Positions 1-64,000 of a DNA stretch of 64,000 bases are shown piece after piece. Both the position numbers and the translations under genes were made by a program. The stretch is taken from positions 15,742,589 through 15,806,588 of the forward strand of contig NC_081362.1 in NCBI RefSeq assembly GCF_030684315.1. The letters run 5' to 3'. Source of the DNA: Stegostoma tigrinum (Eukaryota). The notes beneath the pieces were generated by a model. It was given only the letters and a program-made list of their open reading frames with translations. It did not search any database and was not told where the DNA came from. Within the stretch, counting starts at the first letter, position 1. The number at the start of each line of letters is the position of its first letter.

Positions 1-800
1 AATGAGTACTCATCTACATTAAGCATCACTTGGAAGCAGCACTGCAGTTAGCCTGAGTACACTTTGGATTGGGCATCTTCAATATGATTACCAAGAGTGG
101 TTCAGTAGCACCACAACTGTCTGAACTAAATGAGTCCTGAAAGACACATCTGCCTGCAACAGGTGGTGAAAGCAAAAAGGGGGAAAATGCTATTTTATCT
201 CATCCTCGTCAATCCACATGTCTCAGATTCATTTGTTCACGGCAGTATTGTGTGACCACTGCAGTCCTTGTAAAGGCAAAGTTATATGTTCACACTGAGG
301 ATGCATACTCTCCTGTTGTGTGGCTCTACAACCATGATAAATGGGGTACATTTCAAACAGATCGAGCATCTCAAGATTGAACATCCACAAAGTGTTGTGT
401 GCATCAAAAGCAACTGAACTGTATTAATTCCAACCTGTGGCTCAGTATATCCTGAATTCCAGCATTACCATCAAGTCAGGGGATCAACACTGGCTCAATA
501 ATGAGTGCAACAGGGCATGACAAGAACTGCACTAGGCATACCTAAAAGTGAGGTACCAAAATGATCATACTTGGGATCACGTGTTGACAAGTGTGGAAGC
601 AGCACACAATAGACAGAGCATAGTGATCCCAATGGATCACATCTAAGCTCTGCAATCCTGCCATCAGTCATGGACAGTGTTGGATAATTAAACAAGAGAC
701 AGGAGGGGAGACTTGGGCAAATATCCAAATCCTACAACAGTGCAAAAATCAAGGCTTGAGGCATTTGAATCCATCTTCAACCAGACTTACTGAATGGAGG
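1..800 (+). mobile_element. Old degenerate CR1/L2-like LINE fragment (endonuclease region); continues at ~1120-1760 (RT region)
   Basis: Decayed HHLEEAL/QEW..STTT-like coding, similar to the minus-strand copy at 46.1-48.4 kb. Interrupted by a SINE and a Penelope hairpin. Confidence 0.6.
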
Positions 801-1381
801 ATCTGCATTAGTTACCCAGACTTAGGACTGAATGGCTTACTGGGTGAAGTTAAGTCACTTTACTGTGGCTTTCAAGTCACGCAGACAGATTTCCTTCTCT
901 AAAGGGCAATAGTGACTCAGAATGTTTTATAAAAATGACAGCCTCATGACACTATTACTGAGACTTGTTTTATATTCTTGATTTATTAATTGGTTTTAAA
1001 TTCCACCATCTGCCAGGGGGAGATTTGAACCCATTTTCCCCTGGGGAAACCCATTTTAGCCAGGGCCACTGGTTATTAGTCTAGTGATATTACCATGACA
1101 CCACTAGCTACCCCTTAGAGGCTAAATCCTGACAACATTCCACAATAATACCAAAGACATGAAACGCAGAACTGGGTGTGCTCCCAGACAATATTCTTCA
1201 GTAGAGCTAAAGCACTTGAAGCTACATAGCCCTGGTATATCCTGTCTACAAACAGCAGAACAAATCTAATCTAGCTAATTATTCCCCCACCAGTCTACTT
1301 TTGATCATCAGCAAAGTGTTGGAAGGTGCCATTGACAGAGGTATCAAGTGATACTTATCTAGCAATAATCTGATCATGGAT

Positions 1382-1487
1382 GGTAGGAACTGCAGATGCT
1401 GGAGAATCTGAGATAACAAGGTGGAGAGCTGGATGAACACTTGCTGCTTGGCATGCTGTGTTCATCCAGCTCTACACCTTGTTACAC
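1382..1487. mobile_element. Penelope pLTR-derived fold-back element (centre deleted)
   Basis: Inverted arms taacaaggt..gatgaacac / gtgttcatc..ccttgtta. 12-bp TSD CTGATCATGGAT (1370-1381, 1488-1499). Confidence 0.8.
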
Positions 1488-2399
1488 CTGATCATGGATA
1501 CTCACTTTGGATTCCATCAAGGCCACTCAGTTATGTTAGTTCACCTCTTTTTGTATTGATCCCAACGTGGAATAAAGAATTTAATTGCAGAGATGAAGTG
1601 AGCGGGACTACCCTGAAATATCAAAGCAACATTTGACTGAGTGTGGTTTCAAAGGGGCCTAGCAAAACTGCAATCAATGGGAACCAGGGAGAAAACTTTT
1701 CACTGTTGAAGACCTACGTTGCATAAAGGAAGATACTGTAACTTATAGAGTCCAATTATTTCAGATCCATTTTACCCCAAGCCAAAAAAGCCAGTTTACA
1801 TCACAAGTTACCGGTCCCAACCAGCTTATATTCAGTCAAAGTCAGAGGTCCGGGGGTGTGCTAAGAGAATGAAGCCACAAGATTCTACAGTTTTGAACAA
1901 ACAATAATACATTGTTCTACAATATTAGATCAGTCAATACCTACAATACAAATGTTACTTATTTCTAACACTTCAAACTAACAACAATTGGAGGTGTAGG
2001 TAATTCCTCCCCTCAAATTTCCCTCATCATTTAATACCATCATGACTAATCTCATCTAGGCTTCATCTTCACTTCACTGCCCACTTCCTATAACCTTTTA
2101 ACACATTACACATAGTAAACACTAGTAATATACTACAATCGAACATTATATAATGCACATATGACAGCAAACACAATTACAATCGTTCCCACAGAATTTT
2201 CAGCAACTTGCTCCAGATGGTAATAAGAAAGAGTGCCATCTAACCTTGCCTGCTGTTCTTCCAATAAAGTTCTACATCCTATTATTTCCATAACCTCAGC
2301 TGAAACACAGGGCTCGAGTGTAGTTTGACCCTCAGACAGACCCACAGTGAGACCCTCAGACAGAGCAGTGACCCCCTCAGTGTGAACCTCAGGCAGATC

Positions 2400-4270
2400 A
2401 GCGTCCCCACTTGGTTTCACCTGCCCCCCCCCCACAACTGACCCTCACAGTTTCACCTCCCCCTCCCCTGGCACTGACCCTCACTGTCTCACCTCCCCCT
2501 CTCCCGGCACTGACCTTCACTGTCTCACTCCCTCACCCCCAGCAGTGACCCTCGCTGTCTCCCCGCAAACTCGTAACCCTCACTGCACCCCCACCCCAAG
2601 CACTGATCCTCACTGTCCCCTCCCCCACAACTGACCCTCACTGTCTCCCCTCCATCAGCAATGACCCTCACTGTCTCCCCTCCACCAGCACTGATCCTCA
2701 CTGTCTCTTCTCCCCCAGCATTGACCCTCAGTCTCCCTCCCCTCCTCTCCCTCAGCACTGACCCTCACTGTCTCTTCTCCCCCAGCACTGACCCTCAGTC
2801 TCCCCTCCCCTCCTCTCCCCCAGCACTGACCCTCACTGTCTCTTCTCCCCCAGCACTGACCCTCAGTCTCCCCTCCCCTCCTCTAACCCAGCACTGACCC
2901 GAACTGTCCCCCCTCCCCCAGCATTGACCCCCCTCCCCCAGCACTGACCCTCACTGTCCCCAGCACTGACCCCCACTGTTCCACCCTCCCCCAGCACTGA
3001 CCCACACTGTCCCCAGCACTGACCCTCACTGTCCCCCCCTCCCCCAGCACTGACCCTCACTGTCCCCCCCTCCCCCAGCACTGACCCTCATTGCACCCCC
3101 TTTCCCAGAACTGACCTCCCCTCCCCCAGCACTGACCCTCACTGTCCCCCCCTCCCCCAGCGCTGACCCTCACTGTCCCCCCCCTCCCCCAGCGCTGACC
3201 CTCACTGTCCCCCCCTCCCCCAGCGCTGACCCTCACTGACACCCCCTCTCCCAACGCTGACCCTCAATGTACCCCCCTCCCCCAGCACTGACCTCACTGT
3301 CCCCCTCTCCCCCAGCACTGACCCTCACCGTCCCCCCCAGCACTGACCCTCACCGGTCCCCCCCCCCAGCACTGACCCTCACCGTCCCCCCCCCTCCCCC
3401 AGCACTGACCCTCACCGTCCCCCCCCTCCCCCAGCACTGACCCTCACCGTCCCCCAGCACTGACCCTCACCGTCCCCCCCCCTCCCCCAGCACTGACCCT
3501 CACTGCCCCCCCCCAGCACTGACCCTCACTGTTCTCCCCCCCCCAGCACTGACCCTCACTGTCCCCCCCCCAGCACTGACCCTCACTGTCCCCCCCCCTC
3601 CCCGAGCACTGACCCTCACTGTCCCCCCCCCCCTCCCCGAGCACTGACCCCCCCCCCCTCCCCGAGCACTGACCCCCCCCCGAGCACTGACCCCCCCCCC
3701 CCCTCCCCGAGCACTGACCCCCCCCCCCCCTCCCCGAGCACTGACCCCCCCCCCCCCCCTCCCCGAGCACTGACCCCCCCCCCCCCCTCCCCGAGCACTG
3801 ACCCCCCCCCCCCGAGCACTGACCCCCCCCCCCCCCTCCCCGAGCACTGACCCCCCCCCCCCCCCCCTCCCCGAGCACTGACCCCCCCCCCCCCCCCCTC
3901 CCCGAGCACTGACCCCCCCCCCCCCTCCCCGAGCACTGACCCCCCCCCCCCCCCCTCCCCGAGCACTGACCCCCCCCCCCCCCTCCCCGAGCACTGACCC
4001 CCCCCCCCCCCCTCCCCCTCCCCCTCCCCGAGCACTGACCCCCCCCCCCCCCCTCCCCGAGCACTGACACCCCCCCCCCTCCCCGAGCACTGACCCCCCC
4101 CTCCCCGAGCACTGACCCCCCCCCTCCCCGAGCACTGACCCTCCCCCTAGAACCGACCCTCACTGACCCCTCCCCCCAGAACTGACCCCACCCCACAGAA
4201 CTGACCCCTCCCCCCAGAACTGACCCCTCCCCCCAGAACTGACCCCTCCCCCCAGAACTGAGCCTCACCG
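2400..4270. repeat. C-rich minisatellite, ~22-35 bp units with core CCC(A/GA)GCACTGACCC(TCACTGT)CnTC
   Basis: Dozens of directly visible tandem units with variable poly-C tracts. Unit type shifts along the array (cagcactga to gagcactga to cagaactga). Confidence 0.95.
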
Positions 4271-4289
4271 CTGACATTGTGCCGGAGTC

Positions 4290-4453
4290 TCCACCTCCCT
4301 CAGAGGTCACGTGTCCCCCCGAACGTTGGGTCTGCGCCTTCCACGTGACGATGACACAGCCTCCTCCGGCCCGGCACCAGCTAACTTCCGGTGGCTCAGG
4401 GAAACGGTGCATTGTGGTCCGGCGTTTGTCCTTGGTTACAACCCGACAGCAAG
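4290..4453 (+). promoter_or_regulatory. COX7A core promoter / 5' UTR
   Basis: CpG-rich with no TATA box. GTCACGTG (4306-4313) and CACGTGAC (4342-4349) are USF/MiT-type E-boxes; ACTTCCGG (4384-4391) is an ETS/GABP (NRF-2) motif; AGGTCA half-site at 4304-4309. Confidence 0.7.
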
Positions 4454-4477
4454 ATGTTCGGAGTGAGGGCCTTGAGG
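4454..4477 (+). CDS. cox7a2: COX7A (COX7A2-like) coding exon 1, MFGVRALR (start of mitochondrial presequence)
   Basis: ATG in aagATG context inside a CpG-rich promoter region. Donor AGG|GTGAGC at 4478 is phase 0 and joins exon 2 in frame. A short first coding exon is typical of COX7A genes. Confidence 0.8.
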
Positions 4478-5070
4478 GTGAGCCTGAGGGGGCAGTGAGG
4501 GCTATGGTAATGCCCCTCTGGTGGACGAGGCAGTGGGACGGGGCGGGGATTGATCCCCCCACCCCCGAGGGTGGGACTGAGTGGGCAGTGAGGGTGATTT
4601 GCCCTCCCGAAGGGTAGGGATGCATTGAGGGCCCTGACGGAATAGGGAAGGTGAGCGTGAATGGGTAGGTCTGAGGCTGGAGATGGGGTGCGAGCGGCCT
4701 AAGGGCGATGGAGTGTTTGAGGGTGAGAGAGGAGCGAGGGCACATTCCTGTCCAGTGATGCTGTACCAAGGAGGCCGATCCACTCTCTATTCGTGTGTTG
4801 GCGAGTAGTGAGAGTTCATCAGTCCTGCACCCTTTGGCCTTCCCTCAGAGACCCGGAAATGTTTCACTTATTTAACCAACCATAATGGTTTTTTTTAAGC
4901 TAATACTTTACATCTGAAGTCACTTTGTCGTGTTTTTTTTTAAAAAACACCCTTGTTTTTCTTCTCAATTTGTGCCGATCCTCTTTAATCTATCCTCTGA
5001 TTAATAATCTTCCTATCACTAGAAACAATGCCTCATTGTTTTTTCTGTCTTGGCTCATCATGAAGTTGAA

Positions 5071-5250
5071 GATAACACGGTGTACAGGTGGATGAACACA
5101 GCAGGCCAGGCAGCATCAGAGGAGCAGGAAAGCTGACCTAGCTCCAAATGTCAGCCTTCCTGCTCCTCTGATGCTGCTTGGCCTGCTGTGTTATTCCACC
5201 TGTACACTGTGTTATCCCTGATTCTCCAGCATCTGCAGTTCCTACTAACT
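5071..5250. mobile_element. Penelope pLTR-derived fold-back element
   Basis: ~65-bp inverted arms plus a 3' tail; degenerate TSD atga..ttgaagat (5060-5073, 5251-5264). Confidence 0.8.
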
Positions 5251-7029
5251 ATGATATTGAAGATGTTTGTCATGCTTCCTTGCTTATCTCAGGCTATTTG
5301 CTGCACCCCAACCCCCATATCACTGATCTCTCCAGGCTGGTGATACTCTTTTTCTTGTACCCTCTCCAACCTTGAAGTATGATGCCTGGAGTTGAGCACA
5401 TTGTTCTAGCTAAGGATTAATTAACTTGCATAGTTTAGTACAAGGCTCTTCTTTGTAGACTCTGTCTGAGCAGCAAATAGAGATTTCTTCCTGCTTTGTT
5501 AATTTTTTTCAATATTCTCTGCTTTGATCAAAGATTTGTCTCCATAATCCCAGATCTTTGTTATTGTACCTATGTTTAAGTTTCACCATTTAATTTGTGT
5601 TACCTTATTCATTCCAACTTTTACACTTCTCTGCATTAAATTTCACCTACTATGTGAAAATAGAGTTAATTTGCTCTCCATTTTCCTGAGTCTGCATGTG
5701 TCCTCCTGACAACAGTGTCTGTTTTCTTTTGCTGCTTTCAAGCCTTGATTGATTGGCACATATTGCAATTATATGCAAGTTCAGGTAATTATATCAACAT
5801 ACAGGTGTGTGCCAAATGTACAGCTATAATGGTGTATCTGTATATCAGGACATATATCTATTATTCGTGTAAGTGCTGTTTCTTGATATCAAGGCACCAG
5901 ATACTACAACTGTCCTTACTTAAGACAGAATATACTTGCTTTGGAAGTAGCTCAGGGAACATTCATTTGGCTGATTCCTCAGATGAATGGGGATCAGATT
6001 GGGCCTGAACTTGTTGCAGTTTGTTAGAAAATGATGCCATTTTATTGAAACATATATAATTCTGAGGTGACTTGGCAGAGGTGGTCTTTCCCCTATCTGG
6101 TTAACCTAGAACCCAGGAGTACAGTTTTTAAAATAAGAGGGCTCCTGTTTAATACGGGAGCTGGGGGGAAATTTCTTCTAAAGGTGCTAGAGTTTGGAAT
6201 TATCTTCCACAGAGAAGTGAAGACAAGATCATTGAGTATCTTGATTTGAGGATTAATATTATTTAATAATGGAACAGGATGGATGGACAGAATGGCTGTC
6301 TGTGTCAATTTATCTTATTAGCACATAATTATAAGATTTTAATTTATAAGGCATGTATACATTTAATGTTTCTTGATGTATTTTCTGGGCATTAAAAATA
6401 ATTTAGATATCTAAGTTTTTGGATCCCAGTCATCATTGTGAACATCTGAAATGTGGGGAACTGCAGAAGCACTTTTGTCCCTTTTTGCACCTGTAGGGAT
6501 TACGTGTGTGAGCCTTTGACTGATGGGCTAGCCCTGGCTGCTCAGATAGCAAGCAATATTGCGAAGAAAGGTTCAGTCCCAGAGTGTTGTCACCTCTGCT
6601 TTCCCCATTCAGTTCTCCCTACTCTACTGAACGTTTCTAACGTTGGTGCCTCCTTGTTTTAATTCCCAGCATCTGCAGCTTTTTAGTTTCTATTCTATCT
6701 GTTTAGCCATTACAGCTGGTCCAGCTCAGCACTTACCTAGGGTGCAGCATTGGCTTTTCTGTTATGTCCTTGAGCCAAAGCAGAATTACCCACTCAGCAC
6801 TGTTGTATAATTCAAGTTTTGAGGATGAATGTGCCAACCTTGCCTCTTGCATGTCAGTTAATTAACAAAACATGCAGACAGTCATATTTAGTTGCCATTC
6901 ACCTTATTTGTTATTTTTAAGACTTGTTACCCACATTTTCAGCAGCTAATGCAATCGACAGATCATCCGGGGATGCACCTAGGATTGCAACTGTGACAAG
7001 TACATCCCAAACTGCATTCTCGTGTAGCT

Positions 7030-7570
7030 TGTCTTGTTCAAAAACAAAGTGGCTGGAAAAGCTCAGCAGGTCTGGCAGCATCTGTAGAGGAGAAAACAGT
7101 GTTCATGTTTCGGGTCCGCTGACCTTTCCTCAGAATGGACGGTGGCTGGGAAAATGTTAGTTTATATGCAGAAAATAGGGAGGTCTGTCGGGTAGGGTAT
7201 AAACAATAGGATAGAGCCCAGAGTCAGAGACACAGTTGGACAGGCAAAGGAGTTGCTAATGATCAGGCTGGGAGGATGAATAGTTGTTAATGGGGACTGT
7301 TAGTGACTAACAATGGGGGGGCGGCGGCGGTGTGTAGTGGCAGGCTATGTGGTAACAAGGCTTGGTGTGTGGCGTAGGGGGGCTAGGACATGGGAGAGTT
7401 TAAGCCCTAAAATGATTGAACTCAATATTGAGTCCAGAGGGCTGTAGGGTCCCCAAGCGGAAGATGAGGTGTTGTTCCTCAGCTTGTGCTGGGCTTCACT
7501 GGAAGACTGTAGCAAGCCGGAGACAGAGATGTTGGCCGGAGAGCAAGGTGGTACACTGAAGTGGCCACTT
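7030..7570 (-). mobile_element. Penelope-like element 3' end (GIY-YIG C-terminus + pseudo-LTR) in COX7A intron 1
   Basis: Minus strand reads ...GLLQSSSEAQHKL.EQHLIFRLGTLQPSGLNIEFNHF. Hammerhead-like core CTGAGGA...CCGAAAC at ~7105-7133. Confidence 0.75.
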
Positions 7571-7625
7571 CAATTAGTTCATTTGGGAAACTACATTTTC
7601 ATGAAATTGCTGTTTTCTCCCTCAG

Positions 7626-7715
7626 GCTTTTCAGCAGCTTTCACATCGAACTTTCAGCACTGCAGCCCGGCGGCAAGTGGAGAATAAGGTTCCCGAGAAG
7701 CAGAAGCTATTCCAG
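7626..7715 (+). CDS. cox7a2: COX7A coding exon 2, AFQQLSHRTFSTAARRQVENKVPEKQKLFQ
   Basis: Acceptor ttttctccctcag, 90-nt exon, donor CAG|GTGAGT. NKVPEKQKLFQ is the COX7A signature, and the exon size matches vertebrate COX7A2 exon 2. Confidence 0.95.
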
Positions 7716-8217
7716 GTGAGTGAGCTGTATGTGTATTGGGTTGGGCTACTTTTGGCATTGGAGTTCTACACATGGCTTTGACACTGCCATGCTGCTGCTG
7801 CTGTTACTGTGTATACAGATTGTGTATGTGATTACATTTAATGTGAGTCATTTGAATCAGCAAACGCTCTTCCAGCTATTTTGATTGCTAAATTTAGAAA
7901 TTGAAGCTGGTTTCTGCCTTTTGGATGGGATGTGCTAAACGAGAAAAGCCCAAGATCCATCTAGTTTTCCTTCACCCAGCCTGGTGATCGTGTGAAATTG
8001 TACAATGCAGAAACAGACCCTTCAGTCCAACCCTTCCCAAACAAAACTAGACCCAACTGCCTGTTTCTGGCCTATATCCCTCCAAAGCTTTCCTTTTCAT
8101 GTACTTATCCAAATGTCTTTTCCACATTCTAATTGTACTTGTATCCACCACTTCTCCAGGATGTCAGAACAATAAATAAGTTGTTAACAAATTATGACTA
8201 TCAGTTAGTTTAAAACT

Positions 8218-8533
8218 GCACGTTGGCTCAGCGGTTCGCACTACTGCCTCACAGCGCCAGCGACCCAGATTCAATTCCCACCTCGGGCGACTGTCTGTGT
8301 GGAGTTTGCACATTCTCCCCGTGTCTGCGTCGGTTTCCTCTGGGTGCTCCGGTTTCCTCCCACAGTCCAAAGATGTGCAGGTTAGGTGGATCGGCCATGC
8401 TAAGTTGCCCGTAGTGTTCAGGGGTGTGTGGGTTGTAGGGGGATGGGTCTGGGTGGGATGCTTCAAGGGGCAGTGTGGACTTGTTGGGTCGAAGGGCCTG
8501 TTTCCCCCCTGTAGGGAATCGAATCTAATCTAA
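8218..8533 (+). mobile_element. HE1-type tRNA-derived V-SINE
   Basis: A box TGGCTCAGCGG, B-box-like GATTCAATTCC, V-domain tgtgtggagtttgcacattctccccgtgtctgcg, CR1-like tail with (aatct)n. Confidence 0.85.
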
Positions 8534-8814
8534 CCCAGGCACAAGGTCAGCAAAATCCTCATGATTGAGAGTTTTGGAATTTGTATGTCATAACTTGTGC
8601 CAAACATCTGTTACCACATTACAGCTTATTGCTGCAACATTGTGTCCCAAAATACTGAAGTACTTGATTCCTACAATTGCAACACAGTTTCCAACAGCTG
8701 TGTTGGAGGGAAATGTGACTTCTTACCATACACACTTGCAAGTTTTCTTTTTGTTTGCCTCCACATTTAAAGACAAAGTTAGCGTTATTTGAGAGGACAG
8801 GAGACCGCTGTCTG

Positions 8815-8960
8815 AGTAGGATGCCTGGTAGTAGTTTAACTTGTGGTTCGCCATGCCTCAGGTGAAGGGTGAGGTTGAGAAGATGGGACCTTCATGGTGA
8901 CCTCAGATGATTTGGGAATTGAACCCACACTGTTGACCAGCCATCCAACTAACTGACCCT
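8815..8960 (-). mobile_element. Third tRNA-derived SINE family (other copies ~19520-19715, 38715-38875)
   Basis: Recurrent gtttaacctgagggtcacca..cctcaggtgagggg..ggaattgaaccc..ccatccagccaactga pattern. Confidence 0.6.
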
Positions 8961-11900
8961 CAACTCCATGTTTATGCAATGAACAGAATTTGACAGTGAG
9001 TTACAAATGGAATATTAAGCCAATTGATTGAAAGTGTAGTTAACGTACAGCAGCTTATCATATCAAGTTTAGTTTTTGGATGGTATGGCTTACAAGTTGT
9101 CATTAATCTTTCAGTTTTGTAGCATGGAAGGGAGGCATTCATCCTACCATACCTGGTATGTGGAAACAGTTAAAAACTATGAGCACTGTCCCAGATTAAG
9201 ATGTGTACCCTCTATTCTTAGTCAAAACTTACCAAAGGGACTGATAAGAATGTGCGTCAGATCTGCAGGTTTTAAATAACTTTCCATTAAGTTCGCAATT
9301 CAGAAACTCATAGTTGCTTTTGATTTTTAAAATGCTAGAGAAACAGTCTTAACCTAAAAGCGTGCAATTAATTTTGTAATGAAATCAAACCATTCCCTAC
9401 TCTTGAGGTAGGCTTATCCATCAGAGGTGATAGAATGGATTCTGGCAGCTTTAATAGTCACCCTCGATTAGGATTGATGTAAATTGCACATTCACTGGAA
9501 TAAACTTTATTCTTTACAATCAATGTAAATAAAAATGAATGTTGGCGCATTGAACCTTTTACCCTAAAGGTTTTGAGCTTGTCTTTGTGCCCTTTGAAAT
9601 GATGCTTTTATTTTCAAGACATCTGTACTTTTTCCAAGGTGAACGGTTGACATATATATTTCCTTTTTCAAGAACTGGTTTGAAGTTTTGAGCTTCCAAC
9701 AGACAAAATGTTGGCTGCTATTATGGTCAGTAGTCTCTGTGTGAACTTTTGTGATTAAGCTTTGCCTGTGGACTCTGCCAAGAAGTAATATTGATTGACT
9801 ATGCAAATTGCTAACAAGGTGCATCTGAAGCGTAACTAGGTTGAGTGTTTGTATTCCTCAGCTAACCAATGTCTCCTGGTGCATTGCTTGATCCAATCTT
9901 CTCTGAGCAATGAGCTACCAGCAAATTACTAAGTTGTCTTCAATTTCTGCACTAGAATATCACAGGCAGTCATTCTCTTCTTTGTTGACTGACCCATCTT
10001 TTAGTTATTTCTGTGGGTCAGTTGGGAAGTAGTTTGCATGTTTTATCCCTGCAGCCCCCTCATGGTTTGATAGCTTTGCATGTAATTGCACCATGTGCTG
10101 TTAACTCTAGTGCAGACCTCTCAATCATTGTCTGTTAGTCTCCGCTGGGAGCGTGTGTTTGTGTGTTTTGGGTAACGTTGGGGTCAGGGTTGGCTGTGTT
10201 GATTGAAGCAGTTCACTAATTTTCATCCAAATTGCATGTTTTCTTGAGCTACCATCAATATTAATGCGACTGTACCTCTGTAGGAGCTGCCCCAAAAATT
10301 TGTAAGAAATGTTATTGGACACAATTTGACCACAAGCTACAGAGGGAATATCAGAGCAACAGACTGAAAACTTAGTTAAAGAGCAGCAGTTTGCCATATC
10401 CGGTTTAACTCCAGGACCGAGGGGCTGACAGAAATAGTTAATCAATTAATTTTATGACAGTGGAGGGGAGGGCAGGGGGTAGGGCTTAATCCTATCACGC
10501 CTGCTATGTGGAAACAATAAAACTGAAGAGATAAAATTGAGTCTAGCTCTGCCGTAGCCCCGGTTAGCTGTTCTGATGGGTACCACCCAGCCACTGAAGC
10601 CACTTCCCTGTTTTTCTCTTTAGGTCTACATTTGAGGTTTCCACCTCAACTACTCTGAAGTTTCAAATGCAGACTGAGACTGTTCTCATTGCCTCTAGTT
10701 GATGGCTGAAGCACTTGCTGATGTTCGATTCCCTTCATCGCTTAGAGTGCACCCGGGAATCCAGTGAATAACTGGAACTAATGGGTGCTTGAATAATACT
10801 TGTGGGAAGTTGTGTAACATTGTTTCAATGATTGCAGTGTTTGTGTTTCTCAATAAGCACCGGAACTGTTTCGGTTGGTGTTTCAACACAAGACCAGTAG
10901 CTTGCAAAGAGGGCGAGAGAAACAGTGAAAGTTTTAATACTTTATTGAGGTTTGACTGCAGAGAATATGAAAATAACTTCATCCACAAAATTATTTACTC
11001 ACGGGATCTGGACATTGTTAGCATAACCACCATTTATAGTGAAGTCAGGTTAACCGAACGCTGGGGCTGACTCTAACCTTTAGACTTTTCTGATTCCGGG
11101 ATGTTTCTAGTTTGCTAACAGCATGAAGGAAGGCCGGAAGTGATAGACCCATGCCTGGAGTACAAGACTGTCACAACCTCTCTAGAATGAGAGATCATCA
11201 TTTTAGGATAAGAGGTAGCAGATTTAAAACCCTGAGATGAGGATAAATTTTCACAAAGCTGTGGAATTCACTTCAAGTAGTGTGTGATGAATGCTGGGAC
11301 ATGGCGTAAATTTCTGGAGATTTTTTTTAATTAGCAGTGGGTTGAAAGATTATGGGGAGTGGGCAGGAAAACAGAGTTGAGGCCAAAATGAGATCAGCCA
11401 TGATCATGTTAAATGGCAGAGCAGGCTTGAGGGGCTGAATTGCCTACTCCTGCTCCGAGTTATGTTCTTCTGTACAATGGGAAATTTTGTAGATATCTGG
11501 ACTGTACACGGTTAGGATGAAGAGAGGAATTGGCAGGCTCAAGAGAACAGTAGAAGCAAAGTCAGCATTTTCTTCAGTCTTCTCCTATGGCAGCCTGAAA
11601 ACCCAAGGCTGCCATCTGTTCTGTGGCTTCCGATATGGAGTGAGTGGAAACTGTCCTTACAGGGGAGAGCTGAATGAGAAATGGTTTGCTTGATTTGGAT
11701 AGTTGTTTGATAATCATGCCAGCCAGCCTTCTCCTTCTGGTTAGGTAGTGTCTGGCTGTAGTGAGATCACTGTCAGGTGAAGGTAGGATAGAAGCAAAGT
11801 GGCTTTAAACTTAAGGGAGATGTAGGAAAAACTGTTGAAGCCGAATTCAGAAATCCTTTCTGAAAGGGAATTGGTTACTGGAGAAAGTATTAAAGGTTAC

Positions 11901-14823
11901 TGGCAACAATGAAGCATATTCTGATGGAAGATCAGTATGACTTGTGATTTGACTTTTGTTTCTCTCCACAGGTCATGCCAAGCTAGCTGAATATTTTTAG
12001 CATTTTCTTTTTGCTTCTATTTGGGATTTTGAAGGATATGGAAAAAGATCAGTTTGAGATGTCTGTATAGCCTATGGAGATACAAATTCACTGGTGTGAG
12101 TTAGAGGAGCTGAATGGCTGTCCTTGTACTTCAGTATTCTGTCAGTTGTTTTGATATAGGAGTTTGAGGCTGGAGATGAGAGCATGTTGGTCCTGTCCAC
12201 TAACAAACTTTGTCAAGTACTCTGCCTAAGAGAGACACTGAAAACATCACAAGAAGCATTATTCAAATCAAGGTTCAACTTTGGTTTTATTGTGTCAAGT
12301 GTCTTTCAAAAAAAACTTCTCTCTCAAGGAAAAATTAACAATGCCTGTTCAGTTTCAGATTTAAGAATCTGTTATTTTTATGTATGAAAGTTGGCACATC
12401 ACATTATACTGTCAGCCTTCAAGAATAAACAGCAAGGAATCCCTTTGAAGTATGGTTTTCAAAACTGCAATGTATTTATTTTACAGTACACTACCACAAC
12501 ATCTTTGGAGAGATGCGTGATATAAAATGCTGTCACATTTGTTACACACCAACATGCAAAGATGAATGGGCAATATTTTGAAAAAAGTAGAACGTAGCCA
12601 TTGCAGTATCATGGGTGTTTATCAGACTGTAGTCAGAGCAGTGTTTTGGTATAGTTCTTGTGAACAGGACAGGAAAGCCATTCAGCCCCTTGAGTCTGCC
12701 CTGTTTTTTTTTCAGTCAGATGGTGACTGATCTGTTCCTTCCAACTTCACTTTCCCATCTTTATTGCCTATCAAAAAGTCTAACCATCTGGCCCTTGAAG
12801 TCCACAGTTGACCCATTCAGTGTCTGCAGCCTTCTGGGGGCCAAGAACTCCAGATTTTCACACGTTTTTGAGAAAACTGCTTCCAAATGATACTCTTAAA
12901 TGGCCCCGCTCAAAATGTAAAGTGATGCCCACCTTGGTCTTTAACGGTTTTTCTCCATCTACCCTGTCAAGCACCTTATGATAAACACATTCAATAGATT
13001 AGCTACATAAACTCAGAAATACGAGCTAACATCGTGCAACTGAGAATTTAACCCTTTATGCCCAGCATCATTCCGGTTAATGTGTTACACCAAATTCAAG
13101 GCCAGTATGTCCTTCCTCTGGTGTAGGACCCAATTCTCTAGATGTGCTCTAATCAGAGCTCCATCTGGAACTTAATAACTTTAATAACCACTCTTTTGTA
13201 TTCAGTCTTCTAGAGATGCCCACCATTTAGCATTTATGCTTTTACATATCTGTGTACCTGCTTTTAGTAATCTCTGTATGGAGACACACTCCGTAGCCCT
13301 TACAGTGATACATGACCTTGGCTGTCAGCCCTGAGTATTTGCACAGCTTTCCTGCTGCTGAAGCAAAGGCTGAGAAGGATCTCAATATTCAGAGCATTGG
13401 CCCAGATCTTCTGGTAAGAAGCTGTAGATTGCAGCAACATAGACAGAAATTGTTTTGGAATCATGTGGACATCCTGATGTAGCTAGCTGCAGCAGAACTG
13501 CCTACAAAGTTGAACCTTCCAATGGGCAATTGCCTAATGTTTGCTAAAGTACCCAACTCTAAGTTAGAGTCGGTCACTCTGGAGGGATCTGATTGATCTA
13601 CTTCAGTGTGCCTGGAAAAACTGTGGAATTAAAACTACTGTAACTCCTGGCTATCTATAAAATGGCTACCCCCATCCAAGAGGCCTGACCTGTAACTCGC
13701 CAACTCCTTTCAGTCCACCAAACTCTTCTCCCGTCTGACTACTATGCCCGTCCCATCCACCCCACACCCTGATGGTGCCCTGCAACTCCATGTGACCTGT
13801 CCTTTCCTAGGACATCACCCACTTAGCAAGCACCTGTGATTTCTACCTCTCCTTTCCTTTCTTTTACCACCACCATCACCATCACCACCTCCTCCTGGCA
13901 GCTGTCAGTGGTTCACGGGCTTCTAAACTATAACACATTGTACTTTATGCAGAAAAGTGGTGCATGGTTTCAGTGCCTATCCTGTCCGGTGCTACCTGTG
14001 AAGATTGCTAAACTTATCTATGCTGCTTTAACTAGTGAAGGACTGGAAATTCATAAATGCACCAAAGATGAATCTGTGCTTTTTAGACTGATCTGTGTTA
14101 GATATGGGATTTCTGACAGAGTGACGGATTCAGGCCAGTATTGTGGAACACTTCTATTTCCGTTGGGGAATGGTAATAGAGTGCTTCCCAGTACTACCTG
14201 CTGGCTGGATCCTGGTTGCACGTCAGAGTCAGATGTGGGCACCTTTATCTCCGTGCAGTAGTACAGATTGGGATTGGCTTTAAATCTAGCTTTCTGTACA
14301 CTGAGACCTTCAATAATTGTGTTATCTTATTGACCAGTGTCAGCTGTAATGTAGCCCTCGAACCTCTGCTCTACAATAGTGCCAGCATTGAAAATATAAT
14401 CTGACTCTTGATTTAATGAACCGCACAGCCTGAAATGTACATCGGACAGAAGAAATCATGTGATTTTGAAGGACTGACAGTCTGGAGATTAGTATTGAAG
14501 CTTATGTTCTCAAGCCCTCCCTTCACCAGCAAACATGCTACCTCTGACTGCTTTGAATGTGTTTCCACAGCAGCCCCTTCCCTGATCCACATTCTCCTAC
14601 TACTCCCTCTTGATTCTGCTTTACACAGTGGGCTAACGATGTGAAAGTGGCTCTTTGCTGTCTTATTCTCTTTAAATCTGTGATGTTCCTGCCATACCAT
14701 TGGAACCAATGTGATCAGAATCTCTGTTAGACTCTGCTCTAGGTTTGGCTCATTAGGTGTTTTCCTAATGCTAATGGAACAATGCTAAAACTGTACAATT
14801 ATTGATACATCTATTTATTTCAG

Positions 14824-14908
14824 GCGGACAATGGGATGCCAGTCCATTTAAAAGGTGGTGTGATGGATGCTTTGCTGTACAGGCTAACCATGAGCCTCAC
14901 TGTTGTGG
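14824..14908 (+). CDS. cox7a2: COX7A coding exon 3, ADNGMPVHLKGGVMDALLYRLTMSLTVV(G)
   Basis: Acceptor tttattttcag, 85-nt exon, donor G|GTAAGG (phase 1). Contains the PVHLKGG..D.LLYR.TM COX7A motif. Confidence 0.95.
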
Positions 14909-15258
14909 GTAAGGCTTTCTTGGTACTCATTTTAAAACCTGATCTTTCTGCATGTCTTATTTGGTAAAGGCATTATGTCCCTATTCAGTGACTCCTCCTG
15001 GATGTAGAAGTGACGTGGCTGTCAGGTCAGAGCCACATGGGTATGGGCAATGAATGTGCCCCTACCAAATGACCAGGCAGTTCCTAATTTAAGTTCAACC
15101 ATGAAGAATAACTAGATTCTTGTGTCCGCTTGAGTGTCCACTTTGTGAAGGAGTTGCGTTTATGAAGAGAGAGAATTTAACTTACTGAGTGAAATGTCTG
15201 TTTGAATACAGATTTTTGATATGCCTATTTTGTGTAGCTTAGCCATGGCAAAGTAGAA

Positions 15259-15567
15259 TTATAGTTCTCCTATGGTGTGGAAGCAGGTCATTCAACCCAT
15301 CAAGTCCTCGCTGACCCTCTACAAGCATCCCACTCACACCTGTACATTTCCCATAGCTAATCCACCTACCCTGCACAACCCTGGACATTATGGACAATTT
15401 AACATTATTAACCCACCTAGCCCCCACATCTTTGGACTGTGGGAGGACACCAGAGACACAGGGAGAATGTACAAACTCAGTACAAACAGTTGCCTGAGAC
15501 TGAAATCAAACCTGGGTCCCTGGTGCTGTGAAGCAGCAATGCTAACCACTGAGCCACAATGCTGCCC
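15259..15567 (-). mobile_element. HE1-type SINE (COX7A intron 3)
   Basis: Reverse complement of the 8218 copy. Confidence 0.8.
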
Positions 15568-16174
15568 TAGAAGCACAGTAGGAACAAAAGATTTGGTCCC
15601 TGCTAGCCAGAATTTCATGAACTTGTTCAAGGTCCACTCTAGGTATCTGCTGTTTTTCCTGATTAGCTGCTGGTTTATGCCTGGGCAGACAGTGGAAGAG
15701 TTAGAATTGCTTCTGAAACCAGTTTTTGGAAAGAGGATAAAATAAAGCTAGCAGTACATTGAGACCTCCAATGTGAAATGTTGGAGGTAATTGAGGGAGT
15801 GGGCACTAGTTCATGCTAGGAATCCCAACACTACTGACAGTCTGCTTTGTAGACCCAGTCAGTGAGACTGATGCTTCATCACAAGGTAGGATGGGGGCTG
15901 AGAGGGTCTGTTCTCAGCTACACTTGTTCTACACTCAAAGGACTGGTAGTGCTTTGGGACCCATGGTGTAATTTGGTAAATATTAGAGAACTCAGGTTTA
16001 TAAAATAGAGGGAAATGCCAGGAATTGCTGACATGAAAGCAGAAACTGGAAAACTTGACAAGTCAATTTACACAAGTGCATGTAAATAATTCTGTTGGGA
16101 AAACACCATGGTATTGCTGATTTTTCTTTTAAATGCTTGAATATAATCACAGTAATCTTTTTCCTCCTTTCCAG

Positions 16175-16230
16175 GTACAGTCTATGTTCTGTATGAACTC
16201 TTCGACATTGCCCTGCCCAAGAAGAAGTAA
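16175..16230 (+). CDS. cox7a2: COX7A coding exon 4, (G)TVYVLYELFDIALPKKK-stop
   Basis: Acceptor ttcctcctttccag, phase-1 join, ends in tandem TAATAA. Completes the transmembrane helix and a PKK tail as in COX7A2. Confidence 0.93.
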
Positions 16231-16386
16231 TAATTATGGCTTCCAGCCATTGTGAACCCTTTGTTTCATTCCACAACCCTGTCTGAATGTTAAACTGTAA
16301 ATTATCAGGGACCTTACTTTACAAGTGTCTGTTCACTGCTTATGGGAACAGTCTTTATTTGATAATGAAGCTTACAAAACTGAAAA

Positions 16387-16392
16387 AATAAA
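16387..16392 (+). terminator. Polyadenylation signal of COX7A
   Basis: AATAAA ~157 nt after the stop codon, followed by a U/GU-rich tract (tctcttgtgtctcttt). Confidence 0.7.
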
Positions 16393-16834
16393 GTGATTTA
16401 TCTCTTGTGTCTCTTTCCAGAGTGTTTTGTTTCTGAGCCCGTTAGGACGATCTAGATATTTGGCAATGAATTGTAGTGAAAATGTTTCGTCTTTCCTTGT
16501 GGGCACACGCTCCAGGTTAATTCTTCCAATGTAAGCTTTTTTTAAAGCTTTCTTTTTCTTGCTGACTGCAGTTGACACAAAGCATTACAGCTTGAATTTG
16601 GATCTGGGACTGTAAACTGTCAGCATAAGCCACCCAAGACTTGTTTGGCTTTGTAAACAGTTGCCTAATATAAGCAACAGGTAGCTAATCTGAACGGTGA
16701 AATGTGAAATCTCCTTAACATTCAGCCACACTCCTCTCAGTTAATTCTTGACTTGCCAACCACAATGGATCTGTTGAACTTCACTTACACAGTTTATGCA
16801 TGGCAGCAGGAGGGTGCTAGGAGTAGTGATAAAT

Positions 16835-17560
16835 AGTTAGAGTTGTACAGTTTGGAAACAGAAGAAACAGACCCTCCTGTCCAACTTGTCTGTGCTGACT
16901 AAGTCACACAGCACAAAAACAGACCCTTCGGTCCAACCAGTCCCATGCCAACCATAATCCCAAACTAAACTAGTCCCGTCTGCATGCGCTTGGGCCATAT
17001 CCCTCCAAACATTTCTTTATTCATGTACTTTTAACTGAAATGTCTTTTAAACATTGCAACTGTGCCTAAAAAATATGGCCTCTAGTCTTGAAATACCCCA
17101 CCCTAGGGAAAAGGCACTTGCCGTTTACCTTGTCTATACCCCTCATGATTTTATAAACGTCTATAAGCTTACCCCTCTTCCTCCTGTGAAAAACGCCCGA
17201 GCCACTCCTGATAACTCAAACCCTCCAGTCCTGGCAATGTCCTAGCAAATCTCTTCTGACCCCTCTCCCTGTTGTAGAAAGGATATTGTTCCAGAAGAGG
17301 TCTCTCCAACATCCTGCACAATGTCAACACGACATTCCAACTCCTATATTGGAAGTGTTGAAGCAATGAAGGCAAGTGTGCTGAATGCCTTTTTAACTAC
17401 CCTTTCTATATGTAATGCAGACTTCAAAGAATTAGTGCTTTAACCCCTAGTTTCCCAAACTGAACTAGTCCCACTTGCCTGTGATTTTTATCCCTATCCC
17501 TCTAAACCTTTCCTTTTCATGTACCTGTCCAAATGTCTTAAATGTTGTAACTGTATCAAA
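16835..17560 (-). mobile_element. Nested CR1 (HER1-like) 3' fragments
   Basis: gaaacagacccttcggtccaac tail; ORF 17169-17375 is a decayed CR1 C-terminus. Confidence 0.75.
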
Positions 17561-19897
17561 TTAATATATAAACCCAGTGCAACATGATATCAGTTATTCT
17601 TCAGGTAAACAACTGTCAAAAGAATGAGGTAAAAAAGATTTGTTCCAACTGATACATGAATGGACATTGAGCAATATTAACTGATTAAATCATTAATACA
17701 TTTTAACATAGTGAATAATTTGAATAGTAATAATATTCATGAAGTAAGATATATGAAGATATTTTCTAGGGGTAGTTCTGGGAACTGCTGGCTTTCTTGA
17801 TAAAGTCCTGCCTGCCCAAGTAGGTTTATTTCAAAACTTGATGATGGCACAAAGGTTGGAACTGAAGTAAGCTATGAGAAGCATAGTGGAAGAGTTCAAA
17901 AGGACATTGGGGTCGGTGGAATGGGTGGGTGCATGACAGATCAGATTTGATTTTGGTGGGAAGAACGTAGAGAGGCAATATAGCAGATACAATTCTGAGA
18001 GCAGGGAGCAAGAACATATGTGGCTCAATAGGGATATAAGACTTTTTTGCTTTATAAAATGTGATTTTTTAAAAGAAAGTAATGGTGATTTGAAAGAGGT
18101 TTTCAAAATCATGGGGATTGTAGACAGGACAGATAGAAAGTATTTCTATTTGGATAAGGGTTCAGAACTAGAGATAACGGACTTAGTATTTGGCACAAGG
18201 TCCCTAAGGGATGTTTTAATGAACATATAGTTGGTGTGATAGGTTGGGTTGTGCACCCTGAAAGATTCAGCATTCATTTTCATTTGGGAATTGGATAAGC
18301 ATTTGAAGAGAAAATATTTGCAGTGGAAAGGGACTGGAGCTACTCGAATTGCTCATGCAAAGAATAGGATCGATTCTCCTTCAATTCCAACCTCTGCTTC
18401 CTCATCGGAAGTTTTCACTTCAGAAAACAAAAGTTCTTAAGCTAGGCCAGAAGCATCCCTTTTTTTGCCAATTTTTTTGAAGCTGAAGTATTGCTTCCAC
18501 CAATCTGGACTAGAACGAGCTATCAATAAACCTCGATGCAAACATTCACCGGCAGACAAACACTCTAGTATGTTTACTGTCAATAAACCACAAGTCCTGT
18601 GCTCTGTTATGAACGTTGCACTGTCAATCCTTCTTATCTCATTCACTGTCACTCTCTTTACCAATAGCTGATAAGCTTTCTGCCCAAACAAACTATTTGA
18701 GAGTGGAATTTACACTGTTGTGTCCTCCCATGCACTTGCTCACTCCATGAAAATCTGATTGAATGGATACAGGAACGTAGAAAGACTTCCAACATGCTTT
18801 GATTTAGTGGTTAGTCTAGTCTCGAAGTCAGAAGATTTATAATGCAGAGACTAGAATCCTTAATTCTCTGTGGTATTGAGGGAATACTGAAGGTTTAACT
18901 TTCCAAGACTCAACGTTACATTAGAAAAGAGATTTGACCAGAATGGTTCCAGTGGTGAAGGATTTTAGTTACAAAGTTAGGTTGGGAAATCTGGGCTTGT
19001 TTTCCTTAGAGCAAAGGATTTAGAAGTGAGATTTGATCAATTGTTACAAGATTATGATTATGGATAAGATAGATAAGGAAATGAAATGCTATTCCCATTA
19101 GTTGATGGTACAAGGACTAAGGGACACATTACAATTCAAAGCAAGAGATGCAGTGGAAATGCGTGTAAGTGATTTTACACAATCTAATGGCTTGGAACAC
19201 AACTCCAAGGCAGTTGTAAGTAGAGACATCAAATTATCCCAAAAGGAAACTCAGTGTGAAATAAACTTGCCAGACAATGAGAATGGAGCAGGTCTGTGGG
19301 ACTAATAGGATTACTCCACGAACAGCCAGTATAGACTCAATAGGCCGATAGCCTCCTTTATAAAATGATCAATTTTTCTGATCAATTTCTTGTTTCTGTT
19401 TGTGGGGACTACCTGTGTACAATTTGACTGCGACATTTCTTAAATCACTGCACCTCAACAAATATTTTGCAGGCTGTGAAATGTCCTGAGGCGTTCCCCC
19501 TTTCTTGGGTAATGTACAATCAGGTAAAGTCACCATAGTCCACATGGTTGTTCTCTCATTAGAAAGAGATGACTGGTGGTGATTTACTCCAAGAGCCGCC
19601 AGGCCTCCGGTAAGGAGCAAGGTCAAGAAGATGAGTCCTTTGTGGTAACTTCAGCTGGTGCAGGAGCTGAGCCCATGCTGTTGGCATCTCGAACTAGCCA
19701 TCCCTATTCAACCAATGCTGTTGCTGTTGTTCTACTGCCTATTTCTTAAGCAATGTGTCCTTTGTTTACAAGTTCAAAATGCATTTATTTCCGGCCACTG
19801 AACTTTTAAAGAAGATTTGGATCACAAAATCTTCACAGTGACTTCCCCAGAGTGTGTTGGAGGTAAACTGGGCCAAGGATTTCATGAGGGAGTTGGA

Positions 19898-21110
19898 CCT
19901 GGCCAAGATGGTGGCGGAGTAGGACGCTTCAGCTGGAGCTCATCTGCTCCACCTGTTCTTTTCCTTTTTCTTTTTTTTGCCACCTTGCATTCTTTTTCCT
20001 TCTTCTCTCCCTGCCTCCAATCCCTGACCTCTGCACGACTCCCGACCTCCATTCAACTCCCAGCCTCAGTGCAGACATAATGTGGTGTCCTCCCACCCTG
20101 GCATGGTGTCCTATCAACCCAGCGTGGGCTGACCATGGTCTCCATCTTGAGGCGATTCTAGATCTCCCAACCTCATGAACCTCAAGGTGAAGCTCAGAGT
20201 GGTCTGAATCCAAGTCCAAATGTGGTCTGGAGGGTAGATGTCAGTGCAAACTGGAGGGTAGGTGCCAATGTGGCCTGGAGGGTAGGTACGAGTGTGGCCT
20301 GGAGGGTAGGTACGAGTGTGGTCTGGAGGGTAGGTACCAGTGAGGTCTGGAGGTTAGGTTCCAGTGTGGCCTGGGGCGTAGGTACAAGTGTGGTCTGGAG
20401 GGTCGGTGCCAGTGTGGTCTGGAGGGTAGGTGCCAGTGTGGCCTGGGGCGTAGGTACAAGTGTGGTCTGGAAGGTAGGTGCCAGTGTTGTCTGGAAGGTA
20501 GGTACAAGTGTGGTCTGGAGGGTAGGTGCCAATGTGGTCTGGAGGGTAGGTGCCAGTGTGGTCTGGAGAGTAGGTGCCAGTGTGGTCTGGAGGGTAGGTG
20601 CCAGTGTTGTCTTGAGGGTAGGTGCCAGTGCGGTCTGGAGGGTAGGTGCCAGTGCAGTCTGGAGAGTAGGTGCCAGTGCTGTCTGGAGGGTAGGTGCCAG
20701 TGTGGTCTGGAGGGTAGGTGCCAGTGCAGTCTGGAGGGTGGGAGCCAATGCAGTCTGGAGGGTAGGAGCCAGTGTGGTCTGGAGGGTAGGTGCCAGTGTG
20801 GTCTTGAGGGTAGGTACCAGTGTTGTCCGGAGGGTAGGTGCCAGTGTTGTCTGGAGGGTAGGTGCCAGTGTGGTCTGGAGGGTAGGTGCTAGTGTGGTCT
20901 GGGTTGGAAGACCATTGTTCTGAACATTTATTTCTGCAATGCTGGACTTCTTATTTCTCTATTCTCTAAGATCTTGTAACTGAAGAAGTCATACTGAGAT
21001 ACTTTTTTTTTACCTAAGATGATGCTGTAAGTGGTGATGTATAAACTTTTCACTGTGTACTCACTTAAGTACACCTCACAATCAAGCTAAGTCAATGAAG
21101 CTAACTCAGC
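19898..21110 (+). mobile_element. Putative non-autonomous element carrying the 24-bp minisatellite, inserted into an old CR1 fragment
   Basis: Begins CCAAGATGGTGGCGG, ends cactgtgtac..gtacac..caatcaagctaa; flanks read as a contiguous CR1 3' region. Confidence 0.45.
20222..20902. repeat. 24-bp minisatellite (TCTGGAGGGTAGGTGCCAGTGTGG), ~28 copies
   Basis: Tandem units visible directly; they produce 8-aa periodic ORFs on both strands. Confidence 0.95.
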
Positions 21111-21929
21111 TATGATCTGAAAATGAAGTACATGCAGTGTTATGGGTTGAAAGTAGGGGAATGGCATTAAGTGCATTACTCACTCAGAGAGACGATACAG
21201 ATGCGATGGACTAAATTGCCTTCTTCTTTCCTATAACAATTCTGTAAAATTATGATAGCACTGGTTGCAGTAACAGTATCGTATCCAGTCTGAAGCACCA
21301 CATTTCAGATAGGTGTGACAGCACTAAAGAGTGTACAGAAAAGATTCACTAGTGATGAGAACAAGAGTTACAGAAATAGATTGGAGAGCCTGGAACTTGG
21401 AGAAGAAAATGTTGAGAGGAGATTTAATAGAGGTATTAAAAATCACAAGGAGACAGTACAGAGGGAGAGTTAAATTTATTCTCACTGTTTCACCCCTTCT
21501 GTCCAGAACAGAGATGGTTTTGTTTTTTTTCTTATTTTCATTTCTCTTTTAAAAATAGATGGTGGTGTCTTTCCTGTTTGTGAAGTTCAATTTAAAATGA
21601 CTCATGCAAATACTTCAGGGTTAAAACAAAGTCAGTTTTATTTCTGCACTCAAACTCGGGGGTGTGGTTTGTGACACACATTTCTACACACAAGCATCCA
21701 AGAAATATAATTAAGATACAGGAAAGCAGAGAAGTTATAACTTACAACTTACTTGAAATCAAAGATCTCACAATTAGTTTTGTGTCCAGTAATAGTTGAT
21801 ACTCAGGTTCTTTCAGTTGGCTGTGCACAGAAATCTCTTTTGTAGGAGCTCAGGCTCAGCTTATTTGCTGATGAAGATGTAGGATTGTAAGCTGAGAATT
21901 GGTTCAGTTCGCAGACAAAACACAGGGTT

Positions 21930-22282
21930 AGAGTCAAAGAGATTTACCGCACACAGACACTTTGGTCCGACTTGTTCATGCTGACCGGATATCCTAAATT
22001 AATCTAGTCCCATTTACAAGCATTTGGCCCATATACTTCCTGTTCATGTACCCGTACAGAACCTTTTAAATGCTGCAACTGTCCCAGCCTCCACCACTTC
22101 CTCTGGCAGCTCATTACATACACCCACCACCCTGTGTGTGAAAAAGTTGCCCCTTAGGTCCCTTTTAAATCTTTCCCCTTCACCTTAAACTTATGCCCTA
22201 TAGTTTTGGATTCCCCACACCCTGGGAAAAAGACCTTGTCTATTCACCCTATCCATGACTCTCATGACTTCATAAACTTCTA
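21930..22282 (-). mobile_element. CR1 3' fragment
   Basis: Same tail family as 57380-57810. Confidence 0.75.
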
Positions 22283-22478
22283 AATTTGATTGGTTAGAGA
22301 AATTGAGATTAAAGACAGGATTTTATATAAATCTGAAGTTGCCTTCTCTTCTGGTGTCACAAATAGGCTGACAGACAAAGGTCAAAGCCACAAAGTTAAA
22401 GGTTGGCTCAAACAGACCAGCAGGTTCAGTAATGCAACTGGGGCTTGAGTTAAGACATTCAGCTAAGATGGTGTCTTT

Positions 22479-22747
22479 GATAACACAGTGTGGAGCTGGA
22501 GGAACTCAACAGGTCAGGCAGCATCAGGGGAGCAGGAAAGCTGACGTTTCAGGTTGGGACCCTTCTTCAAAAAGGTTTCTCTCCCTCTGTACCGTCTCCT
22601 TGTGATTTTTCTGTACACTATTTCTGAAGAAGGGTCCCGACCCAAAATGTCAGCTTTCCAGCTCCTCTGATGTTGCTGGCCTGCTGTGTTCCTCCAGCTC
22701 TACACTGTGTTATCTCAGATTCCAGCAATGGCAGTTCTTACTATCTC
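22479..22747. mobile_element. Penelope pLTR-derived fold-back element
   Basis: ~95-bp inverted arms, ~50-bp spacer, perfect 14-bp TSD ATGGTGTCTTTGAT (22468-22481, 22748-22761). Confidence 0.85.
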
Positions 22748-23399
22748 ATGGTGTCTTTGATGTTCTGTCTACAGAAACTAATATGTTTTCTAGTGGATAA
22801 CCGTGGAGACATTTGCACCAAGTCAAGCAACAATGGCTTTTGATGGTCTCCTTAGTTAAGAAATGGCTGGGGTTGACATCTTGTCTGCTAATCCTTTGTG
22901 TTGGCTCAGCACTAATATTCATACAATGCAAGGAGTATCACAGGAGGCGATGAGTTCACTTTTGTGCAAGTAATTGACAAAAATTTCTAGAATCAGTCAA
23001 CTTGTTGCTTCCGTGTTTGATAGCAGCCATTTCAAAATCTGGCAAGAGGCCATTTTTAAAAATAAATCAAACAAGGCAATATAGGTCTTAAAACAATTTA
23101 ATATCTTTCTATCTCCTGGGTATAACAGTAGGTAGAAGTTATTCTCATCAGTAGAAGGATTGAGGACCAGAGGATACAGATTTAAGGAAGTTGCAAACTA
23201 ATCATAGGGAGTGTTTAGGATCTCCAATGCATTGCCTGAAAGCAAATTCAGTCAGGGCATTCAACTGGGAATTGGATTATCTTCTGAAAAGGAAACAATA
23301 CGGAGCAATGAGAATGAAGCAGGAAGTTACATTAAGTGAATTACTCTTACAGATGCCTGGCATGAACACAATTGTGCAAATAGAAACATAGAGCAAGGA

Positions 23400-23611
23400 C
23401 AGTAGGAACTGCAGATGCTGGAGAATCTAAGATAACAAGGTGTGGAGCTGGATGAACACAGCAGGCCAAGCAGCATCAGAGGAGCAGGAAAGCCGGCGTT
23501 TTGGGGCCAAACCCTTCTTCTGAAGAAGGGTCCAGATCTGAAATGTCAGCTTTCCTGTTCCTCTGATGCTGCCTGGCCTGCTGTGTTCATCCAGCTCTAC
23601 ACCTTGTTATC
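23400..23611. mobile_element. Penelope pLTR-derived fold-back element
   Basis: Arms meet at cccttcttc-tgaagaaggg; perfect 13-bp TSD CATAGAGCAAGGA (23387-23399, 23611-23623). Confidence 0.85.
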
Positions 23612-23677
23612 ATAGAGCAAGGATTATTGATTTGGCCTTTTCTGCCATCCAAAATCAATCTCAACACTATAATTTAT

Positions 23678-23974
23678 GGGAGGCATGGTAGCTTAGTGGT
23701 TAGCATTCCTGCCTCACAGCACTAGGGACTGGAGTTTGATCCCAGCCTTGGGTGACCCTCTGTGTGGAGTTTGCACATTCTCCCTGTGTTTGCGTGGGTT
23801 TCCTCCCACAGTCCAAAGATGTGCACATTAGGCGGATTGGCCGTGCTAAACTGCCTTTAGCGACCAGGGATTAGCTATGGGAAAATGCAGGGATAGGGTA
23901 GGGTGCCATTCAGAGGGGTGATGTGGACTTGATGGGCTGAATGGACTGCTTCGACACTGTAGGGATTCTATTCT
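23678..23974 (+). mobile_element. HE1-type SINE
   Basis: A/B boxes, V-domain, gggattctat tail. Confidence 0.8.
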
Positions 23975-24233
23975 CACTCTAACCTTAGATGCTTTTCATA
24001 TTCAAAATTTTATTTGCTAACTTGAAATCCCTGCAGCTGGTCTGCGATCCCATTAGCCTGAGCTTCATGTAATATTATCATCAGTGAGATGACCACTACA
24101 CCACCCTCCCTCTTTGCCCAGCTGCTATGAGTTCTATGATTCTGCTCTTCAAGAACTGCAACTTTCACAAGCTGGTGCCCAGAACCTGCAGTTCAATGAG
24201 AGTACCTGAAGATGGCAGTATGGGCACACAGTT

Positions 24234-24359
24234 CTGAAGAAGGGTCTAGGCCCAAAACGCCCGCCTTCCTGCTCCTATGATGCTGCTTGGCCTGCTGTCT
24301 TCATCCAGCTCCTGTTATCTCAGATTCTCCAGCCTTACATTGGCAGTTCCTACTAGCTC
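24234..24359 (+). mobile_element. Single-arm Penelope pLTR copy
   Basis: Starts at CTGAAGA; TSD tggg(ca/tg)cacagttc (24221-24234, 24360-24373). Confidence 0.75.
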
Positions 24360-24659
24360 TGGGTGCACAGTTCGCTGCTGTTACAAATTAAATATGATGA
24401 TTTCAGCAGGTCCAGCAGCACCTCTGAAGAGGTAAACAGTCAGCATTTTAACTCTCCTTCAGAATCCCTTGCCTTCACATTGACCTTACTGGCTACTAAG
24501 GTCATGGTTCACAGGGTTTTTGTGGATCCTGCCCTCCTGCACAGCTCTGGAGGTGGAATGGTTACAGCAGACACCTCAAGATGCAGGAGGAGTACCACCA
24601 ACACTGCCCTCGCAAGACCCCGCAAATCCACTGGGAAAAATGACGTACCAGCACTAGGC

Positions 24660-25125
24660 CTTGACTAGGCCAACATCCCCAGCATGTGACCACCCTCTAC
24701 TGGCTACCAAGTGCTGGGCTCCCCCAAGCAGGTGCTCTACTCCCAGCTCCGAAACAGCGGGGGGAGTTCAGGGTGGACAGAGGAAGCGTTTCAGTGCTAT
24801 CTTCGAGGCCTCACTGACGAAGTGCAGTTTTCCCACAGGCACCTGGGAATCACTGACCCAAGACCGTCCAAAAGTGGAGGAGGAGCATCTGGGAAGGCGT
24901 CGAGCACCTCGAGACACGCCGTTTGGGGGAGAAAAAAAGCGGAAGTCGGACAGGAACAGCGTTAAGGAAACATGTTGCCATAGCAACACCTCACCCTCCC
25001 CTTCCTTTCCCACCGCCACCACTTTCCCCAAACATGGCAGGGCCTGCAGTAGCTGCATCGGTCTGCATAGCCACCCCAGGGACTCACTCTGAGAGTGTGA
25101 GGGACCACCAATGATGATGACGACT
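24660..25125 (+). mobile_element. RTE-clade LINE 3' fragment
   Basis: PKQVLYSQL, GGQRKRF, WESLTQDR and a terminal C..C.R.C.S.IGL.SH zinc-finger-like remnant across frames; (ATG)n-like tail. Confidence 0.7.
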
Positions 25126-26084
25126 GGTTGCGATAAACTATTGGCTGAGCATTGAGACCTGAAAAGAGTACCGCTTCATATCTCAGGTGGCATTCCTTGT
25201 TTTGACTTCCGGCCCTTCATGTCTCTGCCTGTTCTATGAAGCAGCCAACAAACATGTCCCACTGCACTGGTCTCTTCAGCGGATTTTCTTTTGTCATTTT
25301 CAAGCATACACCCAATTCCCTTCAGAAAGCAATATTGAATTTGCTTCCACTGCAATTGCATTCCCAATCAATCCCAGGGCAAACATGTCTAGGAATATTG
25401 AACAAAGGCAGCTCAATGGTGTTGAGATGCAGATCAGCCACAAACTAGTACAACAGGCCTTTGAGACTGGATGGACTAATTCTGTCCCAATGAATTCCAG
25501 GATAATTTGTGACACTTGAATTTTATGGCATAGTATAAGTTTGGGAGACAGTCTTCCCCACTGACCCAGGACTGTGGCAATGTGTTAGGAGGACTGTTGC
25601 AATTGATGAAATCTTGTATTAATTTCCTGTCACTCCACCTTTGTAACTGAGTGAGATGTGTGTTCATTTCTGGACAGTTATTCTTCCCATGTCTGGTTCA
25701 GCCAGGACAACAAACAGGACTCACTCACCCTCCCTCTCTCACTTAGCAGCTTTTCCCAACCAACCGGCCCAGGCTTTAACCCCATCAATATACCTTTTGG
25801 GGTTTTAACCCTTCTCTGTGGGATATACTATCTCTCCTTGGGGCTTTACCCACTCACAAGTCACTGACCCTTCTCTGTCCACATGGTCATTAACTCCTGT
25901 CTTTGGGGCATTACAACTGCCTCCGTCTACGTATGCATTAACCCTTTCTCAATGGGGGCATTAACACTTCTCCCCCAGCCTTCACCCTACCCCAGGGCAT
26001 TCACACCTCTCCCTTCAAAATCTCTCCTTCCCTGGGGCTTTTCTTCCCCATGTCTTCCTGAGGTTTCAGTCCTGCCTCTTGACT

Positions 26085-26213
26085 CACTTCACTTGACAAA
26101 GGGGCTGCACTCCAAAAGCTTGTGATTTCAAATAAATCTGTTGGACTATGGCCTGGTGTCATGTGACTTCTGACTTTGTCCATCACAGTCCGACACTGGT
26201 ACCTCCACGTCAT
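26085..26213 (+). mobile_element. Terminal repeat of a different Penelope-like family
   Basis: Degenerate hammerhead-like ttgacaaaggggctgcactccaaaagctt (palindromic AGCT), followed by aataaatctgttggactat. Confidence 0.5.
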
Positions 26214-26224
26214 GGAAAATATCA

Positions 26225-26792
26225 TCGCCAGGGAGATATAGGAACTGGGAGATATCAGCAGTTGGAGATGTCAAAACTGGATAATGTCAGCACTGTGAGA
26301 TATCAGCACCAGAAAATATGAGCACTGGGAGATATGAGCACTAGGAGATATCTGCAACAGGAGGTATCTGTACCAGGAGATATTAACGCTAGGAGATGTC
26401 AGCACTGGGAGATAGCAACATCGGGAGATATTACACTGGGAGATACCAACACGAGGGGATATCTGCACCAGGCGATATTAACGCTGGGAGATATCAGCAC
26501 TGGGAGATAGCAACATCGGGAGATATTACACTGGGAGATACCAACATGAGGGGATATCTGCACCAGGAGATATCAGCACTGGGAGTGGTAGAGTTCTACG
26601 CCAGGAGATATGACAGTGGGAGATATAAGGAATGGGAGATATCAGCACCAGGAGATATCAGCACTGAGTGATATCAGCATCAGGAGATATCAGTATTGGG
26701 AGATAAGAACATCAGAAGATATTGAGACCAGGAGGTATTGACACCAGGCAATATCAGCACTGGGAGATATCAGTTCCAGGAGATATCAGCAT
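26225..26792. repeat. ~16-bp minisatellite (GGAGATATCAGCACTG) with a 95-bp higher-order duplication
   Basis: Tandem GGAGATAT-cored units. The block starting attaacgct recurs at 26382 and 26477. Confidence 0.9.
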
Positions 26793-26889
26793 CTATAGCG
26801 CCATCTTAGGTAGAAAGGTAACTAGGTACAGATCTTAGGTACAACACAGAAAAATAAAGAAACAGCATCTAGAAGTTAAACATTATGGC

Positions 26890-27490
26890 CATAGAGTCAC
26901 AGAGTCACACAGCAAGGAAACAGACCCTTCAATCCAACAAGTCTATGCCAACCATGTTCTCAGACTAAACTAGTCCCACCCACCTGCATTTGTCTCATAT
27001 CCCTCCAAACCCTCCCTCTTCATGGGCCTATCCAAATATCGTTTAGATGTTGTAACTGTACTTGCATTCATCACACTGTCTGGCAGTATTCCACACACAA
27101 TCCACTCTGTTTAAAAATATTGCTCGCCTCTTATCTTAGAAATATGCCCCCTGGTTTTGGACTCCCCTACCCTGGGGAAGACCCTTGCTATTCACTCTAT
27201 CCATGCCCCTCATAATTTTACAAACCTCTATAAGGTCACCCCTCAAACTCCTTTGCTCCAGTGAACACCCAGCCTATCCAGTCTCTCCATACAATGCAAA
27301 CCCTCCAGTCCTGGCAACATCCTGGTAAATCTTTTCTAAACCCTCTCCAAATTAATAATATCCTTCCTGTATCAGGATAACCGGAACTGCACACAGTCCT
27401 CAAGAAGAGGCCTAGCCAGCATCCTGTACAAACTCAACATGACATCCCAACTCCTATACTCAAAGATCTGAGCAATGGAAGGAAACACAG
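26890..27490 (-). mobile_element. CR1 3' fragment
   Basis: YRSWDVMLSLYRMLARPLLEDCVQF remnant; agagtcacagagtc tail. Confidence 0.8.
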
Positions 27491-27569
27491 TTAACAGTTC
27501 AACAACATAATCTCTACACGCCTGGCCTACTGGACTTGTGCTCCTCGCTAGGGTTTGAGCTTGCTCATA

Positions 27570-28260
27570 GATAGTAGGAACTGCCGATGCTGGACAATCT
27601 GAGTTAACAAGGTGTAGAGCTGGATGAACACAGCAGGCCAAGCAGCATCAGAGGAGCAGGAAAGCTGATGTTTTGGGTATGGACCCTTCTTCAGAAATGG
27701 GGGAGGGGAAGTGGGCTCTGAAATAAATAGAGAGAGGGGGAAGGCGATGATAGAAGGTGGATAATGCAGCAGATGGGTGGAGAGAAGACGGACAGGTCAA
27801 GGAGGCGGTGATGAAGCCAGTGAAGGTGAGTGTAGGTAGGGAGTTAGGATAGGTGTTGGTCAGTGGAGATAGAGGGGTGTGTAGGTGGGAGGGAAGATGG
27901 ACAGGTCAAGGAGGCAGAGATGAGGCTAGAAGGTGGGACCTGGGTGTGTGGGTTGATCAGTTAGGTGGGAGAGAAGATTGACAGGTCAAGGAGGCGGGGA
28001 TGAGAGGGGCTGGTCTTTGGTTCAGGTCGGGGGTGGGGAGATTTTGAAGCTTGTAAAGTCCACATTGAGACCATTGGGCTGCAGGGTTCCCAAGCGGAAT
28101 ATGAAGTGCTTTTCTTCCAGCCTTCGGATGGCATCGTTGTGGCAATGCAGAAGGCCCAGGATGGATGCGTCATCCAGGGAGTGGGAGGGGCGCTGAAGTG
28201 GTTCACAACTGGGAGGTGTTGTCGTATGTCATGAACCAAGCATAGGTGTTCCACAAAGCT
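27570..28260 (-). mobile_element. Penelope-like element 3' end with pseudo-LTR
   Basis: FVEHL..V.D.RQHLPVVNHF, then frameshifted LGLLHCHND..RRLEE.HFIFRLGTLQPNGLNVDF; pyrimidine-rich UTR; degenerate hammerhead and terminal repeat at 27570-27695. Confidence 0.8.
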
Positions 28261-28894
28261 CATGCTGCCCCCTGGGCTGCTTGCTTTCACCCCTTCAGGG
28301 TGCATGTTCCAATTCTTGTCACCCCCCCAGACCTTGGGCTATCTGTTCCTACTCTCATCTTCGCTCATCATGACTGCCATTGATGTTGGGTTCACTCTCC
28401 CCACACTGACTCGATACCCTCCACAACAATCTCCTCTGTGCTGCACAAACTCACACCTCACATATGGTAATAATGAGGTAAGTGTCCACCCACTTATCCC
28501 ACACATCCCTGAGTGCGTCACTTTGTGACCTTCCTTCTGGGTATAGCATAAGTTCTGGTTGGGGGTGAATCATTAACTCCACAGCAGACCTGGCCCAATT
28601 GGAAAGTAATTTTGCCGCCAGCATTCAGCAGTGAGATAAATCACCAACTACTAATATCTTTTTTCTCCCACTTCTGCTTGTAGGTCATGCCAATGAGGCC
28701 TCTCCTTGTAGATTCAGAAAGCCATTGGCTACAAACATGTTGTCCAGCAGGTCTGGGTTCATCAAGTCACCCTACTGGATGCAACTCACTCCCATGTTCT
28801 GTCATCTGATGCTTGTCTGACAGAAGACACGCTGTCTGTGAACTGTACCTCCTATTGTCCAACATAAAAGGATTAGCTGATCCTCATATTACAT

Positions 28895-29199
28895 AATCCC
28901 TACAGTGCAGAAAGAGGCATTTGGATCCTTGAGTCTGCTCTGACCCTCCAAAGAGTATCCCACCCAAATCCAGCCCCCTACTCTATCTCTATAACCCTAC
29001 ATTTCCCCATGGCTAATCCATCTAGTCTGCACATCCCTGGACACTATGAGCAATTTAGCATGGCCAATCTATGCTAACCTGCACATCTTTGGACTGTGGG
29101 AGGAAACTGGAGCACCCGGAGAAAACCCACACAGACACAGGGAGAATGTGCGAACTCCACACAGACAGTCACCCGAGGCTGGAATCGAACCTGGGACCC
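28895..29199 (-). mobile_element. HE1-type SINE, head truncated and fused to a Penelope fragment
   Basis: V-domain and B box are present; A box is missing at the junction. Confidence 0.8.
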
Positions 29200-29695
29200 A
29201 GCCCAATGGTATCAATGTGGACTTCATCAGCTTCAAAATCTCCCCTTCCCCCACCGTATCCCACAACCAGCCCAGTTTGTCCCCTCCCCCCACTGCATCA
29301 CACAACCAGCCCAGCTCTTCCCCTCCCCCCACTGCATCCCAAAACCAGCCCAGCCTCTCTCTGCCTCCCTAACCTGTTCTTCCTCTCACCCATCCCTTCC
29401 TCCCACCCCAAGCCGCACCTCCATTTCCTACCTACTAACCTCATCCCACCTCCTTGACCTGTCCGTCTTCCCTGGACTGACCTATCCCCTCCCTAACTCG
29501 CCACCTATACTCTCCTCTCCACCTATCTTCTTTTCTCTCAATCTTTGGTCTGCCTCCCCCTCTCTCCCTATTTATTCCAGAACCCTCTCCCCTTCCCCCT
29601 CTCTGATGAAGGGTCTAGGCCCGAAACGTCAGCTTTTGTGCTCCTGAGATGCTGCTTGGCCTGCTGTGTTCATCCAGCTTTGCACTTTATTATCT
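29199..29695 (+). mobile_element. Penelope-like element 3' end with intact hammerhead core
   Basis: QPNGINVDFISFKI, three ~39-bp internal repeats, CT-rich UTR, CTGATGA-AGGGTCTAGGCCC-GAAAC-GTC at 29603-29630. Confidence 0.8.
29603..29630 (+). ncRNA. Minimal (Penelope-type) hammerhead ribozyme core
   Basis: CUGAUGA box, GC-rich helix II (GGGUC/GGCCC), GAAA box, palindromic ACGU helix III and GUC cleavage triplet. Helix I is weak; activity not shown. Confidence 0.55.
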
Positions 29696-30628
29696 GTGAT
29701 CGCTTGATTTGTTGGTTCTGGAAGAAGAAGAAACACTTCAAATACCAAAGCCAACTATGAGCCAGACTCTGAGCCAACATAGTTGGAGAGCATCGTTGAC
29801 ATTGAACGCCATTAACAGGAGTTGCATCTGATTCTTAATGATTTTCTGGAGTCAGTACATTTTCCTCAATGCCTCCCTCGCTTTTTATGCTGTTAAGGAA
29901 GGTGAACCTCTTGGTGTTGCCTTGAGTTGTAGAGTTCCTAGACATTTTCCATTCACGGTTGTTTTACCTGGAAACCAGCTCACAAGCACAAGTAGGTGAA
30001 GAAGTCTGGCTGGGTGAGTGTTGCCAACACTGAGTGACCTCTGATTTCCTACCTTTAACTGCCTCACTTCCCAAGTTCCCACTTTCGGTCACTAGACATC
30101 AATTTTCCCAGTGCTGATTGGATAATTCTTGAATCTCAGTCTTCTTTCCTTCATCTGCAATATGTTAATCGCTAACTGAAAAAAGTGGGGGACAAAAGCC
30201 CTCAATATTTCCTTTAACATTCTGAACATATTATTCACTAAGTTTTCTCGTAGCAGTGACCCCCCCCCACCCCCCCCACCCCGGAGATTAATTCCTGGAG
30301 ACTCCAGGCCAATTCTGTAAGATAAGCAACTCTGGGGCGGATGGCCCAGCAGGTGAGCAGTGGAATCCTGTTCCCTCTGGGTGATCAAGAGAGATAGAGG
30401 CTGGACACTGGCTCTAAGGTACATTACAGGTGGCACGTTACAAGGTCCAGGACCAAGGGACTCAGAAAAACATGGGACAGCTGCCACACAGGCAGAATGG
30501 GAAAGATCTAGAGGTCTAAGGTCCTCCCTGCACAGTAAACCAATAAGCAGGAAACCAGTTAAAATCTGTGGGCTATACATTTGACATGTAATGAACATTG
30601 TGATTATTGACTGTAATTGTAGCAAGTA

Positions 30629-30943
30629 TCATAGAGTTCCTATGAGCCCATCACATCAGCACCAATCTGGGGATCCCACCCAGACCTAATCCCCTACCCA
30701 ATCCCTGTAACCCTGCATTTCCTAAGGCTAACGCACATAGTCTGCACACTATGGAGCAATTTAGCATGTCCACCAAACCTGCACATCTTTGGACAATGGG
30801 AGGAAACCATAGCACCTGGAGGAAATCCACACAGACACAGGGAGGATGTGCAATCTCCAGATAGTCACCCAACGGTAGAATTGAACCCAGATCCCTGGTG
30901 CTGTGAGACAGCCACGCTAACCGCTGAGCCACTGTGCCAGCCA
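30629..30943 (-). mobile_element. HE1-type SINE
   Basis: Full head-to-tail similarity with the other copies. Confidence 0.8.
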
Positions 30944-31020
30944 TAACATTATGATTTGTTTAGTACTTTATGTAATGTAATCTTTGAGTGATCATGTAAC
31001 ACATCTTTATAAATTTTATG

Positions 31021-34000
31021 AACATAGGACATAGAACATTACAGCACAGTACAGGCCCTTCGGCCCTTGATGTTGTGCCGACCTGTCATACCGATCTCAA
31101 GCCCATCTAACCTACACTATTCCATGTACGTCCATAAACTTGTCCAATGATGACTTAAATGTACCTAAAGTTGGCAAATCTACTACCGTTGCAGGCAAAG
31201 CCTTCCATTCCCTTACTACTCTCTGAGTAAAGAAACTACCTCTGACATCTGTCCTATATCTTTCACCCCTCAATTTAAAGCTATGCCCCCTCGTGCTCGC
31301 CGTCACCATCCTAGGAAAAAGGCTCTCCCTATCCACCCTATCTAACCCTCTGATTATTTTATATATCTCAATTAAGTCACCTCTCAACCTTCTTCTCTCT
31401 GATGAAAACAGCCTCAAGTCCCTCAGCCTTTCCTCGTAAGACCTTCCCTCCATACCAGGCAACGTCCTAGTAAATCTCCTCTGCACCCTTTCCAAAGCTT
31501 CCACATCCTTCTTATAATGCGGTGACCAGAACTGTACACAATACTCCAAGTGCGGCCGCACCAGAGTTTTGTACAGCTTCACCATAACCTCTTGGTTCTG
31601 GAACTCGATCCCTCTATTAATAAACGCTAAAACACTGTATGCCTTTTTAACAGCCCTGTCAACCTGGGTGACAACTTTCACGGATCTGTGTACATGGACA
31701 CCGAGATCTCTCTGCTCATCTACACTACTAAGAATCTTACCATTAGCCCTTCTGGTTACTCCTACCAAAGTGCATCACCTCGCACTTGTCTGCATTAAAC
31801 TCCATTTGCCACCTCTCAGCCCAGCTCTGCAGCTTATCTATGTCTCTCTGCAACCTACAGCATCCTTCGTCACTATCCACAACTCCACTGACCTTAGTGT
31901 CGTCTGCAAATTTACTGACCCATCCTTCTACGCCCTCATCCAGGTCATTTATAAAAATGACAAACAGCAGTGGACCCAACACCGACCCTTGCGGTACACC
32001 ACTAGTAACTGGTCTCCAGGATAAACATTTCCCATCAACTACCACCCTCTGTCTTCTTTCAGCAAGCCAATTTCCGATCCAAACTGCTATATCTCCCACA
32101 ATTCCATTCCTCCGCATTTTGTACAATAGCCTATTGTGGGGAACCTTATCGAACGCCTTGCTGAAATCTATATACACCACATCAACCAGTTTACTCTCAT
32201 CTACCTGTTTGGTCACCTTCTCAAAGAACTCAATAAGGTTTGTGAGGCACGACCTTCCCTTCACAAAACCGTGCTGACTATCCCTAATCAATTTATTCTT
32301 TTCTAGATGATTATAAATCCTATCCCTTATAAGGTTTTCCAACACTTTACCAACAACTGAGGTAAGGTTCACTGGTCTATAATTACCAGGGTTGTCTCTA
32401 CTCCCCTTCTTGAACAGGGGAACCACATTTGCTACTCTCCAGTCATCTGGCACTATTCCTGTAGACAATGACGAGTTAAAGATCAATGCCAAAGGCTCGG
32501 CAATCTCCTCCCTGGCTTCCCAGAGGATCCGAGGATAAATCCCATCCGGCCCAGGGGACTTATCTATCTTCACCCTCTGTAGGATTTCTAATACCTCTTC
32601 CTTGTGAACCTCAATCCCACCTAGTCTAGTAGCCTGTATCTCAGTATTCTCCTCAACAACATTGCCGTTTTCCAGAGAGAATACTGTTGAAAAATATTCA
32701 TTTAGCGCTTCCCCTATCTCATCTGACTCCACACACAACTTACCACTACTATCCTTGATTGGGCCTAATCTTACTTTCGTCATTCTTGTATTCCTTAAAT
32801 ACCTGTAGAAAGCCTTAGGGTTTACCCTGATCCTATCCGCCAACAACTTCTCATGTCTCCTCCTGGCTCCTCTGAGCTCTCTCTTTAGGTCTTTCCTGGC
32901 TACCTCGTAGCCCTCAAGCACCCTAACTGAGCCTTCACATCTTATCCTAACATAAGCCTTCTTCTTCCTCTTGACCAGAGATTCCACCTCCTTCGTAAAC
33001 CACGGCTCCCGCACTCTACAGCTTCCTCCCTGCCTGACAGGTACATACTTATCTAGGACAACACAGGAGCTTTTCCATGAATAAGCTCCACATTTCTACT
33101 GTGCCCATCCCCTGCAGTTTCCTTCCCCATCCTACGTTCCCTAAATCTTGCCTAATCTCATCGTAATTGCCTTTCCCCCAGCTATAACTCTTGCCCAGTG
33201 GTATACACCTATCCCTTTCCATCACTAAAGTAAACATAACAGAATTGTGATCGCTATCACCAAAGTGCTCACCTACTTCCAAATCTAACACCTGGCCAGG
33301 CTCATTACCCAGTACCAAATCTAATGTGGCTTCGCCCCTTGTTGGCCTATCTACATACTGTGTCAGGAAGCCCTCCTGCACACACTGGACAAAAACTGAC
33401 CCATCTATAGTACTCGAACTATAGTGTTCCCAGTCAATATTTGGAAAGTTGAAGTCCCCCATGACAACTACCCTGTCTCTCTCACTCCTATCGAGAATCA
33501 TCTTTGCTATCCTTTCCTCTACATCTCTGGAACTATTCGAAGGCCTACAGAAACCTCCCAACAGGGTGACCTCTCCTTTCCTGTTTCTAACCTCAGCCCA
33601 TACCATCTCAGTTGACGAGTTCCCAAACATCCTTTCTGCAACTGTAATACTGTCCTTGACCAACAATGCCACACCTCTGCCCCTTTTACCATCTTCTCTG
33701 TTCTTACTGAAACAACTAAATCCCGGAACCTGCAACAACCATTCCTGTCCCTGCTCTATCCATGTCTCCGAAATGGCCACAACATCGAAGTCCCAGGTAC
33801 TAACCCATGCTGCAAGTTCATCCACCTTATTCCGGATGCTCCTGGCATTGAAGTAGACACACTTCAAACCAACTTCTTGCTTGCCGGTGCCATCTTGCGT
33901 CCCTGAAACTTTATTTCGGACCACCCTACTCTCAACCTTTTCTATACTCGAACTACAATTTTGGTTCCCATCCCCCTGCTGAATTTGTTTAAACCCACCC

Positions 34001-34540
34001 GAATAGCCTTAGCAAATTTCCCCCCCCAGGATATTGGTACCCCTCTGGTTCAGGTGAAGACCATCTTGCTTGTAGAGGTCCCACCTACCCCAGAAAGAGC
34101 CCCAATTATCCAAGAATCCAAAACCCTCCCTACTGCACCATCCCTGTAGCCACGTGTTCAACTCCTCTCTCTCCCTATTCCTCGCCTCACTAGCACGTGA
34201 CACGGGCAAGAAACCAGAGACAACAACTCTGTTCGTCCTAGCTCTCAGCTTCCATCCTAGCTCCCTGAATTTCTGTCTTAAATCCCCATCTCTCTTCCTA
34301 CCTATGTCGTTGGTGCCAATGTGGACCACAACTTGGGGCTGCTCCCCCTCAAGGATCCCAAAAACACGATCAGAGACATCATGCACCCTGGCACCTGGGA
34401 GACAACACACCAACCGTGAGTCTCTCTCGTCCCCACAGAACCTCCTATCTGTCCCCCTAACTATGGAGTCCCCAATGACTAATGCTCTGCTCCTCTTCCC
34501 CCTTCCCTTCTGAGCAGCAGGGAAAGACTCTGTGCCAGAG
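31021..34540 (-). mobile_element. Young CR1-clade LINE, 5'-truncated within ORF1, with frameshifted ORF2
   Basis: ORF1 SGNH/GDSL esterase remnant 34009-34413 (PGA, HIGTND, DGLHL). APE endonuclease 33049-33924 (SETW, GDFN, SDH). RT 31743-33014 ([18 protein letters not shown]). C-terminal piece 31112-31768 (VRPHLEYCVQFWSP). Short (ctatgtt)-type 3' tail at ~31021-31038. Confidence 0.95.
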
Positions 34541-35027
34541 ATAAGATAAATATTTGAACAAAAAAGTTATGATATAGATCTAATTCCATGGGATCAGGTA
34601 GGGGGCTGAATGGCCTCCTGCTGTTCCTGTGTTCCTAGACTGGGAGTCATCCCTGCCAGAGAAAATAAATCAGGTTACAAGAAGTGTTTTGATGCAGAGG
34701 CTTTTATGGCAATGAGTCATTCAAAATTGCATATTTCAAATAATCTTAAAAAGCAATTTTTTTTAGTGCTAAGTCCCTGGTTAGCTGCCATTATTCATTT
34801 ATTTAATTCAGGTTATTAAGTTACATGTTTCTTTGGAGGACTGATACTTACATAATGCATTACACAACTTCAGGGTGTACCAAAGTGCTTCACATCTGAT
34901 GAAAGTCTTTTGAAGAGAGCTCACAAACATAGCGTAGAGAAATACAGTAGTCAGCTCCCACAAACAGCAATGAAATTATAGTGATTGTAATGTGGTCAGC
35001 CAGTTATAAAACGTGAGATTGTATTAG

Positions 35028-35140
35028 AGATAATAAGAACTGCAGATGCTGGAGAATCCAAGATAACAAAGTGTGAAGCTGGATGAACACAGCAGGCCAA
35101 GCAGCATCTTAGGAGCACAAAAGCTGACGTTTTGGGCCTG
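35028..35140 (-). mobile_element. Single-arm Penelope pLTR copy, apparently inside an LTR-like relic (~34987-35301)
   Basis: Same aactgcagatgctggagaatc...gacgtttt sequence as the other copies. Confidence 0.7.
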
Positions 35141-36879
35141 CTTCAATCAGGGAGCTGCAGCTGACAGATATAAACAGGAGTGTTAAGGGCTCCATTCACT
35201 GTGAGAATGACTCTGAGGAAGCTGCACCAGTGCCAAGTACTATGTTCATTTAAATAAAGGGTGACTTGGTGTTAGATACCAGTCTCTGTGGAGTTATTTC
35301 CAAAATAGTATCCAGTTTGAGCCAATGGAAGTACCTCTCAGCAAGGCTCGAAGAGGACATTCCAGTGCTATACTGAGAGTGTGCTGCACTGTCTGAGGTG
35401 CTGTCTTTTAAATGACACATTCAATCGAGACCCCATCTACATGCTTGGAAGGATGCAAAAGATCCCATTGCACTATTTCAGAGTATTGCAGGCATTCTCA
35501 TTAATATTCAGCTCTAAATCAACATCACCAGAGGGGTTTATCTGAACATTATCACATTGGTGTTTGGGAGAGTTTTCTGAGTGTTTATTGACTGCCTATT
35601 TCCCACATTGCAACAGTGAAGATGCATCAAAAGGAAATTCATTGGCTGCAAGATGCTTTGAGATATCTATGGTTGTAAAAGCGCTATATATGTGTAAAGC
35701 CTTTGTTTCTTATTTTAAATGTTGGTTGAAATGAATGCTGCTGTCAGAGAGAGGCACAGTTCTCCTTTGAATAGATACTTTTAAGCCCTAGTTTGGAGGC
35801 TTAGTTTAATGGTTCATCCAAAAGACTGCTTGTCTAACAGTGCAGCACTCCCTCACTATTGCACTGTAGCGTCCGTCCAAATTTTGACCTCAATTTTCTC
35901 AAGTCAGGGTTGAATCCATGACCTTCTGACTCAGTGATAAGATTGCTACCATCGCAGCTGGATCCAAATAAACCCTAAATTTGAAACAGAACAGAAATTG
36001 CTGCAGAAACTTCTCATTTCATTAAATCTTAAGTTTAATTTCTTTTCTTTGCTCCGCATCTTGCATTTGATGGTCAGCTGAGCTTCAGAAGTTGCAAACC
36101 AAACTTGCCCCAAATGAATGGTATACATTCAGTCATTACTCCTAGGGAAAAAAGAGGGAATCGTGCTAAGTAAAAGCTGGCAGTATTGTGACCCCCTTCA
36201 AATTTGGTCTTTATTACCCCAATGCCTGATCTTCACCAGGCTGTAGAGGAGCTTGGGGATGGTGAGGGGAGATTGTGGGGATGATGGCAGGGTTGGAATG
36301 AAGCAAGAAACATCTGGGGGAGGTAAAGGCCTCTCTGGTAGGCAGTAGAGACTGATTTGTCAAATAATGCTGCACACTTAAGAAAATGGGACGGGCACCA
36401 GCACACTAAAGATTGGAACTATGGCATTATTCTGCCGCGACACTGCCCATTTTGCAGGGTGAAATTGTTGGAAGGTGGAGTATTTCATCCCGTCCTTTGC
36501 GTCCTGGCTCAGGTTACGTGGAAAAGGAAAGGTCCATAAAGAGCAATTGAGGGCCAAGGTGTGACTTTATTGGTTTTGAAGGCCTGAATGCTTTTGAAAT
36601 ACGTGAGTCGGTCTTCATTAGTGAATGGGGCTGGTCTTCAGCAACCCTCCCAAATCTCACTGACGGCAGTCTGCTTTATAGGCAGTGCTGGGCAGCCAAG
36701 CTTCATCTGCCTTGGTGGCTGTGGAGTTAGACCTCAGCAACTGCACAAGGTAACCAACAGCCGTACGATTGGCTCCCTAGTGGGTTGTAGTTTAGAGATT
36801 TAGCTGATCCCTGTCTGGGTGTAGAGTGAGATGGTGCTGCTGATGGCATGCCCACCAATGTGGCAGTGATTAAAATCAG

Positions 36880-37451
36880 GGCTGTAGTATCTACTGGTTG
36901 TAGAAGGGCACAGAGGGAAAACTCAACCTCCCAATGACCATCCACCATCTACAAGGCATAAATTGGGAAGGTGTGATTGAATACTTCCCACTTGCCTGGA
37001 TGAGTGCAGACCCAACAACACTCAAGAAACTTGACATTATCCAGGGCAAAATTTGTTTGGCACTCTATCCACGCCCTTAAACATTCACTTCCTCCACCTC
37101 TGACACACAGTGATGGCAGGGTGTACCATCTGCAAGACGTACTGCAGTAACTCACCCAGACTACTTCACCATCACCTTGTAAACCCGCGTCCTCTACCAT
37201 CAGGAAGAACAAGGGCAGCAGGTACCGAGGAATAACACCTACAAGTTCTCGCCAAGCCATCATCACCCTGACCTGTACATATATTGCCGTTCCTCCGCTG
37301 TTGTTGGGTCAAAATCCGAAGACTCCCTCACTAATTGCACTGTACAGCACATGATCTGCAGTGGTTTAAGAAGGATGCTCAACTCCATCTCCTCCAGGGC
37401 AATTAAAGGTGGGCAATAAATGTGTTTCTAGCCAATGACCACATCCCATGA
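36880..37451 (+). mobile_element. 3' fragment of the same old LINE family
   Basis: Reverse-complement similarity to 46100-46600; ends gggcaataaatg...ccacatcccatgaa. Confidence 0.7.
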
Positions 37452-38344
37452 AAGAGCTAAAAAGGTCATAGGGTTAGAGTTTATATCGCTAGGGAGTGGC
37501 AAGGACATGGAGGAATTCAGGGGCAAAAATGAGAATTGTATAAATACCAACATTGGCATTGGATGGGAACCAATCAAGGTTACAGAGCACAGGAGTGGTG
37601 GATCAAAGGGATTTTACACACTTTGGAATTTTGGCAGCAGAGAGGAGTGCCCATCAGAAAATCAAAACTTTATTAGGCTTCAATATCAAATGAGCAGAAA
37701 AATTTGCCAACCAAATGTTGAAAAGGCCATTTGACATCGCTTTTGGGCTGCTGTTACAATCTTTGTTTCTACGTAACTGACTTTACCCTTGCAGTAGTCT
37801 GGACCAGACTGTTTGCTAGCTTGGGATTAAATTTCACTCTGAAATGAGTTTCTAATCACATATCTACAACATCATCAAGATAGTCCGTTCACATCTCCCT
37901 GAAAATGACTCATTTTATTTTTGCCCCAGACATTCTGTTCTGAAACCCTCTTCTCAATGTTTGTCACCACCAGCCTTGTCTTTTCTAATATATTCTTAGC
38001 TGGTTTCCCACGTGCTTTTTGATCTACATTGATCCCCAGTGAAGAAAAGCCCTCAATTTTTAAATTGTCATGCTTAATTTCAAATCTTTTCAATGGTTTC
38101 ATTCCTGCCTTTCTCTGTGATCCCACCCAACTGTCCCCTGAGATATCTGTGCTCAATTAATCTAGTTTCTTGAGCATTCACCATTTTAATTGGTCAACCA
38201 GTGTCTTCAGTTGTTAAGATCCCAACCTTTGGAATTCCCTCCTTGCATCATCCACCTCTCTACTTTTTTCACTCCAAGGACACTCGTTAGAGCCTACCAC
38301 ATTGGCCAAGCTTTTGATCACCTGACCTAATACATCCAATATGG

Positions 38345-38420
38345 GATAACAAAGTGTGGCCAAGCAGCATCTTAGGAGCACAAAAGCTGACGTTTCGGGC
38401 CTAGACACTTCTTCAGAAAA
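38345..38420 (-). mobile_element. Short Penelope pLTR copy
   Basis: gataacaaagtgtg..gacgtttcgggcctagacacttcttcag. Confidence 0.7.
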
Positions 38421-39660
38421 GATTGGTGTCAAAAGTTTGTTGAATTGCAATCACGAAATGCTTTAAAATGGTTTATTACATTAGAGGTGCTAGAGAAATG
38501 GAAGTTGTTGTTGGTGTTCAGGAAAAGTCCAATTGCATTGTGACCCTAATAGTCCACAGTCTGTGGGATCTGACTCAAATCTTAACCTAAATATGATCCA
38601 TTGTTGTTGTCAGTTTAATCCCAATGTGCAAACTGAGCAAATCAATGGAAAAAAAAACTGGATTAATTTTTCCCTCCACAAGATGAGAGGAGGCAGTGAG
38701 CCAGTGACCAGATAAAAGAGATTAGACTGGTGGGGGTTTAACCTGAGGGTCACCACACTTCAGGTGAGGGAAAGAAAGTCCATTGTAGAAAGCTCAGCTG
38801 GAGTTAAACCCGTTCTATTGGCATCAGTCACAGATTGCAAACCAACCATCCAGCCTACTGAACTAACTGGCCCCCAGCCACCAGCTCTGTTGGAGAAAGC
38901 AGCTGAGATTTTTATTCTGAACGATTACCAGTTTCATTCAATTCAATTTCACTCTCTGTGTTTGCTTAGGGATATTCCTCCTAAACCAACCTGTTGACAG
39001 CTGTTATTACACAGCTCAGGAGTAGGTAGGGATTTGAACTGGGATATCTGGCTCAGAGATCTGATTTAAAAAAAAAACAAAATCTACATTATTCATAAAA
39101 CACACACACGCACATACATATATATATATATATAGTCACAAACACAGTTTGGCTCTGTACAATAGCATACCATGTGAATGTTAGCATGGGAAATGTAGGG
39201 TTACAGAGACAGGGTGAGGGATGCAATGCTGTTCAGAGAGACAGTATAGACTTAATGGGCTGAATGGCCTGCTTCCACACTGTAGAGATTCTATGATATT
39301 GAGGAAACAAACATTGGAGTTTGTCTCTATCTAAACAAACTAAAACCTTCTCTTACTTGAACCACACTACTCCTGGCTCAGAGATCTGATACCTTTTTTA
39401 TTTCAAAAATATACTTCATTCATTAAAAATCTCTTTGTATATATACAGTCAGAAATGCAGCTTGGCTCAGTACAATAGCATATCGAGTAAACAAACAAAC
39501 ATTTGAGTTTGACTCAACCCAAAGGCATCTCTTAACACACACATTTCCATGCATTGGGTCACTAGGAGGGTCTGATAACTGAGCCAATTCTGTATCTGTA
39601 TTGCCACTTACCCCTTAATTCCATGGCCTTCCAGTCTGGCATTATTTTGGTTATTGTCAG

Positions 39661-39962
39661 GTTGGCATGGTGGCACAATGGTGCCCCACGGTGCCAGGGA
39701 GCCGAGTTTGATTCTCAGCCCTGGGCGACTGTCTGTGTAGAGTTTGCACATCCTGCCTGTGTCCTTCGGTTCTTCGGTTTCCTCCCAACAGTCTAAAGAT
39801 GCGCAGGTTAGGGCGGACTGACCATGCAAAAGTTGCCCATGGGGTCCATGGACGGGAAATGCAGGGTTGCAGGGACAGGGTCGGGGGTGGGATGCTCTTC
39901 GGGAGGGTCAGTGTGGACTCAATGGGCCGAATGGCCTGCTCCCACACTGCGGGGATTCTATG
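39661..39962 (+). mobile_element. HE1-type SINE
   Basis: V-domain and gggccgaatggcctgct..ggattctatg tail. Confidence 0.8.
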
Positions 39963-40019
39963 AATTAACTACAGCAAAGGGAGACCTCAGGCATTGGTCT
40001 TTCCCCTCACTGCGAAAGG

Positions 40020-40900
40020 TGCTCTGATACGCGTTGTGTTTATTGCTGCCGAGCTCGGTGCAGAGCCCTGTGTGTGTGTGTGTGTGTGTGAGGGTGGTAG
40101 GAAATGTCCTTGCTGCTGATCTGTCAGTGCTGATAATCGGCCAGGGCGGATTTAACTCTCTCAAAGAAGGCGAGGATCTACGCTAATGCTCGCCGTTTGC
40201 TTTCAGGGAGCTTGGGGTCATCCGGAAAGCGAACCTCCTGCAGAGATGAAGTTCAGGCTCCCTTCAGCTGTTGCAGGGAGCAGGGCTCTCATTGGGTGGA
40301 GGGCAGTAGTGAGTCAGCTTCAACACTGCTGCTCTGAGCTGAGCCAGAAGAACAATTACAGAGAGAGAGAGAGTGTGTCAGGATGGCGACAGGGAGACAG
40401 TATGGAAGATCCCCCCTGGATATCGCCAACGTGATGCAGAAATTGCAAGGTAGGCTCTGCAAATCTCGCTTGCTTTTTTTTTTCTTTTCATCCGCTCGTT
40501 GCCCAGCGGTGATATGTAGCGTCCCGCGGTCTGCAAGCTCCGAGGGCAGGATGTCTGTGCGTCTGCCTCACCATCTTCTCGCATCTGCAGAATGCACTCG
40601 TGCTTACAAGTTGCGTTTTTATTCTAACACGTTGGGCGATGCGGGGAACTTGCATTTGAGAATTTTGCCATGCTAGATTGCTGGACTTCACTCGCCTTTT
40701 TGGGTACTTTGTTGAATCCTGATCGTGGAGATTGCAATTCGGGAGTAACTGAAGGCTGGGGGTTGGCTTTGCCGTGAGTTCTGAGCGATGTAACAGGTTT
40801 GAGTTTTTCTGATCATAACCATGCCTTGTGTGTATGGATCTACAGAAACGGTGCTGCGGTGTCTGTAGTCAAGGACACGCGGTACACAGTTAGGCAGCCG
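40020..40900 (+). promoter_or_regulatory. CpG-enriched region, probable promoter / first exon / start of intron 1 of a second gene
   Basis: Locally high CpG density in non-repeat sequence; GGGCGG GC-box (~40144), inverted CCAAT (ATTGG, 40291), short TG and GA runs. Confidence 0.5.
40383..40449 (+). CDS. Candidate first coding exon of an unidentified gene, MATGRQYGRSPLDIANVMQKLQ + phase-1 intron
   Basis: Strong Kozak context (aggATGG) and donor AAG|GTAGGC at 40450 inside the CpG-rich region. No convincing downstream exon found in the window; product not recognised. Confidence 0.45.
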
Positions 40901-41359
40901 ACACTGACTTCACTTTTAACGCTGGTTGTTAAGGGTACCAGAGAATGGCTGGACTCTGAAATCTAGGTTGCGTTTGAAAGGGCTTTTTATTTTGTTTAAT
41001 CTGTTTACTGTCGTTTCCAAGGGACCCGGTTCTGAGTGCGGAGTGCCACACTCAAAAAATCTGAAAGGAAAACAGAAAGTACTGAGAGTACTCAGCAGGT
41101 CTGGCAACCGATGTGGAGAGAGAGAGAGAGAGAACAGCGTTTCAGTTCAATGAGCTTTCATCAGAGGGGCTCCTGAGAGAATGAAATAAGACATGTCTAA
41201 GAGGATCTAGGGCTATAACCCAGAAAGATAGTTAGTAAAGGATGCACATTTTTATTTGTGGAGCTGTACATCACCCACATGCACATCCTCAACTCACAAC
41301 TGCAGTTTCAGTCTGCTGCTGTGAAATAAACAGGTTAATTCCCAATACCTGCATGCAAT

Positions 41360-41770
41360 TAAACACTCAAACCCAACACACACACATACACACACACACA
41401 CATACACACACATGCAGACACTCACACACACACACACGCACACACTCACACATGCACACACACACAACCAACATACACATAACCATAACACGCACATCCA
41501 GAACATACTCACACCCAGCACACACTCACACACACCCAAACATATTCACACCCAACACACACACACACAAACACGCACACATACGGCACACACACTCACA
41601 TTCAACACACACTGATGCCTGACACACACTCGCCTCTGACATATACTATGTACATACACTGGCCAAACCACAGTCATGCTCAATACACATTCATACTCTG
41701 ACACACTTCCAGCATGCACACCCAAAACACAGATATCCAATACACACACTTACACACAGCATACTGACGT
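41360..41770. repeat. Degenerate CA-rich low-complexity tract
   Basis: Interrupted (CA)n runs. Confidence 0.85.
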
Positions 41771-41850
41771 CTGTCTACCACACAGACCCAGTGTGTGCAT
41801 GTGCGTGCATCAACACATACCCTCCTTAACCTAGCACTAACTGCAGTCTC

Positions 41851-42066
41851 AGATAATGAGGTGTAGAGCTGGATGAACACAGCAGGCCAAGCAACATCAA
41901 AAGAGCAGAAAGGCTGACGTTTCGGGCCTAGACCCTTCCGTTTCTGAAGAAGGGCCTAGGCCTGAAACGTCAGCCTTCCTGCTCCTCTGATGCTGCTTGG
42001 CCTGCTGTGTTCATCCAGCTCTACACCTTGTTATCTCAGATTCTGCAGCATCTGCAGTTCCTACTA
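41851..42066. mobile_element. Penelope pLTR-derived fold-back element
   Basis: ~90-bp inverted arms plus tail; degenerate ~21-bp TSD ctag.actaa..gcag.ctca (41831-41851, 42064-42084). Confidence 0.85.
41944..41971 (+). ncRNA. Minimal hammerhead ribozyme core
   Basis: CTGAAGA-AGGGCCTAGGCCT-GAAAC-GTC at the centre of a fold-back element. Confidence 0.5.
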
Positions 42067-42210
42067 GTACTAAACGCAGGCTCACTGTTGCCCCTGCTGA
42101 AGCCACTTGGCTCAACCAAAACCAGGGCTTGAACTAAGGAATGTCACGGCTTAGCTGCCATTCTGTCTGTCAAGTCAATTGCCATGCTAAAGGATCCAGA
42201 TGATACTACA

Positions 42211-42341
42211 GTGATAATGGGAACTGCTGATGCTGGAGAATCCAAGATAATAAAATGTGAGGATGGATGAACACAGCAGGCCCAGCAGCATCTCAGGAGC
42301 ACAAAAGCTGACGTTTCGGGCCCAGACCCTTCATCAGAAAG
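42211..42341 (-). mobile_element. Single-arm Penelope pLTR copy
   Basis: TSD cagatgat(a/c)ctaca (42197-42210, 42342-42355); intact hammerhead core. Confidence 0.8.
42310..42337 (-). ncRNA. Minimal hammerhead ribozyme core
   Basis: Minus strand reads CTGATGA-AGGGTCTGGGCCC-GAAAC-GTC. Confidence 0.5.
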
Positions 42342-42962
42342 CAGATGATCCTACACTTAATTTTCTTTTGAACCGATCAATATTTGATGCTGCATACCAT
42401 TAATGCTTAAACCTTTCAGACTGTAATTAAGCTTCTGCCCTTGCTCGTGTTAATGACACTAGAAAGAAGTGTCAGGCTCTGAAGGCGGGTGTGTATAATT
42501 CAGACCTTGCTCTGCTACACCAGACAATCTAAAAGGGGAAGCTTTGTAATTACACAATATCTCACACTCCTTTCTCTTCACCTCCCCTTTCGTTTGTCTC
42601 CTGTTAAAGACCGGGACTCCTGCTGTGGCAATAATTCACTGACAGAATTTCAGCCGTGCTGCCAACCTTCAGGGAGGGGAGCATGGATGCTGAGTGGGCA
42701 GACAGGCTATTTGACAACTAGGGGCATCACTGGTGAACTCCACTTGTTTACCTATAGCCAGCTTCCATTTTTTTTTCCTGTGACTGTCCCTGACTCTTGT
42801 TTACAAATGCTGGATAATTCTCTTTCCTCCCTTTCTGTTGCCTTGGATTTGGGAGATGGGTCAGGACAACCCAGCATGTACAGGAACAGTAACTTTGGGG
42901 TTTTACTGGCTTGTAGCGATGCACCTTCAGCTGGAGGTGGGTGGTGCTGGTGTGAATCAATC

Positions 42963-43250
42963 AATGAATCCCTAAAGGGTAGCCCATTCGGCCCATTGAG
43001 TCCACACTGACCCTCTGAAGGACATCCCACCCTATCCCTGTAAGGCTGCATTTTCCATGGCTAACCCACTTGGCCTGTACACTATGGGCAATTTACCCTA
43101 ACCTGCACATCTTTGGACTGTGGGAGGAAAACCCCCACAGACACAGACACAGGGAGAATGTGCAGATTTCACACAGACAGTCGTCTGAGGCTGGAATCAA
43201 AGCCAGGCCTCCGGCACTGTGAGGCAGCAGCACTAACCACTGAGCCACCC
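42963..43250 (-). mobile_element. HE1-type SINE
   Basis: Similarity to the other copies. Confidence 0.8.
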
Positions 43251-45074
43251 TCAGAAGACCCCAGAAGATTGCTGTGTTCTACCGCAGTCAGGAATGTTAA
43301 CTTTCTGATTTAATCTCAGAGTAATGGAGACAGGCTTTTACATTACTTCCTGCCTGTGTCAATGAAAAGTCAGTGCAAACTGAAACCGATTCCCTGGCTC
43401 CACCTTTCCTGCAGTGCAAAGGTTCAGAAATTGTCAATTTTTGTGATCACTGCGTTCACTTAACGTTTATTTGAACACTAATCCACACTCTCCGCAGTTT
43501 GTTAATTCATACTTTTGAATCCTTCAGATAAGAGCAGTTGATGTTTGCAGAAGTGCTGTTATGATTCAGTCATTACTCAATATCCATTTTGTCTGTTGCT
43601 TGTTCCTTCTCCTTTTGAAACGAGTAGATTTATCATCATATCCCTCGATTCCCTTTTCACTCGTATGTGTATCTAATCTCCCTTTAAAAATACCCCCACT
43701 CTTTTTGCTTCAGCCTGGTGGCAAGTTCCACATTCTCTCTGTCTTTGGGTGATGCTGTTTTATCCTGAAATCCTTATCAGGTTTGATCGCATGTATTTTG
43801 CATTCACAAAGTGTGGGCATCACTGGCCGAACCAGCATTTATTGCCCATCCCTAATTGCCCAGAAGGCAGTTGAGAGTCAACTACATTGCTGTGGGTCTG
43901 GAGTCACAAATAGGTCAGACCATGTAAGTATGGCAGATTTCCTTCCTTTAAGGGCATTGGTGAATCAGATGGGTTTGTCCAACAATAGATTCATAGTCAT
44001 CTCCTAGTTAGGCTCTTGATTCTAGATTTTTAGTGGATTTAACAATCTCCGTTTGCTGTGGCAGGATTTGAACTCATGTCCCCAGAGCATTACCTGGACC
44101 TCTGGATTATCAATCCAGTGCTAATCCCACTAGGCCATTACCTCCTGTCTTTCTCAGTGACTGCCTCATACTGAACTCTGCGGTAAGAGGCTTTCCGTTA
44201 GCACAGACAATCCATTCTCAACCCAGCGACAGTGCACAGAGGAACTGCTGTCAGTCGAAGTTTGACTGTATGAAACCACGTGATCGTTCCAGCTCATGTA
44301 ACATGCCAACATTGTGGCCATCAGTTCACCCAGTGTTCAGGGATCGACCCAGCCTGCACTGTCACCTGTGCCTGAGACCAGCCTGCATTCTGGCAGACAG
44401 AGAGAGAGGGAGAGGCACTGAGGACAGTTCAGCAAAGTGTGGGACAACAGTGTAGCAAATATACTAAACTTACAACTGGGAATGAGAGAACAATGGAGAT
44501 TATTAAAAAGCCCTCATCTCTGTTGAAAGCAGAGGCACCACAGGAGGAGTTATAGGAATGGCAAATGGTAGATATTAGGACTATTGAAGTATCAAAAGCA
44601 TTGAAGGCAAATACGGTTGATTGATCACTGTCCCTGGAGGATGAGCAGCTGGAGTTCAAACGGAGATCAACGAAGAAGTAGCAAACGCTCTCCTTACCAC
44701 AGACTGGGCCTGTTTTCTCTTGCAAAATGAAGGCTGAGGGGTGATCTGTAGCATTGCAGAGTAGGTAGAACACAGAAGGAGGCCATACAGCCCATCCTGT
44801 ATATGTTGGCTTCCTACAGGATCAAGTCACCTTGCCTACTCAGTAGATGTCTTCGGACAGTCACAAAGTTCTCGACTGAATGAACCCCAGACAGATGTCT
44901 CGTCCCATGGGGAAGAGCACAATTGCAGGTCATCGTTGTGAGGCAGCCAGTGAGAAATCCTTCAGGGAATTCACGATAAAACAGTTTTACTCAAACAGAG
45001 AGAGAGAGAATGTGGAACATGCTGCCAGAAGAAGCGAAGAGGATACACATTTTTAAGGTGAAGTTAAATACACA

Positions 45075-45395
45075 TAGAACCTACATTTCCTGCAGGGCAG
45101 GTAGAAGCTGTTTGGCTCGTCAACTCTGCGCTAACTCTCTGAAGAGCATCCCACTACCACCCCCCCGACCCTATCCCTGTAAATCTGCATTTCCCATGGC
45201 TAACCCACCCAGCCTGCACACCCCTGGATAATTTAGCATGGCCAATCCACCTAAGCTGCACATCTTTGGACTGTGGGAGGAAACCGGAGCACCCGGAGGA
45301 AACCCACACAGACATGGGGAGAATGTGCAAACTCCACACAGACAGTCACCCTGGCGCTGTTAAGACTGTAGTGCTAACCACTGAGCCACTATGCT
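45075..45395 (-). mobile_element. HE1-type SINE
   Basis: Similarity to the other copies; B-box region deleted. Confidence 0.75.
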
Positions 45396-46099
45396 GATCA
45401 TAATGACTTGATGCATTTTCTGTTCAAAAACATTTCACAAATGATAGCATAAAACTTCAGCAGCAATAATGATATTATTAATAAATGCTAATAAATTGCA
45501 TGGTTTCTCGGCCTGCAGTTGATGTGCGGAGGCAGGAAAAGTTCTCTGGAACTATCACCCCCCCCCCCATACTGCATGAGTTTTGCAGAACTGGATGCAG
45601 TGGGTGGGGAGGAGGGGGCGGACGTGGCAGATGTCCCCAAAGGCGGTAGGTTACTGACACAACTTGCTAAAGGTCACTAAGGCCCACCGATGGCTGGCTG
45701 GGATTGTCCAGTCCCCCTGCAGGTACCCATAGGTTGCAGTGGCTGGGTTAATTCTTCAAAAGGGACTCCTGATCTGGGCCCAGCAACAGCTGCTGTTCTT
45801 CCGGAGTGTTGGAGGGCGGGGTCTGTCTAATTTCCTCCCACCCCCCCACCCCTTCCACCTCCTTCCACCTCCTTCATGGCCTGTCTGCAAAAGCTGTTCT
45901 TCAGTTGAGGTTGAAAGATGATGTAGATGGAGTGCCTCCATTTTGAAGCCCCCCCCAGCTTACCTTCTATTGCAGCCTGCTCCTCCTTTCGAGGTGGAAG
46001 CCTCTGATTGGCTACTTAGCCTAGGCAGCCCACCAACCAACTCTTACTGAATGGTGTGCCTGACCTCTGGCCATAAATGGGCCACGTTTTAAAAATTCA

Positions 46100-48390
46100 G
46101 TCATGAGATGTGGGTGTCGCTGGGTGGGCCAGCATTTACTGCCCATCCCTAGTTGCCCTTGAGAAGGTGGTGGTGAGCTGCCTTCTTGAACAGCTGCACT
46201 CCATTTTGTGTATACGGACCCAAATGCTGTTGTGGAGGGACTTGCAAGATTTTGACACAGTGACACTGAAGTACAGCGATATATTTCCAAGTCAGGGTGG
46301 TTGGTGGCTTGGAGGAAAGCTTGTAGGTTGTGGTGTTCCCATGTATCTGTTGCCCTTGCTGTTTTAGATAGAAGTGGTCATGGAGTTGGAATGTGCTGTC
46401 TAAGGGGCCTTGGTGAATTTCTGCAGTGCATCTTGTACACAATGTTGATATTTCACATCAGAGGTGGAAGGAGTGGATGTTTATGGGTGTGGTGCCAATC
46501 AAGTGGGCTGCTTTGTTCTGGATGGTGTCAAGCTGCACCCATCCAGGCAAGTGGGGAATATTCCATCCCATTCCTGACTTGTGCCTTGTAGATGGTGGAC
46601 AGGCTTTGAGGAGTCAGGAGGTGAGTTACTTACTGCAGTATTCCTAGCCTCTGACCTGCTGTGCTTTCCATGTATTCATTTGGCAAGTCCAGCTCAGTTT
46701 CTGGTTAATGAGTAACCACTAAAATGTTGATAACGGGGTGTTCAGCACACCATTGAATATTCAAAGTGGCATTGGTTAGATTCTCCTGTTGGGGATAAAC
46801 ATTGCCTGGCACTTGTGTGGCATTAATATTACTTGCAACTGTCAGTCCTAATCTGCATGTTGTCCAAGTCTTGTTGCATTTGGGCGATGGAGGTGCCTTT
46901 GCATCTGAGGAGTTGTACATGGTGTTGGGCATGGTACAATTATTAGCGGACATTCCCACTTTGGATGTTATGATGCAGGGAATGTCATTGATGAAGCAGA
47001 TGAAGGTGGTTGGGCAAAGGACACTCTCCTGAGGAACTAGGACTCTTGTTGGGTAGTGGTAATGTCTGTACCTCTGAGCCAGCAGGCCCAGGTTCATGTT
47101 ACACCTGTTGCAGAGGTGTGTAGTAACATTTCTGATCAAATAGATTTAAAACTGTATACCCTGAGGAGCTCCTGCAGAGATGTCTTGGAGCTGAGATGAC
47201 TGACCTCCAGTAACAATGACCAACTTCCTATGTGCCAGGTATAACTCCAAACAGTAGAGTGTTTTTTGCCTGATACCCAATGATGCTGTATTCAGTCGAA
47301 TAAGGCCTTGATGTCACTTTGCCTCTGGAATTCAACTCTTTTGTCCATGTTTGAACCATGGCTGTAATGACATCAGGAGTTGAGTGGCCCCGGCAGAATC
47401 CAAACTGAGTGTCACTGAGCAGGTTATTGCTGAGCAGGTGCTGCTTGATAGCACTGTTACTGACACCTTCCATCACTTTACTGATGGTCGAGAGGAGACT
47501 GATGGGGCAGTAAATGGCTTTTTCTGTACAGGACGTAACTGGGCAGTTTTCCATATTATATGTGATCCTGCTCCAGTGAGTCATTTACTTTTTCTTAACG
47601 TTCACAACTGGATGTGGCAGGACTACAGAGTTTAACTCTAATCTGTTGAGTGTGGGATCGTTTTGCTTTGTCTAGCATCTAGTTTATGCTATCTGGCACG
47701 CAAGTAATCTTTTGTTGCATCCTCACCAGTTGACACCTCATTTTCAGTTATGCCTGGCGTTGCTCCTGGATGCCATCCAGCACTCTCCATTGAAGCAGGG
47801 TTAATCTCCTGGTGTGATGGTAATGGTAGTGTATGGGATATGAGGTTGTGGATTGTGCTGGAATATAATACTGTTGCTGTTGATGGCCCACAGTGTGTTA
47901 TGGTTGTCCAGTGTTGAGTTGCTGGATCTGTTTGAAGTCCCTCCCATTTGGCATGGTCATAGTGGCACGCAACTCAATGTGAAGGTGTGCATTTAACTCC
48001 CACCAATATCGATATATTCACCTGTGGCAGGCAGATTGGTGAGGGTGAGGTCAGATACATTTTTGCCACTCATCAGTTCCCTCATCACCTTCCTCAGAGC
48101 CACTCTAGGAGCAGCTTGGTCAGTGGTGGTACTGCTTAGCTTCTCCTGGTGATGAACATGAAAGTCTTCCATCCAGAGTCCATTGTACACACTTGCCACC
48201 CTCAGTGCCTCCTCCAAGTGATATCCATCGCTCCAAGAGTTGAGGGGGATGTGGTCCACGGTAATCAGCAGGAGATGTCCTAATCCCATGTTTGACATGA
48301 AGTCTCACGGAATCAGGGAGTTCAGAGACAATGTTAAGGATTCCCAGGGTAACTCCCTTCCAAACTATATGCCACTGTGCTGCCATCTCT
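46100..48390 (-). mobile_element. Old degenerate CR1/L2-like LINE (EN + RT + 3' tail)
   Basis: ORF remnants HLEEALRV..DFHVHHQE (47993-48298), PISLLSTISKVME..QFGF (47228-47584) and VPQESVLCPTTFICFIND (46705-47139). 3' tail at ~46100-46160. Confidence 0.8.
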
Positions 48391-51300
48391 GTCCCTCTAG
48401 TGGGACAGAAACTGGTTTCATTGGATTGTTAATTCCACACTTTATTGAATTCAAATTCCATTTGCCCTGGTGGGATTTGAACATAACCTGGGAATTTCAG
48501 ATGACCAGCCCAGTGACAATGACTCCTCAAAGTTCAGCCCTGTGTCCTACAGAGAAAACCTTCCCCTGAGACGGCAGTGTGGATTGAGAGATAGTCGGAA
48601 AACAGAAAGCAAGGAGTATGAGGAAATGCGGCCGCTGTTTAGCTCAGTGCAGCTCCTGGCATTCCCAAGGGATTTCTCTTGATCTCTGCAGATGTAGGTG
48701 ATGTAACAGACATGGGTGGATCCCAGTCAGCAGAGTTTGGGGCCTTTTATAGGGAAGAGAGGAGAGAGATGGAAGAGGCACGACCTAGGTTTATCTACGC
48801 TATCAATGTGCAGTTTTAACTCCTACTAGGTGTGAGAGACCGAGGTATTAATAGCTGTGTTCACTAAAACAGAGGTTAACAGCTAATTAACAGAAGTGTT
48901 CAAAATTCTGGGAGGGTTGGAAAATTAAACTAGTGACAGATATTTTTCCATTGGACCATTGGACCATTGGAATAGAATGAGTATCTAAGCTTTTATGCAT
49001 GTCCTGTCACTCAGTAAGATCTTGACTGGTTGATGAATCTATAATGGGAATGACACAGAATGTGGTCTATTGCAAGTTGAATGGGAGATGTGAGCAGTAG
49101 ATCATTTGCAAACCAACTGACATTGTGGAAGCGGTATTGTCACATGGAAGGTGGCAGTTTCAAAAAAAGATAGGAAGCCACAGCTTGCTGCTTAGAAAGT
49201 CCAACCGGAGAGTTTCAGTGGAATTTGTAAATAGCAGGTTTGTGCTTGACTGACTGAAGTAAACTGCAAGTGGATTACTGAGCAAGCAGATTGAAAAAGG
49301 GCACAACAAATTTGATGTATTTGCTGTTCAAAACATTTACCTGGTTGCCATTCAGTGGCCTTCTGAGTGTTAGGGTTTGTATTTTAAGGATAAATATTTG
49401 GTTTTATTGGCAACATTAGGGATGGGATTTGTGTCAGATTAAAAGTTCTCTGGAACCCCCACCTTGCTACTAGAATCGGTTTTTGTCCAAGTGAAAAGAC
49501 CCACTACAGCTTTCTCAACATAACTGGGTGTGTCCTGAGATAATAAACAAACTACAATTGAAATCTGTGACGCATTTTCTCTGATTGGCAACCCCTGTCC
49601 CGTTCTATTTTTCCCATCCATGAATTCTGCTATAATTTACAGGATCATGATGGTTTCTTTGTCCTCCTGGGACCAAACCAAGGTATGCCAGAGCTCTCAG
49701 GAATTCACTTTGGTTCTCAGCATCCTTGCTATTCTCTGAGGAATGAAATTTCTTGAGGCCTTTCCACCAGCATCCTGTGAAGCAGCCTTCCAACTGGCCT
49801 TCTAGCACCTCACCACCATGGATACCCAACTCAAGCAGGAGTCTCACTGAACTCTCGGTTAGTGCCCCTAAGCTAGAATAACAGTCCTGGTTTCTGGAAG
49901 CTCTCTGCTTCTGGCCTTCAAACCCTTCCAAACCCCAACTTATGGAAGCGTTCTGTCTTTAGCTCCCAGGTCCCAATTGCCTGTTTTTGTGAAAACAGTC
50001 AGAGGGATAAATTTAAAACAAAAGACATACCACCTCACGTATCCTATTTGTGTAGCAACATAGTAAAGCTCAGATGTTCTAGATAGACATCTAATCCAGC
50101 TAACATATCTTAAAACATCCCTTTGATTCAAAGGCCAGCGAATAATTTAACCACCTTATGGAGACAGCCACAGACATCCTGTCTCTGCTAAGATACAGAG
50201 AACAAGCTCATGGTTTAGCATCTTGTTTATTTCCACCCCTGACATCTTTAAGTAAAAATGGACTATTCCCTGAACTGCATTTGTTTTTTTGGTTACCAGA
50301 ATCTCAACTCAGGGGCTTCCATTAGCTTCCCTTTAAATTGCAATTGCCAACCTAAAATTTATATTCCTATAACAAGTGAATCATGAAATTAGACATTTGA
50401 CAGTAGTGATCACTTGTGAAATGGAGGAAGTAAAACGGCCACTTTATACACAGTAAGTTCCCACAAGTAATAATATAAATCAATTGCTAGTGATATAGGT
50501 TGAGATTGAGGGAGCAACTTTGGCGACATAAATGGAGAATTTCCTGTCCTTCAGTAGATCTCACTGTTGTATCTTATCAATTTCAATACTTCAGTTGAAA
50601 GCCACCTGTGCAATGAGGCACTTCCTCTACACTGTATGGGAACAGCAGCCAAGATGAAATGCCCATGGCCTTGTAGTTGACTCAGAGGTGAATATGCTCC
50701 CCACTGAGCTAATGCTTTCTTCCATTGTGAGGATACACTTGCAATCAGCAGAGACACAAAAGCATTGGGATTAGGTTCAAATCCATGACATTGTACCAAG
50801 AACGTAGAAGCAGAAGTAGGCCATCTTGTCTGTTGAGTGAGCCCCACAATTCAATAAGATCACAATCGATCTGTTTGTGTTCGCATCTCCTCTTCTGTAT
50901 CTGTACCCTATAAACTTCGATCTTCTCTGCTCTTGTCCATAAACAACCTACCTCATTCAGCTTTAACTAAGTTTAAAGTGCCAGCTCCCGCTACCTTCTG
51001 GGGAAGAGAATTGCTACACTTAACAACTCTGAGGAACAAAAACCTCCTCATTATAAAATAAAACAAAGAACTGTGGATACTGGAAATCTGAAACAAAGAC
51101 TAGAAATTTCTGGAGAAACTCAGCAGGTCTGGTGGCCTCTGTGGAGAGAAAGCAGGGCTAACATTTTGAGCTCAGTGACCCATCTTCAGAACTTCTTCAG
51201 ACTCTCTGAAAAGCTAACTCTCCAAAAATCTCCTCAAGTCTCTCTTACCTTGCAGGTGTAAACTATATTCCCCAGTTTTAGTCTCCCCCTTTAAAACTAC

Positions 51301-52783
51301 AACAAATTTTGTTTTAACTGTATCCTTAATCAAACAGCACTCTTGAAAAACCAGCAAAATGCTAAATCTTGAACACATGAGTCCTGATGAAGGGTAGGAC
51401 CCAAGATGTTGACTGCTCCTTGTCTTTAACCTTGTGTACCAAGATCTATTACGTTTTCTGAGCATGCTGTAACTGAGCTATAACAATGATACTTTGCAGC
51501 ATTATGTTTCAATTGCTGACTGTGTGTTTTTAACATTGGTTTTAGGAGCTTTGTTGATGTTTTTACATAGATTTTTTGAGGGATGCTGCTGTCTCAAAGC
51601 TTCACTTTGTCAGAGTTTACTGGGGTTAGGCATACCTCTTGATGATCCGAATGTTGATCAACCAGCGTACTCCTGGTTTCAATAGGTGCCAGTTAATAAA
51701 ATAGCTCACTGTAGCATCATTTGGCCGTCCAACCTCTCCAACCCTGCTATGACCATGTATGTTTCAATAAGATCGCCTTCCATCTTGCTTATATCTATTA
51801 CCTGTGAGTCAAACTTTTGCTTGTAATGGTTTGTAAATGTTACTTCTGGCCACCGGCACAGACCTGTAGGAGTAGGTTGGAAGGAAAATTGGTTGAGTTT
51901 ATGATAATTGGCCTCTTGTCCTTGGTCGGTGGTGGGAGCAGTGGGATCCTTGAGCAAATCCGAATGGATTACCCCAAACAAATCCTGGCTATTTAAACCA
52001 ATTAGGCTGCTTTCAAGTGTGACATTCAGAATTTTAATCTGACGCACAGATTTGAAATGTGTGACTGTTGTAAAGTACAAAGTGACGAACTCTACAAGCA
52101 AATCTTTAATTGTGTAGGTAGTTAGATGGGCAAACAGTATTGGAGTATATTCAATGTTACACTCATCCATTGAAATAGACTGAAAGCTGGACAGGGAATG
52201 CAACAACTGTGCGATCTTGCCCTCTCAGTGTTGCGCTCAGGCTGTTGTTTACAATATACCAGTAGCAGCGACAGAACCCCCTAACTAAGGCTCACAGAGT
52301 CAGTTCAGGTTCCTTCCAGCACCCAAAAGTCAGAAAACATGCCCACAGTGGGCACCGTGTTTGAAAAACAAGGCCACTCTCCACTTGGAAGATACTCTAG
52401 CGAATTCCCTTCCCACCCCTCAGCTCACCACGACAGCAATAAACGAGAATCGTCTCAGATAGACAGTTGCAAAGCTCAAAGAGTACATGGTGATCGGTTT
52501 AGAGTGGCCCTTGGTCTGCTTTCTGTCAAGAACACTCTGCATTTGGCATCGGGCTCAATGCTGGATCAGGAACCCGGAGTTACAAAGTCTCAAAAAAACC
52601 CCCATTGATAGCAGATAATCAGTGAGGGGGTGCAGGGTGGGGAAGGCCTCCAAACCGAGCCCTGCAGCTATAGACATTTGGTATCTGCTCCTTTTGAAGG
52701 TGGGGGGGTGTGTGGTCATATTTCAGGTGGAACAGCCCAGATACATCATGTCTATGAGGCCTTTGCACCTCCACAGTCAACCC

Positions 52784-54480
52784 CAGTTGGCTGTAAAGTA
52801 CATCAGGACCTGCTCAGGATGTTAAAGGTACTGTAAGAATGGAAGTTCCTTCTTTCAGAAAATAACTTTGCTCACTCACTGATCCATTAAGTCGACAGGG
52901 AGCAGAGATTGGAGACGGGGCTGTAATACTGTTGATTCTGTCGCACACACTCACTCCCAAAGGGTGCAGTAAACACATCCAGAGACAACAGTAAAGGTCA
53001 GTCTCCAAACCTTGAGTGTGATTCCAACCCCACAGTCAGATCCCATTGGCCTCACTCATTGTTCCCTGGAATGTTATTGAGCGTATGCATGCACCAGCTG
53101 CCGCCTTGGGGCAGGTGTCCAGGGGCAGTTAGGGGGCTGCCCCCAGCAGGATCGTGTGAGGGGGCTGGGAAAACTGAAAGAACTGCCCACCTCTCCCTTC
53201 ACCTTGAGTCTTAAGGAAATGGCTTTGATTCGGATTCTTTGCTGGAGGGAGCTCAACCTTGTTGTGAGCAGTGGCTCTCGAGAGCCGTCATTTAGCTAAT
53301 CCTGTGCCCTGGCACGATGGAATTTACCGGATGGCATGCTGATTATTGGGTTTACAAAATGGCTCAGTGACAGCGTGGATCTTCAAAGTCCATTAGAACT
53401 CAGAAATGGAACATCTACTTCCTACAAACTCTAGAAAGGAAAGGCCAGGTGAAGGTTTTCGAACCGACTGCTCCACACTCAGTTGATTTTTTTTCCTGCT
53501 GTTTTCTCTTATCCATGTGGCGTTACTGGCTAGGCTAGCATTTATTGTCAATCCCTAATTGCCCAGAGGGTAGTTAAGAGTCAACCACATTGCTGTATGA
53601 CTGAAGTCACATGGAGACCAGAAGATGATTTCCTTCCCCAAGTTCCATTAATTCGTAGCCATAATTAGATGCTTAGCCCCAGATGTTTCCTGTTCCTGGT
53701 TGACATAGTAGCTCAGCGGTTAGCACTGCTGTCTCACAGCACTGGGAACCTGGGTTTGATTCCAGCCCTTGGGCTGCTGTCTGTGTGGAGTTAGCACGTT
53801 CTCCCTATGTCCGTGTGGGTGTCCTCTGGGTGCTGTGGTTTCTTCTCAATTTCCAAAGATGTATAGGTAAGGGTTTGTCTATAGGACAATAGGTCGATAG
53901 GATTATCCATAGTTTCTGGGGATGTGCAAGCTGGGTGGGTTAGCTATGGGAAATTCATGGACAGGGGTCTGGGTCTGGGTGGGAGGGTCGGTGTGGACTT
54001 GATGGGCCAAATGACCTACTTCTGCACTGTAAGGATTCTATCTCTACAGTGCTTTTTTTCAGAAACTGGACCTACATTCCATATTTCTGCCATTGTCGTA
54101 TTTTGTTGCTGGGTCCCCCAGAGATCTCTGGATTACTAGGCCAGTGATAATACCACGAGGTCATTGCCTCCCTTACACACACTTTCCAACTATCGCAGTT
54201 GGCTATTAACTGTCGGAGGCCAATTTCTTGCTAAGGTTGGAATCACACTCAAGGTTTGGAGACTGACCTTTACTGATGTCTCTGGATGTGTTTACTGCAC
54301 CCTTTGGGAGTGAGCGTGTGTGACAGAATCAACAGTATTACAGCCCCGTCTCCAATCTCTGCTCCCTGTCGACTTAATGGATCAGTGAGTGAGCAAAGTT
54401 ATTTTCTGAAAGAAGGAACTTCCGTTCTTACAGTACCTCTAACATCCTGAGCAGGTCCTGATGTACTTTACAGCCAATTG
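52784..54480. repeat. Inverted duplication: arms 52784-53029 and 54235-54480 (246 bp each)
   Basis: Manual alignment shows 6 mismatches and no gaps; spacer ~1.2 kb. Confidence 0.95.
53697..54041 (+). mobile_element. HE1-type SINE
   Basis: A/B boxes, V-domain, tail. Confidence 0.8.
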
Positions 54481-54810
54481 TGAAGACTGTTGTCGTGTAA
54501 GAGAATGTGACAACCGTGTTGTGCACAGCAAGCTCCCACAGACAGTAATGATGACCGTAATATCTGTCCTGAGTGACGTCAGTTGAGGGGATAAATATTG
54601 GCCAAGTTACTGGGACAGCATCCCAGCTCTTCCCTGAGATGGTGCCATCTGATCTTTTACCTTAGCAGACAGAGGCTTCAGACAAACACCTCATCTGAAA
54701 GGCAGCAGCTGTGGCAGTGCAGCACCCCCCCAGTCTGGGGGGGCCAATGTCAGACTGCTTCACCTCTCTGGAGCAGGGCTTTCAAAACATGTCCCACTTG
54801 ACTTGAGAGG
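54410..54810 (-). mobile_element. Deu-domain-type ancient SINE (other relics ~19365-19495, 34850-34980, 35360-35700, 35780-35945)
   Basis: ctttacagccaat..gcacagcaagctcccaca.acag.aatg..ggggataaatattggcca pattern, typical of SacSINE/AmnSINE-like elements. Confidence 0.6.
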
Positions 54811-56150
54811 TTGCTGCGCTGACTGGGAGTGGTTCTGTGCAAGTTCTCCGCTGCTGAGAACGGACCTGGTGGTGACGCCTGAGCTGAACTCAACTGTTCA
54901 GAGGTTGTCAATGGGCATGCATCGCACATGGGTGGCTAATGGGCTGCTATCTGTGCCAGTCTCCTAATGCGAGGCATCAGGATACCCTCCCCTGAAGGGA
55001 AGATGTGTGCACGTAATGGCTGATACGGGCTCTTGAAGGGCAGGGTGTTGCTACATAAAGGCAGAATGGTGTTGTTGAACCTGCATTTCCTCTCAAGCAC
55101 TCATTTCGGTTGGGATTGCAGCTGCACAGAGTGGGTGACGTTCTGTTTTGGGGTGTAATTCTGTCAGGAAGGCTGGCTTGCCATGTAAACACACTGCCAA
55201 CAGCATCCTTCTTTTACCAGTTGTGAAAGATTAGAGGTCCTGGCAGTGAGCTGCCTCTCACTCCAAGACTGCACCCTTCCAAAATTGAAAAAGGCACAGT
55301 TCAGACAAAGGGAATGGCAAGCCGGTAGTGAGACTGGTAATGGCCAGCTGGTTTCTGCAGGAAAGTCTCAGGGGCTGTTAGTGTGCAGACTGAGTATGAG
55401 TCAGGCTCCCTGCCCTTTTGACACTGCTCATAATTCTGACCTTCCATGGAGGAAGCTAAAGCATAATGTAGGACTCTCAAGTGTCTCCTATTAACAAACT
55501 ACCAAGAAACCCACATCTATCTGCCCAATACTGGGCACTGTTCTTTACCCACAGGGGCTAATACTATGGCTACAGCTGAATACTTCAGATTAGAGGGGTG
55601 GAAGGCTGGCCATTAACAGTTTAATTTTACGGTTTACCTTGGAGTTAGGTGAGAAGCGTGCCAAACTCCAGTAGGTTTCTGTGAGCAGGAAAGAACTTGC
55701 TTTTATATGGCCCCTTTCAAATCCTCAGGAGTCCTCTCACTCTTTACCGCTGATTAAATACTTCTGCATTAAGTATTCTCCAAAGGAAAGGGGAGGCCAA
55801 TCTCATAGAAACCTATAAAATTAGCCGCTGCATTTCCTGACAACAGTGACCAAATTTATTTTTAATAAAGTATCTGATTGGCTAAAGTACTTTGAGGAGT
55901 CTAGCACTTGTGGAAATTACTATATAAATGGCAAGCCGTTTTTCACACCAAGCAATTCACTTAGTGTGGTGTGGCCACTGTGAGAGCTGCCAGGGTCCCT
56001 TTAAGTGGAGATTCCTGACCATTCTCCCAGAACTGGACTGCTAATTACTTTGCTCTGGGAGTCAGCAACTGGAAAGTCAGTTAGTCAGGAGTTTGGATTA
56101 ACCCCCTGTCATTCCAGAAGTTAAGGCCATAAGATCCCATCCACCTTATT

Positions 56151-56322
56151 TCATAGAATCCCTACAGTGTGGAAGCAGGCCATTCGGCCCATTGAGTCCA
56201 CACCGACCCTCTGAAAAGCATCCCACCCAGACCCACCCCGCTAACCTAACCCTGTGAGCCTGCATTTCCCACGGCTAATCCATGGGCAATTTAGCATTCA
56301 CCCTAACCTGCACATCTTTGGG
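56151..56322 (-). mobile_element. HE1-type SINE 3' half
   Basis: catagaatccctacagtgtggaagcaggccattcggccc tail. Confidence 0.75.
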
Positions 56323-57379
56323 GTGAGGTTGTTTAAGGACCCTGCATTTCTTTGCTCTCCATAATAATTTCTCTTGCACTGATATCTAAGGAAGTCAGAT
56401 TTACTTTTGCTAATCTTCTTTTAACATAATTGCTTGAGCTTTTATAATCTGTTTTTGTACTTCTCACCAGTTAACTGTCATATTTGATTTAGTCCCTCTT
56501 TATCAATCTTTGTCATATTTGGAGGGTATTTCAAACTCTCCCAGGTTTCGGGCTTGGTAACATTATAAACTTTTACTATTAATCAAACTCAGTCATGGTG
56601 AATCCCTCTTCCGATTCACAATCTCTTTCTTAGTGGGGTGTAGATTAATTGGGAATCCTAACATTTTTTAAAAAAAATTCACAATTAGTCACCTACTATT
56701 GCCACTTTTAATCTAACTTCTTAATCTATTTTAGGCAACATAACTCTGAAAACCATGTAATTGGCTGTACCAAAGTTGAAGAGTCTGTTTTTAGGTGTTT
56801 CTACGATACTCCTAAACTCAATGAGAAATTCTAATATGTTATGATTGTTCTTTCTAAGCAGATTTCTTGTTAAGACAATACACATGAAGACTGCCTGACA
56901 ACACATGTCTCCTGCTTGTGGGCTGCTTCTATGATGTATTGTTCCAGGAAAATGTCCGGCGGAAATCTCATGAATATGTCCTCCAGACTACCTCTGCCAA
57001 TTAGATTTGACCGATCCACAGGAAGATTAAATTCTCACATGATTACTGCATTGCCTTTGTTAAAAGCTGCTTTCAATTCTTATTTAATAGCCTGTCCAAC
57101 TGTACACTTATTGTCAGTGAGCTGAAACACTTTTTTCCCACCGACATTTCCTGACCTTTGTTGTTCATTATATTCCCTGTGCACTAATCCTTCTGAACTA
57201 AGGCCATTTACAGAAGCAAATGTTGATCAAAAAGCATAATGGCAGATTGTGACATTGCAGGATTTTAAGTGATTTTTAGATGTGGGAGATGCTAATGAAC
57301 TGCCACCAAACCTTACACATGTGTCTTAAAACCGCAGAGTGGAGATGTGACCCGCATGGAGACAGTCAGTAGAGTTTTG

Positions 57380-57810
57380 AGCCCCAGGGATAGGTTGGGA
57401 CTATTTTGCCTGGAGTGTTGGAGGCAGAGGGGGTCACCTTATCGAGGTTTGTAAAATCAGGAGCGGCACAGATAGGGTGAGTAGCCACGGTCTTTTCCCC
57501 AGGGTGGGGAAGTCCAAAACTAGAGGGTATAGGTTTAAGTTGAGACAGAAAAATATAGAAGGGACCTCGGGGCCACTTTTTCAAGCAGAGAGTAGTGTGT
57601 GTTTGGAATGAGCTGCCAGAGGAAGTGGTGGAGGCTGGTACAATTACAACATTTAAAAGGCATCTGGATGGGTACATGAATAGGCAGGGTTGAGAGGGAT
57701 AAGGGCCAAATGCTGGCAAATGGGACTAGATTAATGTAGGATATCTGGTCGGTGTGGACATATTGGATTGAACGGTCTGTTTCTGTGCTGTACAGCTCTA
57801 TGACTCTATA
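57380..57810 (+). mobile_element. CR1 3' fragment
   Basis: Typical CR1 C-terminal and 3' UTR sequence ending ctctatgactctat. Confidence 0.8.
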
Positions 57811-58652
57811 ACAGCAGCATGACCCACCGTGGAAAATGCTCTGGCTCCTTAGTCCCGCCGTACTTGGGCTCATCACAAGAGGAAATGATTTAGTTACTCT
57901 GGTCCTCCAATTTACCTTTCTAATGGACTCAGGTTAACAGAAAACACAGAACAGGTTCCGGTACCTAATAAGAATTATTGCAAATAAATAGTAACAACAG
58001 TCAGAACAAAACTATGAACTACCAACATCTCACTCCAATGGTTGAAACTCTAACTCCCTTTTAAAACTCCTATACACACATACAAACGGATACAACTCAT
58101 CAAAAGAGTTTGTCTTATTGTCGGAGGGAAACACTGGGGAAACACAGTTCAATGGTGCCAGTCCATAGAAATTGATGAGATGTTCCTTTAGGCCCTCAGA
58201 CCTTCTGTTCTCCTTTTTGGATTCTTTCACTTGTTTGCAGAAGGAGCAGGGTGAATGCTACAGTAATTGTACAGTCTTTGAGTTCCTAGTTAAAGGCAAC
58301 AGCTTATAGCAACTGTTGAAAGAAGATAATTGGCTTTCTTTGGGTTTTAGTTATTTTCACTGCAGAGAGATAGAAACACAGAGCCCGGTATTTCACTGTC
58401 TGGAGCTTCTCACACTATATCGTAAACTCCCAAGCTGTTTCGCTGTCCAGGAGTCAGTCAGAGAGCAGTTGTCAAGCTGATCACATCTGTCATTCACAAC
58501 AGGTCACAGTTACGCAAACCGATCGGCACATATGCTGGTGCCACGGCGTCTTGTCTCTCCTGCCCCCACTGTTTGCAAAGCAGCAATGTAAACACAGCTC
58601 ACAATGAGTTCCAGCATCTTGTGCAGCAACTCCTTCCACACCTTGCTTTAAA

Positions 58653-59513
58653 ACTGTCATTCTTTCTTTTTAATCCTCATTTCTCAAACAAAAAGGTGTG
58701 ATTCTCACGACTGGAGATGTTTTCAGACAGAATTTTTATAATAGGAAGATAGCAACGGCAGTGGCCATTCAGCTCCTCAAGCCTATTTTACCATTCAGTG
58801 AGATCGTGTCTGATCTTTGGCCTAACTCCATTTACCTGTCTTTGGTCCATGCCCCTTAATTCCTTTGCTTATCAAAGATTTATCTTTCATACTTAAAATT
58901 AACAACAAATCCAGCAACCATTGCCAATTGTGGGAGAGAGTTATAAACCTCTACTACGTTTTGCATATAAAATCTTTCCTCCTGAATGGGCTGACAATAA
59001 TTCTGAGATCGTGCCCCATTGTTCTAGAATCCCCAACCGTTATCTTTATCTAGCCTGCTTTTTCCTATTAATAGCTTGAAGACTGTCATTCTTTCATTTT
59101 AATCCCCATTTCTCAAACAAAAAGGTGTGATTCTCACGACTGGAGATGTTTTCAGACAGAATTTTTATAATAGGAAGATAGCAACGGCAGTGGCCATTCA
59201 GCTCCTCAAGCCTATTTTACCATTCAGTGAGATCGTGTCTGATCTTTGGCCTAACTCCATTTACCTGTCTTTGGTCCATGCCCCTTAATTCCTTTGCTTA
59301 TCAAAGATTTATCTTTCATACTTAAAATTAACAACAAATCCAGCAACCATTGCCAATTGTGGGAGAGAGTTCTAAACCTCTACTACGTTTTGCATATAAA
59401 ATCTTTCCTCCTGAATGGGCTGACAGTAATTCTGAGATTGTGCCCCATTGTTCTAGAATCCCCAACCGTTATCTTTATCTAGCCTGCTTTTTCCTATTAA
59501 TAGCTTGAAGACT
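58653..59513. repeat. Tandem direct duplication, 429-bp unit x2
   Basis: Units start at 58653 and 59082; near-identical ORFs at 58865 and 59294 are offset by 429. Confidence 0.95.
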
Positions 59514-59960
59514 TCGATCTGATTATTGTTTAACCTTCCAAGTTCTCGGGAAAACAGGCCTACTTAGTATAATCTATCCTGGTAACTTAACCCCTGAAGC
59601 CCAGGTATCATTCTTGTAAATCTACGTTGTACTCCCTCCAAGGCCGGTTTATCCCTCCCAAGGTGTGGTGCCCAGATCTGCTGACAGAATTCCAAGTGGG
59701 ATCTAACCAGGGTTTTGTATCACTGGGACATAACTTCTGTATCTTTATGCTCGAGTCCTTGAGACATAAAGGTCAGCATTTCATTAGCTTTCTTGATTAT
59801 TATCTGTACCGGTATGTTGTATTTTAAAGATTTTTGACCTGAACCCCCATGCCGCCTTTTTAAGCTCATACCATTTAAGTATTTAAGTTCATACCATCTC
59901 ATAAATACCCTGATTTGTCCATTATTGGTCCAATATAGATGACCTCACACTTGCTTGTAT
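58740..59960 (-). mobile_element. Old CR1 3' fragment, partly inside the tandem duplication
   Basis: IKKANEMLTFMSQGLEHKDTEVM remnant (59720-59902); ggccattcagctcctcaag tail present twice. Confidence 0.7.
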
Positions 59961-60567
59961 TGATCTGCTGCTATCTGTTATTTTATAATGCGATAAGCCT
60001 TGCACACGCCACATGATGAATCACAGATCTCATTATCTTTCTGGTGATAAACCCCATCCAGTCAAACTTCTTTACAATCACATTTTGCTTTGTCTCCACT
60101 TGTTCCAATCATGACTGGACGGAACCATAGGCCAAATGTAAATCACGGGGAAATTGTGGGAACCTTTTGAGTATTAGGTTGCTCAAGTGGATTCCAAGAG
60201 ATTTGGCCACATGACTGACCGTGCCCACCCTGCCACTGGTGGTTATCCAACATGCCCATCTTCATGGTGCCCCACCTTCCCACATCATCCATGCCGCGCA
60301 CAATCTCTTTGTTACCTGATTGGATGATATTTGATGGTCGGTGAACAGCTTTTTGTCTTGCTCCGATATTCTCATAAGCAAAGAAGCGAAGAAAACATAA
60401 GTAAACAATACATTAAAATGAACAGATTGGGCCAGATTTCCAGGTCTGAATGGGAGCGTGAGTGGGCAAGCACATTGGACTTGTGAATTCATAGTGCCCA
60501 TTGCCCAAAGCTGGCACACCCTCTCTCTCTTTGCCTGCAGTGCTGGGCTATGAGACTCCAGCTGTTA

Positions 60568-60569
<2 letters not shown>

Positions 60570-60648
<79 letters not shown>
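60570..60648. repeat. (AC)n microsatellite
   Basis: Pure AC run of ~39 units. Confidence 0.95.
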
Positions 60649-60651
<3 letters not shown>

Positions 60652-62599
60652 CACCAGTTTCAGACACTGGTCTTTCATCCTTAATTGGAGAGGAACCTGA
60701 CTCCATCATCACCCCTGGAAGCCCCTGCAACTGCCCCCCACCAGCAATTGTGTGGAAATCATGGGTGACCATACCCCACGCAGTGAGGGAATTTGTTCTG
60801 ATAAGATCCCCTGCAACAACCCTCCCCCCACCCCCACTATGAAGCTCTCATGGAAGGTGAATCTCCTCAAAATTGTTAATATTTGTTCCAATAATTTTTT
60901 TTCTGACTTGGGTTGTAGCCAAACAGTGGAAGGTCCTGGTTTCACTTGTTGGTCAATTTGACCCTAGTGAGGGTTTGGTGAGGTTCAGCCATGCTGTTAT
61001 GTTCAGTGACCCTCAGCAGATTTGCATTGCACCTCCCTGCCCGTTACAGTGGACCAGTCGATGGAGGATGAGGTTGCGGTCAGTCCTGGAGCTGTTTGGC
61101 TTGGTTCCACATCCATTGCACTAAGACAACAATCCCTGTGGCTTAGTTAATTGCAGTACAGCTTGCAGAAGTAAAGCTAGCCCAAGAAAATATTAAACAG
61201 GATGCCGCATGAAAGGGCATGTCCAGACTGGTTTACTTATCAAGATCTGCACCAGTGACAGTTACCATAATTACAATTGGTACAAGACTCAAATAACTGT
61301 CTGTGGCTTTAGGATAAAGCAAATGCAAACACATTCTTCCTTTCTGTGTTGACAGTTTTCATTCTTTGCTGCACAGGAATGCAGATGGGACCATGTGCTT
61401 GGAACATCTGTGTTCTGTGCCAAGCCGAGCAACAGTAGGAGGAAGGTCTGTGTGGGCTGTAGAGTCAGAGAGTCACACAGCATGGAAATAGGTTGTTAGG
61501 GTAGGGGTGGAGGTGGAGCCCATTTCCTGAAGCTGGCATTGTTGGAAGCTGAGGACTGAATTTTCACTTAAATGTACGAATCTGGAATCTGGCCTGGTTC
61601 CATATCCCAAACCCATACCTGGTAGATGGTGGAGGAAGGTAAAACAGTCTCCCTCAGAAGTTTTGACCAGGCTGCCCCCTCTTAATTGACACAGCAACAG
61701 GTTTTCCGTCTAGTAATGGGTGCCTTTTGGGCTCTTGAAGGTGGGTGGCTAATCAGTGGCCTCCCAATTTGAGGACAGCAAGGCCTTGCAGTGAAGGGTA
61801 AATAACTGAGAGAGAGCTTCAAGATGGAGGCACCTCCTTACCAATATCTTTCAAATTTTCAATAAAATGTCGCAAAAAGAAAAGTATAAGGCCAACAAAG
61901 TGGAGTGGTTGGGGATTCCCTCCACACAGGCACACTCAGCAGGCAGGGAGTTTACACAGGTCTGGCGAGGAGTCCCAATCCCAGCCCACCCGAGTCTGCC
62001 CTCCTACAGGTGATTAAACTCTTCCCCCACCACATCAGGAGGCTGACCGGAAACTTTATTTGCGCATCATGAGCCAAGAAGGCTGTCATGGTAATGAGGC
62101 TCCCAGCTAGGCCCCAAGCCTGCCTCCCCTAAAATGGCTGCCAATGGGCCATTGTCACGTTGAGTGGCTGGGACACTGGCATTTTCACGCTCCATTTGCC
62201 TCTGTTCTTGACTTGGGCAGGGTCCACATGTCTGAAGCGTGGATTTACTTTGTTTTCTTTTTGTTGCTCATTAAGGTGATTGCAGGGGAGCTGGAGCCCT
62301 TTATAGCTCAGGTGCCCAGTGTCAACACTGAGCACTCCCCTATCACCAATGTCGCACTAGTGCTATCCATGACACACATGTCTCAAGGAACCCCACTCAT
62401 TCTCCTACTGTCTGTTGTGGTTAAAGCTGAGGAGCCTCCCATTATCCCTCCAACTTTTGAGAAGCTTGGGCTCAAGTCCCACCTGCTCCAGAGATGTGTA
62501 ACAACATCACTGAACAGGTTCATTAGAAAAACAGGTTAATAGAAAACAAAACGTTTGCCAGGGAGTAAGAGCAGGAGAAATTCCTGGGGACCTATGGAG

Positions 62600-62945
62600 A
62601 GGTGATGGCCTAGTGGTATTATTGCTAGACTATTAATCCAGAAACTCAGGTAACATTTTGGCATTGGGGTTTGATCCCTACCACGGGAATTATCTGGAAT
62701 TAAGAATCTGATGACCATGAAACCATTGTTGATTGTCCATAGAAACTCAGCTAGCTCACACTAATGCCCTTCAGGGAAGGAAATCTGCCATTGTCATCTG
62801 GTCTGGCCTACATGTGATTCCAAACCCACAGTAATGTGGTTGACTCTCAACTGCTGTCTGGAATGGCCTCACAGGCCACTCAGTGTAAGGCGCCTAGGGA
62901 TGGGCAATAAATGCTGGCCAACCAGCAACGCCCACATCCCATGAT
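62600..62945 (+). mobile_element. Second tRNA-derived SINE family (other copies ~870-1110, 43800-44145, 53515-53680, all minus strand)
   Basis: A box TGGCCTAGTGG, B-box-like GTTTGATCCC, 3' tail gggatgggcaataaatgctggcc..cccacatcccatga shared with the old LINE. Confidence 0.7.
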
Positions 62946-63170
62946 AGGAGCTCATCCTATCATTATCCATAGCTCCGCACTGTAACATCCACACAAAAAG
63001 TTCCCATTATTACATCAACACATTTACCTTGTGGAAGCATCACCATTACTCCCATTGTGAAAATTTAATTAGCTAGAGGACTAAAAGTCATCACCACGAG
63101 CAACCAATAGCAGTTTGCGCTGGGGAACAGGATAAGGGGGATGGTTAAAAGTAATTGGTGTGTATCTGTT

Positions 63171-63263
63171 AAAAGAGATAACAAGATGTAGAGCTGGATG
63201 AACACAACAGGCCAAGCAGCATCAGAGGAGGAGGAAAGCTGAGGTTTCGGGCCTAGACCCTTA
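63171..63263 (-). mobile_element. Short Penelope pLTR copy
   Basis: Same family sequence; 8-bp TSD TATCTGTT (63163-63170, 63264-63271). Confidence 0.7.
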
Positions 63264-63589
63264 TATCTGTTGTTGCTTCCCTAATGAAACTTTGACTACA
63301 TAGACAGTTTCCTCTATTGTTGTAAGGAAGGTGTATGTCTATCTTCAGTTGTCATTCTGTGGGCTAGGGTATGTAACTGCTGATAATTTAAGACCTATCT
63401 TCCAAACCTCCTTTAAAATTTTTCCAACCTTCCGTTCATACTCTCCCAACCCTGCTTTAACTCTTCTTCCTCATCATCGAGGGAGAGAAATCCTGAATTG
63501 GAATCCCTGTTTGCAAATTTATATTCATAACAATTATCATGTGGTAACCAAAACTGTTGGGTGGAAAACCCTGCCAATAGATCCTGGTA

Positions 63590-64000
63590 AATGAAAAAGC
63601 ACACGACTTACAACCAAAAATAATTTCCACTTTCGGATATTGCTAAACAAAGACACGTTTTGTTGAAGTTTGTCGTCCTGTATTTGTCAGGACAAATTTG
63701 CGGGACAAAAGGGGGAAGACCAATGTATATATAGTACGAGAGGAAAGTGCTGGTTCTGTCGAGTTGAACCAGGTAGGGCGTGTGCAAATGTTCATTCTAA
63801 GCACAATGAAAGGGGGCCCTGTGTATTAACGCAGGTGTCTTCCAGCACATGTGTGTGCTGTATGACAGTGTCAATATTTGTCGGCAGTGTAATTCTTCCC
63901 ACATTCAGGATTATTCAGTCAATAGTGTCCAATCGCAGAATCACATCGAATGTTAGACACTGTTTGAAGTGTGGGTTGTTTGAACACAGTCGATTATTGT
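63590..64000 (-). mobile_element. Degenerate Penelope-like 3' end (another family)
   Basis: Minus strand reads CDSAIGHY*LNNPECGKNYT...HVLEDTCVNTQGP, resembling the PLE GIY-YIG C-terminus; decayed hammerhead-like motif at ~63660-63696. Confidence 0.55.

What the first reader, a model, noticed from the sequence alone, without database searches (positions are those of the whole stretch)
1370..63271. Dispersed family of short Penelope-derived mobile units carrying hammerhead-ribozyme cores, each inserted independently with a TSD
Seen: at least 12 related copies (1382, 5071, 22479, 23400, 24234, 27570, 29600, 35028, 38345, 41851, 42211, 63171). The best copies read CTGA(T/A)GA-AGGGTCTAGGCCC-GAAAC-GTC. 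Eight have readable 8-21 bp TSDs, e.g. ATGGTGTCTTTGAT, CATAGAGCAAGGA and CTGATCATGGAT. Established: Penelope-like element pseudo-LTRs carry minimal type I hammerheads whose palindromic helix III (here ACGT) supports dimeric folding. Inference: these ~90-270 bp protein-less units form a retrozyme/SINE-like family mobilised in trans by a Penelope RT-GIY-YIG protein; such coding remnants lie in cis at 27570-28260 and 29199-29695.
Basis: partly seen in the sequence, partly recalled or inferred. Interest (0 to 1): 0.7.

Follow-up and report, generated by a model that had tools for sequence, protein, structure and literature searches.

The report
Run-off stubs of a Penelope retrotransposon
These short repeats are real, very abundant pieces of the front end of a Penelope-like jumping gene, carrying a ribozyme motif already known from such elements; they likely arise when copying runs off the start of the parent's RNA, often from both cut DNA strands at once, so they would be dead by-products and not a self-spreading ribozyme family.

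Summary
All 12 copies are present and 8 have 8-14 bp TSDs. Only 5 of 12 keep every hammerhead core base and 4 lack CUGA. The unit is the 5' UTR (pLTR plus ~33-nt tail) of a Neptune-type Penelope-like element (PLE). In 1.44 Mb sampled from the genome there were 228 insertions (~0.5 million genome-wide). Length is not random truncation: 88 of 192 arms reaching the hammerhead stop at -8..-1, about 40 times the upstream rate. That is where ORF-bearing copies begin, ~31 nt after a TATA-like box, and not at the predicted cut site (+28). Short copies form no lineage of their own and lack the TATA-like box, so SINE or retrozyme membership is not supported. Of 82 classifiable inverted pairs, all have one tailed and one tail-less arm, and arms share length class and subfamily. 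This fits two priming events on one RNA. The structure and motif are published. I found the statistics in no paper searched, but this scan noted the same reading on other shark DNA. Ribozyme activity is untested.

The parts
1370..1499 (.). Inverted two-arm insertion 1382-1487: tailed arm (-) 1382-1440, tail-less arm (+) 1442-1487; 12-bp TSD; no hammerhead core
5066..5264 (.). Inverted two-arm insertion: tail-less arm (-) 5070-5137, tailed arm (+) 5146-5256; 8-bp TSD; CUGA absent
22468..22761 (.). Inverted two-arm insertion of the older subfamily: tail-less arm (-) 22479-22573, ~46-nt spacer, tailed arm (+) 22620-22747; both arms start at -3/-4; cores mutated; 14-bp TSD
23387..23623 (.). Inverted two-arm insertion: tailed arm (-) 23400-23524, tail-less arm (+) 23518-23611, overlapping at a near-palindromic centre; 13-bp TSD
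24227..24373 (+). Single tailed unit starting at about -2; G12 mutated; TSD of at least 8 bp
27569..28259 (-). 5'-truncated PLE copy: GIY-YIG C-terminal remnant 28257-28010, 3' UTR, TATA-like box 27729-27722, unit with tail; core mutated
29199..29695 (+). 5'-truncated PLE copy (subfamily B): last ORF codons, 3' UTR, unit ending at the tail-less site
29569..29576 (+). TATA-like box TATTTATT, 34 nt before the CUGA core; promoter role inferred
   Evidence: sequence; conservation in long copies
29600..29632 (+). Best minimal type I hammerhead motif: CUGAUGA, unpaired A, 4-bp helix II with tetraloop, GAAAC, GUC; predicted cut after 29630; helix I only 2 bp
35026..35140 (-). Single tailed unit starting at about +14; no CUGA; no TSD found
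38343..38419 (-). Single tail-less unit with an internal deletion; core intact; no TSD found
41831..42073 (.). Inverted two-arm insertion: tail-less arm (-) 41841-41938, tailed arm (+) 41938-42066 with core at 41944; 10-bp TSD with 1 mismatch
42197..42355 (-). Single tailed unit 42211-42341 starting at -3; intact core; 14-bp TSD with 1 mismatch
63163..63271 (-). Single tail-less unit starting at +6; no CUGA; 8-bp TSD
7037..7570 (-). 5'-truncated copy of a second PLE family (C): GIY-YIG remnant, TATA box, hammerhead core at 7133

Best explanation
The units are copies of the first ~95 or ~130 bases of a Neptune-type Penelope-like element, likely made when reverse transcription primed inside the 5' UTR runs off the RNA's start, and they would be dead ends rather than a family that spreads itself. 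Positions are counted from the C of CUGA. Shown: the unit is the element's 5' UTR (ORF ATG at about +164) and also its 3' terminal repeat; 3' ends fall at two sites, about +92 (S) and +125 (L, tail); 5' ends pile up at -8..-1; a TATA-like box lies at -35/-34; each classifiable inverted insertion has one L and one S arm of the same subfamily and, nearly always, the same length class. Inferred: transcription starts at about -4 from the promoter at the end of an upstream copy's 3' UTR. The GIY-YIG domain nicks both strands, usually 11-16 bp apart. One nick primes at L and the other at S on the same uncleaved RNA. Both cDNAs run to the 5' end or stop earlier, and are joined head to head. If only one survives, a single arm results. 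Priming in a downstream repeat gives the long coding copies. The hammerhead motif rides along uncut.
For: Parent: RT motifs, CX4CxxC linker and GIY-YIG with CCHH; Pfam RVT_1 E=2e-4 and GIY-YIG E=6e-3 on one real copy, both below the curated cut-offs. 5' pile-up: 88 of 192 arms reaching -1 stop within -8..-1 (46%), against 1.1% per 8 nt upstream. Of 30 copies that run on into the ORF start, 12 begin at -7..+7, 6 begin further than -40, 11 at +14..+86, and 1 had no unit hit. TATTTA at -33..-37 in 9 of 17 (A), 47 of 53 (B) and 10 of 13 (O) long copies. A second family with a different upstream sequence has a TATA-like box at similar spacing in the 6 long copies printed, an Inr-like TCAGTT, and the same 5' peak (41 of 96 hits at -5..0). 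82 of 82 classifiable pairs are L+S, with 2 of 84 unclassifiable. Length class is shared in 80 of 84 pairs (Fisher p=1e-11). No pair has one A arm and one B arm. Arm mismatch is 9.0% against 16.1% shuffled and 11.8% shuffled within subfamily. The S arm reaches further 5' in 33 pairs, the L arm in 29, with 20 ties. No short-only lineage. PMC11167929 shows in vitro, for an anole PLE, cleavage and extension of both strands, two internal RT start sites that define the tail, and no need for hammerhead cleavage.
Against: No RNA 5' end was mapped; the start site rests on motif spacing, and the TATA/Inr consensus and -30 spacing are recalled knowledge. Subfamily B has no Inr adenine at -4. D. virilis Penelope has a TATA-less internal promoter (PMC2377424 passages), so the stubs might still be transcribed. 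Gene conversion between inverted arms could add to their similarity. A more sensitive search of single-arm insertions found 9 classifiable small second arms, of which 1 was L+L (L083, old subfamily); that search has a false-positive rate of 4 of 300. TSDs were found for only 23 of 102 single-arm insertions against 67 of 89 two-arm ones. [quoted passage not shown] Short:long ratios differ between subfamilies (A 45:14, B 55:45, O 31:13).
Confidence: 0.7

Rival explanations
1. The short units are a non-autonomous SINE- or retrozyme-like family: they are transcribed themselves, processed or circularised by the hammerhead, and copied in trans by the PLE protein.
For: Defined ends and about 0.3 million short insertions (141 of 228 in the sample). 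Core positions are somewhat more conserved than other invariant positions in long arms (24/826 vs 266/5237, p=0.005). Two tandem arrays with a hammerhead in each repeat occur in the sample (L243, L228), and the L243 junction recurs at 3 other loci. Preprint 10.64898/2026.07.22.740005 derives animal retrozymes from PLE pLTRs.
Against: No short-only lineage. No peak of 5' ends at the cut site: 11 arms at +26..+30 against 7.4 expected from neighbouring positions. The 12 window copies are single or inverted, not tandem. Short units lack the TATA-like box. G12 decays like any CpG (16/83 vs 48/249). Helix I is 2 bp and is not predicted to form. The tandem arrays are a different structure that starts at -51 or further upstream.
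Confidence: 0.08
2. The stubs are parent-derived as in the best explanation, but the 5' end at -3 is set by the hammerhead region itself (an RNA fold or bound protein that blocks a 5' exonuclease or stops the RT), not by a transcription start.
For: The boundary coincides with the 5' strand of helix I in both families. PMC11167929 shows the PLE protein is needed for hammerhead cleavage, so it likely contacts this region.
Against: An RT would be expected to stall before a fold, not after copying it (general knowledge). Two families with different upstream sequence keep a TATA-like box about 30 nt upstream. No stable fold at the boundary is predicted.
Confidence: 0.12
3. The inverted arm comes from self-priming (fold-back), possibly on an antisense template, with the endonuclease trimming the tail from one arm, as hypothesised in PMC3846280.
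For: Many centres are palindromic or overlap by microhomology. Arms share variants. Fold-back gives one template by construction.
Against: Fold-back of a sense cDNA primed at the tail cannot give a tail-less arm longer than the tailed one, yet 15 pairs have the S arm more than 20 nt longer, e.g. -981 vs -270. Single arms of both types exist in similar numbers (56 S, 44 L). Some centres hold unrelated spacers (22573-22620). The antisense version is not excluded, but needs antisense 3' ends exactly where a sense start is predicted.
Confidence: 0.1

Closest known systems
EN+ PLE insertions with inverted pLTR, one-sided 30-40 bp tail and TSD (PMC8557442, PMC3846280, PMC2377424; passages seen)
   Same: 5' truncation, partial tandems, head-to-head inverted copy, tail on one side, variable TSD, solo pLTRs; a TATA plus Inr in a pLTR was noted for Adineta Pen2a.
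   Different: Here most insertions are reduced to the terminal unit alone, with a sharp 5' boundary and about half a million copies. The strict L+S rule and shared arm length were not in the passages read.
[quoted passage not shown]
   Same: CUGANGA and GAAA boxes, an unpaired base before helix II, G10.1-C11.1, a palindrome in place of helix III, mostly single dispersed motifs, some in opposite orientation.
   Different: Helix II is 4 bp and helix I 2 bp (as in D. virilis) instead of 4-5 bp; family C of the same genome has a 4-bp helix I. Not assayed.
PAc Poseidon element of Anolis (Frangieh 2024, PMC11167929; parts 1-2 of 4 read)
   Same: Two RT start sites flanking the tail, both strands cut and extended, uncleaved RNA as the template.
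   Different: PAc is Penelope/Poseidon clade with the ORF starting inside the hammerhead; here a Neptune-type ORF starts about 40 nt after the tail.
Non-LTR retrozymes (bioRxiv 10.64898/2026.07.22.740005; parts 1-3 of 5 read, supplements closed)
   Same: Protein-less, hammerhead-bearing, derived from PLE pLTRs; monomer derivatives are described.
   Different: Defined there as tandem repeats with a hammerhead in at least two consecutive units; the 12 window copies are single or inverted. Two arrays elsewhere in the genome (L243, L228) do fit that pattern.
L1 twin priming (recalled; search listing only)
   Same: Both target strands prime cDNA on one RNA and give an inversion with TSD.
   Different: As recalled, L1 arms cover non-overlapping parts of the RNA; here both arms copy the same stretch from two fixed sites about 33 nt apart.

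Membership tests
EN+ Penelope-like element, Neptune type (parent) | Single ORF with RT and C-terminal GIY-YIG containing CCHH | tested here: met
   Motifs in majority sequences and real copies; weak Pfam RVT_1 and GIY-YIG hits
EN+ Penelope-like element, Neptune type (parent) | CX2-5CxxC linker between RT and EN (Neptune, Nematis; absent in Penelope/Poseidon) | tested here: met
   CX4CxxC; definition from PMC8557442 passages
EN+ Penelope-like element, Neptune type (parent) | RT phylogeny placing it in Neptune rather than Nematis | not tested
   No reference RTs were available; the clade is assigned by motif only
EN+ Penelope-like element, Neptune type (parent) | pLTRs, direct or inverted, with an optional 30-40 bp tail and variable TSD | tested here: met
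   161 S and 152 L ends of 316 arms; TSD 8-19 bp; partial tandems
Minimal type I hammerhead of PLEs | CUGANGA and GAAA boxes, NUH site, extra base before helix II, palindromic 15.2-16.2 | tested here: met
   Kept in subfamilies A, B, O and family C; intact in 111 of 191 arms covering the core
Minimal type I hammerhead of PLEs | Helix I (4-5 bp typical, 2 bp in D. virilis) | tested here: inconclusive
   U-A plus a second pair read as U.G 62, C-G 35, U-A 17, other 4; third pair U/C mismatch in 91 of 99; predicted pairing 0.00
Minimal type I hammerhead of PLEs | Self-cleavage as monomer, dimer or with protein | not testable with these tools
   No assay; only contigs were available
Non-LTR retrozyme | Tandem repeats with a hammerhead in consecutive units | tested here: not met
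   0 of 12 window copies; 2 such arrays seen among 228 sampled insertions
Non-LTR retrozyme | Template RNA delimited by hammerhead cleavage or circular | tested here: not met
   5' ends peak at -3, not +28; DNA evidence only, circular RNA itself not testable
SINE-like non-autonomous family | Own lineage propagating from short master copies | tested here: not met
   Nearest-neighbour short fraction 0.639 vs 0.634; all three subfamilies have short and long copies
SINE-like non-autonomous family | Internal promoter carried by the unit | tested here: inconclusive
   The TATA-like box lies 30 nt outside the short units; internal promoter activity not assayed

The most novel reading that the evidence does not exclude
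Penelope-like elements integrate by asymmetric double priming: one RNP uses both target nicks, one at the tail-end start site and one at the start site ~33 nt upstream on the same RNA, which explains the inverted pLTR and the one-sided tail. Run-off to a TATA/Inr-defined start makes strong-stop-like stubs, the commonest product. Partial tandems that keep the promoter (as at L243) become small self-propagating tandem families, that is, newborn retrozymes.
Probability: 0.5. Interest if true: 0.55.

Novelty: new member of a known kind. Interest (0 to 1): 0.32.

Why it matters
As a ribozyme-SINE discovery it does not hold. The family is still useful: how PLEs build their inverted ends and tails is described as unresolved in the papers read, and about half a million insertions give a natural data set with sharp rules (one tailed and one tail-less arm, shared template, fixed 5' end). 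These rules can be tested directly in the existing in vitro PLE assay. They also warn that dispersed hammerhead monomers counted as retrozyme offspring may be PLE by-products.

Tried and rejected
Rfam scan: no hammerhead model matched; hairpin-driven miRNA hits were all below gathering scores. Random 5' truncation: rejected. Cleavage-defined 5' ends at +28: not seen. A type III hammerhead register that would cut at -4: no fitting helix III partner on reading the sequence. An untemplated G marking a cap at -4/-5: not enriched. Short-only lineage: none. Fold-back of a tail-primed sense cDNA: rejected. RNA evidence: no RNA holder listed, only contigs guessed to be RNA; laying 4 of the 14 runs on 29420-29760 showed no start or end sites, which contigs cannot show. 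The earlier-note leads on poly(A) and in vivo cutting could not be checked. ViennaRNA does not model the hammerhead core, so one search is weak evidence. The L228 array junction matched only at its own locus. Pfam found nothing for the 27961-28335 frame or for 6 of 8 other window ORFs. Search of earlier findings by sequence gave nothing.
Full report
Observation. All 12 positions hold related sequence. Eight have TSDs of 8-14 bp; four have none that is convincing. Five insertions keep all core bases, three have mutated cores and four lack CUGA. Five insertions are head-to-head inverted pairs. Rfam shows no hammerhead match.

Parent element. The window lies in a 3.2-Gb genome; a shark is my inference from size and repeat content, and earlier notes say the same. 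Searches in the genome gave overlapping copies of a roughly 3.6-kb element. It has one ORF with RT motifs, a CX4CxxC linker and a GIY-YIG domain with CCHH. By the definitions in PMC8557442 (passages) this is Neptune-type; no tree was built. Counting from the C of CUGA, the unit spans -3 to +125, the ATG follows at about +164, and the unit recurs after the 3' UTR.

Sample. I fetched 144 stretches of 10 kb at evenly spaced positions on large contigs, chosen blind. Four stretches next to the window were left out, 12 requested stretches did not exist, and small contigs are unsampled. The sample held 228 insertions with the unit, 1.58 per 10 kb (bootstrap 1.38-1.79), or about 0.44-0.57 million in the genome; 141 were short, and the family covers 8.1% of the bases. 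Arms within 70 bases of a stretch edge were dropped, leaving 316.

Ends. 3' ends are bimodal: 161 at about +92 (S), 152 at about +125 (L), 3 other. This is the known optional tail, and both sites sit in a TATCTC micro-repeat (sequence). 5' ends peak at -3: 88 of 192 arms reaching -1 stop in -8..-1, against 1.1% per 8 nt upstream. But the peak is not at the predicted cut (+28): 11 arms at +26..+30 against 7.4 expected. Of 30 copies that continue into the ORF, 12 begin at -7..+7. Long copies carry TATTTA at -33..-37 in 66 of 83 cases. A second family has a TATA-like box at similar spacing, TCAGTT across the boundary and the same peak. The simplest reading is a transcription start at about -4; it is inferred from recalled promoter consensus, and subfamily B lacks the Inr adenine.

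Inverted pairs. Of 84 pairs, 82 are classifiable and all are L+S. Both arms are short in 67, both long in 13 and mixed in 4. No pair joins an A arm to a B arm; 2 are O-A and 11 have an untyped or mixed arm. Arms differ by 9.0%, against 16.1% shuffled and 11.8% shuffled within subfamily. In the first 96 stretches plus the window and its 4 neighbouring stretches, 48 of 330 rare variants were shared with the partner arm against 8.4 expected. Either arm can reach further 5'. This fits two priming events on one RNA. Gene conversion could inflate the similarity but not the shared length class. One L+L case appeared in a more sensitive search. TSDs were found in 67 of 89 two-arm, 23 of 102 single-arm and 9 of 18 complex insertions.

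SINE or retrozyme test. Subfamilies A, B and O all have short and long copies with near-identical majority sequences. Short arms are not each other's nearest neighbours more than chance (0.639 vs 0.634), although the short:long ratio differs by subfamily. Short units start downstream of the TATA-like box. None of the 12 window copies is tandem. Two arrays in the sample (L243, repeat from -51 to +240; L228, a longer repeat) do carry a hammerhead and the TATA-like box in each unit. The L243 junction recurs at three other loci; the L228 junction only at its own. These fit the retrozyme pattern of the 2026 preprint, but they are not the units of this finding.

Hammerhead. The motif matches the minimal PLE type of PMC4209133. 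Loop II and N7 vary between subfamilies while the boxes stay, and two helix positions change without losing the pair. Core positions mismatch less than other invariant positions in long arms (2.9% vs 5.1%, p=0.005), which can reflect selection on source elements; G12 decays like other CpG sites. Helix I is 2 bp, and in subfamily B the core is predicted to pair with the downstream UCAG instead (0.74-0.93 in two of three B sequences, 0.10 in the third). Activity is unknown. PMC11167929 found cleavage only with protein and no need for it in insertion. Dimer cleavage of small PLE hammerheads in Lunse 2017 is recalled, not read.

Literature seen. PMC4209133 and PMC11167929: parts 1-2 of 4. bioRxiv 10.64898/2026.07.22.740005: parts 1-3 of 5, no supplements. 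PMC8557442, PMC3846280, PMC2377424, PMC6155905: passages. Six searches listed no paper describing this shark family, the -3 pile-up or the L+S rule; subscription papers and Repbase/Dfam entries were not searchable. Earlier notes of this scan (525 findings held the first set of words) reach the same reading on other shark DNA. I consulted them after my own tests; they are not independent support.

Verdict. A real, abundant by-product of a known class of element. The retrozyme/SINE label is not supported. The value lies in the insertion rules, which make an open question of PLE mechanism testable. Interest 0.32.

Noticed in passing
L243:4984-6183 and L228:6765-8432: Young tandem arrays of a PLE piece spanning the 3' UTR end, hammerhead and ORF start, near-identical repeats, inverted with one L and one S end. 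The L243 junction recurs at L264, L265 and L270. Candidate newborn retrozymes that keep the TATA-like box.
   Followed up: partly
window 7037-7570(-), 41082-41170(-), 51110-51191(-): Second PLE family (C) with a 4-bp helix I (AGUU/AACU), GUU cut site, TATA box and the same 5' pile-up; 96 hits in the sample plus window. A better candidate for an active ribozyme than the family of this finding.
   Followed up: partly
window 31112-34566(-): Near full-length LINE with an esterase (GDSL lipase, E=4e-15) ORF1 and RT ORF2 in pieces; CR1-like is my recalled label.
   Followed up: partly
window 52784-54480: 1.7-kb element bounded by 246-nt inverted repeats, 98% complementary, no ORF above 84 codons inside.
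   Followed up: partly
window 29074-29198: A tRNA-like SINE (recalled resemblance) is cut off exactly at the 5' junction of the PLE copy at 29199; its missing part does not resume after 29695.
   Followed up: no
L141:4206-4445, L110:8989-9408: Centres of some insertions repeat short pieces of the RNA's 5' end or jump from -3 back to about +200, suggesting template jumps at run-off.
   Followed up: no
L085, L157, L130: Copies 97.6-98.8% identical over ~450 nt of the RT region: a recently active subfamily.
   Followed up: no
window 2415-4260, 20221-20902, 26232-26791, 58645-59513: C-rich minisatellite, 24-bp and 16-bp tandem arrays, and a 429-bp tandem duplication at 98% identity.
   Followed up: no
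element position about +170 (e.g. L190): A second CTGAAGAAG lies just inside the ORF start, followed by a GAAA-like box without a helix II; probably chance or coding.
   Followed up: no
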